From Candidatus Bathyarchaeota archaeon (GTDB lineage: Archaea; Thermoproteota; Bathyarchaeia; Bathyarchaeales; Bathyarchaeaceae), in the NCBI GenBank assembly GCA_963697165.1, contig CAVOMX010000011.1:1-64000 (forward strand): a stretch of 64,000 nt of DNA, given 5' to 3'. The number at the start of each line of letters is the position of its first letter. Position 1 is the stretch's first letter. Below the pieces are notes generated by a model that saw only the letters and a program-made list of their open reading frames with translations, had not been told where the DNA came from and made no database searches. Of the stretch, positions 1 to 64,000 are shown piece after piece. A program made the translations under genes and the position numbers.

Positions 1-336
1 CTGGACTATTTCAGGTTCAAAAACATCTTAGACTTCGATCTCCCGGAAGGCTCCTTATTTGTGAGGGCACAATGCGAACCATTTAATCCCAAGATGGAAC
101 TTTCTCAAGACCGAATGATACGGTGGTTACAGCATTTCAAAATAAACATCAAGAACGACTGCAAACCTTACCAAATTCACGCCAGCGGTCACGCGTCTGG
201 TCCCGAACTACAGGAAATGATAAACAAAATCAAGCCAAAACTCTTAGTTCCAGTTCACACAGAGAAGCCAAATCTTTTCAGTAATCCTGCGGGCAAAGTT
301 CATATACCCAAAAAGGGCGCAGAAGTGAGTTTATAA
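1..336 (+). CDS. Metallo-beta-lactamase/beta-CASP (RNase J-like) hydrolase, C-terminal part; 5' end outside the window
   Basis: Frame open from base 1; HASGHA and PVHTE motifs typical of the RNA-metabolising MBL C-terminus. Confidence 0.75.
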   Translation: MDYFRFKNILDFDLPEGSLFVRAQCEPFNPKMELSQDRMIRWLQHFKINIKNDCKPYQIHASGHASGPELQEMINKIKPKLLVPVHTEKPNLFSNPAGKVHIPKKGAEVSL

Positions 337-368
337 TAACGTTTTTTAGAGCCCAACAGCTATTTTAT

Positions 369-770
369 TTGGGAGATGTGAACGTTTTGAGTACTGAAAA
401 AGAGTTTTCTTTAACTGAATTGAACAAGCCAGCAGACTGGAATAATCTTACGGGTATGGCCAAGAAGCATGTGCCCATTATCGAGGCACCAGCTATGGTT
501 AAAGCCAATGAGCCATTTGTTGTAAAGATTAAGGTTGGCGGAATCGACGGCGTTGAGCACCCCAACACTTTAAGTCACTGGGTAAACTGGGTTGCCCTTT
601 ACGCCGGAGAACGACTAATCTCAAGGATAGAGTTTGGTTCTGAACTGTCAGATGGCTACGTTGTGTCCCTGAATGTAACCCTGAATCAGTCAGCCACCCT
701 GAGGGCACAGGAATTCTGTAACCTGCACGGAATCTGGGAAGGAAAAACAAAACCAGTCAAGGTCGAGTAA
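369..770 (+). CDS. Superoxide reductase-like (neelaredoxin/class II SORL) protein
   Basis: KHVP, HPNTxxH and CNLHG iron-ligand motifs; true start may be GTG 378 or TTG 387. Confidence 0.85.
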   Translation: MGDVNVLSTEKEFSLTELNKPADWNNLTGMAKKHVPIIEAPAMVKANEPFVVKIKVGGIDGVEHPNTLSHWVNWVALYAGERLISRIEFGSELSDGYVVSLNVTLNQSATLRAQEFCNLHGIWEGKTKPVKVE

Positions 771-864
771 ACCCAAAATTTCTGATTCTGAGCTGCTCAA
801 GTCGGAGCCAATTTAGAATAAGAGTTTATTTGAGAATACAGACATGCAAACAGGCAACAGAAGT

Positions 865-1032
865 TCAAGCTTTTTTGAGTGCCCTAAAAGCCACTATCAA
901 AGCCAATGTTAAAACCAAGAAGACTCCACCAAATACTGTAAGTAGCATTTTGAAGACTGGTTCTCCGATTAAAACTTGAGATGAAGGAAACGGAAAGAAA
1001 TATGCTGCTGAGAGGACACAATAGAAGATTGT
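865..1032 (-). pseudogene. Small membrane protein or 5'-truncated fragment (not in ORF track)
   Basis: Stop-free 55-codon hydrophobic frame TIFYCVLSAAYFFPFPSSQVLIGEPVFKMLLTVFGGVFLVLTLALIVAFRALKKA*; first ATG is internal (948). Confidence 0.4.
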
Positions 1033-1033
1033 G

Positions 1034-1273
1034 TTACTTTTTGTCTTCCAGTATCAGCATGGTTATGGTTGACCTGACCTCATTGAGGCTACGCACATTC
1101 CATGTGACTATGTCTTTTAGTTTTTCCATTGTTTCCGCTTGAATCTTGGCTACTACATCGTAGACGCCGTAAACAGGAAATATTTCCACAACAGCGTCAA
1201 GTTTCTCCAAAGCTGATACAACATTTTCCATATGTTTAGGTTCAGTGTTAATCAACACATAGGCCATGTGCAT
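1034..1273 (-). CDS. Lrp/AsnC ligand-binding (RAM) domain protein
   Basis: AYVLIN...VYGVYDVVAKI...VRSTITM pattern; GGAGA RBS upstream of ATG 1273. Confidence 0.85.
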   Translation of the reverse strand: MHMAYVLINTEPKHMENVVSALEKLDAVVEIFPVYGVYDVVAKIQAETMEKLKDIVTWNVRSLNEVRSTITMLILEDKK

Positions 1274-1356
1274 ACAATCGTCTCCACACCTATTCATGTA
1301 AATATCCTAAAGAATGTTACCTTTTTAGGCAAGTCTTCAGGAACAATAAGCCTTTT

Positions 1357-1872
1357 TCAGATTGCCATCTTGTCCCACTGTTTCTTCTTTTTTTCGTATT
1401 CTTGCTTCGAGTAGTATGGATGGGCTGGAGAACCAAAAACGACCGTTCTCGCCTGAACATCCTCCAGAACGAGACTTCCTGCACCTACTACGCAGCCTTC
1501 GCCCAGTTTTACGCCAGCTGAAATCACGGAGCCGGAACCCACAATACAGTTGTCCTTTATGACTACCGCTTCTTTGCGTCTGCTGGGAGGATACTTTTCG
1601 TTAATGAGGCATACGCAGGGGTGGATTAGGCAGTTGTTTCCGATTCTGGTGTATTCGGGAATGTAAACCATGCCCTGTATTGTGCAGTCGTCGCCTATCG
1701 TCACGTCCCTGTCGATGTGAACAAAGTTTGCGATAACACAGTTTCTGCCGATGGTGGTGTACTCGCCTATGTAAACGAAGCTCCAGACCTTTGTTCCATC
1801 CCCGATTATTGCGGTTTGATGAATGTCCTGCTGTTTTCTGTTGGCTACTGAACCTGACATCGAAACCCCCAT
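1357..1872 (-). CDS. Hexapeptide-repeat (left-handed beta-helix) acyltransferase
   Basis: Repeated IGxxxx hexads and VVFGSPA C-terminal motif. Confidence 0.85.
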   Translation of the reverse strand: MGVSMSGSVANRKQQDIHQTAIIGDGTKVWSFVYIGEYTTIGRNCVIANFVHIDRDVTIGDDCTIQGMVYIPEYTRIGNNCLIHPCVCLINEKYPPSRRKEAVVIKDNCIVGSGSVISAGVKLGEGCVVGAGSLVLEDVQARTVVFGSPAHPYYSKQEYEKKKKQWDKMAI

Positions 1873-1958
1873 TTAATCCCCCACAAAAACATAAACGCCC
1901 GTAATATGTACAGATGCTAAATCAGCTTTTTAGATTTTTTGTCAAAAACAGCCAATGT

Positions 1959-2897
1959 TCAGTCTTTCACGTAATCAAATATCCGTTTCTGGATTCCCCC
2001 ATCCTTCAAACCCATAACAAACTCTATCACATCATTGGGCTCCTTGAAGCGCAGGTTAACTAGGCTCTGGAAGCCCCAATCCGAGCATTTAATACGAGAA
2101 ATGGTAGATGCTGCACTAACTGATTTTGCTAAATCTTCAGTAAGGTTGTAGGTTGCCAGAAATGCTCCACACCAAACGTCTCCAGCTCCTGTAGTGTCAA
2201 CCACCTTGTCTGGCGACAGATTTAATGCAGGAACCATCTGCATTCCCACATCTTCTCCGCTGATTATGGCACCCAAGTTTCCCAAGGTGACAATCAGCTG
2301 TTTAGCTTTCAGAAGCCTAACAGCAGAAGAGAGAGAATCAGTTTGGGCTAATGCTTTAGCTTCTGTGTCGTTTACAATAAAAAAGTCAGCCTTCAAAGCA
2401 ATATCCTTGAGGAGTCTCCTGTTTTTCCGTCCTTCTTTGATGTAATCTATCCACGTGTTAACCGAAACTTTGGTCTCAGGAGACTTCTGCTTTATCTTAT
2501 CTAATATTCTGGAAACCTTCGAGGGACGCATAGGTGAAATGTGAAAAAGGCTCTTGTGCCTAAGCCACCTGTCTGAGATTCTGCGGGACGTTATTCTGGA
2601 GCCAGCGCCATGTTCGGCTTTGAGGTAATGGGCTTCCCAGCGGCGGTCATACCTGATGTGAAACTTTGTGGATGGTGTGTCGTAGATTTTTATGTCCTTG
2701 TAGGGCAAAAGATTCAGGACATTGAGGAATTGGTTGTCTTTTCCAGTAGCCGAAATCAAGGTGACGTTCTGGGACAGGGTTCTGGCTGCTATTGCCGCGT
2801 ATAGGGCTGCGCCTCCTGGCTGAACACGTGTGCCGTTGACGTTTTCTACTTTGTCAACAGATATGTGACCGACAAACACTAGTCTTTGAGCTAACAG
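1959..2897 (-). CDS. PfkB/ribokinase-family carbohydrate kinase
   Basis: PGGAALYAA and DTTGAGD signatures; frame extends from GTG 2879 to a CTG at 2897 downstream of GGTGGGG. Confidence 0.85.
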   Translation of the reverse strand: MLAQRLVFVGHISVDKVENVNGTRVQPGGAALYAAIAARTLSQNVTLISATGKDNQFLNVLNLLPYKDIKIYDTPSTKFHIRYDRRWEAHYLKAEHGAGSRITSRRISDRWLRHKSLFHISPMRPSKVSRILDKIKQKSPETKVSVNTWIDYIKEGRKNRRLLKDIALKADFFIVNDTEAKALAQTDSLSSAVRLLKAKQLIVTLGNLGAIISGEDVGMQMVPALNLSPDKVVDTTGAGDVWCGAFLATYNLTEDLAKSVSAASTISRIKCSDWGFQSLVNLRFKEPNDVIEFVMGLKDGGIQKRIFDYVKD

Positions 2898-3100
2898 ACT
2901 ATTTTCCCCACCCTAGTCCCCATAAGATTATGTTTCTGAACACACAGATAGTCAAGTTCGCTTTGAATAATCTTGCCCTTACATCCCAAAGCATATTTTG
3001 TTTAACTAAACAAGATTTCAAGTATTCTACAGAACCAAAAGATAACTTTTATCAACTATGTTACGTTGGTAAGTTCTACAATTAAAGGGTGTAATGAACG

Positions 3101-4360
3101 TTGAGCACTAAACAATCTTCTCTTCTGAGGTTTCGTCTAAAACGGAATCTGGACAGGCTAGCAGCCAGAGAAGGCAGAGGAACAGAGCTTGTTTCACTGT
3201 ATGTGCCGTATGGTCGCCAAATCAGCGAAGTAATAGCCATGCTCAACAACGAGTATGGAACTGCTTCTAACATCAAGTCTAACACCACCAAAAAGAACGT
3301 TCAGGATGCCATAACCAGAGTCACGCAGCGATTGAAAATGTTCAAGAAGGTGCCAGAAAATGGGCTGGTGCTCTTCTGTGGAGCAATTCCCCAGAATGGT
3401 CCTGGAAGCGAAAAGATTGAATTGTATATAATATCTCCGCCAGAGCCGATTCAAATTTATCTGTATCGTTGTGATGCCAGATTTCACACTGAGCACCTGC
3501 AAGAGTTCCTGAAGGAAAAAGAAACATATGGAATCATTGTTTTAGATGCCTCACATGCATCTTTTGCTACGGTCAGAGGAAAACGTCTCGATGTAGTGAA
3601 GCAGATTACGTCGGGTATTCCCGGAAAGTTCAGGGCAGGAGGACAATCTGCCAGAAGATTTGACCGTCAAAGAGAAGCAAAGATGCAGGAATATTTCACT
3701 CGTATAGGTGAACACGCCAACGAAGTATTTTTGCCCATTGATAATTTGAAGAGCATACTTTTGGGGGGACCTGGACCCACAAAGGACGATTTTGAGAAGG
3801 GAAACTATCTCCATTATACACTGAATGATAAGATTGTAGCCACCGTTGACACGGCCTATACGGATGAGCAGGGAGTATCGGAGGTTGTGGAAGGATCTCA
3901 GGATATTCTGCGGCGGATACGTTATGTTGAAGAAAAGAAGGTTATGCAGAAGTTTCTCCGTGAAATAGGGCAGGACACGGGCTTAGCTACATACGGCGAA
4001 GATGATGTGCGAAAATACCTGAACAACGGAATCGTGGCTACTCTTCTGCTTTCTGAGGATCTTGAGTCGGTTAGGGTCACCGTGAAGTGCGGTTCCTGCG
4101 ACTACCTCAAACATGAAACTATGAAGCTGCATGAGGTTTCAGAGTTTGAGCAGAAAACAAACGGGAGTGCGTGCCCGAAGTGCAGTGTTCCATCTCTATC
4201 TGTTACGGAATCCAAGGAGCTTTTTGACGAATTAGCCGAGACAGCTGAGCTGGCTGGAACGGATGTGGAAGTTTTGTCTGGCGAAACAGAAGAGGGGCAG
4301 ATGCTAAAGAAGTCTTTTGGTGGAGTAGCGGCGATTCTTCGTTACAAAGCCGCAAACTAA
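3101..4360 (+). CDS. prf1: Peptide chain release factor aRF1
   Basis: NIKS, YRCDARF (YxCxxxF), GGQS and FGGVAAILRY motifs; CxxC/CxxC insert in domain 3. Confidence 0.97.
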   Translation: MSTKQSSLLRFRLKRNLDRLAAREGRGTELVSLYVPYGRQISEVIAMLNNEYGTASNIKSNTTKKNVQDAITRVTQRLKMFKKVPENGLVLFCGAIPQNGPGSEKIELYIISPPEPIQIYLYRCDARFHTEHLQEFLKEKETYGIIVLDASHASFATVRGKRLDVVKQITSGIPGKFRAGGQSARRFDRQREAKMQEYFTRIGEHANEVFLPIDNLKSILLGGPGPTKDDFEKGNYLHYTLNDKIVATVDTAYTDEQGVSEVVEGSQDILRRIRYVEEKKVMQKFLREIGQDTGLATYGEDDVRKYLNNGIVATLLLSEDLESVRVTVKCGSCDYLKHETMKLHEVSEFEQKTNGSACPKCSVPSLSVTESKELFDELAETAELAGTDVEVLSGETEEGQMLKKSFGGVAAILRYKAAN

Positions 4361-6813
4361 TACTCCGCGATAAAATGGACATCAGGGTAGCCTTGTAATT
4401 CTCGTCCTTTGCCTTTAGTTAGTATGGCTTCCATTTTTTCTATTTTGCAGGTTCCAGCAAGGTCTTCCTCTGCATGACACAGAACATCTATTTTCTTTTG
4501 GTCTTCAGAGTATACTGTTAGTTTCTGGATGGCTGCATTTAGTGGCTTCTGGTTCTCTGCTTTGTCTCTGCGAATTTCTCCCATAACCGCAACGATGAGG
4601 TCGCCACTTTTTTCAGTCTCTTCGTCAATCAGTTCTTTTTGTATTGTAGGCCAGTGGGAGACGTGGATGCTTTCATGTTTCTTGTTGTCCTCATACATTA
4701 TCTGGTATAGTTCCTCTGTGATGTGGGGTGAAATTGGGGCAAGAAGCTGGATTATCCTGTAGATTGCGGTGTAGAGTGTGTATTGGGCTGCCTCTCTCTT
4801 TTCTGTGCCATACGTCTCAGGTTGATACAGTCGGTGTTTGACGGCTTCGATGTACTGGTCGCAGAAGCTGTGCCAAGTGAATTTTCTTATTTCGTCAGTT
4901 GCTACGTTGAATTGGCAGCTTTCCAGAGCCTCGGTTACATTCTGGGTGACATGCTCCATCTTGCTAAGCAGCCAGCGGTCAATAAGTTCTAGTTTTGCTG
5001 GTTTCTGGTTTGGGTTGTAGTCTTCGAGGTGCATGCCTGCGAAGCGGGAGGCGTTCCAGAGTTTTCTGAGGAACCTCCATGCGTACTCTACGTCTTCCCA
5101 TCTGAATGGTATGTCTGAGCCTGTGGCTCCTCCGCCTGTTGCCCATTGTCTGGGAGCGTCAGCCCCATATTTCTGGAATACGTCTGGGGTGGCTACGAAG
5201 TTGCCTAAGGATTTGCTCATTTTTCTGCCGTCGGTTCCAAGTACCATGCCGTTAATGAGGACGCTCTTGTAGGGTTTCTGGTCGAAGAGTGCGAGGCTGC
5301 GCACCATCAGATAGTATGCCCATGTTCGTATGATGTCGTAGCCTGACGGATGCACGTCTGCGGGGTACAGTTTTTGCCAGTCTTTTTGGTCTGGCCAGCC
5401 CGCATGCACCGCGCAGGTAATAGATGAGTCGAACCACGTGTCTAGCACGTCCGTTTCTGGAACAAATTCTGTGGATGCCACATTTTGGGCATTTGCCAGT
5501 TTTTGGGGCTTCGTTTCGTGGGTCTATGGGAACCCAATCTGGTTCTGCTATTATGGTTTCGTTGCATTGTTTGCAGTACCATGCGGGGATTGGGGTTGCG
5601 AAGATTCTTTGGCGTGAGATTACCCAGTCCCATTCTAGACTGTTTGCCCAGTCTATCATGCGTTTTTTCATGTTGTCTGGGTACCATGTTACGTCTAGGG
5701 TGTTCTTTTTGACTTGCTCTGTGAAGATACGGGTTTTCATGAACCACTGTTCATGTTCCAGTATTTCGATTGGGGTTTTGCATCTCCAGCAGGTTCCAAC
5801 TTCTTGACTGAGTGGCTCTGTCTTTTCTAAGAGACCTGCCTTTTCTAGGTCTGCTACTACGGCTTTTTTTGCCTGTTTTGTGGTTAGTCCAGCGTATTTT
5901 CCTGCGTTTTCGTTCATTATTCCCTTATCGTCGATCAGGATTATTGAGTGGGAGTTTGTGTGTGGTTACGGCTTTTACGTCTGCTTTGTCTCCGTAGGTA
6001 CAAATCATTAGGACTCCTGTTCCGAAGTCTGGGTCGACGCTCTGTTCAGAGATTATTTTGACGTTGCGGTCTGCTATTGGAACATAGATGTTTTTGCCTA
6101 TGTAACGTTTGTAGCGGCCATCTTGTGGGTTAACGGCTACGGTTACGCAGGCTCCTAACAGTTCTGGGCGGCTGGTTGCTATTAGCAGGTGGTTGCCGTC
6201 TTCGAGCGTGAATTTGATGTAGTGAGGTGTGCCTTCTTTTTGTTCATGTTCGACTTCGGCGTCTGCGATTGCTGTTTCGCAGCTTGTGCACCAGCTGATG
6301 GGATGTGTTCCCTTGTAGATTAGCCCTTTTTTGTGGAGTTGAATGAAGCTTAGCTGGGTGTTTTTCCAGTAGTTTGAGTTCATGGTTTTGTATTCTGTTG
6401 TCCAGTCCACAGAGCAGCCAAGACTGTATTATGGCTTTTTTCATTATGGCTATGTACTTGTCTATGACTTGTTTGCAGAGTTTAACGAATTCTGCTGGGG
6501 GCACGTCTGTTTTTTTGATTTTATGTATTTCTTCGGTTTTGACTTCTGTTGGAAGTCCGTGGCAGTCCCAGCCCTGAGGGAATAATACGTTGTAGCCTCG
6601 CATTCGCTTGTAGCGGGCTATGGCGTCTATGTATGTCCAGTTTAGGACGTTTCCCATGTGAAAGTTGCCTGAGGGATAAGGAGGAGGAGTGTCAATAGTG
6701 AATGCTGGGCGGGTGTCGTTTCGGTTAAAATGGTAGATGCCCATCTGTTCCCAGTTTTTTTGCCACTTCTCCTCAATCAAAAGTAAATTGAATTTTTTAG
6801 GGAAAGACTTCAT
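4357..6813 (-). CDS. valS: Valine--tRNA ligase; split into four ORFs by three +1 frameshifts (~6426, ~5945, ~5477), probably sequencing errors
   Basis: DTPPPYPSG, HMGN (HIGH), GWDCHGLP, DWVISRQR, DVLDTWFDSS and KMSKS motifs across consecutive ORFs. Confidence 0.93.
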
Positions 6814-6864
6814 CAGATCAGCCTCTATAACACTGGTTTATCGTAAAATTAACGGGGAACTAAT

Positions 6865-6896
6865 TTAGCTTTTAGGTTAATTACCAACTGTTTAGT
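6865..6896. repeat. Imperfect direct repeat copy 1 (TTAGCTTTTAGGT-N10-CTGTTTAGT); overlaps a possible valS BRE/TATA
   Basis: Matches 8930-8959 with 13 identical nt plus 9 identical nt. Confidence 0.55.
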
Positions 6897-7074
6897 ATAA
6901 CTTTCACTTCGGTTTTCTGAAATACCAATTGTCCACCTTATGATTTTTTCGTCAGTACTTCTGCGTCTAATCCAACTCATTAATCATAAAAGATGGAAGT
7001 TGTTAAACATCAGTCTGCAGGCTCATGTTCATCAACTTCTAATAAGCGCCTTTATGCACGCACATATAATACTG

Positions 7075-7131
7075 AAAAAAGGGGGGAAATTTCGGGATTA
7101 TTTACGGGTGACCTCCACTTGTCCCTAGGCA
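7075..7131 (-). repeat. Intergenic element copy A (candidate ncRNA/terminator element)
   Basis: 22 of its first 26 nt match 8346-8371, followed by shared CGGGTGA and GGTGACC...CCTAG motifs. Confidence 0.5.
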
Positions 7132-7272
7132 AATCCTCACAACTACTAGTAATCTCCTGTATGTAGAGTATTACATTACTATTTGTTGGTCAGTTAGTGT
7201 AAGTTTACGAATCAATTTACTATGAACAATCTTTTATTTTGAAACCTTCCGTATTTTATTAAGGTTCACCAC

Positions 7273-8308
7273 ATGACAAATCTTGTCTCTAAATGTGGAA
7301 TAGATTGCGGTGTATGCCCTTGGGGACCTTACCCACGAAAGGACATGACTGCTGAAGAATTTGAACATTACAGAAAAAAAGGCAAGGAAATTCTTGGTTA
7401 TATGCCAATTAAAACTCCATGTGTGACTTGCCAAACTCCAGACGAAGAAATCCCCAAAACCACAAAGTTGCCAAACAAAAAATGCTTAATCCGCCAATGT
7501 GTAGACAAAACTGGAGTAACAAACTGTGCTTATTGTTCTCGGTTTCCATGTGACACATTGAAAGCAACTGCAGGTCTTTGGAACCGTAAGAGCATTGAAG
7601 ATGAAGCTTGGTGCGCCAATTTCTGAAAAGGATTATCATTCATTTGTTGAACCATTCGAGGGATTAATTCGTTTATCTACTATTCACTCTTCGTTGAAAC
7701 AAAATGAGATTGTAGAGCCAGCAAAAGTTCCAAAATCCAAAACAAGAATCGTTAAATTTCCAGATAATCTACATATTAAAGAAGATTTAGTATCCTTCAA
7801 GGCTGTTCATAATTTACTGTTGAATATTGAGGCTTCTTCGTTAGGATTAAATAACACTGACACATTCGCGCAACAGCACAAACTTGAAAATCAGAAGGCA
7901 CACATTTTGAGGTTTCTGTGGATACTCGGAAATTACGGCAAATTTGAGAAAAGAAATAGTTCATACCTTGTTGTGGACGCTGAGACTTATTACGTCAATC
8001 GAGGCAAAGAGAAAACACTGTCTATTTGGTCTTTTGTTAAAGACATTGTTTTCAAGTTTTTAGCTGAATTTGGAGTTTGTTGCGAACGTGTTGTGTTAAA
8101 AGGAGTAAAGATTGAAGACTTAACCACGGGTACAGGGTATCTTCGAAAGAGGGGCTGGGTTATGAGGATGTCGTTTGAGGATAAAACTGGGGGTAATGCT
8201 GCTCTTAAAGCGCTACAAACTTATGCGAAAAAATTAGACAAGAAATATGGTTCAAGAGCGTTTCAACACTTCCGAGACGCAGACATGACTATTTTGGTTG
8301 AAAACTGA
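7273..8308 (+). CDS. DUF3795-like Cys-rich domain protein; one +1 frameshift at ~7601
   Basis: CGIDCGVCP...CVTC...CLIRQC...NCAYCSRFPC pattern; reading continues in the 7595..8308 frame. Confidence 0.7.
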
Positions 8309-8345
8309 TATCCGAGAAAATTAAGGGTCAGGACAAGGAATTCCT

Positions 8346-8457
8346 AAAAAAGGTTGGAAGTTGCGGGATTAATTGTCGGGTGATATCTCCAGCGGTGACC
8401 AGATCCAGACTAGCCTAGAGGACTTTTTGGTGACCTGATCTGCCTCGTCCTAGGGCA
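8346..8457 (-). repeat. Intergenic element copy B, with two internal GGTGACC...CCTAG units
   Basis: GGTGACCAGATC (8394) and GGTGACCTGATC (8429), each followed by CCTAG; left end homologous to 7075-7116. Confidence 0.5.
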
Positions 8458-8929
8458 GTTTCAAAAACAACTAATTTTTCGCCCGCTCACCCGCCTGCTC
8501 TCTCACCCACACGCACAAAGAAAATAAGAATAAAAAAATTAAATGTAGATTTTAATTTAGGTGGTTAAGATTCAGATATTTTCGGTTAGTAAAAATTATA
8601 AGGGCTTGATAATTGCGGATTAAATGTCAAGTTCAAAAATCTTATATTGACAGGCCTGTTGTATCGCGTTTTCAAATTGATTTCTATTGGTGTTTTGTTT
8701 GTGTTTGTTTAGTGTTTTTTTAAGCCAATTCACATCATCAGCCCCATCATCATATATTGTATATAATGACTTAATATAATTGTTATTTTTATCTTGGAAT
8801 TATGTCAAAATTCGAAATATATCAAAAAAATATCAATAATTCAAACGACTTTAGTAAGCACGCATGGGGATTAAAATATAACCCTAAAAAAGGGGGAGTT
8901 TTAGAACCATAAACAGGTGATTCAATAAA

Positions 8930-8959
8930 TTAGCTTTTAGGTAACATGCCCTGTTTAGT
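8930..8959. repeat. Imperfect direct repeat copy 2 (TTAGCTTTTAGGT-N8-CTGTTTAGT)
   Basis: Matches 6865-6896. Confidence 0.55.
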
Positions 8960-9046
8960 GCTAGCAGATTTTCAGAAAAAAAAGCTGCGTTCAACAATGA
9001 AGCATTATTAGTCTCCCATTATGAATGTTGATGAAGATGTTTTCTG

Positions 9047-9550
9047 TCAGCGTTTAGCTTTTGCTTTGGTCTTCTTCTTTTCTGTAGGTTTTTCTACTGG
9101 TTTTGTTTCTTCTTTGCCTTCCCATTCTACATGTCCATTTGCGGTTGGTTTTTCGAGTTCGCCTGTGGAAAGCATGTCTGGCGGCGGGTATGAGGTATCT
9201 AGGAGGTTGGCTAGCAGGTATGTTGAGGTGAAAACTTGCTGGTAGACTCTGTTGAGTAGCAACGGTATCTTCGTTTTGGGGTTTACTTCTAGCAGTTTTT
9301 CTATGTCAGGATTTTTTCCTTCAATTGTTACGATTCCTTCAACCTCAAATTTTGCGACACTGGGTTTTGTGCCCACAGTTAACACGAAACCGACAACGCG
9401 TTTACCGCTTCTTCGGTCTTTTTCTTCCAGTTTTGCGTTGATATCAAAATTCAACTCGACGGTTTCTAGTCTATCTTTTAGTTTAACGCCTCGCAAACCG
9501 AGAATGTCAACCTTGACTTGAACGTCAGACTCACAATTTTGAGTTGAAAT
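9047..9550 (-). CDS. Hypothetical protein, possibly SecB-like fold, with a Lys-rich tail
   Basis: Beta-strand pattern then a helix ending in YPPP; frame extends past TTG 9496 to ATT 9550, 7 nt after GTGAGGA. Confidence 0.6.
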   Translation of the reverse strand: MSTQNCESDVQVKVDILGLRGVKLKDRLETVELNFDINAKLEEKDRRSGKRVVGFVLTVGTKPSVAKFEVEGIVTIEGKNPDIEKLLEVNPKTKIPLLLNRVYQQVFTSTYLLANLLDTSYPPPDMLSTGELEKPTANGHVEWEGKEETKPVEKPTEKKKTKAKAKR

Positions 9551-9770
9551 TACTGATTCCTCACGCTACTTGACCTGCAAACATTATGTTTGTAATACAT
9601 CAGTGGTTATAATTCGTGGTTTTAGATTTTTTCCATTTAGTGTGTATCATATTACTACACACAGTGGGGTATCTGATCACTCAACAGCTTTGAGAATCGC
9701 CAACAGAAACAAGGCCATTTCTCTCCAGTGCCAACAGAGTTTCAGAGCAACCAGACAGGTAACAAACTGT

Positions 9771-10049
9771 CTAATCAGTGGAATCTTTCGAGAATGCGTT
9801 AGATATCTTCTGTATCTCATTGGTCACCGCAGATAGAAACTTCATCCTGTTTTCGATTTTCTTTCTGTGAGCGCTAGTAAGTTGTTTAAATTTTGGCATC
9901 GTATCTTTCATGACACATATCATGAGGTCACGTTCGTCCTTCTCACTGAGATTCCTTATCTCCACCTGCCCGTCTTGAAATAGAAGCATCAAGTTTCCTT
10001 TTGGGTCAACGTTTGCTTGCATCACGTTTCCCAGATCATCAGGTGTCAA
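9771..10049 (-). CDS. Hypothetical helical protein, possibly 5'-truncated
   Basis: 92-aa ORF with protein-like composition; no RBS; in-frame stop 4 codons upstream. Confidence 0.55.
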   Translation of the reverse strand: MTPDDLGNVMQANVDPKGNLMLLFQDGQVEIRNLSEKDERDLMICVMKDTMPKFKQLTSAHRKKIENRMKFLSAVTNEIQKISNAFSKDSTD

Positions 10050-10092
10050 TAATCTGATTCAGATACACGAAATTACTAATGAGGAATAGCTT

Positions 10093-12073
10093 TTGAGTGG
10101 GTGGTCAACTAAAGGATTTTGTTTATATAGCATACTTCTAATTAGCATAATAATGGGAGTAGCGCCAATACCCTTTCTATCAGTCGCCCACGTTTCAGCG
10201 CAGCCCAATGTTCCATACACTCTCGGAAACTGGACATATGTAAACAAACCCACTCTTCCAGTCAAAATTAGATGAGTCCCAGATTCCTGTAGGATCAAAC
10301 TGGACATACATTTACAATTTAGAAGCAGGCTCAGCTTACAGAGTGTACTGTTACGGAGACTGGATAGACTACTCATCAGAAACCAACAAGACAGACTACG
10401 ATATATTCGTCTACGACCCTTCAGGTGACTTGCAGTCGTATCACACTGAGGCAGCGGGACTACCCGAACACTTGGGCACAACAGTTGACCACCCATACTT
10501 TATAGCAGCCCAAAGCGGCAACTACAGTTTTCTAATAAAAAATGATGCCCGAGAAAGCAGAGGAGCCGAGGCGGCTACTTTCATGCTAATTGAGCACATC
10601 GAGACAGATAAATGGTATAGCAGAAACATGGAAGGAAAAATAAACGATCAGCCAGTTGAAAAAACGAGTTGGTCATACGAATTCAACACAACAAACAGCC
10701 ATATCGAGGTGTTGGTTGAAGTGCCAGACACCATAGACATGTACGAAGTAAGAATGTACATCATGGCTAACCCATCGAAAGATGTAGGTACCATTCTGAA
10801 TGGAGTGCCTCTAGCATGGGAACAGGGACTATACGGTAGCACTTCAGGAATCTACGGCGGATACAACATAGACAGTGATGGCTTCAGAATCACCAACGCG
10901 ATGGCAAGCTGCGAGTATTCGGGAGACAACATGTTGATCAATTTTACTGCTCCCGTTGAAGGAAATCTGCTTTATCACATCACATTCATAGCCGAGAATG
11001 GAGAAGGCAACATAGAATTTCTGGTAAAAACAGATTTTGAGGCTCCAGAGTTGAGCCTATTAAATGAAATAAAGAAAATTAGCCCCAACAACAAGACAAT
11101 CATAAGTGTACACGTGAAGGAGCAATTCACCTTGGAAACAGTGACGCTGAATTATACAAAAGATAATGGGACAACATACGCTGTAGCAGAAATGGTTGCA
11201 ACCCAGAACAGAATATACACGGGAACAATTCTGGGGCAACCAGCTGGAACATTAGTCAATTATACTGTTTTTGCGAGGGACGTAAGCCTAAACAGCGCAA
11301 AGGTTTTGGGAAGCTATTCAGTAAAGAACTCGGCAAACGTTACTTTGGATGTGTCAAGTTCGATTGTTAATTATGGAGAAAACATAACGGTGACCGGTTC
11401 AATCCCTGTAAGTGGAACAAATGTGACTTTAACTTATGCGATGTTGAATGTTTCTGCGTTAAATGGCACCAGTTTAGATTATGCATCAGGGAATAATAAG
11501 GTGTTGAATTATACATCGAGCGGTTCAGCAGTATCCAGAGTGGTGCCTACAGATTCTTCAGGAGTTTTTTATGACGAATATTCTCTGAACAAAACGGGAA
11601 AATGGTTCGTTTGGGTAACTTGGAATGGAAGCGAAACATACTTTGGTGCATCTAGTGACTACAGAAACGTCACTGTACAGAAGGTGTACATAGAAGTAAC
11701 ATGTAACATAATGTCTAGCAGCTTGCCGATTGGAGACAACATTACCGTAAGAGGCTCTGTTTATCCTATCATAGAGAACTTGACAGTCAACGTAATCTTC
11801 ACCGATGCAAACTTGACCAACAAACAAACCACCTACACAGACATGAACGGAACTTATCGGGTAAGCTGGAAAACCGATTCGATGGGGCTGTGGCAGGTCC
11901 ATGCTAACATAGCTGAAAATGACTCAATAAGTGCAACCTACAGCAACGTAAGCACCTTTACAGTAACTGAAACTTTCCTAAACCAGTACTTGCTCTACAT
12001 TATAGGAGGCGTTGCTGGTGTTGCAGGAGTCTCAGTTGTAGTTTTCATCAGAAGAAGACGAGAGTATGAATAA
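10093..12073 (+). CDS. Large exported, membrane-anchored surface protein (Ig-like repeats); one +1 frameshift at ~10270
   Basis: N-terminal signal peptide (10093 ORF), many N-x-S/T sequons, C-terminal TM followed by RRRR. Confidence 0.75.
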
Positions 12074-12459
12074 AACCGTCACACAGAAACGAGGAAAAAA
12101 AGTCTAAAACTGCTCTTTTAAGTTCAACAAGAAGGTAATCAAGGAGTACACGCAAAAGAGGGCGAATTGGAGTGTGGTTGGGAAAACGCCCATATTCAAC
12201 TTTGAAACGGGTTGAGTTGGCTCACTTCGGATTCTGACTCTGAGTAATAAATCAGTTCTGGATCGTCAATAAATATTTCATGCAACCAAAACTTGAAACT
12301 AGAGTCACATACCAAGATTTGCTCCTGGCGATGAAACGATAGAAACCTAAACGCGCAACTAAGGGTACAGAAGAGTTAAAAGCGTTCCAGAATAGAGCTT
12401 GGCAAGAGAGGATTAAGCTTGTATATTAGAGGGCTGCCTCAAAGGCTTATGGTGAAGAA

Positions 12460-12759
12460 TTGAACATGAAAAAGCAGCATCTGTCAAAAAAAGAGGTTGA
12501 ACACGTGGCTTGGCTCGCCCACATAGAACTCTCCGAGCAAGAGAAGGCTCTCTTCACTGAGCAGTTCAACGAAATTCTAGATTACTTCAAAAAGATTGAT
12601 GAAGTAGACACAGAAGGAGTCGAACCCACGTACCACGTTTTAGACCTCAACAATATTTCTAGGAAAGACGAAACTACACCTTCGCTACCCATAGAAGAAG
12701 CCCTCAAGAACGCCCCAAAAAGAGAAAAAAAATTCTTTAAAGCCCCCAGAATTGTTTAG
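12460..12759 (+). CDS. gatC: Asp-tRNA(Asn)/Glu-tRNA(Gln) amidotransferase subunit C
   Basis: EVEHVAWLAHIEL...ALKNAP...FFKAPRI; directly upstream of gatA. Confidence 0.93.
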   Translation: MNMKKQHLSKKEVEHVAWLAHIELSEQEKALFTEQFNEILDYFKKIDEVDTEGVEPTYHVLDLNNISRKDETTPSLPIEEALKNAPKREKKFFKAPRIV

Positions 12760-12771
12760 GAAGCAGATGGC

Positions 12772-14238
12772 ATGTCAAAGTTACACGAGTTAACTGCCAA
12801 AGAGACCATCCAAAAAATAGCAAGTAACGAAGTTTCCGCCAAAGAATGCATTCAGGCGGTTTTCGAAAGAATCCACACGCTAGAAGACAAGATTAATGCC
12901 TACGTTACCCTCGTTGAGGAAGAAGCCCTCAATAAAGCAAAGGAGATTGACAGAAAGGTCTCGGAGGGGAAGCCTGTCGGAAGATTAGCGGGCGTCGCCA
13001 TCGCCGTAAAGGATGCCATATGTACGCAGGGAATTCCTACAACCTGTTCTTCGCGAATGCTCAAGAATTTTGTTCCTCCTTACGACGCGGAGGTCATTGA
13101 ACGAATTAAACGAGAAGACGGCGTGATTATTGGAAAAACAAACATGGACGAGTTTGCCATGGGCTCCTCCACAGAAACAAGCTATTTCGGTCCAACCCGC
13201 AACCCATGGGATCTTTCACGGGTTCCGGGAGGATCATCAGGAGGCAGCGCAGCGTGCATAGTCACTGATGAGGCTATCTTAGCATTGGGAACTGACACAG
13301 GAGGATCTGTTCGTTGTCCAGCCAGCTACTGTTCAGTTGTTGGCTTAAAGCCAACTTATGGGCTGGTTAGCCGTTACGGATTGATCGCGTACGCGAACAG
13401 TCTTGAACAGATTGGTCCAATGGCAAAGGATGTTTACGATTGTGCCCTGTTTCTTACGGTTATTGCGGGTCATGATTCTAGAGATGGCACATCCGTGAAT
13501 TTGGCGCCAAAAGATTACACAAAATTCCTGAATGATGATGTTGAGGGATTCAAGATTGGCGTGCCCAGAGAGTTCTTCGGCGAGGGAACAAGTGATGAAG
13601 TGAAAAAGCAGGTTTGGAGTGGCATCCATAAACTTGAAGAATTGGGGGCAACTTACGAGGAAACTTCGCTTCCCACTCTTGAACATTCTCTTGCCGCATA
13701 TTACATTGTTGCCATGTCTGAAGCCAGCTCCAACCTAGCAAGATACGACGGCTTACGTTACGGCTACCGAGTTGACAAAGATGAGGGAGACTGGGCAACA
13801 GTTTATTCACAAAACAGACGAGACGGATTCGGGGCAGAGGTGAGACGAAGAATAATTCTTGGCACTTACGCTCTTTCAGCAGGATATTACAACAAATATT
13901 ACTTGAAAGCCCTCAAGGTTCGAACCCTGATTCGAAAAGACTTTGAAGAAGCATTCAAAAAATTTGATGTTCTAGTTGGCCCAACCATGCCTTTTCCGCC
14001 ATTCAAGATCGGGGAAAAAATAGAAGATCCGATAGCACTCTACATGAGCGATGTCGACACAGTATCAGCGAATCTGGCTGGATTGCCAGCAATATCTGTT
14101 CCATGCGGATTCACGAACGGTCTTCCCATCGGAATACAGATTATGGCTCCACATCTCCGAGAAGACTTGACCCTACAGGCTGCATACACATTCGAACAGA
14201 ACACACAATACAGAAACCTAAAACCAGCATTTAAATGA
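12772..14238 (+). CDS. gatA: Amidotransferase subunit A
   Basis: GKTNMDEFAMGSS, PGGSSGGSAA, GTDTGGSVRCPA, SSNLARYDG. Confidence 0.97.
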   Translation: MSKLHELTAKETIQKIASNEVSAKECIQAVFERIHTLEDKINAYVTLVEEEALNKAKEIDRKVSEGKPVGRLAGVAIAVKDAICTQGIPTTCSSRMLKNFVPPYDAEVIERIKREDGVIIGKTNMDEFAMGSSTETSYFGPTRNPWDLSRVPGGSSGGSAACIVTDEAILALGTDTGGSVRCPASYCSVVGLKPTYGLVSRYGLIAYANSLEQIGPMAKDVYDCALFLTVIAGHDSRDGTSVNLAPKDYTKFLNDDVEGFKIGVPREFFGEGTSDEVKKQVWSGIHKLEELGATYEETSLPTLEHSLAAYYIVAMSEASSNLARYDGLRYGYRVDKDEGDWATVYSQNRRDGFGAEVRRRIILGTYALSAGYYNKYYLKALKVRTLIRKDFEEAFKKFDVLVGPTMPFPPFKIGEKIEDPIALYMSDVDTVSANLAGLPAISVPCGFTNGLPIGIQIMAPHLREDLTLQAAYTFEQNTQYRNLKPAFK

Positions 14239-14291
14239 AGAAATGCGAAAGAACTATAGTCTGCGTAATCAACGTATTGTTTGGTGAACCC

Positions 14292-15008
14292 ATGGACAAG
14301 CCCTATTTCCGCCAACTCTTCGAGCCGCAACTGAAAAAACCGATTCTTGTAGAGGGACTCACTGGTTTGGGAAATGTAGGAATGATTGCGGCAAGACACC
14401 TCATAGAAGTTACCGACGCTAAAGTCTTCGCCGAATTGTATACTCCATACTTCCCAGATTATGTAGCAGTAACCAAGGATGGAACATGCCGTCCACCCCA
14501 TTACCAGTTCTACGCAGCCAAAACCGAAAAAAACCATTATATTATATTGACCGGAGACTCGCAGCCTTCCATGGAGGACACGTTAGCATACTATGATGTA
14601 TGCGACGAAATACTGGATTTCGCAGAGAAACATGGAAGCAGATTTATAGTTACCATGGGTGGAGTAACTAACCAGAACTCGGCAAACGAAGTTTACATAG
14701 CCGCAACTTCCGAAAAACTCGCCCAGAAACACCTCGCCAAAGGAACCCAAATCTATGGTGAAGGCAGAATAGTTGGAACAACAGGCCTACTTTTGGGACT
14801 TGCAAAAAGGCGAGGATGGAAAGGCATTTGCCTGCTAGGCGCAACAACAGGTTTCGGAGCCGAAAGAGGAGTTGGTCTCTCCATCTTTAAAACTTTGACA
14901 AGCATCCTTGAGGACGACACAAAAAAAGAAACAGGAGAAAAACAAGAGCGGACACAAAACAGAAAAGACGATAAAACACCAGAAGAGAGCCTTAAAGGAC
15001 TCTTCTAA
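14292..15008 (+). CDS. PAC2-family (proteasome assembly chaperone-like) protein
   Basis: PILVEGLTGLGNVG, ILTGDSQP, GLLLGLA...GICLLGAT; GGTGA RBS before ATG 14292. Confidence 0.85.
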   Translation: MDKPYFRQLFEPQLKKPILVEGLTGLGNVGMIAARHLIEVTDAKVFAELYTPYFPDYVAVTKDGTCRPPHYQFYAAKTEKNHYIILTGDSQPSMEDTLAYYDVCDEILDFAEKHGSRFIVTMGGVTNQNSANEVYIAATSEKLAQKHLAKGTQIYGEGRIVGTTGLLLGLAKRRGWKGICLLGATTGFGAERGVGLSIFKTLTSILEDDTKKETGEKQERTQNRKDDKTPEESLKGLF

Positions 15009-16471
15009 AGCTTGTCTTTAGTTTTTATTGTTTTTAATTTTTCTTGGATTAACTGGTTGGCTAACTGAGGATCAGCCTTACCCTTTGTCCTCCTCATTAG
15101 CTGACCCACCAGAAAGTGAACTGCATTCTCTTCCGCGAGTGCATCTTCCACACACTTGGGATGTTCACTGAAAACTTTCTCCACAATACCCTGAAGTTCT
15201 TCTCGGGAAGAAATCTTCACTAAACCCTTCTCTTTGATAATCTGAGAAGGCTGCTTTCCAGTCAAAACTATTTCGGGCAGAACTCTTTTGCCGATCTTAC
15301 CACTTATGACGCCATCCTCTATCAATTTGATCATTTCAACCAAGAGTTCAGGAGTAATCTTGGATTCAGTGAGCTCAAGGTTATTTTCGTTAAGATTCCG
15401 CAGAAGGTCACCCATCATCCAGTTACTAACCTCCTTGGGTCTGTCATACAGCTTCACGGTTTTCTCAAAAAAGTCCGCTAACGCCTTATCGCTAACCAAA
15501 ACCTGAGCATCATACTTGGGCAAACTATAGGCTTCAACAAAACGGCTGATTCTAGCTTCAGGCAGCTCAGGCATCTTCTTCTTAACATCTTCAACAAAAT
15601 CGTTTGTGATAACCACCGGAACAAGATCGGGCTCAGGGAAATATCGGTAATCGTGCTCTTCTTCCTTCATACGCAAAGAAATGGTTACCCTACGAGTTTC
15701 ATCCCAGTGCCTCGTTTCATGCTGGATAGAAAGGCCTTTCTTAACCAAGTTTTTTTGGCGCATAATCTCGAATCCTAAAGCACGCTCCACCTCTTTGAAG
15801 GAGGAGATGTTCTTAACTTCCACACGGGTTCCGCCAGTTAGAGAAATGTTGGCGTCACACCGCATCGATCCTTCTAACTTGCCTGAAAAGATTCCCAAGT
15901 GCTCCATGATGGAACGCAGTTTCTGGAGGAAAATTCTTGCCTCTTTGGGAGAATCAAGGTCAGGGTCGGTCACAATCTCCAGAAGGGTGATTCCTGAACG
16001 GTTATAGTCCACTAGAGTGTAGGGGGACGTGTCTATGGCGCCCTGATGAACCAGTCGTCCGGGGTCCTCTTCAAGATGAACTCTGCCGATACGAACCTTT
16101 TTCTGTTTCTTGCCAACATCGATACAGAGATAGCCGTCCACAGCAAGCGGAACTCCTCCAGCTTGGTCGTATTGCGAAATCTGGAAGTTTTTAGGCATGT
16201 CCGGATAGTAGTAATTCTTTCTGAAGAAGAACATGCACTCCGAAACTTTACAGTTCAGGGCAAGCGCAGCCATAACAGCATATTCTACTACTTTCTCGTT
16301 GAGTACAGGAAGAGATCCGGGCATTCCTAGGCAAACTGGACAGACCATAGAGTTTGGGTCTTTTCCCTTGTAATCTGCGGAGCATCCGCAAAAGAGTTTA
16401 GTTTTTAGGCTGGTTAGTTGGACGTGAACTTCTAGACCTATGCGAACTTCGTTTTGGTTTTCGGTGGACAT
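15005..16471 (-). CDS. gatB: Amidotransferase subunit B
   Basis: IGLEVHVQL, RKNYYYPDMPKNFQISQ, HLEEDPG, YRYFPEPDL. Confidence 0.97.
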   Translation of the reverse strand: MSTENQNEVRIGLEVHVQLTSLKTKLFCGCSADYKGKDPNSMVCPVCLGMPGSLPVLNEKVVEYAVMAALALNCKVSECMFFFRKNYYYPDMPKNFQISQYDQAGGVPLAVDGYLCIDVGKKQKKVRIGRVHLEEDPGRLVHQGAIDTSPYTLVDYNRSGITLLEIVTDPDLDSPKEARIFLQKLRSIMEHLGIFSGKLEGSMRCDANISLTGGTRVEVKNISSFKEVERALGFEIMRQKNLVKKGLSIQHETRHWDETRRVTISLRMKEEEHDYRYFPEPDLVPVVITNDFVEDVKKKMPELPEARISRFVEAYSLPKYDAQVLVSDKALADFFEKTVKLYDRPKEVSNWMMGDLLRNLNENNLELTESKITPELLVEMIKLIEDGVISGKIGKRVLPEIVLTGKQPSQIIKEKGLVKISSREELQGIVEKVFSEHPKCVEDALAEENAVHFLVGQLMRRTKGKADPQLANQLIQEKLKTIKTKDKL

Positions 16472-16612
16472 CTCTGTTACGTTAATTTTGTCTGTAGAAT
16501 TTAGATGTTTTGTATTGAATATTTCAAAGCAATCCTTGAATGAACAAGACCATTTTCAGGCACGTTACACTAGTGCGAAATAGTTAAATTTGCAGGTCTC
16601 CACCGTGCACTT

Positions 16613-17767
16613 ATGCCTAGAATATGCCTTGTCACGCACTTTTTTCCACCCCACATGGGAGGCATAGAAAAGGTATCTTATGAACAGAGCAAAAGATTGA
16701 CAGAATCAGGCTACGAAATAGATGTTTTAACCAGCAAAATAGGAGGACAAAACGAGCATCCCGCAAAAGGAATTCGAGTTGTCACATATCCAAGCATAAA
16801 ACTTGCTGAAAGATTTGGTGTACCTTACCCGATTCCTACAATAAAAGCATACAAAAAGTTTGCACAGGTAATAAGTAAGTGCGATTTAGTTCACGCTCAT
16901 GGACATGTCTACATGTCATCATGCCTTGCGGGGAAGCTCGCCAAGAAATACAAGAAACCATTCATAGTAACCCAACACAACACATTCATCGACTACCAGT
17001 CATGGCTGAACATAATGGAAAAAATGAACGATTTTACTATAGGCAAATCAGTTTTGAAACATGCCGACCGCATACTTACAGTCAGCAAAGAAACAATGAA
17101 ATACGTTCTAAAACTAGGCGCAGACAAATCAAAAACGTCAGTAATTTACAACGGCGTTGATACAAACCGTTTTCACTCTGTAAAAAAAGGAGAGAGTAGA
17201 AAAAAACTTGGTCTGCCCAAAGAACGAAGGATAATCTTTAGTGTGCGGAGGCTAGTCTACAAGAATGGCGTAGATACCTTAATAGAATCAGCTCATCTTG
17301 TGGCACGAGACAATCCTGACGTATTGTTTGTTGTTGTAGGAAAAGGTCCAAGCAGAAAACTTATCGAAGACCGCATAAAAGAATTGGGAATCGAAAACAA
17401 CATCAAATTAACAGGATTCGTTCAAGATGAACTGTTACCAGTATACTACGACGCCGCTGACTACTTTGTTCTCCCCTCTGCTTCAGGCGAAGGATTACCG
17501 CTGGTTCTTTTTGAAGCCATGGCGTGCGGACTACCAGTAATCGCAACAACAGTTGGAGGAACACCAGAAATAATTAATCACCTGAAAAACGGGGTTCTTG
17601 TGCCCCCAAAAAATCCGGAGGCAATAGCCGAGGCGCTGTTAAAACTGCTAGCAGACGAAGAATTAGGAAAAAGCATAGGCGAGGAAGCAAAGAGGACTGT
17701 TGAGGACACGTTTACGTGGGAAGAAAATGTTCGAAAACTGAAAGAAGTATATAATGAATTCATTTAG
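16613..17767 (+). CDS. Glycosyltransferase family 4 (GT-B)
   Basis: FPPHMGGIE, IYNGVD, EGLPLVLFEAMACG. Confidence 0.92.
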   Translation: MPRICLVTHFFPPHMGGIEKVSYEQSKRLTESGYEIDVLTSKIGGQNEHPAKGIRVVTYPSIKLAERFGVPYPIPTIKAYKKFAQVISKCDLVHAHGHVYMSSCLAGKLAKKYKKPFIVTQHNTFIDYQSWLNIMEKMNDFTIGKSVLKHADRILTVSKETMKYVLKLGADKSKTSVIYNGVDTNRFHSVKKGESRKKLGLPKERRIIFSVRRLVYKNGVDTLIESAHLVARDNPDVLFVVVGKGPSRKLIEDRIKELGIENNIKLTGFVQDELLPVYYDAADYFVLPSASGEGLPLVLFEAMACGLPVIATTVGGTPEIINHLKNGVLVPPKNPEAIAEALLKLLADEELGKSIGEEAKRTVEDTFTWEENVRKLKEVYNEFI

Positions 17768-17839
17768 TACAGAAACTATTTTATACAAAGAACCGGAAGT
17801 CTTCAAGTAAAAATAAAAAATTGACAAGAGCTGCCCCCT

Positions 17840-18526
17840 TTGACCAAAGAAGATCCTGTAGTGTCCGTAGTTATACCGGCATTTAAAGAAGGAAAAACTA
17901 TACGTAAAGTCATACAAGACCTCAAGAGTTACTCAAGCTACAATACAGAAATAATAGTTGTTGACGGCTATTCCAATGACGGAACCGAAGAGATCGTTAA
18001 AGAGGAAAACGCCCGGTTTGTGAGCGAATCAAGGATAGGATATGGAAGGGCAATAAAAACAGGAATAGACCATGCAAAGGGCGATGTATTGGTGATAATA
18101 GACGCCGACGACACATACCAAGCAGATGCCATAGACAAGCTAGTCCAACCGTTACTGAAGGGCGAGGCTGATGTCTGCTTGGCTTCAAGACTTGGAGGAA
18201 CCATCTTACCTGGGGCAATGCCAGGCATGAACTTGTTTGGAAACCGAATGTTCACATCAATGTACAACGTGATTTATGGACAAAATGTCACCGATACACA
18301 GACAGGATTTCGGGCATTAACGAAAAAAACGATTGAATGCCTAGACTTGCACTCGGATGGCATGGGTCTTTCAACAGTTTTTCTAACAGAAGCTGCGAAG
18401 AGAGGCTTTAAAATCACAGAGTTTTCCACAGTCTACCGACCAAGAGACGACAATAGTCGATCCAAATTGAACAGATTAAAGGCCGGATGGGAAATCCTCA
18501 GAATTCTTTTATTTGGACAAGCCTAA
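17840..18526 (+). CDS. Glycosyltransferase family 2 (DPM1-like)
   Basis: VVIPAFKE, VVDGYSNDGT, DAD, DTQTGFRA. Confidence 0.92.
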   Translation: MTKEDPVVSVVIPAFKEGKTIRKVIQDLKSYSSYNTEIIVVDGYSNDGTEEIVKEENARFVSESRIGYGRAIKTGIDHAKGDVLVIIDADDTYQADAIDKLVQPLLKGEADVCLASRLGGTILPGAMPGMNLFGNRMFTSMYNVIYGQNVTDTQTGFRALTKKTIECLDLHSDGMGLSTVFLTEAAKRGFKITEFSTVYRPRDDNSRSKLNRLKAGWEILRILLFGQA

Positions 18527-18557
18527 ATGTAAACAGGTTAGCTCACCGTTTCAGGGG

Positions 18558-19118
18558 ATGATTAGGTTGAAGAGAGATCAACATAAGAACTTCATGGAAA
18601 AGAAAATCAAGAGAACAGGAAAGGGCACGAAATCCGGTTCATACAGCAGTGAAGAAAAAACAATAATTATTACAATTTTGGTAGCGCTTGTTATTATAGG
18701 TGCGCTCTTAGTAAATCTTGTATTCTTCACGCCCGTAGAAACAGAACCGTTTTCCGCGATATATTATCTAGATTCAGAAAAACAGATAACGAACTTGCCA
18801 AAAACGGTAGTTTTGGGTGAGAACAGCACGTTCTCGTTATGGGTTGGAGTTGAAAACCAGAATTACACAATGATTGATTATCAAGTGTGGATTAAGATGG
18901 ATGATGGAAAAGGACTGTTGAATCATACTTCAACAGAATACATACAAAGTTTTGAGAAAACATTAGCACACGGAAAAATTTGGGAGTTTCCGGTAACGAT
19001 AAACATAGAACAACTGGGACTCAATAGGATTAGCTTTGAATTACGGTTCTTCAATGGAACGGCGAATAAATTTCAATATTCAGGAAAATGGGTCAGCCTT
19101 TCAGTTGAAGCACTTTAA
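18558..19118 (+). CDS. DUF1616-like membrane-anchored protein
   Basis: Single TM, EPFSAIYYL, LWVGVEN, C-terminal WVSL; start uncertain (18558/18567). Confidence 0.6.
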   Translation: MIRLKRDQHKNFMEKKIKRTGKGTKSGSYSSEEKTIIITILVALVIIGALLVNLVFFTPVETEPFSAIYYLDSEKQITNLPKTVVLGENSTFSLWVGVENQNYTMIDYQVWIKMDDGKGLLNHTSTEYIQSFEKTLAHGKIWEFPVTINIEQLGLNRISFELRFFNGTANKFQYSGKWVSLSVEAL

Positions 19119-19289
19119 GCAAGTTGAAGCAAAAACTTGTAAACAGAAGATGATGCGCCTAAAGGGTGAATAGAACATTCTACATTTTGGGTCATGTGAA
19201 CCTTTTTTTCGTTATGGAATCGCTGGCTTTTTGGAAAGATTAACTAATGAGTGTCTCCTTAGATTCCAGTCATCAACTGGGGAATTGCT

Positions 19290-20228
19290 TTGAAAGCATT
19301 CAAGGAACAAGAAGTTGTGGTTACTGGCGGCGCTGGCTTCATAGGCTCTAGCCTCTGTAAAACACTGCTAGAGCAGGGCGCCAAAGTAACTGCATTCGAC
19401 AATTTATATTCAGGAAAAATCGATTTGATAAAAGACCTAATGGATAAGGGCCTCAACTTTGTGCAGGGCGACATAAGAGACCCAGAGGCAATAGAGAAAG
19501 CAACAAAGAATTGTAAAGTCATTTTTCATCTGGCAGCCCAAACAAGCGTTCCATTTTCTATGGAAAATCCCAAAGAAGACAGCGAAATTAACGTTATTGG
19601 AACATTGAATGTCCTTGAAGCCACCAGAAAAGCTGGCGCCAAAATGCTCTTCACGTCATCATGTGCAGTTTATGGCAACCCAGAGAAAAGACCGACACCT
19701 GAAACATATCCGACACATCCAATCGCGTTCTATGGGTTAACAAAACTGCTTGGCGAGAACTATTGTCGGTTCTACCAAGAAACTTATGGTTCAGAAGTTG
19801 TTATGTTCCGCATATTCAATGTTTATGGCCCAAACTGTCACGGTGCAATATACGATTTCCTCAACAAACTGCGGAAAACACCCGACAAATTGGAGATTCT
19901 GGGAACAGGAAAACAATCCAGAGACTTCGTCTATGTATCGGATATGGTAGATGTACTACTCAAGGCTGCAATTACTCCTGAAGCTGCAGGACAAGCCTTT
20001 AACATTGGCACAGGAACAACAACCTCCGTGGCAGAGTTAGCGAAGATGATTGTGGAGATTCTGGGATTGGAGAATGTTGAGATATATTTCAAAGGTGGAC
20101 AAGCGTGGGCGGGAGACATGGATATAACATTGGCAGACAACAGCAAAGCAGCGAACATATTGCAGTGGAAACCTCAAGTGAGTTTGAGGGAAGGACTGAA
20201 AAAATTAATAAGCTCAAGAAGATATTAG
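19290..20228 (+). CDS. NAD-dependent nucleotide-sugar epimerase/dehydratase
   Basis: TGGAGFIGS, HLAA, YxxxK (YGLTK), FNVYGP, RDFVYV. Confidence 0.93.
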   Translation: MKAFKEQEVVVTGGAGFIGSSLCKTLLEQGAKVTAFDNLYSGKIDLIKDLMDKGLNFVQGDIRDPEAIEKATKNCKVIFHLAAQTSVPFSMENPKEDSEINVIGTLNVLEATRKAGAKMLFTSSCAVYGNPEKRPTPETYPTHPIAFYGLTKLLGENYCRFYQETYGSEVVMFRIFNVYGPNCHGAIYDFLNKLRKTPDKLEILGTGKQSRDFVYVSDMVDVLLKAAITPEAAGQAFNIGTGTTTSVAELAKMIVEILGLENVEIYFKGGQAWAGDMDITLADNSKAANILQWKPQVSLREGLKKLISSRRY

Positions 20229-20239
20229 GCTCGATTTAA

Positions 20240-21097
20240 ATGGTTTCGCTTAAGAAAAGGCTGAAAGCCGTTATTATGCTTCTTCGGCCACCTTACTGGC
20301 TCATGACGGGCGGGCTCTCAGTTTTAACAATGTTTACTCTGTGGAGAGGCTTGCCAGAAACTGATCTATTGGCATTAGTTGTTTTGTCAGCAATCTGCAT
20401 TAGTTCTGGCGGTTTCGCGTTCAACGATTACATTGATCAAGAATCAGATGCAATCGTCAAAAAGAACAGACCTATTCCTTCAAAAAGTTTAGCGCCGTGG
20501 CATGCTCTTCTGGCAGCTGTAATTTTGTTTACCATTGGACTATTAGCAGCCCTAAGAATCAACTGGCTGTGCTTTGGAATTGCTCTCATGGATATTGTTC
20601 TTCTTGTAGCGTATTCTAGGGTTATAAAGAAGTCTGCCGGTTTCTTCGGAAGCTTTCTCATGGGTTTTCTTATAGGAACATCGTTTGTTTATGGTGAAGT
20701 TGCCCTGTATGGAACTTTCACAGTTACTTCTTTATCTTTGTCGTTTATGAGCATGGGCAGTATCGGCGGAAACATATTGCGGGATGTATTAAGTTTAGAG
20801 GGAGACCAGAAAGCGGGTTATGCCACCTTGGCAGCTAAGAGTGGTCCAAAATTCGCCACTAAGGTTGGAGCTGTTTTCTTCTTGCTCAATGTAATAGGCT
20901 CCCCAATCCCTTTTCTAGTGGACGCAGTCGGTTATGCATACTTGATTCCGATAATCATCTGGGATATAATACTCGTCATTTCAGGATTTTCTCTCCTCAA
21001 AAACCAAGATATTAACTTGGTAAAGAAATACGAAAGATTAGTGACTAGGACAATGATATTGATACCAATCGCATTAATCTTAGGGGCTTTGACTTGA
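20240..21097 (+). CDS. UbiA-family prenyltransferase, DGGGP-synthase-like
   Basis: LLRP N-terminus, NDYIDQESD...RPIPS motif, multiple TMs; second acidic motif divergent (RDVLSLEGD). Confidence 0.8.
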   Translation: MVSLKKRLKAVIMLLRPPYWLMTGGLSVLTMFTLWRGLPETDLLALVVLSAICISSGGFAFNDYIDQESDAIVKKNRPIPSKSLAPWHALLAAVILFTIGLLAALRINWLCFGIALMDIVLLVAYSRVIKKSAGFFGSFLMGFLIGTSFVYGEVALYGTFTVTSLSLSFMSMGSIGGNILRDVLSLEGDQKAGYATLAAKSGPKFATKVGAVFFLLNVIGSPIPFLVDAVGYAYLIPIIIWDIILVISGFSLLKNQDINLVKKYERLVTRTMILIPIALILGALT

Positions 21098-22590
21098 AGG
21101 AATATAAGATTCTCAGGGAAACTTTCAGCGTTTGCCCAGTTTGCCTAAAAAAGATAAAAGCACAAGTCGCAGAAAAAGACGGAAAAGTTGTGATTCTAAA
21201 GGAGTGCAGCGAGCATGGAAGCTTCAATGACACCTACTGGTCTAGAGCAGACATTTACCATAAGGCTGAAGATTACAAAAAACCCTCTTCCAAACCGTTT
21301 CAGGACAACTGTCCTATGGGGTGTGGAGTAAAAGACTGCGCTAATCATGTGTCCACAACAGTCATGGCGGTAATCGACGTAACTAATGAGTGCGATTTAA
21401 GGTGCCCTATATGCTTCGCAAACGCATCAAAGCCACCTGATGTGTATAGACCAACTTTTGAAACCATTCATAATATGCTAAATTTTCTGAAGAAACAGGA
21501 TCTACCGCCTCTAGCGGTAATGTTTGCTGGTGGAGAACCCACAGTCCGCGAGGACATAGTTGAAATCGTGAAGATGGCTCATGAAATGAAATTCATGATT
21601 CTTCTGGCAACAAACGGCATTAGAATGTCTAATGACCCTGAATTGGTCAGGAAACTAAAGGAAGCAGGATTGAATATAGTGTATCTGCAGTTTGATGGAC
21701 TCACGGATTCACCCTACGAGAAACTGAGAAATGCAAAACTGCTTCCGAATAAGCTGCGGCTTGTTGAACTTTGCAGAGAACATGACATAGAAATTATTCT
21801 GGTTCCAACCCTGCAGGGCGGCATAAACGACAACGAAGTGGGAGATATGATCAGATTCGCCGCAGAAAATGTGGACATAATAAGGGGAATAGTTTTTCAG
21901 CCAATGTCATTTACTGGAAGAACCGCGGAGTATGTCTCTAGAAAAAACAGGATCGACAATTCGCTCCTTGCCCAGATAATTGAAGAACAGACCAAAGGGA
22001 TGATCAGTGAAGAGGACCTGTTTCCGGTTTCAGTAATGGTTCCTCCCCTGAAAGTTATGAACAGTTTCTTAGCTAAAACATGGCCCCCATTCACGCCAAC
22101 ACCCTATTGTGGACTATGGAACTGGATTTTAATTTCCAAACAAGGAAAAGAAAGGTTTACACCAATTAACCGTTTTCTAAATTTCGAAGCCTTCATGTCC
22201 GACCTGAAAGCCCTGAACAAGCTGATTGAGAAACGAAAAATCAGTAAAATCGGAATTTATCTAAGATTGCTCTTTGCTGCCTTTCGTTCATTAGATTGGA
22301 GAAAAGTGCAACGAGAAGCTGGTCTTCTGAATGCAGTTAAGACTTTGATTAGTATACATACTGACCCATCATACGATTCTCTTGGATACATCAGACGAAG
22401 ACTATTGTTAATTGGATGTATGGCATTCATGGATCCCTACACTTTCGATGTGGAACGGGCACACCACTGCGTCATTCACTACACAACTCCAGATAACCGA
22501 ATCATACCATTCTGCGTATACAACATGTTCTACCGAAAGCAAATAGAAAAACAATTCAGTACCCCACAAATCAGCACCAAACACAAATAG
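21094..22590 (+). CDS. Tetraether lipid synthase (Tes/GDGT-MAS, MJ0619-family) homologue, radical SAM
   Basis: SVCPVC...CSEHG rubredoxin-like start, CPxxC..CxxH, IDVTNECDLRCPICFANA, YLQFDG, CMxFMDxYxFD, CVIHY.TPD.RIIPFC. Confidence 0.85.
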   Translation: MKEYKILRETFSVCPVCLKKIKAQVAEKDGKVVILKECSEHGSFNDTYWSRADIYHKAEDYKKPSSKPFQDNCPMGCGVKDCANHVSTTVMAVIDVTNECDLRCPICFANASKPPDVYRPTFETIHNMLNFLKKQDLPPLAVMFAGGEPTVREDIVEIVKMAHEMKFMILLATNGIRMSNDPELVRKLKEAGLNIVYLQFDGLTDSPYEKLRNAKLLPNKLRLVELCREHDIEIILVPTLQGGINDNEVGDMIRFAAENVDIIRGIVFQPMSFTGRTAEYVSRKNRIDNSLLAQIIEEQTKGMISEEDLFPVSVMVPPLKVMNSFLAKTWPPFTPTPYCGLWNWILISKQGKERFTPINRFLNFEAFMSDLKALNKLIEKRKISKIGIYLRLLFAAFRSLDWRKVQREAGLLNAVKTLISIHTDPSYDSLGYIRRRLLLIGCMAFMDPYTFDVERAHHCVIHYTTPDNRIIPFCVYNMFYRKQIEKQFSTPQISTKHK

Positions 22591-22598
22591 TTCCCCGA

Positions 22599-22619
22599 TT
22601 TTTTGCGGAAATATTCCGC
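22599..22619. terminator. Possible terminator between convergent genes
   Basis: T6 run then GCGGAA-ATA-TTCCGC hairpin, 8 nt after the Tes stop. Confidence 0.3.
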
Positions 22620-22701
22620 TTCCTATTTGTTTAGGGTCATGAATCAAAGGGGAATTCCCAGCATTTGGTCCACCAGTTCTTTTTAGCAAGATACCTTTTG
22701 T

Positions 22702-24142
22702 TTATGTAAGAAGTTTGTAGTAGTGTTCAATCAGGTGATGGTAATGTTCCGGGGGCATGAGGGAACGGAATGCTCTATCAACAACTTCGCTCAGAGCAGG
22801 ATGAATGTGCATAGAATCAAGTATGGGTTTTGGGCTTTGTTCCGCGGTGTACATTAACGGTATGATTTCGTGGATTAGAACAGAAGCGTACGGTCCTATG
22901 ATGTGGGCTCCAAGAATCTTGAGTGTGCCCCGTTCAACAATAATTTTAACGAAATAGTCTTTTGCATCCATGGCTTCTCCTTTTGCCGTATCCTCGTATC
23001 TGTGAAATCCAATTAACAACTTATCCGCTCCATGTTTTTCTATCGCCTCTTTTTCTCCTAGTCCAACTGATGCAATCTCGGGGTAAGTGAAAACGGCGTG
23101 GGGCACCGCATGGTAATCTGCCTTCACATTTCTCTTCAACACCGCATTATAGTATACGATAGCTGATTCGTAGTTAGCTACATGTTTGAAGGGATAGTTG
23201 CCGTTGGCGTCTCCGAGAGCCCAAACGTTAGGCTGAGAAGTCTCCAAATACTCGTTAACGACAATCCATCCATGGCTGTCAGTTTCTATTCCACCTTTTT
23301 TGGGGTTGAGTATGTCTGAGAGGGGCGCTCTTCCGGTGGCAATCAATAGTTCGTCTGCGGTTACCTCTAACTTTTCTTTGGTCTCTCGGTTGACGGCAAC
23401 TAGCATTTTCTTGCCCTTTGAGGTCAATTTTGCCTCCTGAACGTCATGGTTAGTATATATTGTCACATGTTTTCCAAGTTCTCTATTGGCTAATGCCGAA
23501 ACCTCAGGTTCTTCTTCGGGTATAAACTGGGGATTTCTGCCGATAACTGTGACCTTTGCACCCATAGATGCGAGAAAGTGACTGTATTCTGCGGCTATGT
23601 ATCCGCCGCCTACGATTATAACGCTCTTGGGCAGTTCATTTATCGTAATGATTGTGTCGCTTGTAAGGTAACCAGTTTTCTCGATTCCCATTTATGGCGG
23701 GTATAGCGACTTTCGATCCTGTGCCCAGAACAATCATCTTAGCGGTGATGGTTTCTTTGCCAACCTTCAGCGTGTATGGAGCAACAAACTCTGCAGGTTC
23801 ATGATAGTAATCTACATGTTTGGATTGAGAAAGCCCTTTGCGGATATTGTTTATGTCATTGTAGATTATGGTTCTCATTCTTTCCATGACAGTCTTGAAG
23901 TCCACATTTTTTATTTCAGAGTCGATTCCAAACGTTCTTGCCTTTTCAATTGTTCTCACCAACTCCGCGGGGTAAAGAAGAAGCTTAGAGGGGATACAGC
24001 CCCTTGTTAAGCAGATGCCGCCCGGTTCATCCTTGTCTATGACAGCTGCTTTGATCTTAGGGTTCTCGCCAATCATTGCTTCCACAATACTCATTGCAGA
24101 ACCCGTGCCTATAGAAATTAAATCGTATTGTTTCATATACAA
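22702..24142 (-). CDS. Dihydrolipoyl dehydrogenase-like pyridine nucleotide-disulfide oxidoreductase; +1 frameshift at ~23688
   Basis: GGICLTRGCIPSK, GGGYIAAE, WALGD, HIHPALSE. Confidence 0.88.
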
Positions 24143-24226
24143 AGCCTCTAGAATACACTAATTTAACATGGAATAGGCTTAAATTAATTCCTTAAAGGAC
24201 ACAAGATACCCTTGGAACTTGCACGT

Positions 24227-24493
24227 CTAGTGTTCTTCGTTTTCCTCAGATATGTGGTGCGCCACGTGAATACCTAACACAGTTGCAGAGCCTGCGGCGA
24301 CACCAAGCAGCAATTGAGTAAGCATTTCATTTTGGTAAAACAGGGCAAAAACTGCAAATGCATCAAAGACCAGCGCTACAACCAGATATTGATAACACCA
24401 GCCTTTCATACTTGTTCCACCAGTAGGGTCGTTGATGCCAACAAGTAACATCAAAACAAAGAGCACCACAAAACCAATCAAAAAATAAATCAA
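24227..24493 (-). CDS. Small three-TM membrane protein
   Basis: Hydrophobic segments; GGTGA RBS before the TTG start. Confidence 0.6.
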   Translation of the reverse strand: MIYFLIGFVVLFVLMLLVGINDPTGGTSMKGWCYQYLVVALVFDAFAVFALFYQNEMLTQLLLGVAAGSATVLGIHVAHHISEENEEH

Positions 24494-24797
24494 GTATTTT
24501 CACCAATGTCTGTTTTACACAATTACTAGAGAAACGGTTTTGGCGTGGAATCACATATAAACTTTGCCAAACTGCACTCTTCAGAGTGTTGACAAAAAAA
24601 GGCGTGCATATTTATAGACCAGACGCGGTGCAGGCAGAAGATTTTAAAAGTTGCAAAACATTAAAACAGGAAAACACTCCACAAGAGACAACAAAAGGAA
24701 TTCTCACAAAGCATGGAGGAAAATCAGTCGACAATTCCTTGGGTTACGCCATTAAGAAGCTTGGTTAAAAAATGAAAGACGGAGAAATCAAAAAAGA

Positions 24798-26086
24798 ATG
24801 ACAAAAAAACACACTGAAAGGTCAGCTGTTTACGAAAAAACAATGCACTGGCCACCTTTCACGTATCGAGACTATCCTGAAGTTGCACCTGAGACACTCC
24901 AAGCATTCATGGACATGTTAGGAACCGAGAATACCAGCAGAGAAAAGAAAGAATTGCAGCCATGGATCCCTTTCTGCAGCCTAAAGTGTAACTTCTGTTA
25001 TTTCCCAACAGAACTGATGTCTAACAACCAAATGGGAAAATACATTGCTGCGATGAAAAAATCTCTTAAAATGTATTCGGAAACAGAATACATTAAGACA
25101 AGCGAGTTCTCCGAGATATACTTGGCAGGTGGAACCCCAAGCATCATGTCCACTGAACAGACAATTGAGCTTTTAGTGTTCTGTGAAAAAAACTTTGACG
25201 TAAGTGAGGATTGCGAAATTAAAGTGACAGGTTGCACTCACGATTTTGACTACAAAAAACTTGAGGCGCTTTCAGAGTATGGAGTAGCCCAACTGGATTT
25301 GGGGATACAGACCTTTGACGACGATGTCCGAAGGCTTGTTAATCTGACGGGATAAGGCAAGAAACGCTGAGGAAACAATCAAGACTGCACATAAGCTGGG
25401 ACTTCGTGTAAGCATTGATTTAATGTATAATCTTCCCGGACAGAATTTGAAAGTCTGGAGCAGAGACATTCAAAGAGCCCTAGAGTTGGATGTGGAAAGC
25501 GCCGACTGTTATGCCTTGGACGTTTATCCTGGAACTAAGCTATCTCAACAGCTTCAGTCTGGAGATTTACCTCCGATGGGAGACCAAGAGGCTGAAACAG
25601 AGATGTACCTTGAAGCTAGTAGTACCTTCAAGTCGGCAGGATACGAAAAGACTTGCCACAACCGATTCTCCAGAATACCAGAAGACTTCCAAGAACCATG
25701 CATGGAAATCCTTGGCACAGGTGCAGGTTTCTTCATGGGGAACCTAGGAAAATTCTCTTATGTGGACATTGAACCTTCCAAAGCGTATATTGACGCCGTC
25801 AACCATGGAAAGTTTCCCATATCAAAACTTTCGATGGCCTCGAATGATGATGACTATGAGGAAGATGATGATGCGGCTGTATATTCGCCTGCCCGTCAAT
25901 AAACAGGAGTTCAAAAGTCGCTTCGGAAAATTGCCAGAAGAAGCTTTTGAAAATACAATCAATAGACTAGTAAATAAGGAACTGATTGAGGTTGATGATC
26001 AGGAGATAAGGTTGACCAAGTTGGGTGACGTGTGGAGAATCAATGTCTGTTGGGAGTTTTCTTGCCCACCAGAAGAAAAACAATGA
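24798..26086 (+). CDS. HemN-like (class C) radical SAM protein, copy 1; two +1 frameshifts (~25347, ~25852)
   Basis: PFCSLKCNFCYF, GGTPS, GIQTFDD, DLMYNLPGQ, HemN-like C-terminus; colinear with intact paralogue at 35262. Confidence 0.85.
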
Positions 26087-26101
26087 GTTAATCAGCGGGG
26101 G

Positions 26102-26941
26102 TTGATGGTGAAGGCGTTAAGGATCTTTAGGGGATTGATGGCTTTTCTCACAGCTATCCCCGTGAAGATGGATGAGAGCTTTTTGGATATCTCCGCTCGC
26201 TACATGTTCCTGTTTCCGGTGATAGGAGCTTTGATCGGAGTTCTTGTCGGCGTATACGCTCGCTTCACAAACACTGTTTTGTTTCTTCTCTTCGGTGCCA
26301 TAAACAATGTAGTCTTTTCAGGCGCCCACGAAGTTTTTTTTGATTTTGTAGCCAAGGGACTGGCAAGTGCCATGACTATCGCGTTTCTTCTTGTTGTTAT
26401 AGGGCTTCAGCACACAGACGGGTTAGTTGATGTGGGCAATGCTTTAGGCATAAGAAAGGCGTCTCTTAAAGAGAAAGTGGATATTGCTCATGTGTGGACG
26501 GTTACCAGAACAGGAGCATTTCTTGCCATCCTCGTTTCCTTCTTTACTTTTTTGATTATTTTCTTGACAAACACTGATGTTGTCATTCAGTCACTCATAG
26601 TTGCCGAGATTTCAGCGAAACTGGCAATGGTTACTACTGGCTGGCAAGGCACATCCCCGCCGCCCCGCTTCTATGAAAACAGGTGGGAAAAGGGAAGGAG
26701 CTTCATTGATTCCATTAAAAACAAACATGGACGATACGCGATTTCATTAATTATCTCGTTTTCTGTCAGCGTTGTCTTGTTTGGTTTCAGTGGCGTTTTT
26801 GCGGTAGCGGCTGGAATACTGGTGGGCAGCTTAATGATATTTGTGGGCAAGCAGGTTTTTGGGGGAGTAAATGGGGATGTATTCGGCGCCACTAACGAGA
26901 TAGCTAGAATGGTTGTGTTATTTGTGCTGCTGGTGATTTGA
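26102..26941 (+). CDS. cobS: Adenosylcobinamide-GDP ribazoletransferase (cobamide synthase)
   Basis: FLTAIP, FPVIG, GLQHTDGLVD, GGVNGDVFGATNE. Confidence 0.92.
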   Translation: MMVKALRIFRGLMAFLTAIPVKMDESFLDISARYMFLFPVIGALIGVLVGVYARFTNTVLFLLFGAINNVVFSGAHEVFFDFVAKGLASAMTIAFLLVVIGLQHTDGLVDVGNALGIRKASLKEKVDIAHVWTVTRTGAFLAILVSFFTFLIIFLTNTDVVIQSLIVAEISAKLAMVTTGWQGTSPPPRFYENRWEKGRSFIDSIKNKHGRYAISLIISFSVSVVLFGFSGVFAVAAGILVGSLMIFVGKQVFGGVNGDVFGATNEIARMVVLFVLLVI

Positions 26942-27579
26942 GAATGCACATCGTAGCGTTGATTATGGCGGGGGGAAAAGGAACACGTTTCGGCGGCGAC
27001 ACAGAAAAGCCGATGGCACAGTTCATGGGCAAGCCCCTCATACGAAGAGTTATTGAAGCCACCAAGGAATCCGAAAGAATCACAGAAACTTATGTGACGG
27101 TAACATCTTACAGTCCAAAAACAGCACAGGAGGCAAAGAAGGCATCCGTGAAGGTTATTGAAACTGACGGAAAAGGATACCATGAGGACATCCAACAGGC
27201 AATCAAGGATGCTAACTTGTCGTGTCCGGTCTTGCTTATTTCAGCGGACCTTCCTCTTCTGAATGGAGAGTTTCTGGATGAAATAATCAACAAATACAGG
27301 AAGTCGGGCAAGCCCGCCTTGACCGTTATTATTCCTGAAGAGGCTTTCCGTAAGTATGGGTTGTCAGCTGTTTCTCTTTATGAACATAAGGGAAAGATGT
27401 ATGCGGTTTCTGGAATCAACATAATGGATGGACAACAAATCTCGGAGGAGCAGGAGCAAGAAGTTGTTGTAAGCAGTAGACCTGAAGCTGTTTTCACAGT
27501 GAATTCCCTCAAAGATTTGGAGGCAGCAAAAAATTATCTGCTGCACATTAAGGGAGATTCTAAACGAAACAAGGATTAA
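26938..27579 (+). CDS. cobY: GTP:adenosylcobinamide-phosphate guanylyltransferase (archaeal)
   Basis: ALIMAGGKGTR...EKP, GKGYHED, SADLP, GINI; overlaps cobS by 4 nt. Confidence 0.85.
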   Translation: MRMHIVALIMAGGKGTRFGGDTEKPMAQFMGKPLIRRVIEATKESERITETYVTVTSYSPKTAQEAKKASVKVIETDGKGYHEDIQQAIKDANLSCPVLLISADLPLLNGEFLDEIINKYRKSGKPALTVIIPEEAFRKYGLSAVSLYEHKGKMYAVSGINIMDGQQISEEQEQEVVVSSRPEAVFTVNSLKDLEAAKNYLLHIKGDSKRNKD

Positions 27580-27586
27580 GAAAAGA

Positions 27587-28726
27587 CTATTTTTTGTTGC
27601 CTAACGACTTTAGTTGTTCTATCAGTTTTTTGTTTTCTTCTGGTCGCCTAACTGTTACTCTGAAGAATCTGTTATTTAATCCATCGAAGTCTTTGCAGTC
27701 TCTGATAAGTAGCCCATTTTTGGCAAGCCCTTCTTTGATTTGTGATGATGTTAAGTCTCCTTGGACTATCTCAACAAGCAGAAAGTTGGTTTCTGACGGA
27801 TACACCTTCAGCCAAGGAATAGCCTTGAACATCTCCCACATCTCTCTTCTACTATTTGAGACAAGAAGCCGAGACTTTTTGATGAAATCGACGTCCTTAA
27901 CTGCTGCCTCAGTAGCAAACATAGCTAAACTGTTTACGCTCCAAGGCATCTGTACATTCTTCAGAAAATTGACAAGTTCAGGAGAGCCTATGCCAAAACC
28001 GATTCTGACACCCGCTAAACCAAAGAATTTTGTTAATGACCTGAGAACAAACAGGTTGTTGTATTCTTTAACATACTCAGCCATAGAATACCGTTTGCCG
28101 TCGTCAACGAAATCAATGTAATCCTCGTCAAGAAACACAAGAACATCCCTTTCTGCAGCAAACTTGATAATTCGTAGAAGGTCTGCTTTTTCATAAAGCA
28201 CTCCGGTTGGACTGTTAGGATTGCAGAGAAAAATGATTCTAGTTTTCTTTGAGATTGACCTTTCCAGTTCTTCGACGTTTAGCTGAAAATTCTTTTTTGA
28301 ATCACATTTTAGGAAGGTCATGTTGCCGCCGAATCGTTCTATGGCTGCCTTGTATTCGCTAAAGGACGGAACTGGAATAACAGCCTCGTATCCGTCCTCA
28401 AGGAAAACCTCATTGAACAGATAAATCAATTCGGTAGAGCCGTTGCCCACTATCACATTGTTAGGCTCTACACAAGCAGATTTTGCAAGAGCCACAAGAA
28501 GCCACTCAGGATCGGGGTCAGGGTAATGTTTTATCAAGTTGAGGTGCCCACGAATGCTTTCCATGGCGGTTTCGGGTGCACCAAAAGGGTTGGTGGAAAT
28601 ACTGAAGTCAATCATCTCTTCTACGGGAATGCCGTATTTTTCTGAAAATTCCCAAACGTTTCCGCCGTGAAAGTAGGGAGTCAGAGTTCTAAGGGATTTC
28701 TTAACAAGTTTGGAAACGTCTACCAT
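27587..28726 (-). CDS. cobD: L-threonine-O-3-phosphate decarboxylase (PLP, HisC-like)
   Basis: HGGN, DFSISTNP, YPDP, GNGSTELI, SLTKFFGLAGVRIG; adjacent to cobS/cobY. Confidence 0.85.
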   Translation of the reverse strand: MVDVSKLVKKSLRTLTPYFHGGNVWEFSEKYGIPVEEMIDFSISTNPFGAPETAMESIRGHLNLIKHYPDPDPEWLLVALAKSACVEPNNVIVGNGSTELIYLFNEVFLEDGYEAVIPVPSFSEYKAAIERFGGNMTFLKCDSKKNFQLNVEELERSISKKTRIIFLCNPNSPTGVLYEKADLLRIIKFAAERDVLVFLDEDYIDFVDDGKRYSMAEYVKEYNNLFVLRSLTKFFGLAGVRIGFGIGSPELVNFLKNVQMPWSVNSLAMFATEAAVKDVDFIKKSRLLVSNSRREMWEMFKAIPWLKVYPSETNFLLVEIVQGDLTSSQIKEGLAKNGLLIRDCKDFDGLNNRFFRVTVRRPEENKKLIEQLKSLGNKK

Positions 28727-28800
28727 AATTTGGCTTCCTTTTCGGGTTTTCAGACTTTATTGTTCAGACGGATATAAAAATTAACAGCCAAAAAAAGGCG

Positions 28801-29424
28801 TTAACTGGCTTTTTGGTCGAGTTCCGTCAGGAAACGAAGTAGTTCATCTTCGATCATCCATTGCATATGGAAGTGAGTGTTGTAGTCATTGAAGATTCGG
28901 TAGAGCCAGTAGGCGGCTGCTAAACCAAACGTTACAACACTTAGAACAAGATACTTGTCCAGCGGGAAGCTCGGTGAAGTCACAAAACCTTGAATTTTCA
29001 GGGGCACTTTCGAATCTTCTGCCAAAGTGTTTACTTCAGCCAGAAAATCATGCTCGTGCTCTTCGTGCTTCTGAAGGTCACTCTTCAGAAAATGGAAAAC
29101 GTAAAAGGCGGGGACAATCAGAATGGTGGAAAGAGTCCATGCCTTCGCGTTTCTGGACGAGACACGATTCTTTGGTTTCGAAGAGTCTGATGTAACATTT
29201 TCTGGGCTGAATGATTTTTTCAGCTTGTTTAAGATTATTTCTTCCAGTTTTTCTTGTCTTGAGAAGTGAGCGTTTCTTCTTTTGATCAGATAATATATCA
29301 TTGGAAACCAAGCTACGCCGAAACTAGCTACTGAGAGAACAACCCACATGGAGAACCACAGGATTTTGTCTGTTTCTTTTCGGGAGTTGATGTTTTGTTC
29401 GATTTCCAGCAGAGTTTGCTTCAC
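28801..29424 (-). CDS. DUF4234-like membrane protein
   Basis: Internally repeated L(S)VxxFG...Y units, RRNAHF and DYNTHF. Confidence 0.55.
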   Translation of the reverse strand: MKQTLLEIEQNINSRKETDKILWFSMWVVLSVASFGVAWFPMIYYLIKRRNAHFSRQEKLEEIILNKLKKSFSPENVTSDSSKPKNRVSSRNAKAWTLSTILIVPAFYVFHFLKSDLQKHEEHEHDFLAEVNTLAEDSKVPLKIQGFVTSPSFPLDKYLVLSVVTFGLAAAYWLYRIFNDYNTHFHMQWMIEDELLRFLTELDQKAS

Positions 29425-29582
29425 TTTGGTTTCGTCTCTCCATCAAGGAGTGCAATAATTCTTGTTGCACAGTATTGTAGAACTACATCAAACACATTTA
29501 ATATAAAAGTTAGACCATCAATCCCGAATGCGAAAAGATTGGCAAACTATATAATTCATGAAGTGGACATCTCTCAAATACG

Positions 29583-30299
29583 ATGGCAAAAAGTAAGGAA
29601 GATGGGAAACGAAAAGTTTTCGTCTCTGTCATAATTCCAGTCTTCAATGAAGAAGCAACCGTAGGGGACATAGTTAATCGAACAAAGAAAACACTGGAAA
29701 AACTGGGATCCACATATGAAGTTCTGGTTGTCGATGATGGTTCAGATGACCGGTCAGCAGATATAGCACAAGAGCAAAAAGCCCAAGTTCTAAGATACAC
29801 ACATCAGGGGAAAGGTTTTGCTCTCAGGTCTGGCTTCAGACAAGCTAAAGGCGAACTAGTAGTTACCTTGGATGCAGATGGTTCCCATAAGCCAGAAGAG
29901 ATACCTTTGGTTCTGCGACACTTAACTGAAGACAGAGCAGACTTTGTAATAGGATCAAGATTCGCTAACTCTGAAGCAAACAAAACCAAAATTTCGAAAA
30001 TAAACAGGACAGGAAACAGACTATTCAACAATCTGACAGGATATCTTACTGGCGTGAAAATCTCTGACACCCAATCAGGCTTTAGAGCAATCCGAGCCTC
30101 ACTAATAAAAAAGATGAAGTTAACGTCCCACGGCTACGAGGTGGAATCCGAGATGCTTGTTAAGGCGTTGAGGATAGGCGCAAGAGTCAAAGAGACTCCC
30201 ATAAGTTTTGATCAGAGAACCGTGGGAAACTCTAAACTTGACCCCCTAAGAGACGGCACAAGAATACTTTATGCCATAATAGCATCCTATTTATCATAA
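29583..30299 (+). CDS. Glycosyltransferase family 2 (DPM1-like)
   Basis: VSVIIPVFNE, VDDGSDD, DADGSH, DTQSGFRA. Confidence 0.92.
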   Translation: MAKSKEDGKRKVFVSVIIPVFNEEATVGDIVNRTKKTLEKLGSTYEVLVVDDGSDDRSADIAQEQKAQVLRYTHQGKGFALRSGFRQAKGELVVTLDADGSHKPEEIPLVLRHLTEDRADFVIGSRFANSEANKTKISKINRTGNRLFNNLTGYLTGVKISDTQSGFRAIRASLIKKMKLTSHGYEVESEMLVKALRIGARVKETPISFDQRTVGNSKLDPLRDGTRILYAIIASYLS

Positions 30300-30354
30300 C
30301 AGATTACGTTAGTATTCATGGATCGATTACAAAACATGAACAAGGGGCAGCCAC

Positions 30355-31378
30355 TTGAAAAACAAAGCATCCAGAGAAGAGGATTCACTTCCAGGAGTCA
30401 GCATAATAGTAACCACATTTAATAGTGAACCAACCATAGATGAGTGCCTCCGCTCGATTCTGGAACTGGACTACCCCAAACAATTACTTGAAGTAATCGT
30501 GATCGATGGAGGCTCAACAGACGCAACAACAGAACGCGCCAAAGCGTATCCTGTTAAACTGGTTTATAGCAAGCTTAATCCTCCGGCTGCTTACAACCTC
30601 GTTTTGAAGAATGTAGAAAACGAAGTAATAGGGTTGATTGATTCTGACGCAAAAGTGGAAAAAGACTGGCTCATGAAGCTCGTCAAACGTTTAGATAATT
30701 CTGAGGTTGCAGGAGCAAGCGGAACAGTGGAAACATGGAACAGTGATAGTCTGGTTCCAAGAGCCATAGGCTACGAACTCAATTACAGGTATCTACGACT
30801 TCCCAATACGATTGAGAGAGTGGCGACGATGAACCTGTTACTGAAGAAGAAAGTGATCATGGAAATCGGCGGTTTTGACGAGGCTCTTTCAACCCAATAT
30901 GACACAGATATAGGAGCAAGACTAACCAAGGCAGGCTATAGGATAGCATTTGACTCTGAAGCAAAATGTTACCATTTTCATCGTCCCACGCTGCGAACGT
31001 TTTTCAAACAGCAGTACAAGTATGGTCAGAACACTTGGAAGCTATACTTCAAGCATCCGCAGCTGGCTAAGGGCGACAAAATAACGGACGGGTGGATGAA
31101 CATACAGCCCATACTATATGGGATTGCAGCCATTATACTTGTCACGAGCATAGTGCACCAACTTTAATATTATACCATCTTCAATTTTTCTAGCCATAGT
31201 TACCATAACAATAGTACATTACACAGTTTCAGCGGCAAGAATCTCATACATTTTCCACGACCCAACAGCAATGTACCTCATCATAATCTATTTCACCAGA
31301 GCCGTTGCGTGGACAATAGGAGGAACAACATCTTTAATCCACACAGCATTAACAGGAGGAGAGGACCAGAAAACTTGA
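30355..31378 (+). CDS. Glycosyltransferase family 2 with C-terminal TMs; +1 frameshift at ~31156
   Basis: IDGGSTD, DSD, GGFDE; shifted frame continues through TM helices to TGA 31378, overlapping the next start. Confidence 0.85.
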
Positions 31379-32568
31379 ATGTCTGCTTCGTAACTCCAGA
31401 ATATTTTCCGATTTCAGGAGGAACAGGAGCCTACGTCTATTACTTGTCACATAACCTCCAAAAGCTTGGGCACAATGTTCACGTGGTAGCCAGAGACAAA
31501 CAGGATTCAGAAAAAACAATTAACGGCATCCACGTCCATTACATAAAGGGCGTAGGAAATGCCCTAACTAGATATTGGCGATTCGCCCGCTCAGCCTCCA
31601 AAAAAATAGAAGAACTAAACAAACAGAAAGGGTTGGACATAATTCATGCTAACCTTCCATTGGTTCCAAGTTTTGCAATACCAAACGATTCGTCAAAGGC
31701 AATTGTTTGTGCTGTCCACTCAACTTGGAAAGGAGAAGCAATGGTAACAAAGCGGGACAACCCCAAAGAGTTGAATCCCAACGAAAAGTCGATGCTCAGG
31801 TTCAATTTTGTGCTCAGATCCTATGAAAAGAAGCTGATGAAACGTTCAGACGCCTTGATTGCGGTAAGCAAGTATACCGTTGATGAACTGACTGAACTTT
31901 ATGGCATCAACAAAAAAAAGATTCATGTAATCTACAATGGTGTAGATATACAGAAATTCAAGCCAAGACCAAACAGGGCTGAGTTACGGCGAGAATTCGG
32001 GTTAGAAGAGGACACGAAAATAGTTCTCTTTGTGGGACGACTCTATCACAGAAAAGGTCTAGAAACCCTGTTACATTCGATTCCGCCAGTCCTCAAAGAG
32101 TTCAGTAACGTAAAATTTGTCATATCAGGAAAAGGCTTCAAACAAAAAGAAGAGAGCCTCAAAAACTTGGCAAAACAACTGGACATAGAAGAACACGTAA
32201 CGTTTCTGGGATACGTTCCAGACGAAAAACTTCCCAATCTCTACTCTGCATCTGACATATTTGTGCTGCCCGCAATCTACGAAAACTTTCCATTTGCAAT
32301 ACTTGAAGCCCAATCCACTGGACTTCCAGTTATTTCCACCAAGGTGGGAGGAATACCCGAGTTCTTAGTAGATAATGAAAACGGGTTTTTGATAGACCCC
32401 GGAGACCCAACACAACTAACACAAAGAGTACTGACTCTGCTGCAGGACCCAAAACTTGCAAAAGAAATGGGTGATCGCGGAAGAAGGCTAATAGAAGAAA
32501 AGTTTGATTGGCACCTCATTACAGGCCAAGTAATCGACCTGTACCACAAGCTTTTGGAGACAACTTAA
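31375..32568 (+). CDS. Glycosyltransferase family 4
   Basis: TPEYFPISGG, FVGRL..RKG, ENFPFAILEA; TTG 31375 is the likely start. Confidence 0.92.
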   Translation: MNVCFVTPEYFPISGGTGAYVYYLSHNLQKLGHNVHVVARDKQDSEKTINGIHVHYIKGVGNALTRYWRFARSASKKIEELNKQKGLDIIHANLPLVPSFAIPNDSSKAIVCAVHSTWKGEAMVTKRDNPKELNPNEKSMLRFNFVLRSYEKKLMKRSDALIAVSKYTVDELTELYGINKKKIHVIYNGVDIQKFKPRPNRAELRREFGLEEDTKIVLFVGRLYHRKGLETLLHSIPPVLKEFSNVKFVISGKGFKQKEESLKNLAKQLDIEEHVTFLGYVPDEKLPNLYSASDIFVLPAIYENFPFAILEAQSTGLPVISTKVGGIPEFLVDNENGFLIDPGDPTQLTQRVLTLLQDPKLAKEMGDRGRRLIEEKFDWHLITGQVIDLYHKLLETT

Positions 32569-33568
32569 CTACAATGAGTTGTCCCAGTGTTTATCTACCC
32601 ACTCTTTTCCCTTGATTTCAGTATCGACTTTCCTGTAGACGTTCATGCAGCCCTGTAGCATATTCAAAAAGGGCGTGCCAAAGCAAAGACGGGTGAGAAA
32701 ATAGTTTTTGTATACCCAACGTTGAGCCCTAACAGCAAAATCTGCATATGGAAGCAGGAATGGGCGCTTCACATCCTCAATTTTTTCGCCTATGATTTGA
32801 GTCTCTGTTTCTTCACGTTGATAATGCTTGTCAATGAACTTTAGGTAACTGATGTCAGCCCAGTCAATACCCATGATTTCACAGCATAACTTGTCCATGG
32901 CAAGAAGGTCACTACTTGTTAGGACAAGATTCATTGGTATGACGATTCCCCTGTTGGGTCCGTTTCCTTCCATGGCAAATGTAGCATCCATAACAACAAA
33001 CTTGGGTTTCAGCAGAACAAGCAAATCATGCATAACCATGTCAAAGTTAGGGTGAAGAAAAATGCGCCGATTATTAGGTATGCAGCCGAACAGGTTCTTT
33101 ATGGCGCCGCTATATGATTGTGAACTCGTGAGTCTTCATAACTGGAAGGTCAACAATAGAGTCTGCTTCGACAAGAGTTTTGGGCAACGGAAAATTTTTC
33201 AAGCAAAAGGTTTCAGGATTCTGAACATTCACGATTTCGTCGTTAGATAGGTTAATTGTCTTTCCGCCAGCCTTGGCGACTATCTTTTCTACGCCAGTCA
33301 TTGCCAGAGCATCGTCACAGCAGTAGTTGTAACCATTGGATTCACCAACAACAACCTCTTCAGCCCTGTCCCGAAGAAGGCTAACCAAATGAAAGAGAAG
33401 CTGAGGATTTGTTACAGCCCCCGGAATATAAGTTTTGGAGCACAAGTTCGGTTTAATGAAAACCTTGCCCCGAACATGCTTATCCCAATCCGCAGCTTTC
33501 AGCGCCTCTCGTAAAGCAGACTCCAAACCATCATCAGTTCTGAAGATGCCCATCTTCACCTTCTTCAT
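32569..33568 (-). CDS. DUF362 Fe-S protein; +1 frameshift at ~33118
   Basis: FIKPNL, LPVMKTH, GAIKNLFGC (bridging frame), MEGNGP. Confidence 0.85.
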
Positions 33569-33571
33569 TTG

Positions 33572-34985
33572 TCAGTCACCCTCCGAGAGCTTTTTGATGC
33601 AGCCGGGGTCAGACATAAGATAGTCATCATGATATGAGAAAGCTCTTGCTCTACATCCGCCGCAAACAAACTTGTACTCACACTTGCCGCAACGCCCTTT
33701 CAGTTTTTCTCTGTCTCTGAGATCCTTGAATACTGAAGAGTTAAACCAGATATCTTTTAGTCGTTCCTTCTTTAGATTTCCAACTACTAGGGGCATGAAG
33801 ACACAGGGTTGAACATCCCCTTCGGGAGAGATGGCACAATAGAATCGTCCAGCTCCACAGCCTCCAATGAAGTCGGCTAGAGCCTTGGCTCTTTTGCTTA
33901 TCTTAGCGGCTTCCATGTGCGCAAGAGGCATTATGATATCTTTTTGGTGTTGGAGATTGAGACTGCAAAGCCACCCGAGCGAGCTGCGGAGTTGTACTCA
34001 ATATAGCAATTTTATGGTCCTCAGACAACTTTTTAGTGAAGAAACGTAGAAGCTCCTCACGCTCCTGAGGAGAAAGATCAGCCGCCACTATGTCTTTACC
34101 TCTACCTGTCGGCACAAAATTGAATAATGTGAATCTGTCAATTCCCATGTTCTCAGCCATTTCAAGCACTAAAGGAATTTCTTTTAGGTTATTTTTGGTG
34201 CCTGTTATTGCTACACAGGTACAGATGTTTTTGTCCATACAATTCTTTAATCCCTGTAACGTCTGCTCAAAAGCGCCAGTTTTTCCCCTGAAGAAATCAT
34301 GCGTCTTGGCGTTAGCGCCATCAAGGCTAACTTCCACGTAATGGACACCAATTTCCTTGAGTTTTCTAACGTTCTCTTCGTTAAGCAGGGTCCCATTTGT
34401 TGCTAAAGAAACATATAGTCCCGATTCAACAGCGTGACGTGCAACATCAAAGAAGTCTTTTCTCATCAAGGGTTCACCCCCTGAAAAGGCTAAAGAGGTA
34501 ACGCCGAAATCTGCCAGTTGATCCACAACCTTCATGGCATCCTCGGTAGAAAGCTCCATCTTTGAAATGCTGCCGGAGTCCGAGTAACAGTGCTTACATT
34601 TGAGATTACATTTGTATGTGAAGTTCCATACCACAAGGAAAGGTGCATGAACCTGTATGGGACGATTGAAACCAAACTCAGCAAAACCGGATACTATGCT
34701 GTTTATGGCTCTTCGGGTGTACGAGTCTGCAAAAAGTTTGGAAACACGGCTCTTTTCAACGGCTAATGCCTTTTGTATGAAACCTATCCAGAATCCTATG
34801 ACTCCAGCGTAAAGGCCACAGGAGAAACAAAAGGAGCATTTCTTGCCAGCGTAAGTATCCAGTGCGGTTTCAAGTGGGGTCCTGTTACATTTTTGGCATG
34901 CGGTCAAAGTGGTTTTCAGCATCCATTTTACGGGTGGCGTCTTTAGAACAGCGTTCCATAGTCGTTCGTTTGTCAACAAGTCCAT
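33572..34985 (-). CDS. Radical SAM/SPASM protein with a Cys-containing N-terminal extension; +1 frameshift at ~33942
   Basis: [30 protein letters not shown]...PC...CGKC...CGGCRARA...DPGC. Confidence 0.9.
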
Positions 34986-35261
34986 TGGAATCTTTCCAGA
35001 GGGATGGTTTTAAGATACAATTAAAGTTAGTAGTGGAAACGGTAAAAATAAACTTACCGAGATAAAGAGCCAGACAAAACGTGCAACGTAATCGTGTGGC
35101 GGCTACAGCAAAAAGTTGGAGCCAACCAGTCAAGGGGCACCAGTATTCATCAAGATTTTGTGTTAAAAGTGGTTAGACTCTAATAATAGGTAATATCGAC
35201 AGATTTATGAGGAGGAGTCAGCCCTAACTTTCTAACTAAACTTTAGTTGGGTCGCTTTTAA

Positions 35262-36569
35262 ATGACAGATAATAACGGGGATAAATCGCAACCCTATGAA
35301 GAAGTAGAAAACTGGCCACCCTACACTTACACAGAATATCCAGAGGTTACAGCCGAGAACATTCGCACCTTCACAGAATTTTTGAATACTGAAAACGAAG
35401 TCGGCCTAAAAATGGAGCTGCAACCGTGGGTGTCTTTCTGTGACTCCAAATGCAGTTTTTGCTATTTCCCGAATGAAAGCTTTTCGAGACCCATTATGGC
35501 GCCATATGTTAAGGCTCTAAAGAAAGAGTTGAAAATGTATGCAAAAACCCGCTATATACAAACCAGCGTTTTTGACGAAGTGGTTTTGGGCGGTGGAAGT
35601 CCCACCGTGTTGGATGCAGACCAGCTAGTTGATATCCTATCATTCTGTAAAGAGAACTTCAACCTAACTGATGATGTTATGGTTAAGGTTGCTGGATGCA
35701 CACATAACCTTACTGTGGAGAAACTGAAGGCAATTTCAGATTTCGCTAACAGAGTGGATGCCAGATGCACCCAAATTGATATTGGTGTGCAGACGTTTGA
35801 TAATAAAATAAGAAAAATATTGAATATTGTTGATAGCGCAGAGGATGCATCAAAGGTTATTAAAACTGTGCGTGAAATGGGGATTTATGCCTGTATTGAC
35901 CTGATGTATAATCTTCCTGGAGAGACCATGGATACTGTCAAGAAAGATGTTGAAACTGCAATGGCATTAGAGCCTGAAGGGATTGATTATTATGCACTTA
36001 GCATACATCCAGAAACTCCTCTGCAAAAACAGGTCAATTCTGGAAAGGTGCCGGACTTAGCGGATTCAGAAACAGAGAAAAAGATGTACATAGAAGCGTA
36101 TGAACTGTTCAAGAAAGGAGGCTATAAACCGACAGGGCATAGCCGCTTCTCTTACGTACAAGAGCATTTTACCGAATCTTGTGTTGCAGGATGGCCTTGG
36201 GCGGGACAGCTTACAACTGGTTCCGGCTGTTTCATGGGTTATCTTGGGCCATTTTCGTATTTGAACATCGAGCCTGCACGTGCTTACATCGATTTTGTCT
36301 CTAAAGGAGCTTTCCCAATAGCGAAACTTTCAGTGGACTCCAAAGAGGATACAATGAAAAAGGTAATGACACGACTGTACGTCCGTCAGCCCGTGGACAA
36401 AATCAAATTCAAGAAAGAATTTGGCAAGACACCTGAAGAAGCTTTCCCAGATGCAATAAAACGATTAGTGAGCAAAGGTTTGATTGAGGTTGACAACAAG
36501 GAAATACGAGTAACAGAAAAGGGCGACCTGTGGAGATACAACATCGTATGGGAGTTCTGTGAAAAGTAA
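35262..36569 (+). CDS. HemN-like (class C) radical SAM protein, copy 2
   Basis: SFCDSKCSFCYF, GGGSPT, GVQTFD, DLMYNLPGE. Confidence 0.88.
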   Translation: MTDNNGDKSQPYEEVENWPPYTYTEYPEVTAENIRTFTEFLNTENEVGLKMELQPWVSFCDSKCSFCYFPNESFSRPIMAPYVKALKKELKMYAKTRYIQTSVFDEVVLGGGSPTVLDADQLVDILSFCKENFNLTDDVMVKVAGCTHNLTVEKLKAISDFANRVDARCTQIDIGVQTFDNKIRKILNIVDSAEDASKVIKTVREMGIYACIDLMYNLPGETMDTVKKDVETAMALEPEGIDYYALSIHPETPLQKQVNSGKVPDLADSETEKKMYIEAYELFKKGGYKPTGHSRFSYVQEHFTESCVAGWPWAGQLTTGSGCFMGYLGPFSYLNIEPARAYIDFVSKGAFPIAKLSVDSKEDTMKKVMTRLYVRQPVDKIKFKKEFGKTPEEAFPDAIKRLVSKGLIEVDNKEIRVTEKGDLWRYNIVWEFCEK

Positions 36570-36657
36570 CGCGTGCAGATTTTTATTCTGTTCATGATGA
36601 GCTCTGTTGAGCATAATCGGTTATTAATCACTAAAAACCCGAGGGGGAAACAGAAAC

Positions 36658-37935
36658 ATCAGAAGGGGGTTTAACGGCTTTTTCTATACGCTAATCATAA
36701 TTAGCATGCTAACTGTGACGTTTAATGTTTTGCCGCTTGAAGCAAAATCGGATGTGATAACAGTTCCAGATGAATATTCCTCAATTCAAGAGGCCATTAA
36801 CAATTCAAAATCAGGAGACACTGTTTTCGTTAAATCTGGGATCTACTTTGAGCACATAGTTGTCGACAAAAATGGTTTGAGACTTGCTGGAGAAAACAGG
36901 GATACAACAATAATTGATGGTGCCGGAACAGGCAACACAGTTTATGTGGAGGCAAACAATACTGAGGTAAGTGGCTTCACTGCACAGAATAGTGGCTGCA
37001 ACTTCACTGAAAGTGGAATTTACCTTAACAGTTTGTTCAACACATCTATTTCCAACAACAAAGTAAGCAGCAACCATCTTGGCGTTTACCTGTCTTCGTC
37101 GCCTAACTGTGTTCTCAGAGATAATAACATGACAGGTAACTTCTATAATTTTGGTGTTTCCGGACACAATCTTCAAGAATACATTCATGACATAGATGTT
37201 TCGAATATTGTGGATGAAAAACCCATTATTTACTGGGTTAACCAAACCAACAAGCAGCCTCCAGCCAATGCTGGATATGTAGCTATCATTAACTCCACAA
37301 AAATCACTGTTGAAAACTTAACATTAACAAAGAATTGGCAAGCGGTATTACTTGCATACACCACAAACTCAATTATCAAAAACGTCACAGTTACATCCAA
37401 CATGGATGCTATATGGCTAATAGAGTGCTCTAACTGTGTGGTTTACGGCAATAACGTAAACGAAAATAATTGGGGCGGCATCGCACTGGTAAATTCTTAT
37501 CTTTGTTCTGTTCAGTGCAACAACGTAAATAGCAATAAAGAGTATGGAATTTTCCTATCTTACTCCTCAGACAACATATTTTACCATAACAACTTGAACA
37601 ACAATAAAAGACAGGTTTGGCTTTACGGGGTCAACAACAATGTTTGGGATGCGGGCAATCTAATCGGCGGCAACTACTGGAGCAACTATAACGGCACAGA
37701 CAGTAAAGGAGACAACATTGGGGATACACCATATATCATCGATTCAGACACCAAAGACAGTTACCCACTTATGCAGCCTTGGATAATTCTGCCTCCCGAA
37801 GTCTCACCAATAAGCAGTGTGGTATATCTCATTACGGGGATAGGGACTATAATTGCACTTATTATAGGTATATACCTATTGAAACACCGAAAACGATCCT
37901 TTACTGGCGGCAAAATCCGACATACTGAAGAATAA
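36658..37935 (+). CDS. Exported NosD/CASH parallel beta-helix protein with C-terminal anchor
   Basis: VPDEYSSIQEAIN, Asn-rich repeats, GGNYWSNY, DxYPL, TM tail; signal peptide complete only from ATC 36658 (first ATG 36706). Confidence 0.85.
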   Translation: MRRGFNGFFYTLIIISMLTVTFNVLPLEAKSDVITVPDEYSSIQEAINNSKSGDTVFVKSGIYFEHIVVDKNGLRLAGENRDTTIIDGAGTGNTVYVEANNTEVSGFTAQNSGCNFTESGIYLNSLFNTSISNNKVSSNHLGVYLSSSPNCVLRDNNMTGNFYNFGVSGHNLQEYIHDIDVSNIVDEKPIIYWVNQTNKQPPANAGYVAIINSTKITVENLTLTKNWQAVLLAYTTNSIIKNVTVTSNMDAIWLIECSNCVVYGNNVNENNWGGIALVNSYLCSVQCNNVNSNKEYGIFLSYSSDNIFYHNNLNNNKRQVWLYGVNNNVWDAGNLIGGNYWSNYNGTDSKGDNIGDTPYIIDSDTKDSYPLMQPWIILPPEVSPISSVVYLITGIGTIIALIIGIYLLKHRKRSFTGGKIRHTEE

Positions 37936-37953
37936 AAGGAGAGGGGAGATAAA

Positions 37954-38664
37954 ATGAAGAAACCCAAAGAGCTGATAAAGCTGATACTATTAGTAATGAT
38001 AGTATCTGTTTTCTTGTTTTACCTCAGTGTAGCCGTGTATGGTTGGGACAATTGGGGTTTCGCGATTCTAAACATCATATTTTTTGAAATCTTCGTTTTA
38101 TTTACTCAAGTTAGAAAGAGGCTGGCACGCCTTCCCACAAGCATTTACGTGGCATTCATATTTGCATTATATGCTGAAATGTATGGATTCCCTTTAACGA
38201 TGTACATTTTCACTTGGCTCTTTGGATACAATAACGTGTATACTTTGGGACAACTTCTTGCAGGAGTAATAGGAGAAAACTTGTTTGCCATAATTTTTCA
38301 CATAATCATATTGCCAGTCTCGAGCATAATCATGTTAATAGGGATACTTTTGATCATCTTTGGTTGGAGAAAAATTTTCAAGGCCAAAGGAGAACTTGTG
38401 ACAACGGGCATCTATGCATATGTTCGTAATCCACAGTATCTAGGAATTTTGTTACTCACGTTTGGCATGAACATTCAGTGGCTTACTATTCTTACGCTCT
38501 TGTTGTGGCCCGCCCTCGTTATTGTATATTATCGACTTGCCAAAGAAGAAGCAAAAGAGATAGAGAAGAAATTCGGAGAAGAGTATCTGAAATATAAGCA
38601 GAAGGTTCCCATGTTTATACCGCGGTTACAAATAAGGAAACATGCACAAACTGGTTTGGACTAG
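37954..38664 (+). CDS. Isoprenylcysteine carboxyl/phospholipid methyltransferase (ICMT/PEMT)-family membrane protein
   Basis: EMYGFPLT, LVTTGIYAYVRNPQYLG, EE...FGEEY..Y...VPMFIP. Confidence 0.85.
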   Translation: MKKPKELIKLILLVMIVSVFLFYLSVAVYGWDNWGFAILNIIFFEIFVLFTQVRKRLARLPTSIYVAFIFALYAEMYGFPLTMYIFTWLFGYNNVYTLGQLLAGVIGENLFAIIFHIIILPVSSIIMLIGILLIIFGWRKIFKAKGELVTTGIYAYVRNPQYLGILLLTFGMNIQWLTILTLLLWPALVIVYYRLAKEEAKEIEKKFGEEYLKYKQKVPMFIPRLQIRKHAQTGLD

Positions 38665-38791
38665 AAGCAAAGTCAGTTATGTAAGTTTTGGATATTTCAG
38701 TTCCATAAAAATGATTGATGTTTTGATTCAACAGAGTTAAATTTAAAAAGACTTATCTGAAGTTCCATCATTATTACTATTATGAGCATAA

Positions 38792-39943
38792 ATGAACCGA
38801 AGAAACGTTTTGGTTGTCCTTTTTTGTTCTCTGCTGATTGTTTCCCTTGCATTGCATTATGTTTTCCTTGTTAAAGATTCACCGAAAGGTGAGCCACTAG
38901 AGGTTTTTGTTGGAGTTGATGTAGCTTACGACAACATTGCAGAAATTGAAAGTCTTGCTAACGAAATCAGCAATTACACAAATCTCTTCGTGATCGGTTG
39001 CACCGGCATATCATATAACATCACGCAGCTCTACGAAACGTGTCAATATGTTTTCGAAAAAGGCTTTTCGTTCATAGTTTACTCTGACATGCCTCCTAGA
39101 TTGGAATGGTTTGTATGCTGTTATCTTGATTGTGGCAATCAATGGGGTGAAAAATTTCTGGGATTATATGCTTTTGATGAAGGAGGCGGAAGGCAGTTGG
39201 ACCTTAAAATACCTAGACCTTTTCGTGTTGATGAAGCAGACAACTACACTGATGCCGGAACCAAATTTGTAAATAGTGCAACTGAGCTCCTGAACTGGTA
39301 CTGCCAAGGTTTCAATAGTTCTATGAATTTTCCCTTGTTTACTTCAGACTATGCTCTTTACTGGTTTGACTACAAAGCGGGATATGATGTGGTCTTAGCA
39401 GAGTTTGGCTGGAATTACAGTAGACAATTGAATGTAGCACTCTGCAGAGGGGCAGCTACAGTTCAAAACAAGGATTGGGGAGCAATGATTACTTGGACAT
39501 ATAATGAGCCTCCGTATATTGAATCAGGCGAAGAACTTTACGATGACATGATTTTAGCATATGAAAATGGCGCAAAATATATTGTAGTATTTGACACCAA
39601 CAAAGAATATATCCATGGGATTTTGGAAGAAGAACATTTAGATGCTTTAAAACAATTTTGGCAATACACCCAAGACAATCCCAGAACAACTACTGTAACA
39701 AATAACAGAGTTGCATACGTTCTTCCAAAAGATTATGCATACGGTTTTCGAGGACCAAACGATAAAATTTGGGGCCTATGGGAGGCTGACGATTTTGCAT
39801 TCGAACTATGCACAAACCTTGGCAGTCTACTAGAACAATATGGAACCACATTAGACATAATTTATGATGATGGATTGAATTCTAGCAACACAAACTTATA
39901 TAGTAGACTAATATTTTGGAACGAAACAGTCTACGATACATAA
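38792..39943 (+). CDS. Membrane-anchored exported hypothetical protein
   Basis: N-terminal TM, 383-aa ORF with FDEGGG and DYALYWFDY motifs; function not recognised. Confidence 0.75.
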   Translation: MNRRNVLVVLFCSLLIVSLALHYVFLVKDSPKGEPLEVFVGVDVAYDNIAEIESLANEISNYTNLFVIGCTGISYNITQLYETCQYVFEKGFSFIVYSDMPPRLEWFVCCYLDCGNQWGEKFLGLYAFDEGGGRQLDLKIPRPFRVDEADNYTDAGTKFVNSATELLNWYCQGFNSSMNFPLFTSDYALYWFDYKAGYDVVLAEFGWNYSRQLNVALCRGAATVQNKDWGAMITWTYNEPPYIESGEELYDDMILAYENGAKYIVVFDTNKEYIHGILEEEHLDALKQFWQYTQDNPRTTTVTNNRVAYVLPKDYAYGFRGPNDKIWGLWEADDFAFELCTNLGSLLEQYGTTLDIIYDDGLNSSNTNLYSRLIFWNETVYDT

Positions 39944-39957
39944 GTACGTCAGCGTTG

Positions 39958-41031
39958 TTACTCGCGAAGCGCTTGTGGAATGTAAGCGCATGCGGGATCG
40001 GATTCGAAGATGTCTCCTGTGTAGTATTCGGCTCGTGTTCTGCAGCCGCCGCATATCTCGCGGTATTCGCATATTCCACATTTGCCTTTGAGGTTGCGTT
40101 TGTCTCTTAGCTTCAGATAGAATTCGTCGTGTTGTAGGTCATTCCAGATTTCTCTGAGACTTTTATCTTTCAGGTTAGCCAATTTCAGATGTTCATTAAA
40201 TCCGCAGGGTTTAACGTCTCCATTCGGAGATATGCTCACGTAGTGGCCGTCCATAGTGCATTTACCCAAAAAATCGTTTGCGTACCAGTCCCAGAAATTG
40301 TGCATTCCCCTATCTCTGACTATACGGGCATAGAATGGACTATACACTTTGATGTCAACCTTGCCCTTGTACTCTTGATACAAATCGTAAACATGATTCC
40401 ATAGTGATTCATATTCTTCAGGCGAAGGAGCAAGTTCAACATTATATTTTCCGTTACCTACGGGAACGTAGTTGTGAATAACCACACGTTTAGCATCATA
40501 CTCGTCAGCTACGTTGACTAGATAATCCATTTCTTTAAGGTTAAGTTTTGTAACTGTGGTTACCAGACAATCTAGAAGCCCTACTTTTGACAAGTTTTGA
40601 ATTGCAGAGAGGGCTTTTTTATGTTCACCTTTTCCCCGAAGTTTGTCTTGTACTTCTTCAGGGCCATCAAAGCTAATGGAGGTCATGACGTTTTCTTTTA
40701 TGAGCTTGTTATAAGTATCGCCTTCAACAAAAAGGCCGTTTGTAATCAAGCTTACATTCATGCCCAATTGGTTTGCGTGATGAATTGGTTCAAAAATGTC
40801 TCCACGCGTAAGTGGTTCGCCGCCACTCAATCCAAACCATGTGGCGCCAAAATCATAAATCTCATCTACTACATGCAAGGCGCCTTTAACATCCATTTCG
40901 TCCTCGGCTGGAATCTTAGGAAGGTCTCCACCTCGAAAACTACAATACATACAATTGAGGTTACAGCCATGAGTGCATCGCCAAACCATAATAAACATAG
41001 GTCCTTTAGTTTGCAGGTGAATCAACCTCAT
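39958..41031 (-). CDS. Radical SAM/SPASM protein
   Basis: CNLNCMYC, SGGEPL; C...PC...CGIC...CGGCRTRA...DPAC. Confidence 0.92.
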   Translation of the reverse strand: MRLIHLQTKGPMFIMVWRCTHGCNLNCMYCSFRGGDLPKIPAEDEMDVKGALHVVDEIYDFGATWFGLSGGEPLTRGDIFEPIHHANQLGMNVSLITNGLFVEGDTYNKLIKENVMTSISFDGPEEVQDKLRGKGEHKKALSAIQNLSKVGLLDCLVTTVTKLNLKEMDYLVNVADEYDAKRVVIHNYVPVGNGKYNVELAPSPEEYESLWNHVYDLYQEYKGKVDIKVYSPFYARIVRDRGMHNFWDWYANDFLGKCTMDGHYVSISPNGDVKPCGFNEHLKLANLKDKSLREIWNDLQHDEFYLKLRDKRNLKGKCGICEYREICGGCRTRAEYYTGDIFESDPACAYIPQALRE

Positions 41032-41143
41032 CTTTTAGTATTCTACTACAAGATTTTCCATATATATTAAAATATTGTTTTTACTTACATATAGAAAATA
41101 TGCAAAAGATTTCTACCCCAAAGTGCTTGCTCCATACCTAAAA

Positions 41144-41794
41144 CTATCTTTTTGACTGTAATTCGGCATTTCTGATGACAAAATATCCTTTCGAGCCTTC
41201 CCAGAAAACTTCTGAATCAAGTACGTTTATTCTTTTCTTGTATAGGGGACAATCTAGAACAAAAGTGTGGTATGCTCCAAGTTCACCCGAAGAATTTATT
41301 TTTTGTTGCTTTTCCAGTTCCTCCATTTTCTGTATGATGTTCATGTCTAGTTCTTTTCCAATCCAGCTTTTTCGGGAGCCCCAGGAAGTGTCTAGTTCAA
41401 TTATCTTTGTTTGGAATCCCAGATTCTTTATTTCTTTGAGAGCTGCTATTGGTTTTTTTCCCCAAAGTGGAGCGTAGTGTTCAACGTTTATGGGATCGCA
41501 AATCTGTTTGTACCAATCAATGTGTTCGGGCGTTATCATCACTCCAGAGATAACTTTGGTTGCATTCAAGGCCCTAAGCGTTTTTCTTATTGCGGGCAAT
41601 TCTTTTTCAGTAGTTACAACGGGTATTCCCAGAGTTTCTGACACTAGTTCTAGTAGCCAACTGTTTAATCGATGTGCTTTACTGCCATTTTTCACGAATA
41701 ACAAGTAATCCACGTTGATTCCGCTGTTTAATGCCACGTAAAGTGCGTGCATCGAATCTTTTCCCCCAGACGAAAAAGCAACTACTTTCGACAT
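41144..41794 (-). CDS. DUF71/Dph6-like PP-loop ATPase (diphthine-ammonia ligase family paralogue)
   Basis: SGGKDS PP-loop, APLWG, GExGxYHTFVLDCPL. Confidence 0.8.
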   Translation of the reverse strand: MSKVVAFSSGGKDSMHALYVALNSGINVDYLLFVKNGSKAHRLNSWLLELVSETLGIPVVTTEKELPAIRKTLRALNATKVISGVMITPEHIDWYKQICDPINVEHYAPLWGKKPIAALKEIKNLGFQTKIIELDTSWGSRKSWIGKELDMNIIQKMEELEKQQKINSSGELGAYHTFVLDCPLYKKRINVLDSEVFWEGSKGYFVIRNAELQSKR

Positions 41795-41994
41795 TTTGGT
41801 AACACCTACAGTTCAGTGCAGTAACTTGGCTGTTTTACATCTGTAGAATATGAGCATATAAGAATACCGTGACCACCATCGCAAATAGGTGGATACTCCA
41901 ACGTAGTTTATAACGACTCAAGGGCATAACAAAAATTGGGCACATAACAACGCCACTTGCATTTGACGAGAAAATCAGCATTCTTCAGCTACTA

Positions 41995-43158
41995 TTAGTT
42001 ACACATGTTTGAATAAACACAGCTCATAATAGCCGCAATAATGCTTCCGACGAAATCTCCTAAATTATCTACAGCTGCTAAACGGGTATCATCAAGTTTG
42101 AGGTTCTCTGACTGATTCTTGTTACATAAGCAATTGATTACGGCCGTTTCAAAGATTCCAATGATCATGTACTTGTCGAACATGTCTCTTGGAATCAAAC
42201 CCGCTTTTACATCATCGTCAAGTCTGAAACCTGCAATTACAAAGGGAGCCACTTTCGGATCAGACAATGCATGCTGTACTTCTTCTTTAAATTGATCAAA
42301 ATGTTCAGCAAGCTTGGGATGAGTACCCAAAAAGAGATTCATTGCGTGTTCAATGCAAATCTTTCTTTCTTTTAATCGTTTTGTTAAACATCTATCCGCA
42401 ACAACTTGTTGCTCGTTATAAAGAGTCTTCTTTAACGATTCTTTGACAGATTTGCCTACAAGTTCCCCCAACACCGTTGCGGTTCCTGCATATTTAATAG
42501 GTGTTCCCCGTTTTGTACATGCAACAACTACGCTGTCTGTTACTGTTCCGCTGGCGAGATCTCCAGAAAAGCAACTTCTGATATCTAGTTCTCTAAGGGC
42601 TACGGTCTTGGCTTCTATAACAGTTTTTAGTATGTCAACCATGCAGCTTTCCGTAAGATTTCCATCGATAAGCAAGATGATGTTAATTGTACCAACTGAA
42701 TCGATTTTGGAAGAGTTTGGTTTAGAAATGGTAAGTTCTCCTGCCGTGGCTGCAACTTCGACCCCCGCAGTCACGAAGGCGTTTAAGGTTATGTCTTGAT
42801 GTCTTTGATGTGAAACATCCACGTTTCGCACATCGGCATGTGTCATAATTCCCACGACCGCATCTTGGTCAATACCTAGTTTTACTAAAGCTCTTTTTAG
42901 AATGATTTCTGGGTTTTCATGAAGTTCTTTGTCAAGGTCTTCGTAGCTTCTGTCACAGTTCTCGTTATTATCTTCTGGCACATGAATGCTGATTATTTTG
43001 TTTGCTTTCCTGAAACCGCCATTATGGACGGCTGAGCTAAGCACCTCAAGAGGTCGTTCAGAGGATATAACCAGTTTGTGTTTGTCCACATCAGCTTTGA
43101 TGAAATCAATGGATGTTTGCAGTCTCATTTTCAGATACCTTCTCATAGGGTGTTGCAT
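41995..43158 (-). CDS. cbiZ: Adenosylcobinamide amidohydrolase with a C-terminal CobZ-like domain
   Basis: LSSAVHNGG, VTAG, GTINIILL, EAKTxAL, ASGTVTDS, YAGTAT. Confidence 0.88.
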   Translation of the reverse strand: MQHPMRRYLKMRLQTSIDFIKADVDKHKLVISSERPLEVLSSAVHNGGFRKANKIISIHVPEDNNENCDRSYEDLDKELHENPEIILKRALVKLGIDQDAVVGIMTHADVRNVDVSHQRHQDITLNAFVTAGVEVAATAGELTISKPNSSKIDSVGTINIILLIDGNLTESCMVDILKTVIEAKTVALRELDIRSCFSGDLASGTVTDSVVVACTKRGTPIKYAGTATVLGELVGKSVKESLKKTLYNEQQVVADRCLTKRLKERKICIEHAMNLFLGTHPKLAEHFDQFKEEVQHALSDPKVAPFVIAGFRLDDDVKAGLIPRDMFDKYMIIGIFETAVINCLCNKNQSENLKLDDTRLAAVDNLGDFVGSIIAAIMSCVYSNMCN

Positions 43159-43300
43159 ACCGAAATTTAAGTTATTCCAGAATATCAGATTTGAACCCTG
43201 AACGCGTGTAATGAATTGTTTATAATAAACCCAAAAAAACGAACAAGCATAGGTAAAAGCATATTTGTTGACAGGGCATAATGGAACACATGCACTAGAC

Positions 43301-44650
43301 CTAGAGATTTCTTCGTAAGACTGCTAAAAAGCCATCTCGCCTGATTTTTCTAAGTATACTCTTTGGTGACCTGTGGAAATCTCTGAGGAATTTTCTTTGA
43401 AGTTTTAGCAGCATGTTATAATCGAAATCGTCAGTCTTAACGTAAGCCACAAAATCTTCGAAACGATCGTAAAGACCATTCTTTATAACCTCGTCATACA
43501 AAACACTGCCCGGATACGCCACAAAAATGTTGAAATGGATCCAATCAGGATTCAGTTTCTTGGCAAAATTGAACGTGGCTTTCATGTCACTGACTGTTTC
43601 TCCGGGTATCCCCAACATTAAAGAACAGGAGATTTGGATTCCCTCTTCTCTACAAAGCTTAAACGCGTTAACCGTCTGCTCAAGAGAAACACCCTTATTG
43701 AGTTTCTTCAAAATATGAGGAGACCCTGATTCCACACCAAACCAGATAGTTCTGCATCCAGCAGCCCTCATTTCCTTCAACAAATCTCGCGAAACCAAAT
43801 CAGCTCGGGTATCGCAAATCCATTCAATGTCCAGTTCAGACTTTAAGAGTCTACAGAATTCGATTGTTCTCTTTTTGTTAATCGTGAAATTGTCTCCAAT
43901 AAAATAGATTCCTTGTGAACCATACTTGTTGACAAGATGATCAATCTCCTCTACAACACGAGAGGGACTAAAGGCGCGACACTTGGATCCCCATAATCCC
44001 TTAGTGTCACAAAAAGCACAATTGTATGGGCATCCCCGTATTACGTTCATTGTGTCCACGGGATTAGCATCCAAAAATTCCATCTTTCTCAAGTAAAGGT
44101 CCATCGGCAGTAAATGTCTAGCCGGAAAAGGAATCTGATCCAAGTCACTAATTAGAACCGGAGCATTTTTCGCTACTTTCCCATTATATCTGCAAGCGAC
44201 GCCCGGAATTTTGGAAATAACTGAATCGTCGTCACCTTTTGTAATGCTGTTTGCAAGCTCCACAATTGCACGTTCGCCTTCTCCCATAACCACATAATCT
44301 ATCTCTGGATGCTGCAACATGCTCTCAGGCAAGTATGAAGGATGCCAGCCGCCTACTACAACCGTGCAGGAAGGAAGCACCTCTTTAACTGCCTTAGCAG
44401 TTTCAATACAGCGCTGATAAGTTACTGAACCACAGGTTATGCCAACAATTTGTGGCGCAAGCCTTCTGACTTCACTTTTTATGTAATCTGTTGGCTTCTT
44501 AAGCATATAATTATCAATTATTTCTACCTGAAAATCAGCCTTTTCGAGAGCCGCAGCGACATAAGCTAGCCCCAGTGGAGGAAGTTTTCTACCAAAAATC
44601 CAAGGCGAATCTTCTGGCGGAGCTGTCGTCATCAACAAAATCACTTGCAG
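43301..44650 (-). CDS. Cobalamin-binding radical SAM protein #1
   Basis: PPLGLAYVAA, GGWH, GEGE, RGCPYNCAFC, GVESG; AGGAG RBS 5 nt before CTG 44650 (GTG 44644 alternative). Confidence 0.92.
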   Translation of the reverse strand: MQVILLMTTAPPEDSPWIFGRKLPPLGLAYVAAALEKADFQVEIIDNYMLKKPTDYIKSEVRRLAPQIVGITCGSVTYQRCIETAKAVKEVLPSCTVVVGGWHPSYLPESMLQHPEIDYVVMGEGERAIVELANSITKGDDDSVISKIPGVACRYNGKVAKNAPVLISDLDQIPFPARHLLPMDLYLRKMEFLDANPVDTMNVIRGCPYNCAFCDTKGLWGSKCRAFSPSRVVEEIDHLVNKYGSQGIYFIGDNFTINKKRTIEFCRLLKSELDIEWICDTRADLVSRDLLKEMRAAGCRTIWFGVESGSPHILKKLNKGVSLEQTVNAFKLCREEGIQISCSLMLGIPGETVSDMKATFNFAKKLNPDWIHFNIFVAYPGSVLYDEVIKNGLYDRFEDFVAYVKTDDFDYNMLLKLQRKFLRDFHRSPKSILRKIRRDGFLAVLRRNL

Positions 44651-44839
44651 TTCTTCTCCTTTTTCTATTCACAGCGTGTGATCTTAAATTATGCAGTGGG
44701 TAATTTATTTATGTATACCAGAAATTATACTTCCCTAAAACAACAAAACCAGCTTCTTTTGCTTGTGCATATGAAAAAACGGAAGCTTTTTAAAATTCTC
44801 ATCGTTAGTACACTTTCATCAAGTGACGGATTTGATAAA

Positions 44840-45997
44840 ATGTCCTGTTCTAGTCCTCCAGGAAAACAGAATGGTCCTCTGATGATAACTTCTTGGAGAG
44901 CTACAGGAGCTTGCAACCTTAATTGTTTATACTGTAATGTTAATGCAAACATGAAGCCATCCCCTGACGAATTAAATACAGAAGAAGCGCTAAATCTTGT
45001 TGACCAAGTTTACGAGTTTGGCTCCCAATGGTTCGGATTAAAAGGCGGAGAACCACTTGTACGAAAAGACGTTTTTGAAATTATTAGTTACGCGAGGAGC
45101 CGCGGGCTTAAGGTATGCCTATTAACCAACGGATACTTCGTGGATGGAGAAATTTACGACAACTTGGTCAAAAACGAAGTTTACACATCAATCAGTATAG
45201 ATGGTCCAGAAAAAGTGAATGATATCCTAAGAGGGAAAGGGGCATACAAAGCAGCTCTTTCAGCTATCAAAAAATTGTCAAAAGCGGGCATCCTAAACGG
45301 TTTATCGATGGCAGCCACAAGCATAAACTACAAAGAAGCAGAGCATATAGTCAATTTAGCTGAAGAGTACGGCGCAAGGTTTGTGTGGTTCAACCATCTG
45401 GTTCCATCTGGAAGAGCCCACGAAAACGTTCACTTAGAACCAACACCTGAACAGTATGAATGGTTCCTTAACAACGTATACGACTTGACCAAAAAAGAGT
45501 ACAAGCACGATTTTGGGTTCCACATACATTGCCCATTCTACGCCAGAATAGTTAAACAGAGAGATCCAGAAAACTTTTCGGATTGGTACGAGAACGAATT
45601 CACGGGCAAATGCATTTACTTCCTGTTTGGCGGATACCTAAGCGTGCTTGAGAACGGGGACGTAATACCCTGCTTCTATTCTGAAGGCCTAAAAATTGGA
45701 AACATTAAAGAAAAAACATTGACAGAACTCTGGGAAGAAGTTAAAAAATCAGGGTTTTATCCGCAACTACAAGACCCCAATAACCTGAAAGGAAAGTGTG
45801 GAGGCTGTGAATACCGTGACGTATGTGGTGGCGGATGTAGAAATAGAGCACACGCCCAAACAGGTGACTGGTTCGGTTCTGATTTAGCGTGCGGACATGT
45901 GCCTGAGGATAGACAAGAAAACTCTTTGCATACATGTATGCCAGCCACAAGTATAGCATGCGTCAAGAAGGAAAAAAGTAAAAATACACAAGATTAA
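44840..45997 (+). CDS. Radical SAM/SPASM protein, paralogue of 39958..41031
   Basis: CNLNCLYC, GGEPL, PFYARIV, SPASM cysteines; ATG 44840 more plausible than TTG 44645. Confidence 0.9.
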   Translation: MSCSSPPGKQNGPLMITSWRATGACNLNCLYCNVNANMKPSPDELNTEEALNLVDQVYEFGSQWFGLKGGEPLVRKDVFEIISYARSRGLKVCLLTNGYFVDGEIYDNLVKNEVYTSISIDGPEKVNDILRGKGAYKAALSAIKKLSKAGILNGLSMAATSINYKEAEHIVNLAEEYGARFVWFNHLVPSGRAHENVHLEPTPEQYEWFLNNVYDLTKKEYKHDFGFHIHCPFYARIVKQRDPENFSDWYENEFTGKCIYFLFGGYLSVLENGDVIPCFYSEGLKIGNIKEKTLTELWEEVKKSGFYPQLQDPNNLKGKCGGCEYRDVCGGGCRNRAHAQTGDWFGSDLACGHVPEDRQENSLHTCMPATSIACVKKEKSKNTQD

Positions 45998-46191
45998 ACA
46001 TCAAAAAATTGAAGCCATGATTTGCAGCACAATTCAGTCAAGTTTGTGGATTTGGGCTATTAGTGTGTTTGATTTAAGTAATGGCGCGACTGTTAGATAC
46101 ATAAAAGCGCCATTTTCTAAATTTGTCACCAATAGATACAAAACTTAGCAGGGGTGAACAGTTTATACAGCAAAGGCATCAGGAGTGACGT

Positions 46192-47769
46192 TTGATGGAT
46201 GCAGACTTGGTTTTAATTGATTGTAATGTTTTGACAATGAATCCAGCTCAGCCTCATGCAGAAGCAATAGCAATGAAAGAGGATAGAATTGTCAAGGTCG
46301 GCACAAAAGAAGAGATCAGCAGATGTGTTGGAAAAAACACAAAAATAATTGAACTAAAGGGATCAACGGTTGTTCCAGGATTAATAGACACTCATTTGCA
46401 TATTGCCGATTTTGGAAGGTTCTTAAAGTGGCTTGATTTGAATGGTGTCAAATCCATCAAAGAAATGCAGAAGGAAATCAAAAAGCGTGTACAGGAGACG
46501 CAGAAAGGAAAATGGATTTTAGGCAAGGGATGGAGCCAAACAAGTTTCGTTGAGAGCCGATATCCAAACAGTCAGGACTTGGATGAAGTCGCAGTAGACT
46601 ATCCAGTCATTCTTTATCACCAAAGTGGTTGTATGGGTGTCGTCAATAGCAAAGCACTAGAATTAGCGGGAATAACAAAGGAAACAAACGCTCCAGCAGG
46701 GGGAACAATAGAGCAGGACCCAGAAACAGGTGAGCCAACGGGTGTCTTGCGTGAGAACGCCATGAATTTGATATGGACGATCATTCCCGAGCCAGATGAA
46801 AAAGAGGTTTTAGATGCAACTAGACTAGCATGCGAAAAGGTTGTGCAAGCCGGAGTAACCAGCGTAAACTGGATTGTTTCATCATTGAGCGAGACTCAAA
46901 TAATTCAGAGACTTCGTGCAGAAAACAAGTTACCCATAAGAGTTTATATTATATTTCCAGCAAATATTTTGGATCAAATAACCGGTTTATGTTCACGTAC
47001 AGATCTTGACGATGATTGGGTACGGATTGGCGCAGTTAAAATTTTTGTTGATGGGTCTCTAGCTGCGCGAACGGCTTCTCTGAAGGAGCCATACAGCGAC
47101 GACATTACAGTAAAAGGAAGCCTGCTATACACGCAAGAGGAGATTAACACGTTAGTTGCCAAACTTCACAAAGCCAATTTTCGTCTAGTAATACATGCTA
47201 TGGGCGACCAGGCCATAGAAATGGTGGTAAATATCCTAGAAAAAACTTTGAAACAATCACCTAAAAAAAATCATCGTTATCGCATAGAGCACGCGTCAGT
47301 TCTCAACAAAGACTTGATTCAACGAATCAAGAAACTAGGAGTAAACGTGGCGATACAACCGTGCACCGTCATTTCCGAGTTTACGGCATGGTCAGCAATT
47401 GAACGTTTAGGAGCCAAAAGAGCCAGATGGCTGTATCCGCTTAAAACACTCATTAAAGAAGGCATACGGGTTAGCGGCGGATCGGACTGTCCAATGGAAC
47501 AGATAAGTCCCTTTGCAGGCATGCAAGCAGCAGTAACGAGGCAATTCTTTCCTGAGGAACAAATTACAGTTTACGACGCCTTACGTATGTACACTGTTAA
47601 CGCGGCATACGCATCCTTTGATGAGAACATCAAGGGATCAATTGAAGAAAACAAACTGGCAGACCTCACAGTTATTTCATGTGACCCACGAACAACTCCG
47701 CCGTACCAAATCGAAAATATTAAAGTGCAAATGACTATTGTGGGCGGAAAAATTGTTTACCAAAAATAG
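46192..47769 (+). CDS. YtcJ-like metal-dependent amidohydrolase (Amidohydro_3)
   Basis: PGLIDTHLH, VKIFVDG, HAMGD, RIEHAS, GSDCP. Confidence 0.92.
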   Translation: MMDADLVLIDCNVLTMNPAQPHAEAIAMKEDRIVKVGTKEEISRCVGKNTKIIELKGSTVVPGLIDTHLHIADFGRFLKWLDLNGVKSIKEMQKEIKKRVQETQKGKWILGKGWSQTSFVESRYPNSQDLDEVAVDYPVILYHQSGCMGVVNSKALELAGITKETNAPAGGTIEQDPETGEPTGVLRENAMNLIWTIIPEPDEKEVLDATRLACEKVVQAGVTSVNWIVSSLSETQIIQRLRAENKLPIRVYIIFPANILDQITGLCSRTDLDDDWVRIGAVKIFVDGSLAARTASLKEPYSDDITVKGSLLYTQEEINTLVAKLHKANFRLVIHAMGDQAIEMVVNILEKTLKQSPKKNHRYRIEHASVLNKDLIQRIKKLGVNVAIQPCTVISEFTAWSAIERLGAKRARWLYPLKTLIKEGIRVSGGSDCPMEQISPFAGMQAAVTRQFFPEEQITVYDALRMYTVNAAYASFDENIKGSIEENKLADLTVISCDPRTTPPYQIENIKVQMTIVGGKIVYQK

Positions 47770-48521
47770 TTTTCTGGAATTCTAAACTACATAGATTTGC
47801 ACTTGTTTGGCGGATTCAACAACATTTGATGTCGAAACATTTACCGCAGGTAACAGAAAAGCAATGTAGTATAAAGCAGCAAATACAATAGAAGAATAGT
47901 TTGTTCAAGGAAAAAATAAAGATGATAGTGACTTAAAACTAGAAATTGTAGAAAAAATAGTTGAACACATAACATGCCATATCAAGCAAACTTGGGAAGA
48001 ATTTGTTTCCACATAAAAAAGAAGATTATTATATCTATGAATATCGTCTTTCAGAACCATCGGAACACACTTAAACTTGTATGAAAACCTACTATCTTAA
48101 TACTTGATTTTCATGAATCTGGCGTTTTACTTTTTTGGAATGTAGTACGCTATTATGTAATTGTGACAAAATAACACCTGAGACTTGAGAGGAAAAGTAA
48201 GAGTGTTTATTCATAGAGCATGCAGAGAATATTACCCACTGGATTTAGGAATTCAACTCAAGAAACAGCTAAATAAACTTGACAAAACATCTCCTTTTAC
48301 ACTATTCTAAACACTAAATGAAAAGAATTCCCTTAAGGATTTGAAATAGCATAGTATTCTCTTGTCTCTCTTCTATAGTTAGACCAAGCTACCGTTAACA
48401 AAAGGATTCCACTGTTTGTACATACCAAATATAATTAAGACTTGTAGAATTTACTAAAGAAGAGGGGTTGTAAGCCTTAAAGAAATAAGGAAACTAAAGA
48501 GAGTTTGAGAGATTTTTAAGT

Positions 48522-48809
48522 TTATGATGGTCTCAAGTATATTTTTAGTTGGTTTTTTCTGACTTTGATTATCACACCTTTTTCTTTGCGACAAGCAGAT
48601 CCTTTTTGTAGTGCTGAAATGGCTAGTTTATTTCTAATGGTAGTGTTGGCACCTAGAATTTCTTTGGCAGCTTCTTTAGTTATTTCAACGTCGAGATGAG
48701 TTAATTTCCATTCTTCTGGATCAATAATAACACCTTTGATTTTTCCAAGCTTCATCTCTTCAACATATATTGGTGAACCAATAAGTTCTGGACTTTTTAT
48801 TCTAATCAC
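48522..48809 (-). CDS. PRC-barrel domain protein
   Basis: ELIGxxIY...LGKIKGVIIDxxxWKLTHL pattern. Confidence 0.7.
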   Translation of the reverse strand: MIRIKSPELIGSPIYVEEMKLGKIKGVIIDPEEWKLTHLDVEITKEAAKEILGANTTIRNKLAISALQKGSACRKEKGVIIKVRKNQLKIYLRPS

Positions 48810-49087
48810 CCCCTATCGATAAATATGAGCTTCTTTCTCACACTTATTACTAGCATCATTCTCTGCTAAAGACCCTTTCCATTGTTGGATTGCCTTTTTT
48901 ATCTGACCAATAACAAAGACATAAGACGAAAGTACCAACTAGAAAGTTTTAATATAGTCTCCTATCCTAGAGTCTGAGAAATGATTGTTAAGGTATCAAA
49001 ACAAGACGAGAAGTACCAGTAGTAAACCATCATTTAACTAAAAATGATAAAAATATAAGTCTCAAGTTTCCCAGTGGCGTTGACCTG

Positions 49088-50074
49088 ATGATAAATGTTA
49101 CAGGATTGTTAATCACGCTTTGCGTTCTCGGCTTAGCCATAATCATAGACAGAATTATCGGAGATCCGCCGCCACCTCCATGGAAGTCACTATATTACAA
49201 AATTCATCCAACAGTCTGGATGGGCAGTTTAACAAATTCACTAAAGCCCCATTTCAAGAACTCTAACCCAAAAATCGAAAAAATAAACGGTGTTCTCTTA
49301 GCGCTTGTAGTAATAGCAGTTTTTACGTTACCAGTCTACTTTGGGTTAAAAACTATTTTCACCTCACTTCACGTTATCGTTTATGTTCTAGTTGCCGCTT
49401 TGATACTGAAACTAACTATCTGCATAAAACTGGAAACAGACTGGGGAAAAGCAGCAGCAAAAGCAATCGAATCTGGAGACCTGACAGAAGCCCGAAGGTA
49501 TGCTCACTTTTCGCGAAGAGACAACAAAAATTTGACGGGCCCACTAATAGTCTCTTCTGTTATCGAGTCAATAACCGAAAACCTGACAGATTTTAGACTC
49601 TCTCCCATAATCTATTACGGCTTTTTTGGTGTTCCAGGCGCCGTTGCGTTCAGAGCAATAAACACACTTGATGGAATGGTGGGATTTAGAGACCCTGAAA
49701 ACATCAAAATTGGATGGTTTTCTGCGAAGCTGGACACAGTAGTTAATTATATCCCATCGCGATTAACGGCAATACTGATAGTTCTTGCATCAGCCATTTT
49801 AGGAGAAGACTACAAGAATGCTTGGACAATCGCCCGTCGAGACCAAACCAAGGTTCCTAGTCTAAATCATGGATGGCAAATGGCAGCTATTGCAGGAGCC
49901 CTCAGAGTACAATTAGAAAAACCTGGACACTACATTATTGGCGACCCAACAGAGGAGCTGAATCCAAACAAAATAATACGAACATTAAGAATCCGAAACG
50001 TATCCTTGATACTATGCATACTGTTTATGATTCCAATATTTATACTAATGGACAACTATATATTCCCATTTTAG
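49088..50074 (+). CDS. cbiB: Adenosylcobinamide-phosphate synthase (CbiB family)
   Basis: DRIIGDP, HPTVWMG, IESITEN, FRAINTLDGMVG, A+LD...NYIPSRL, SLNHGW. Confidence 0.92.
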   Translation: MINVTGLLITLCVLGLAIIIDRIIGDPPPPPWKSLYYKIHPTVWMGSLTNSLKPHFKNSNPKIEKINGVLLALVVIAVFTLPVYFGLKTIFTSLHVIVYVLVAALILKLTICIKLETDWGKAAAKAIESGDLTEARRYAHFSRRDNKNLTGPLIVSSVIESITENLTDFRLSPIIYYGFFGVPGAVAFRAINTLDGMVGFRDPENIKIGWFSAKLDTVVNYIPSRLTAILIVLASAILGEDYKNAWTIARRDQTKVPSLNHGWQMAAIAGALRVQLEKPGHYIIGDPTEELNPNKIIRTLRIRNVSLILCILFMIPIFILMDNYIFPF

Positions 50075-50209
50075 ACGATATAATTGACTTTGATGCCTTT
50101 TCATTGGCTTATCGTTATTTTAACATATGTGAATACGATTATGCAAAACATATTAATCGCACGTAACTTCATCTTTGTGGCATAATAAACTTAGGGAAGA
50201 AACTTAAGG

Positions 50210-51588
50210 ATGAACGTAACTCTTGTGAATCCACCATACCCGAAGGGTGCACATCAGCATCCACCATTTACACCCTTAGGTTTAGGATATTTGGCTGCTG
50301 TTTTAGAAAAGAATCAACATCAAGTTGACGTTATAGATTGCCAAGCATCTAAACTTTCATACGAAGATTTTAAACGAGAAATCAGCAAACGCCAACCCAA
50401 CATGGTTGGATTAACATCCACCACTCTCACATACAAGTCAGCCTTGAAAGTAATAAAAATAGTTAAAGAAGTCCACCCAAGATGCTTAACCGTTCTTGGT
50501 GGCTGTCATGTTACGTTCTGGGACGATAAAGCACTGCAAGAATGCCCACAATTGGATTTAGTAGTAAGGAAAGAGGGCGAAAACACGATAGCAGAGATTG
50601 CAGAACGGTTCGAGGCAGGCAAGGACTTTCAGGATATTCTAGGAGTAACATACAGAAAGGGTGAAGAAATCTACGGAATCCAGATAGACCGTACATAGAA
50701 GACCTTGACAGCTTACCGTTTCCATCTCATCATCTTTGGCCTCTTGAGAACCTACGGAAATATGGAAACATAATATTCCCGTTAATGACAAGCCGAGGCT
50801 GCGTCTACTGGTGCGAATTCTGCTCAGCAGTCAGAATGTTCGGGAGAGGATACCGAATGCGGAGTGCAAAAAACGTCGTAGACGAAATCGAGTATCTTCA
50901 CAAAACATATGGCGCACAAAATTTCACATTTTATGATGATGCATTCACGGTAGACCAAGCAAGAGTCGAAGAAATATGCAAAGAAATCCATGAACGCAAA
51001 CTGAAGATAAAGTGGGATTGTGGAACTCGTGTTGACATGGTAACGAAGGATTTGCTTCAGAAAATGAAGGATGCGGGTTGTATTGCCGTATGGTTTGGCG
51101 TCGAGGCAGGATCACAGCAAGTTATAGATGCAATGGGAAAGGGTTTTACAGCAAATAGGACAAAAACGGCGTTTAAATTGGCGCAAGAAACGGGCCTAAT
51201 GACAATTGCAAGTGTAGTTTTGGGATTTCCAGGAGAAACCCGAGAAAGTGCATTGGAAACAATAAAATTTATTGAAGAAATCAACCCAGACGACGTAGGC
51301 TATTATATTGCTACTCCTTATCCAGGGACTCCTATGGCTGAGAATGTGAAGAAAATGGGTTGGCTAAGGGTAACTGACTTTGACAAATATGACACAGCGA
51401 CGCCCATCTTTGAGTTACCCACATTAAGTATGGAAGAAGTGAGAGAAATCCGCGAGAAGGCTTTCCACAGGTTTTATCTTCGTCCGACATACATTCTTCG
51501 CATGTTCGCCAAAGGTGGAACATACGGATTTTCAGCAACAAAAACAGCGCTTGCACATCTAATTAGAGCAATAAAGGCCAAATTCTAG
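50210..51588 (+). CDS. Cobalamin-binding radical SAM protein #2; -1 frameshift at ~50672
   Basis: LVNPPY, PLGLGYLAA, TSRGCVYWCEFC, ATPYPGT. Confidence 0.9.
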
Positions 51589-51839
51589 CACTTAATCAAA
51601 AGGTTATTCACAAATTGTTAGCGTTGCAGTTTCTATATTATGGACAGGCATCACCAAATTATCATTTTATTGAATGGTAATAGCATAAACTGAATTTTAA
51701 GATTGTACATTGGATAAATAGAGAAACAAACAAGGCTTCTGAAATCTTGAACACAAAAAGTATGATTCTACGACAGCATCAGATGAGGTAACGGTCTATT
51801 TACTTTCCCATGGAGACGTGAGTGGACACTTTGTTGCAG

Positions 51840-53226
51840 TTAAAACTTGGATTTAATGGCTTGAACAAGGTAAGATAAGGCTATTCGGGATACTGTAAAA
51901 CCGTACCTGCCTCTCTTAATGAACATACGAAGAATAAAGGTGGGACGAAGATAGAAACTTCGAAAAGCCTTTGCGTAAAGTTCCTCTAACTCTTTCGTGC
52001 TTAACATCGGAGTTTCAAAGACTGGAGTCTTGCAGTCATATTTGTCAAAGTCAGTTATTTTTAGCCAACCATTTTCTTTGACACGATCGTACAGGGGCGT
52101 TCCGGGGAGAGGCGTAGCTATGTTATAATAGGCCATATCATCAGGACTAATTTTCTGAGTAAACTTTATGGTTTTCAAAGCACTTTCCTTAGTCTCACCG
52201 GGGAAACCGAGAAGCACGTTCGGAGCAGGTGTTAGTCCAAGCTCTCTTACCCAACCAACTGCTCTAATCGTTTGCTCGGTGGAGATTCCCTTCTGCATTT
52301 CATCTAAAACATGCTGTGAACCTGACTCGACTCCAAACCACACTGAGACGCAACCGGCATCCCTCATTGTAATGAGCAACTCTTTTGTAACCATGTCCAC
52401 ACGGGTTCCACAGTTCCAGTTTATCTTCAAGCCCCTTTTCTTGATTTCATCACATAACTCTTCAGTTCTAGCTTTATCGACAGTGAATGCATCATCGCAG
52501 AACGTAAACTGGGTCGCACAATAAGTCTTGTGTAGATATTCAATCTCATCCACGACATTCTTGATGCTTCTCATCCGATATCTTCGACCAAACATTCTGA
52601 CCGCAGCACAGAATTCGCACCAGTAGATGCAGCCTCGGGTAGTCGTTAAATAAAACACATCCTCGACTTTCCGAAGTTCCTCAAGAGGCCAGAGATGACG
52701 GGCAGGAAACGGTAAGCTGTCAAGGTCTTCTATGTAAGGGACGATCTGGGTTTTTCACAATTTTTCCGTCTTTTCTAACGGTTGTACCTAACAGATCATG
52801 AATGCTTTTTCCCGCTTCTAATCGTTGTACTAGCTCCAGAAATGTGGTTTCGCCCTCTTTCCTTACAATCATGTCCAGTTGTGGACATTCATTTAGAGCC
52901 TCCTCATCCCAGAAGGTGGCATGTGAGCCCCCAAGAACTGTTAAACAGTCAGGGCAGACTTCTTTAGTGATTCTTGCTATCTGTAAAGCGGAGTTATACA
53001 AGCGTGTGGTCGAGGTTATTCCGACGATGTTGGGTTGTCGCTTGCTGAGTTCGCGTTTAAAATCGTCATATGAAAGGTTGGATGCTTGGCAATCAATAAC
53101 ATCAACGTCATATTGATTCTTTTCTAAAACAGCAGCCAAATACCCTAAACCTAACGGTGGAAATGGAGTATGCTGGTAGGGTTGAGTTGGGTATGGCGGA
53201 TTCACAAGAGTTACATGTGGTCGCAT
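51840..53226 (-). CDS. Cobalamin-binding radical SAM protein #3; +1 frameshift at ~52737
   Basis: LVNPPY, PLGLGYLAA, TRGCIYWCEFC, ATPLPGT. Confidence 0.9.
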
Positions 53227-53441
53227 ATTAGTAGGTCACTACCGTTTTTATCCTCTCGGAAATACATAAAGCTGATTGTTTAAATGTTTTTCACAATTGC
53301 ATTTACACCAAAAAAGGTCATAACAATGAAAGGTGTGTGCTTGAGTATTAACTCTATTTGGAAACGAAAAATGTAGGATTCAGATTTAATTAAAAAAGAA
53401 AAGGGATTGGGGTTGGGTTAATTTGCTTGTGTATTGTATGC

Positions 53442-54074
53442 TTATGTCATCTGTCTTGGGGATATGCCGAACCAGCCGAAGAGTGTGACGAATATCGGTA
53501 TTATAATTCCGTAGATCAGCTTAGGTAATAGAATGGTGAACGCGACATATGGAATATCTGTTGCCATGCTAATAGGTGAGATCACTCCGGCCCACAACTG
53601 AAATGCGCTAGCAATAGCTCCAGCGATAAGTGCAGAAACTACCATTCTTCGGAAACTGTAAGAGCCCCTGTTTAATGCACCAGAAATGTAGCCGACCAGC
53701 ATAGCGCTCACTACGAATCCAAGGTTAGTAATTTCTTGAACCATAAATCCTGCAGACAACTCTATGTAGCCCATAGCGACATATGCAGCGTATACATCGT
53801 TAACATATAGAGCATATATGCTACCTAGCAGGAATCCTGCGCCACCTCCAGCCCACTTATTCCAGATTAATCCAGCAAACAATGGAATTGCCGTAACTAG
53901 AAGTGCTTCACCAAGACCATCAACAAGGATAGCATTAAGACCGAAAGAGGGGTCTACTTCAAGGAGGAGTTCAGCAATTGTAGTTGGAAAGATTATGATT
54001 AAGAATGCCGCGATAACAGGTAGTATTATCCCATAGATTATATCATTTAGTTTCCATTCAGTCCAGCTTGCCAT
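53442..54074 (-). CDS. Multi-pass membrane protein of unknown function
   Basis: About six TM helices, WAGGGAGFLLG; ATG 54074 likely start. Confidence 0.7.
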   Translation of the reverse strand: MASWTEWKLNDIIYGIILPVIAAFLIIIFPTTIAELLLEVDPSFGLNAILVDGLGEALLVTAIPLFAGLIWNKWAGGGAGFLLGSIYALYVNDVYAAYVAMGYIELSAGFMVQEITNLGFVVSAMLVGYISGALNRGSYSFRRMVVSALIAGAIASAFQLWAGVISPISMATDIPYVAFTILLPKLIYGIIIPIFVTLFGWFGISPRQMT

Positions 54075-54368
54075 TTTATGTTCACTTCTTTCTTTTTTCA
54101 CTGTTACTATCATTATACATTTATATTTTGTGCATTAATCAACTTGCAGACACAAGTATACATTTCAATCGCAATAATTGTTTTGGGTACTGAAAAACAA
54201 GTGTAAACCCATATTACAACAGCATAATTGAATGAAATTCTAAAAGAAAAAGGTCAGACAAAACCAAAAACGATGAAACATAAAATTATACTAAAAGGGA
54301 ATAATTATAAAAAAAGAAAATGCAGATATGCACCAAAAAATGTGCACATCTTTAGGGTTTTTATGTAG

Positions 54369-55706
54369 CTACTGCTTGTTAATTTTGTCTCTAGCAGAAA
54401 CGATTATAGTCTTTAGATCGATTCTCGCTGGACAAATAAATGTACAGTGACCACAGTTGTCACAGTATTCGGCACCTAGTTTTTCAACTCTTGCCCAATT
54501 GCCTTTGTCAGCAGCTTCTTTGATCAGTATGACTGGAAGATTTTTGCAACAGGTTGTTAGACATTGTCCACAGCGAATACAATCAGTGACCATGGCGTCT
54601 CCAAGTTTTTTAGCTTTTGGAAGCTTTACTTTGATTCTAGTTTTGCTCGCTTTAGGAACTCCGACGCGGTCAAGTATAGGACATGTTAGGTTCATGATTA
54701 TCAGTGCGAGAATTGATCCACCCAAGAATCCAGTGTACGTCTGAATGATAATTGTCAATATTGCTAAGCCTGCACCAAATATGAGTTGGCCTAAACGGGT
54801 CAGTGGAGTAGTTGCAGGGTCGGTAGCCATGAAGAATGCCATGAAGATTGAACTGCCCATGAATAGGTGGAACACTAGTCTAAGTATTGGATCTCCGCCG
54901 TAAATGAATCCCATAATAACAGCAAACACTGCAGTGGTAACTAGGTAAGTCAGAGTTATTCTCCATTTAATGTATCCGCGGCAAACTGCAAACAAAACGA
55001 GACCTATCGCCATCACAAGGATGCTTGAAAAGCCACCGATCCAGCCGTGAGTATTTTGCAACCAGCATAGTAAAGAGAACATCAGGAAGCGGATTCTCGA
55101 ATGAACCCATAGTATAGGGGGTTCAGAGGACTAGTAGAATAGCAGGTCAGCAGGGTAGAGCCGAAAGTTGTGGTTTCCATTGGGTAGTAGTCGGGGAAAC
55201 CAAAACTACCTGGGTTTAGAGGATTTTGCAATTGTATAGAACTGGTGTGATCTGAAGGCAATAGGGATGTAATAGCGGGCATAAATAGCAAACCGAGAAT
55301 CAGAAGTTTCGCGATTGCAGCTGGATTAACGTATTTTCTGCCAGCCAACCCTGCAAGTTTCTTGAAGACAACCAATCCTACAGCCGAAATTAGAGCAGGA
55401 TACAGGTATTGTTCAAGTCCACCAGCCAAAGTTGGGTTTGATTCCATGGCCATTATAGGCAAACCTAACGAGTAGGACATGGCAACGATTAATCCGAATA
55501 CAGCAGCAGACATCATGTTTTTGGGTCCCTTAGAACCCATTACCATAGAAAGCAGAAAATCGCAGCCCACAGCAACTCCAACACGAAAGTAGGGATATTA
55601 CAAGTGATTCAAGACCAAACACGAAATAGGATAAGAATGCAATAAAGAATAGCGCAATTAACGTGTACTGCATCAACAGATTTTTTGTCATAGGAGCTTT
55701 TACCAT
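54369..55706 (-). CDS. RnfD/NqrB-family membrane protein fused to a C-terminal 2x[4Fe-4S] domain; three +1 frameshifts (~55582, ~55099, ~55051)
   Basis: GRKYVNPAA, FFMATDPATTP, ILALIIMN; CIRCGQC..TC and CDNCGHC..ICP; GAGGT RBS before ATG 55706. Confidence 0.8.
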
Positions 55707-55753
55707 TTTTAGTAACCTCATATTTATGTGAGTTAGCTTTCTAAAATTTTGAA

Positions 55754-55766
55754 TATTTAAGCTTTT
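55754..55766 (-). promoter_or_regulatory. Archaeal BRE/TATA promoter for the RnfD-like gene
   Basis: AAAAGCTTAAATA on the minus strand, ~47 nt upstream of ATG 55706. Confidence 0.5.
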
Positions 55767-56125
55767 AGACACTTTCTATCATGAATTTTTTGATGAAGAA
55801 CACGTGCTTTTTTGACTTCTGACATCAGAAAAACTTCCAAAAACTTTCAAAAAAGAGGTAAAAGACGATAAGAACAGTAAGACGATACAATAAAACAAGA
55901 CAAACGTTAAACAGATTTAGACATGTATACAGATAAAGCGCCCCACTAGACAAAAAAGGTAAAACGGGCGTGGTTTTATTTTAAATCATATTTGGGCTAG
56001 GGAGATTTGGTTTTTTTCCAAACGTTTTTAGGTTTCCATCGAAATAACTGACATTGTTGAGTTTTGCTCAGCCATAAATGTGATAACAGGTTTGAACGTA
56101 CCTGCCAAGGTAGTGAACAGCAAAT

Positions 56126-57583
56126 ATGCGTATTTGTTTGATTAATCCGCCACGCATTCATCCAAAAGGTTGGGGAAAACCAACGGTGTATCAGCCGTGG
56201 GGAATAGCATACGTAGCGGCTGTACTAGAAAAGCAACATAAAGTAAGCATTATAGATGTTCCCACAGAAGGCTGGAGAAATCTTGAACAGATAGATGAAA
56301 CAAAATATCGGGTAGGTTTAACAAACAAAGAGATAAGCTGACAGAATAAAACAGTTGTCACCCGATATTGTTGGAATAAACATCCCATTTTCTGGTTGGT
56401 CAAAATACGCATTTGAGGTTGCTGACACAGTAAAAAGCATTGACAAGGATATCACCACAGTGCTGGATGGGTTACATCCATCTGCAAGATCTGTAGAATG
56501 TCTTTCAGATTCAAACGTAGATTTTGTTGTAAGAGGAGAAGGAGAACAGACAATATCAGAGTTAGTAGGCGCACTAGAACAAGGCAAAACTGAAGATCTT
56601 GAAAAAATAAAAGGAATCGGCTTCATCAAAAACGGGAAGACAATTATTACACCTCCAAGACCAGGAGATTCAAGATTTAGATTCTCTGCCCTTTCCGGCA
56701 AGGCATCTACTTCCGATGGAAACATACTTTGCTGCAGTAAAGGAAAACCCCATAAGAGGAGTAATCCACAAACGGTGGGCAATAATGACCAGCAGCAGAG
56801 GTTGCCCGCACGAGTGCATCTTTTGTTCTAATCATATTGTTATGGGAAGAAAGTGGCGGGCTAGAAGCCCAGAGAAAGTGGTCGAGGAAATCGAACAGTT
56901 AGTTGACACCTACAAAATTGAACAGATTGACTTCTACGATGACAACATGACGCTGAAAAAGAAGCGGGTAATAGAAATTTGTGATTTGATAAAAGAAAGG
57001 GGTTTAGACATCGAATGGTATGTTCCAACAGGTGTTAGAGCGGACACTCTGGATGAAGAGCTTTTGACAAAAATGAAGGCGTCTGGCTGCAGGGGATTAC
57101 GGATTGCTCCCGAGTCTGGCGTTCAACGTGTTGTGAATCAGATCATAAAAAAGAACCTGAACTTGAAAGATGTAGAAAAAGCTGTTGTTTTGATCCAAAA
57201 AAGTGGGAATCAAGTTAGGCGTTTTCTTTATACTGGGGCTTATCGGCGAAACAAAAGAGGATATAAAAGAAACAATAAATTATGCATATAAACTGAGAAA
57301 ACTAGGAGCCGAAAATTTCCACTTCAGCATAGCTACCCCTTTATATGGAACAGAACTCTATGAGCAGGCTATGCGCGGCGGTTTCTTAAGGGACGGCTTT
57401 AGTGATGAAGCTTTAGCTGCGGCTGAACCTCTGATTGAAACTGCAGAGTTTACGGCAGACGAGTTGCGTGAATTATGTTTGCAAGCAAATTTGGTGAATC
57501 AGACTATTACTCAGGATAAACTATTGAAGGCAATTCGTAACCCAAAGAAAGCGATAAAGATGTTATTGAGAAGAAGTGAGTGA
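56126..57583 (+). CDS. Cobalamin-binding radical SAM protein #4; three +1 frameshifts (~56336, ~56664, ~57193)
   Basis: LINPP, PWGIAYVAA, GEGE, SSRGCPHECIFC, ATPLYGT. Confidence 0.88.
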
Positions 57584-57717
57584 AGTAGAGGCTGAAACAC
57601 ATTTTTTGGTCGATAATTTGGATAAAGACTCTAAATGGGCATAACAACAATAAAGATATAGCTAAGAAGTTCTAACTGTTTGACTATTCTGGCTTTTGCC
57701 GCAATTCGGTGTGAAAA

Positions 57718-59115
57718 GTGACGAAGATGGGTAGAAAACTTAAGACATCATTGGTCAACCCACCACCCCTAAAAGGAGTTTATCGGCATCAGCTTTATCT
57801 GCCCATAGGCCTAGCCTATCTGGCAGCAGTCCTTGAAGAAAATGGACATGAAGTATCTGTTATAGATTGTCCAGCGCTAGAAATGACCCATGAAGATTTG
57901 AAAGCAAAGTTATCTTCCATTCAACCTGATTTGATTGGCATCACGTCTATGACGCCAACGATACAGTCGGCTCTTCAATCCGCGCATGTTGCAAAAGAAG
58001 CATGCTCTGAATCACTGGTTGTATTGGGAGGTCCACATGCCACTTTTATGGATGAACAAGTTCTTGTTGAAGAAGAGGCAGTGGACATAGTTGTGAGGAG
58101 CGAGGGCGAACAAACCTTACTAGAGCTAACACAAAACGTATCCAACCCGAAAGGACTCAACAGCATTGATGGAGTAACATTTAGAAAGGATGGACAGATT
58201 GTTCGCACACCTAACAGGCCATTTATGGAAAAACTTGACGAACTACCCCTTCCGGCATACAAATACTTCCCGCTAGAAAAATACAGGCTTTTTGGGAGAA
58301 AGATGCTTCCAATAATAACAAGCAGAGGCTGCCCCTCCCAGTGTTCGTTTTGTACGTCAGCTCAAATGTTTGGGAAAGGCTTCAGGGCGCGGAGTCCAAA
58401 AAACATCGTGGATGAGCTTGAGTGGTTAAGAGACGAGCATGGAGCTGATGCTTTCACATTTTATGACGACACGTTTACGCTTAATAAGAAAAGGGCAATC
58501 AAGATTTGTGAAGAAATCAAGAGTAGAAAGATTGGTCTTCCATGGGATTGTCAAACTAGAGTTAGCACAGTTTCAAGAGAGATTCTGCTCAAAATGCGGG
58601 AAGCAAACTGTCAACAGGTCTTTTTTGGGGTTGAATCAGGGTGTCAAAAGATTCTGGATGCTGTGAAAAAGGGAACTACGGTTGAACAAAACGAGAAAGC
58701 GATTAGATTAGCGAAGGATGTTGGTTTGTTCGTCGCCGTTTCCGTGATGATTGGATATCCTGGAGAGACCAAAGATATGTTACAAGAGACTGTTGATCTT
58801 ATCAGAAAAGCGGAGCCCGACGATGTATACATATGTGTGGCGACGCCGTATCCCGGCACTGAGCTTCGCAGACTTGTTGAAGAGAATGGATGGGAGATGT
58901 CTAACGATTGGGGACGCTACGACACAATAACGCCTGTTTTTGCGAATCCTAACTTGTCGGCAGAGGATATCAGAAAATTACGAACCTCTTTCTATAACAG
59001 TTTTTATTCTCCAAAATATGTGCTCCGTCACCTGTTTAAAAGAAACTTCTATAGTCGAGTGATGGCTCGAACTGCTGTGAATCATCTGCTCTGGAGAATA
59101 AGGAACAGTTTCTAA
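57718..59115 (+). CDS. Cobalamin-binding radical SAM protein #5
   Basis: LVNPP, PIGLAYLAA, GGPH, TSRGCPSQCSFC, ATPYPGT. Confidence 0.93.
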   Translation: MTKMGRKLKTSLVNPPPLKGVYRHQLYLPIGLAYLAAVLEENGHEVSVIDCPALEMTHEDLKAKLSSIQPDLIGITSMTPTIQSALQSAHVAKEACSESLVVLGGPHATFMDEQVLVEEEAVDIVVRSEGEQTLLELTQNVSNPKGLNSIDGVTFRKDGQIVRTPNRPFMEKLDELPLPAYKYFPLEKYRLFGRKMLPIITSRGCPSQCSFCTSAQMFGKGFRARSPKNIVDELEWLRDEHGADAFTFYDDTFTLNKKRAIKICEEIKSRKIGLPWDCQTRVSTVSREILLKMREANCQQVFFGVESGCQKILDAVKKGTTVEQNEKAIRLAKDVGLFVAVSVMIGYPGETKDMLQETVDLIRKAEPDDVYICVATPYPGTELRRLVEENGWEMSNDWGRYDTITPVFANPNLSAEDIRKLRTSFYNSFYSPKYVLRHLFKRNFYSRVMARTAVNHLLWRIRNSF

Positions 59116-59144
59116 TCAAGAAAAAATTGCGAGCTTTAGGCGCC

Positions 59145-59885
59145 CTACTTTTTTGGCAGCATCGATTTATGGAACAGCATAATAATTGTTGGTGTTGCAG
59201 TGTATACAGGCTTTAAACGTTTAACTTCACATAAATCGAATTTTGCACCGAGCATCTGCGTTAAAGTTTCTACGGTGAAATAGTATTTGTGTGCGTCATA
59301 ACGCAAACCCTCTATCCCTTCAGGCGTGGATACTATCAAATGTCCATCAGTTTTGAGAACTCTGTAAGCCTCATCTACGAAACTGTGCGGATTCCATAAG
59401 TGCTCCATTATTTCAGAAGCTAAAACAACATCAAAAATGTTTGAGGCAAAGGATAATCGTTCTGCGTCGCCAGCTACAGCTAATAGACCTTCACAGCTGT
59501 GAGCTTGAACAGCAACTGTTGGCAGGTCTACGGATGCTACGTTGTTGCCCATTTGTGATATGCGTTCGCCGATGATCCCGTCTCCAGAGCCAACATCTAG
59601 TATGTCCAAACCGTTTCCCAGACGACCAACCATGTCAGAAATGAGTTCTATTCTCTCCTGATTAAATGGGCGTGTGCGTGTATCGTGAAGAGCCTCCATC
59701 AGTGCATTGTATGCGCGCTCTGAGTCATATTTCTGCCACTCCACCCACATCCGCTTACTCTTGTTCCTAAACTTGTAGCGGGTTTCTCTTATGATGAGAT
59801 GCTTCAACTGGGAAGGATTTGATAGCAAATAAGCAAACCCGTGAACTTGACTTTTAATCAGCTTTAACATGGACGTCTCCATCAT
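59145..59885 (-). CDS. Class I SAM-dependent methyltransferase
   Basis: ILDVGSGDG, GDAERL, FDVVLASEIMEHL, VSTP. Confidence 0.88.
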   Translation of the reverse strand: MMETSMLKLIKSQVHGFAYLLSNPSQLKHLIIRETRYKFRNKSKRMWVEWQKYDSERAYNALMEALHDTRTRPFNQERIELISDMVGRLGNGLDILDVGSGDGIIGERISQMGNNVASVDLPTVAVQAHSCEGLLAVAGDAERLSFASNIFDVVLASEIMEHLWNPHSFVDEAYRVLKTDGHLIVSTPEGIEGLRYDAHKYYFTVETLTQMLGAKFDLCEVKRLKPVYTATPTIIMLFHKSMLPKK

Positions 59886-59939
59886 TGTTATTCTATCTTA
59901 AGGGATACACAAGATTCAATGCCGGTACAACATATGAAA

Positions 59940-61031
59940 CTAACGCTGCAGACACGCCTGAGCTTCCTTCAGCAAAGATATAATCGGTAAGTTGTATGGA
60001 CATTTTGGTTCGCATTCGCCGCAATCCGAACATTTGGTGACGTCAACTTCAAGTCCGCTATATAGTTTTTTTGCCCAAGTCTTCAACCCGTAAGTATTGT
60101 AGAGAATATGAAACCTGAGAATAGCTGCTATGTCAAGGTTTTGAGAACAAGGCAAACAGAGTCCACAGTCTCGGCAGTGTTTCTCATCAAATTGCACTCT
60201 AAAACAGTCTTTTTCATCCGTTGTTAACCCTACGTAATTTTCTCCCACTTTAACGGCGGTCTCAACTTCTTCAACTGATTTGCATCCTGTGACAACCACG
60301 GATACATCCTGCGCCAAAACAAACCTGAGGGCACTGCTTACCATTGAACGTGTATCCTGTCCCAACAGAGCCTTCAGTCCGGGATCGTCAGAAAGTAAAG
60401 ACAATGAAGGCTCATATAAGCAGGTTATGAGCTTAGAGGTCTTGGCTGACAAAGGCTTCATTATGGCAATACCGATGTCTAACTCTTTTGTTAGAGGAAC
60501 CAACTCATCCAGAGCTTGCCTTGTGACAATGTTAAGGGGCACAAGTACAGTGTCGAACTCGTTTGTTTTGATGGCTTTAATCAACACGCGAGGCTTGTGG
60601 CCTGTAATGCCGATGAAGTCTACCAAGCCTTCAGAACGAGCCTTTTTACACATCTCCAGTGAACCACTTGGACCCATTGCATGTTCAAGAGTTTTTTCGT
60701 CATCTATCCCATGAAGCTGAATCAAATCCAATCTGTCCGTTTTTAGTCGGCGCAAACTACTTTTGAAGTCAGCTAACGATTCGCTTTTCGTTCTTGAGGC
60801 AGTCTTTGTAGCTAAAAAGCACTTATCCCTTACATCATGTAATGCTGCTCCAATCTTTTCTTCGCTGTCCCCATCCAGTTTTGCAGTGTCGAAATAGTTT
60901 ATTCTCAAATCATAAGCTCTTTGGATGACCTTGACTGCTTCATCCATACTTAGCTGCGAAATCCATGTGCCGCCAAAACCGACAATGGACACCTGAAGAC
61001 CTGTTCTGCCAAGAGTTCTTTTCTGCAACAA
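59940..61031 (-). CDS. Aldo/keto reductase with a C-terminal 4Fe-4S dicluster
   Basis: LGRTGLxVS, NYFDTA, LATK, QLH; CRDCGLCLPC and CSDCGECEPKCP. Confidence 0.9.
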   Translation of the reverse strand: MLQKRTLGRTGLQVSIVGFGGTWISQLSMDEAVKVIQRAYDLRINYFDTAKLDGDSEEKIGAALHDVRDKCFLATKTASRTKSESLADFKSSLRRLKTDRLDLIQLHGIDDEKTLEHAMGPSGSLEMCKKARSEGLVDFIGITGHKPRVLIKAIKTNEFDTVLVPLNIVTRQALDELVPLTKELDIGIAIMKPLSAKTSKLITCLYEPSLSLLSDDPGLKALLGQDTRSMVSSALRFVLAQDVSVVVTGCKSVEEVETAVKVGENYVGLTTDEKDCFRVQFDEKHCRDCGLCLPCSQNLDIAAILRFHILYNTYGLKTWAKKLYSGLEVDVTKCSDCGECEPKCPYNLPIISLLKEAQACLQR

Positions 61032-61092
61032 AGTAATCCTCCAGCATTCTACAACAGAAACAATTTGAAGAAATTGTGCAGATGGCTAGAGA

Positions 61093-62480
61093 TTAGCTGA
61101 AGCTTAGTTTGGCCATCATGGTTCTTTTAAGCCACGCCAAGGCAGTTTTGGTCGTCGAGTAGCCGTATACTCCTCCTTTGCTGAACGCACGAATAATGTA
61201 AGTTGGACGAAGATAGAATTTTCGATGCGCCATATCATGCAGTTCTCTTAGTTCATTCATGCTCATTGTTGGCGTCTCGAAAATAGGTGTAGCAGTGTCA
61301 TATTTGTTGAAGTCTGTTATCTTTATCCAACCCATCTTTTTCACGTAATCGTACATGGGAGTCCCAGGATAGGGCGTAGCAATGTAAACGCCTATCTCGT
61401 CAGATTTTATTCGCTTCAAAAGGTTTATGCTTTCCATGGCGGTTTCGCGGGTTTCACCAGGAAAACCAAGAATCATACTTGCGACAGTCATCAGACCAAC
61501 TTCGTTTGCCCACTTGAAAGCATTAAAAGTCTGTGTGAGCGAGATTCCCTTGCCCATCGCTTTTATAACCTGTTCCGATCCTGCCTCGACGCCAAACCAT
61601 ACGGCAATACAACCCGCATCCTTCATTTTCTGAAGCAAATCCTTCGTTACCATGTCAACACGGGTTTCGCAATCCCACTTAATCTTTAAGCCTCGCTTCA
61701 GGATTTCGTTACATATTTCCTCGGTTCTGGATTGGTCTACAGTGAATGCGTCATCATAGAAGGTGTATTGATCTTCGCCATATTTTTTATAGAGAAACTC
61801 AAGTTCGTCCACAACCTTTTGTGGGCTTCTCATCCGATACTTTCGACCAAACATCCTAACTGCAGAACAGAAGTCACACCAGAATGTACAGCCCCTGCTT
61901 GTCATAACTGGAAAAATAATTTTTCCATACTTTTTGAAGTGTTCAATAGGCCAAAGATGAAAGGCAGGATAAGGTAGACTTTCAAGGTCTTCGATGTGAG
62001 GACGGTCTGGATTCTTTATGATATCGTCGCCTTTTCGGCAAGTTGTGCCCACAACATCATGAAAACTCTTGCCATTTTCCACCTTTTTGACTATCTCAAG
62101 AAGTGTAGTTTCGCCTTCTCCCCTCACGATTATATCCAGCTGCGGGCATTCATTTAGAGCCTCCTCGTCCCAGAAGGTGGCGTGTGAGCCTCCAATAATT
62201 GTTAAGCAGTCGGGTAAAACGTCCTTAGCCACTTTTATTATGTTAAGGGCGGACTTGTAGGTGAGAGTTGTAGAAGTTAATCCAACAATGTCAGGTTTAC
62301 GTTTGCCAAGTTCTTTTTCCACATCGCTTAATGTGAGGTGTAGAGCTTGGCAGTCGATGACGTTGACGTCGTACCCTTTTTCTCTAGGACTGCGGCGAGG
62401 TATCCTAGACCAAGAGGCATGAATGGTGGGTGCTGGTGAGCGCCTGGTGGGTATGGTGGATTTACAAGAGTTACTTGCAT
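61093..62480 (-). CDS. Cobalamin-binding radical SAM protein #6; -1 frameshift at ~62378
   Basis: True N-terminus MQVTLVNPPYPPGAHQHPPFMPLGLGYLAA from ATG 62480 in another frame; TSRGCTFWCDFC. Confidence 0.9.
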
Positions 62481-62676
62481 CCTTCACACTTTCCTAAAAT
62501 ATTTTCGTTTAATAAGACAAAGAGGGCTATTAATAAGGTTAGTGCGGAATATTTTCCAGAAACCCAAGAGGTTATGGATGAAAAAATAGTAAAAAAGATT
62601 GAACAAAAATGATGCATAAGCAAGCCATAAAATGATGAAGGAACATCTTAAATGACAAAGCTTAGAGGTACAACTG

Positions 62677-64000
62677 ATGAAAACACTTCTCATTAATCCG
62701 CCACAGACATTTTTTCCGGGTTCAGATATTCCAGCAGCTAATCTGCCTTTAGGTTTAATGTACATAGCCGCGGTTTTAGATGAGGCAGGATATAATGTGG
62801 AAATTTTAGATGCATTCATGACTGATTTGGCGTTCCGAAAAAAGGGTGATATAACAGAAGTTGGAATGTCTTACGAAAAAATAAGAGAAGAAATACAGAG
62901 AAGAAATCCAGACATTGTGGGTATAGCAAATCCGTTCACAAGCCAAGTAGAGCATGCGATTAAAGTTGCTGATATTGTCAAAGAAATAGACTCTAGCATT
63001 TTAACTGTGGTTGGAGGTCCTCATGGAACCGTAGTGCCAGTAGAATTCTTGGAAGCGGCAAAGAATGTTGACATTGTAGCAATCGGTGAAGGCGAATACA
63101 CAATGTTAGACATTTTAGGGTTCTTTGAGGGAAACAAGAAAATCAATGATATACAGGGGATTGCTCACCGTATGGCGGGTAAGGTAGTGTTGAATTCGCC
63201 AAGAGAATTTAACAAAAATTTGGATGTGTTGCCGTATCCTGCTTACCATTTAGTGAATATGGAAAAATATCTTAATCCTAAAACGATAGAATATCGCAGT
63301 TTTAAGAAAAGAGCATTATCGATGGTGACCAGCAGGGGATGCCCTTTCAATTGTAGCTTCTGTTCGGTTCATCTGCACATGGGAAAGACGTTTAGAGCGC
63401 ACTCGGTAGATTATGTTGTAGATCATATTGAGCATTTGGTAAACAAATACCACGTTAAGACGATATACTTTGAGGATGACAACCTCACATTTGACATACA
63501 GAGATTTGAGGCAATTTGTGACAAGATCATTGAAAGAGACATCAAATTCCAGTGGGAAACACCGAATGGAGTAAGGGCAGACTATTTGACGTTAGATCTT
63601 TTGAAGAAAATGAAAAAGACAGGATGCCAAAGCGTTTTTGTTGGCGTCGAATCTGGTGACCAGTATGTTTTGGATAACATAATTGGTAAGAGCCTCAGAT
63701 TGAAGAATGTGGTCAAGTTTGCTAAGATGTGCAAGAAAATTGGGCTGAGAACTGGGGCTTTTTACATTATTGGTTTTCCCGGGGAAACGAAAGAAAACAT
63801 GAGAAATACTGTCGAGTTTGCCCTTATGTTGAAGAGAAAATATGATGTTGGCATGCACCTTCTTTTTGCAACTCCGTCATACGGCACAAGACTGTACGAT
63901 GAATGCAAGAAAAATGGGTATATCCGAGGCAGTTTGACGCCGAGGGCTTTTGCTGAGGTTAGACAAAACTGGGGATTGCCGTTGATAGAAACCGAAAAAT
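62677..64000 (+). CDS. Cobalamin-binding radical SAM protein #7; runs off the window, absent from the ORF track
   Basis: MKTLLINPP...PLGLMYIAA, GGPH, GEGE, TSRGCPFNCSFC, GVESG; GAGGT RBS. Confidence 0.9.
   Translation, partial: MKTLLINPPQTFFPGSDIPAANLPLGLMYIAAVLDEAGYNVEILDAFMTDLAFRKKGDITEVGMSYEKIREEIQRRNPDIVGIANPFTSQVEHAIKVADIVKEIDSSILTVVGGPHGTVVPVEFLEAAKNVDIVAIGEGEYTMLDILGFFEGNKKINDIQGIAHRMAGKVVLNSPREFNKNLDVLPYPAYHLVNMEKYLNPKTIEYRSFKKRALSMVTSRGCPFNCSFCSVHLHMGKTFRAHSVDYVVDHIEHLVNKYHVKTIYFEDDNLTFDIQRFEAICDKIIERDIKFQWETPNGVRADYLTLDLLKKMKKTGCQSVFVGVESGDQYVLDNIIGKSLRLKNVVKFAKMCKKIGLRTGAFYIIGFPGETKENMRNTVEFALMLKRKYDVGMHLLFATPSYGTRLYDECKKNGYIRGSLTPRAFAEVRQNWGLPLIETEK

Follow-up and report, generated by a model that had tools for sequence, protein, structure and literature searches.

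The radical SAM-rich block described here begins at position 16,613 of a 64,000-nucleotide stretch of contig CAVOMX010000011.1 from Candidatus Bathyarchaeota archaeon (the window). It may encode a specialised tetraether glycolipid pathway carrying its own cobamide supply, a reading that is given about an even chance. Most probably the island makes a specialised membrane lipid. Its host, an archaeon of marine sediment, belongs to Ca. Bathyarchaeum within the Bathyarchaeia.

Gene content of the block

Pfam and NCBIfam profile scans of the 62 ORFs of the window reproduced exactly the 13 radical SAM genes counted in the initial annotation (one Tes, two HemN-like, three SPASM and seven B12-binding). 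The partner genes were recovered as well: UbiA, five glycosyltransferases, an NAD-dependent epimerase, two other methyltransferases (PEMT-like and class I), five cobamide genes (CobS-like, CobY, CobD, CbiZ and CbiB) and the Fe-S proteins DUF362, RnfD-ferredoxin and aldo-keto reductase-ferredoxin (Table 1). Thirteen of the 38 PF04055 matches of the 1.99-Mb assembly fall within 42.9 kb, where 0.8 would be expected; the naive binomial p of 7e-13 is inflated, because several of these genes are local duplicates. The same 42.9 kb contain 7 of the 11 B12-binding radical SAMs of the assembly that score above the cut-off. Past the window the block extends as far as about C11:92,600, and this part adds a 14th radical SAM, another CobS (the second), MtrH with a corrinoid protein, two GT-C-like proteins and btuFCD.

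Table 1. Features of the block, with positions in the window
Feature	Position	Strand	Family or score	Remark
GT4 glycosyltransferase, core module	16613..17767	+	PF00534	adjoins tes2 in all second-family loci read
GT2, dolichyl-phosphate hexose transferase-like, core module	17840..18526	+	PF00535	NF041391 below cut-off
DUF1616 membrane protein, core module	18513..19118	+	PF07760	kept beside tes2
NAD-dependent sugar epimerase/dehydratase	19290..20228	+	PF01370	
UbiA2, second DGGGP-synthase-like prenyltransferase	20240..21097	+		top PDB match 6M31
Tes2, second tetraether synthase paralogue	21094..22590	+	NF045702	
Dihydrolipoamide dehydrogenase	22702..24142	-	NF004947	frameshifted; extra base 23686
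R2, HemN/ChuW-like radical SAM	24777..26086	+		three frames
CobS1, divergent cobamide-synthase paralogue	26102..26941	+	TIGR00317 97/110	below cut-off
CobY-type nucleotidyltransferase	26938..27579	+		
CobD threonine-phosphate decarboxylase	27587..28726	-	TIGR01140 291.5/290.55	
DUF4234-like membrane protein	28801..29424	-		kept beside cobD
Glycosyltransferases GT2, GT2, GT4	29583..32568	+		kept in both families
DUF362 Fe-S protein	32569..33568	-		frameshifted
R3, Gms-like SPASM radical SAM	33572..34985	-		frameshifted here; model of intact orthologue
R4, HemN/ChuW-like (class C-type) radical SAM	35262..36569	+	TIGR04107 202/400	
PEMT/ICMT-like membrane methyltransferase	37954..38664	+		variable; paralogues elsewhere
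R5, AhbD-like SPASM	39958..41031	-	TIGR04545 213/500	same orientation as DUF71 and cbiZ
DUF71/Dph6-like ATP pyrophosphatase and CbiZ amidohydrolase	41144..43158	-		
R6, B12-binding radical SAM	43301..44644	-		
R7, AhbD-like SPASM	44840..45997	+		
Amidohydrolase-3 family protein	46192..47769	+		conserved in island
CbiB adenosylcobinamide-phosphate synthase	49088..50074	+	TIGR00380 248.7/165.9	
R8, B12-binding radical SAM	50210..51588	+		frameshifted
R9, B12-binding radical SAM	51840..53226	-		frameshifted
Conserved 223-aa protein and RnfD-ferredoxin fusion	53442..55706	-		frameshifted
R10, B12-binding radical SAM	56126..57583	+		four frames
R11, B12-binding radical SAM	57718..59115	+		closest to gms-adjacent proteins (40-42%)
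Class I methyltransferase and aldo-keto reductase-ferredoxin fusion	59145..61031	-		
R12, B12-binding radical SAM	61093..62487	-		N-terminal frameshift
R13, B12-binding radical SAM	62677..64000	+		last window gene; ends at contig position 64161

Six of the 13 radical SAM genes are frameshifted in this assembly (24798, 33572, 50210, 51840, 56126 and 61093). Since ValS is also broken, into four pieces, and the extra bases at 23686, 25346 and 25852 are absent from contigs of close populations, the six split genes are probably the result of assembly indels. The dihydrolipoamide dehydrogenase gene is an insertion specific to the genus, and its product could act as an electron donor.

Second Tes and UbiA copies and their co-inheritance

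Core-lipid assembly, proposed in the initial annotation, does not describe the block: the Tes and UbiA found here are divergent second paralogues, and other contigs carry GGGPS, CarS, GGR and the stronger DGGGPS candidate. Tes2 exceeds the NF045702 cut-off (506.7 against 450 bits; 681 bits for the canonical Bathyarchaeia Tes), is 40% identical to that canonical enzyme and forms its own clade, which comprises 12 of the 42 rows of the tree. It retains all Fe ligands of Tes/GDGT-MAS (MJ0619; PDB 7TOL), namely those of the rubredoxin, N-terminal, radical SAM and C-terminal clusters, and the equivalents of Met439 and Tyr459. Unlike MJ0619, Tes2 is a second paralogue in an operon with the epimerase and the second UbiA, and the canonical Tes is also present in six of the eight genomes carrying Tes2. 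UbiA2, for which the best PDB match is a DGGGPS (E 3e-23), likewise forms its own clade; it is 30% identical to the higher-scoring UbiA of C2, and its second motif reads GGNxxRD instead of GRExxKD/G.

The genes are conserved together rather than scattered across Bathyarchaeia genomes, as synteny read in two families shows. Six marker genes follow one presence pattern, in 21-23 of 151 genomes: UbiA2 (E<=1e-65), CobS1 and the cluster-type R3 are shared by an identical set of 21, and the R12-, R5- and R4-types by those 21 and G159 (R5 22/151; R4 23/151). As these 21 genomes come from two related lineages, they do not count as 21 independent events. The island is found in 16 of the 22 second-family genomes, and in 16 of 16 second-family loci epimerase-ubiA2-tes2 lies head-to-head with cobS1-cobY, at about 40% identity. 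Physical linkage is not strict, since in G040, G151 and G131 the 20 kb or so around the tes2-cobS1 module are free of B12 radical SAM genes.

This pattern bears on whether the block is a single pathway at all. Its paralogues could have accumulated loosely by tandem duplication, or could be enzymes for lignin-derived aromatics: R8, R9 and R12 are local duplicates (56-70% identical), the B12 array is shuffled in order and variable in copy number between genomes, R5 has a 98% copy on C8, and Bathy-6 genomes carry 7-20 B12 radical SAMs each, for which lignin metabolism has been suggested (PMC11697101). However, the six unrelated families share their presence and absence, including joint absence from 5 of the 22 second-family genomes and from the sister genus, and the orthologous subclades R6, R10, R11 and R8/9/12 are maintained in both families. 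A block without a single pathway is thus highly improbable, which disfavours the simple accumulation of unrelated paralogues offered earlier as an alternative.

A special case of the glycolipid reading concerns the lipid backbone. One of the seven B12 enzymes could be the missing backbone methylase for butanetriol (and pentanetriol) tetraethers, to whose methylated backbone UbiA2 and Tes2 would be adapted. The changed second motif of UbiA2, as the second DGGGPS-like enzyme, would be in keeping with an altered backbone, and the term butanetriol is absent from a review of lipid radical SAM enzymes published in 2026. The link plausibly fits the genus, as the named relatives of the host are Ca. 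Bathyarchaeum, the BIN-L-1/Bathy-8 genus (PMC10477458), which is treated as Baizosediminiarchaeum and named as the BDGT source in the review PMC12694404. Yet that review calls BDGT lineage-specific, whereas the island extends to the second family; the CobS1 subfamily includes no label from Methanomassiliicoccus, the other BDGT producer; four B12 radical SAMs of the assembly lie outside the block; and the known Gmm targets tails, not the backbone. Such a backbone methylase is therefore quite unlikely.

R3 and the B12-binding radical SAM enzymes

One SPASM gene, R3, has the predicted anatomy of Gms. The model of an intact orthologue contains six N-terminal helices, followed by an AhbD-like radical SAM core and the SPASM domain, as described for Gms (PMC11186832; bioRxiv 2023.10.20.563219). 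Homologues of R3 elsewhere in the class adjoin tes (2/20 loci), a Grs-like gene (6/20) or a B12 radical SAM (4/20). The B12 enzymes of the block are 32-42% identical to three gms-adjacent proteins (E 1e-70 to 1e-126), and Gmm-like here denotes likeness to these proxies, not to characterised Gmm, Gms, Grs, Cgm or Ted sequences; B12 radical SAMs outside the block are likewise 33-38% identical to the proxies. The lipid-tailoring reading is strengthened by these features together with the complete ligand set of Tes2, even though core assembly drops out of it. The block contains no Grs-type cyclase; the Grs-like gene lies on C22.

The gms-gmm(-grs) clusters (T. guaymasensis; PMC11214058, PMC11186832) share with the block a SPASM enzyme with a helical N-terminal extension and neighbouring B12-binding radical SAMs. 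In contrast to them, the block has seven B12 enzymes instead of one, lacks Grs, and adds the second Tes and UbiA, sugar transferases, cobamide genes and HemN-like and AhbD-like enzymes. Multi-copy Gmm2 genes of Bathyarchaeota are already published (PMC11214058 / PMC11186832), some on one scaffold (bioRxiv 2023.10.20.563219). One B12 radical SAM enzyme from Bathyarchaeota has been proven to desaturate GDGTs (bioRxiv 2025.10.20.683597); the Ted-Hgs and Cgm/Pgm enzymes of that work, one of them Bathyarchaeal, desaturate or methylate GDGT tails and were searched at 495-500 aa or more, compared with 447-495 aa for the block enzymes. In the Ted system, ted lies beside grs and an AttH hydratase, and the Pfam scan of the 62 window ORFs gave no AttH/CrtC match.

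CobS1, the cobamide genes and the proposed pathway

The B12, SPASM and HemN-like genes are all under every NCBIfam cut-off. Their nearest curated models are tetrapyrrole or lower-ligand enzymes (AhbC/AhbD, NirJ, ChuW/HutW, BchE, BzaD/E), with at most 275/481 bits for BchE, 225/500 for AhbD, 202/400 for HutW and 113/450 for BzaD. By sequence, the three AhbD-like and two HemN-like genes would suit corrinoid/tetrapyrrole chemistry as well as lipid chemistry. Most of the radical SAMs could have corrinoids or other tetrapyrroles as substrates and serve to remodel salvaged rings, side chains or lower ligands; ubiA2-tes2 would then be a neighbour kept in place by common B12 regulation, and CobS1 would make cobamides with an unusual lower base. 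The island is rich in cobamide genes (cbiZ, cbiB, cobD, cobY, two cobS, two DUF71, btuFCD; cbiA in G003, G005 and G018), DUF71 having a described connection to B12 (PMC3541065). R5 and the 14th radical SAM run in the same direction as cbiZ/DUF71 and btuCD. CobQ above the cut-off was found in none of five genomes, though spare amide-chemistry genes are present, and BzaCDE homologues occur at a Bathy-6 B12 locus (PMC11697101). The single-copy CobY discussed below also fits. However, all those scores are below 60% of the cut-off, G005 also carries the complete set of methylases for de novo corrin synthesis, and neither the exact shared distribution of the second Tes and UbiA copies nor the constant head-to-head order would be explained. 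The Asp required by S. enterica CobS is also missing from CobS1. Tetrapyrrole remodelling is hence unlikely.

CobS1 had been counted as a salvage gene, but it departs from a defining CobS motif, reading HxDxxxDxxN instead of HxDxxxDxxD (Asn at D89). It retains H80, D82, D86 and GxxGDxxG, while D89 and the following MHD stretch are rewritten, and its first hairpin is longer than in ordinary CobS. The activity of S. enterica CobS is abolished by D89A (PMC8092220). Judged by its motif, this second CobS with the essential Asp changed to Asn is the hinge of the island, which the initial annotation overlooked. Every gene of the archaeal cobinamide salvage route (CbiZ-CbiB-CobD-CobY-CobS, CobT, CobZ) is found in the genome; CobS1 belongs to the CobS fold family, yet it is tied to lipid genes while ordinary CobS exists. 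The CobY of the block is the sole CobY in 4/4 genus genomes tested, and a canonical-clade CobY substitutes for it beside cobS1 in four genomes, which makes GDP-cobinamide the probable donor next to CobS1.

Such a donor would allow a cobinamide-lipid conjugate, a membrane-tethered corrinoid, in which CobS1 transfers cobinamide phosphate from AdoCbi-GDP to a sugar hydroxyl of the UbiA2/Tes2 glycolipid and not to alpha-ribazole. The retained residues, the rewritten stretch, the locking of CobS1 to the lipid operon and the ordinary CobS, CobT and CobZ already present are consistent with it. We know of no conjugate of this kind, and the idea is drawn from the neighbourhood alone. In addition, the changed loop is linked to AdoCbi-GDP binding (PMC8092220), which suggests that the donor changed too, not the acceptor only. 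The conjugate is accordingly distinctly unlikely.

For the specialised glycolipid pathway, we infer every substrate and product. UbiA2 would put a geranylgeranyl ether on an altered acceptor, and the sugar head group would be built by the epimerase, polyprenyl-phosphate sugar transferases and GT4/GT-C enzymes. The tails would be joined by Tes2 and cross-linked by the Gms-like R3, and Gmm-like B12 enzymes may methylate (or desaturate) the tails, backbone or sugar, with electrons from RnfD-ferredoxin, DUF362 and the reductase-ferredoxin fusion. GDP-cobinamide would be supplied by BtuFCD, DUF71, CbiZ, CobD, CbiB and CobY and converted to cobamide by the ordinary CobS. CobS1 may be a phosphotransferase that, using a nucleotide donor made by CobY, attaches a group to the sugar head group through a phosphodiester link. 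With roughly equal chances for and against, the block would be a co-inherited island that provides these archaea with a second, membrane-spanning glycolipid beside their ordinary archaeal lipids.

Gene content and integrity of the island

Scanning 62 ORFs with Pfam and NCBIfam confirmed the inventory of the initial annotation: 13 radical SAM genes lie between 21094 and the window end, namely one tetraether synthase paralogue (Tes2), two HemN-like genes (R2 and R4), three SPASM genes (R3, R5 and R7) and seven B12-binding genes (R6 and R8-R13). They are accompanied by a UbiA prenyltransferase (UbiA2), five glycosyltransferases, an epimerase, two other methyltransferases, five cobamide genes and three Fe-S proteins. 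The block contains 13 of the 38 PF04055 matches of the genome in 2.2% of its DNA, where 0.8 would be expected, and 7 of its 11 above-cut-off B12-binding radical SAMs. It continues beyond the window to about position 92,600 of contig C11, and this further stretch includes MtrH with a corrinoid protein and two GT-C-like membrane proteins besides the genes tabulated for it.

The source assembly (1.99 Mb) is 81% complete, and frameshifts split six of the 13 radical SAM genes. The gene of valine-tRNA ligase (ValS) is also split; since this enzyme is essential, it serves as a marker of indel errors in the assembly. The orthologues of the split radical SAM genes are intact in relatives, and the extra bases at 23686, 25346 and 25852 are absent from close-population contigs (among the 12 of 35 indels listed, for breaks up to 36400). 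The breaks are therefore treated as assembly indels, and decay into pseudogenes was rejected on the same three grounds.

Several further features of the region were recorded (see the table). The AT-rich stretch is far shorter in relatives and is possibly a decayed insertion, while the second copy of R5 on contig C8 may reflect a recent duplication or a strain mixture. The TIR effector domain protein was not seen at the corresponding place in two relatives (G005 and G024). The beta-propeller proteins are encoded in between the genes of the B12 radical SAMs and could be surface corrinoid-binding proteins or substrates; the first role is suggested by analogy to BtuG. The MtrH-like methyltransferase and its corrinoid protein could put methyl groups onto the cobamide. 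An Rfam scan for riboswitches and other RNAs gave no matches, and there was no tRNA. The sigma-70 scan returned 44 promoters against 34.5 expected and 20 terminators against 17.4, which is uninformative for an archaeon. Short contigs of the RNA run X20 covered 26 of 30 bins; this coverage was not counted as expression, because it makes up a small share of the run and may contain DNA.

Coordinates of the features in the window, on contig C11 and on other contigs or locus stretches (L-numbers) of the source genome and its relatives
Feature	Location	Strand	Remark
valine-tRNA ligase (ValS)	window 4357-6813	-	in four frames
low-GC stretch	window 7273-12073		between valS and gatA; unannotated ORFs of 237, 149 and 576 aa
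ubiA2	window 20240-21097		
tes2	window 21094-22590		
cobS1	window 26102-26941		
cobY	window 26938-27579		directly after cobS1
383-aa protein	window 38792-39943	+	no Pfam/NCBIfam match; at least 6 paralogues in the genome (37-46%)
AT-rich stretch, 1.3 kb	window 47770-49087		between amidohydrolase and cbiB; sole ORF short, reverse-strand
second CobS	C11:71895		score 149
14th radical SAM, btuFCD, second DUF71	C11 beyond the window, before about 92,600		
large beta-propeller protein, GT4s, asparagine-synthase-like gene	C11 beyond the window, before about 92,600		
beta-propeller proteins, several copies	L001:4368-7244; L011, L032, L148, L157, L158		850-980 aa
MtrH-like methyltransferase and stand-alone corrinoid protein	L001:10380-11767	-	inside the island in both families
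two paralogous Bathyarchaeia-specific membrane proteins	L001:12879-14939; L002:664-2964		island-conserved; weak STT3/PMT_2 (GT-C) likeness, a lead only
CAP12/Pycsar-type TIR effector domain protein	L002:4359-5144	-	between 14th radical SAM and btuD
CbiA (cobyrinate a,c-diamide synthase)	L004:12708-14180; L011:7143-8552		inside the island in G003, G005 and G018
98% identical copy of R5	L054:7641-8717 (C8:10641-11717)		without its C11 neighbours
Grs-like radical SAM, 525 aa	L048:9598-11175 (contig C22)		single, off-island; about 8 kb from cobT and cobZ

Distribution and conserved core

The proposed comparison of gene order across Bathyarchaeia upheld the grouping. In five relatives within the genus, the island genes stay together though rearranged, as one block in three genomes (G003, G005 and G018) and as two in G009 and G024. 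The island also occurs in another family of this order (f9, which is probably Bathy-6), where the proteins share only 40-60% identity. Among 151 genomes drawn once from the class, UbiA2 (E<=1e-65), CobS1, the divergent CobS paralogue of the block (E<=3e-41), and cluster-type R3 (at least 53% identity) occur in an identical set of 21 genomes, comprising 5 of the genus and 16 of the 22 f9 genomes. The R12-type (E<=1e-132), R5-type and R4-type proteins occur in those 21 genomes and in G159, with one extra match at 36% in the R4-type search. Weaker matches were left out of these counts: 6 canonical CobS, 2 UbiA at 2e-36, 9 single B12 proteins near 1e-113 and 63 more distant R3 homologues. None of the six markers was found in the sister genus (2 genomes) or in 5 of the 22 f9 genomes. 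The 21 genomes represent two related lineages, hence the count is no statistical test.

The invariant core of the island consists of GT4-GT2-DUF1616, tes2-ubiA2-epimerase and cobS1-cobY. The epimerase and cobS1 are arranged head-to-head in all 16 f9 loci; in the genus of the window, a dihydrolipoamide dehydrogenase and at times a HemN-like gene separate tes2 from cobS1. R3-DUF362, three glycosyltransferases, DUF4234-cobD and the array of B12 enzymes usually come after the core, and three genomes (G040, G151 and G131) have no B12 radical SAM within about 20 kb of it. A loose accumulation of genes, or lignin chemistry, is a very unlikely explanation of the island. Lignin metabolism has been suggested for Bathy-6 genomes, which carry 7-20 B12 radical SAMs each (available text of PMC11697101). 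The common distribution of the six markers speaks against loose accumulation.

Lipid enzymes and the candidate glycolipid

The claim that the region carries out core-lipid assembly was not supported. GGGPS (C24), CarS (C25), the GGRs (C14, C18 and C25) and a better DGGGPS candidate (C2) are all encoded on other contigs, which rules out a core lipid operon. Tes2 passes the NF045702 model with 506.7 bits against a cut-off of 450, where canonical Tes reaches 681. Its rubredoxin CxxC..CxxH, N-terminal cluster, CxxxCxxC and C-terminal cluster cysteines are all present, and Tes C14, C17, C38, C73, C77, C82, C100/104/107, C339, C459 and C474 are kept in 11-12 of 12 rows. The equivalents of Met439 and Tyr459, Tes residues described in the consulted part of PMC9433317, are kept as well, as read from the 7TOL alignment. 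A Tes homologue is present in 72 of 81 genomes; the cluster type is found in 8, of which 6 also have the canonical one. In a quick unrooted tree, from which one cluster Tes below 400 aa was left out, a branch with full support sets the cluster Tes (12 of 42 rows) apart from all the others. Neither the canonical Tes nor its usual TrmB-like neighbour was found in the 81% complete source assembly, and since both are missing, an assembly gap is the probable cause. Among 322 methanogen genomes, 22 are reported to have two copies of Tes (PMC8941075, in part).

UbiA2 belongs to the UbiA family, with an NDxxD..D..RP motif and the DGGGPS 6M31 as the nearest solved relative. It falls below both DGGGP-synthase cut-offs (151.6 of 296 for NF009521 and 166.7 of 269 for NF009523), and the C2 copy scores 234.9 of 269. 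The first acidic motif is intact, whereas the second is altered from the canonical form (GGNILRDVLSLEGD vs GREIVKDFEDMEGD).

Published accounts present Gms as a homologue of AhbD whose N-terminal domain has about 100 residues and six helices (bioRxiv 2023.10.20.563219 and PMC11186832, available parts). The model of an intact 470-aa R3 orthologue (mean pLDDT 72) has six N-terminal helices (7-14, 17-27, 37-46, 57-74, 78-86 and 88-104, with pLDDT mostly 72-87), followed by a radical SAM core and SPASM. R3 is thus predicted to resemble Gms, as an AhbD-like SPASM protein of at least 400 aa with such a domain. Among 20 loci of R3 homologues in island-free genomes, the gene lies beside tes in 2, a Grs-like gene in 6 and a B12 radical SAM in 4, and one genome (G033) has the order gms-gmm-grs. 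In a further family (f13; L198, L200 and L202), a Grs-like gene comes after the Gms-like one and overlaps a GT28 glycosyltransferase, a layout reminiscent of calditol-type head-group chemistry.

The seven B12 enzymes, each of at least 400 aa, combine B12-binding and radical SAM domains, the basic architecture of Gmm/Cgm/Pgm. Compared with three gms-adjacent proteins, which stand in for characterised Gmm and form a separate clade of their own, R8, R9, R11 and R12 show 36-42% identity (E 1e-95 to 1e-126) and R6, R10 and R13 32-40%; all seven lie at E 1e-70 to 1e-126. Unlinked B12 paralogues on C18 and C25 are likewise 33-38% identical to these proxies (E 1e-68 to 1e-92). None of the seven falls within the clade of 500-530 aa formed by the C22 protein and gms-adjacent relatives, a clade which we take to be Grs from its gene order. 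A paralogue of the 223-aa protein of the island is encoded close to the C22 gene. Searching the PDB by sequence and by fold gave no structure of Gms, Gmm or Grs, and R11 and the C22 protein, used as queries for homologues, retrieved close relatives alone, under automatic names. Several "Gmm2" copies are reported in many Bathyarchaeota (PMC11214058), some on a shared scaffold according to the preprint (both in part); the supplement tables of the former have 7 Bathyarchaeota rows and, in the portion available, no Gmm2 list. A GDGT desaturase is also a B12 radical SAM from a Bathyarchaeon (bioRxiv 2025.10.20.683597, in part).

The reading favoured here, with an even chance of being right, is that the product of the island is an additional, specialised tetraether glycolipid, for which we infer all substrates. 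In this pathway, UbiA2 would prenylate an altered acceptor, and the epimerase and glycosyltransferases would assemble the head group. The tails would be joined by Tes2 and cross-linked by R3, and the B12 enzymes may methylate or desaturate the product. Electrons would come from the Fe-S proteins and the cobamide from the salvage genes, and CobS1 would attach a phosphodiester-linked group.

A specific case of this, that the product is a butanetriol tetraether (BDGT), is quite unlikely. In Methanomassiliicoccus, BDGTs arise by SAM-dependent methylation of the backbone. A review names them as a lipid biomarker of Baizosediminiarchaeum, under which it places Bathyarchaeum strain M17C (PMC12694404, in part); Bathyarchaeum is the BIN-L-1/Bathy-8 genus (PMC10477458, in part). 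Named proteins with 70-87% identity to R11 belong to Ca. Bathyarchaeum or Bathyarchaeota. The presence of the island in f9 weakens the BDGT reading.

CobS1, CobY and corrinoid chemistry

The CobS at 26102 had been counted among the salvage enzymes, an assignment that was not sustained, as it lacks a defining motif, HxDxxxDxxD. With a score of 97, CobS1 stays below the cut-off of 110 (the second CobS reaches 149), and it belongs to a separate clade. HxDxxxDxxN is found in 18 of the 21 cluster loci; the other three, one of them truncated, are unmatched by the pattern. In a library of 150 CobS representatives, 117 have HxDxxxDxxD, 18 the Asn form, 14 no motif and one Glu. In S. enterica CobS, replacement of the last Asp of this motif (D89A) abolishes function, with no growth, and binding of AdoCbi-GDP is attributed to the loop that holds it (PMC8092220, in part). 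CobS1 keeps the GxxGDxxG motif and a multi-pass membrane fold. An ESM Atlas search returned CobS clusters only, and a fold search with the model gave no match above Z 5.7, which says nothing on the fold. The top 10 matches of CobS1 are labelled Bathyarchaeota, bacterial (two, taken for mis-binning), canonical-type Methanosarcinales, or carry no label.

In the stretches examined, nine f9 genomes have a canonical cobY-cobS-cobT set plus the cobS1-cobY pair. The cluster CobY is the sole CobY in 4 of 4 genus genomes examined, and a canonical-clade CobY lies beside cobS1 in four f9 genomes. The cluster CobY thus probably still makes GDP-cobinamide, and CobS1 probably serves a purpose that differs from normal cobamide closure and goes together with the lipid operon. 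The archaeal cobinamide salvage set is complete: BtuFCD, CbiZ, CbiB, CobD, CobY, CobS, CobT and CobZ, with CobT and CobZ on C22. De novo corrin synthesis was rejected for the source genome, as its 81% complete assembly has one TP-methylase only. CobQ/CbiP above cut-off was found in none of five genomes, and DUF71, linked to B12 in the available text of PMC3541065, or asparagine-synthase-like genes may fill this step.

Remodelling of corrinoids or tetrapyrroles is an unlikely alternative to the glycolipid. R5 and the 14th radical SAM are co-oriented with cbiZ-DUF71 and btuCD in the source genome. R5, R7 and the 14th gene are 48-50% identical; these three and the two HemN-like genes come closest to AhbD and ChuW/HutW, with scores far short of the cut-offs. 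None of the SPASM, HemN-like and B12 enzymes passed the equivalog cut-offs of AhbC/AhbD, ChuW/HutW, BchE or BzaD. In f9, the most frequent neighbours of R5 are an RnfD-ferredoxin and a GT-C-like gene, each at 13 of 30 loci. A bolder reading is regarded as improbable: two abundant Bathyarchaeia lineages would anchor a B12-like cofactor covalently to a dedicated membrane-spanning glycolipid. The duplicated and rewritten CobS would link cobinamide phosphate to a sugar-headed tetraether from the second DGGGP synthase and Tes, which the radical SAMs of the island would cross-link and methylate.

The enzyme families, the gms-gmm clusters and the B12 radical SAM expansion of Bathyarchaeota are already in print. 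A literature search outside subscription papers, made largely at the level of listings and including part of PMC13003381, found nothing on a second tes-ubiA operon, an Asn-variant CobS or a BDGT enzyme, and "butanetriol" does not occur in the available text of PMC13459092. The island offers a short testable list, the seven B12 enzymes, the Gms-like protein and the second Tes and UbiA, for which the hosts used for Gmm and Ted are suitable. Bathyarchaeia are among the most abundant archaea of sediments. If true, a tetraether route that runs in parallel and has a prenyltransferase and a tail-joining enzyme to itself would be a novelty in archaeal lipid biology, with a bearing on sediment biomarkers. 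New chemistry would lie in a CobS paralogue that works outside cobamide synthesis, or in a corrinoid anchored to a lipid.
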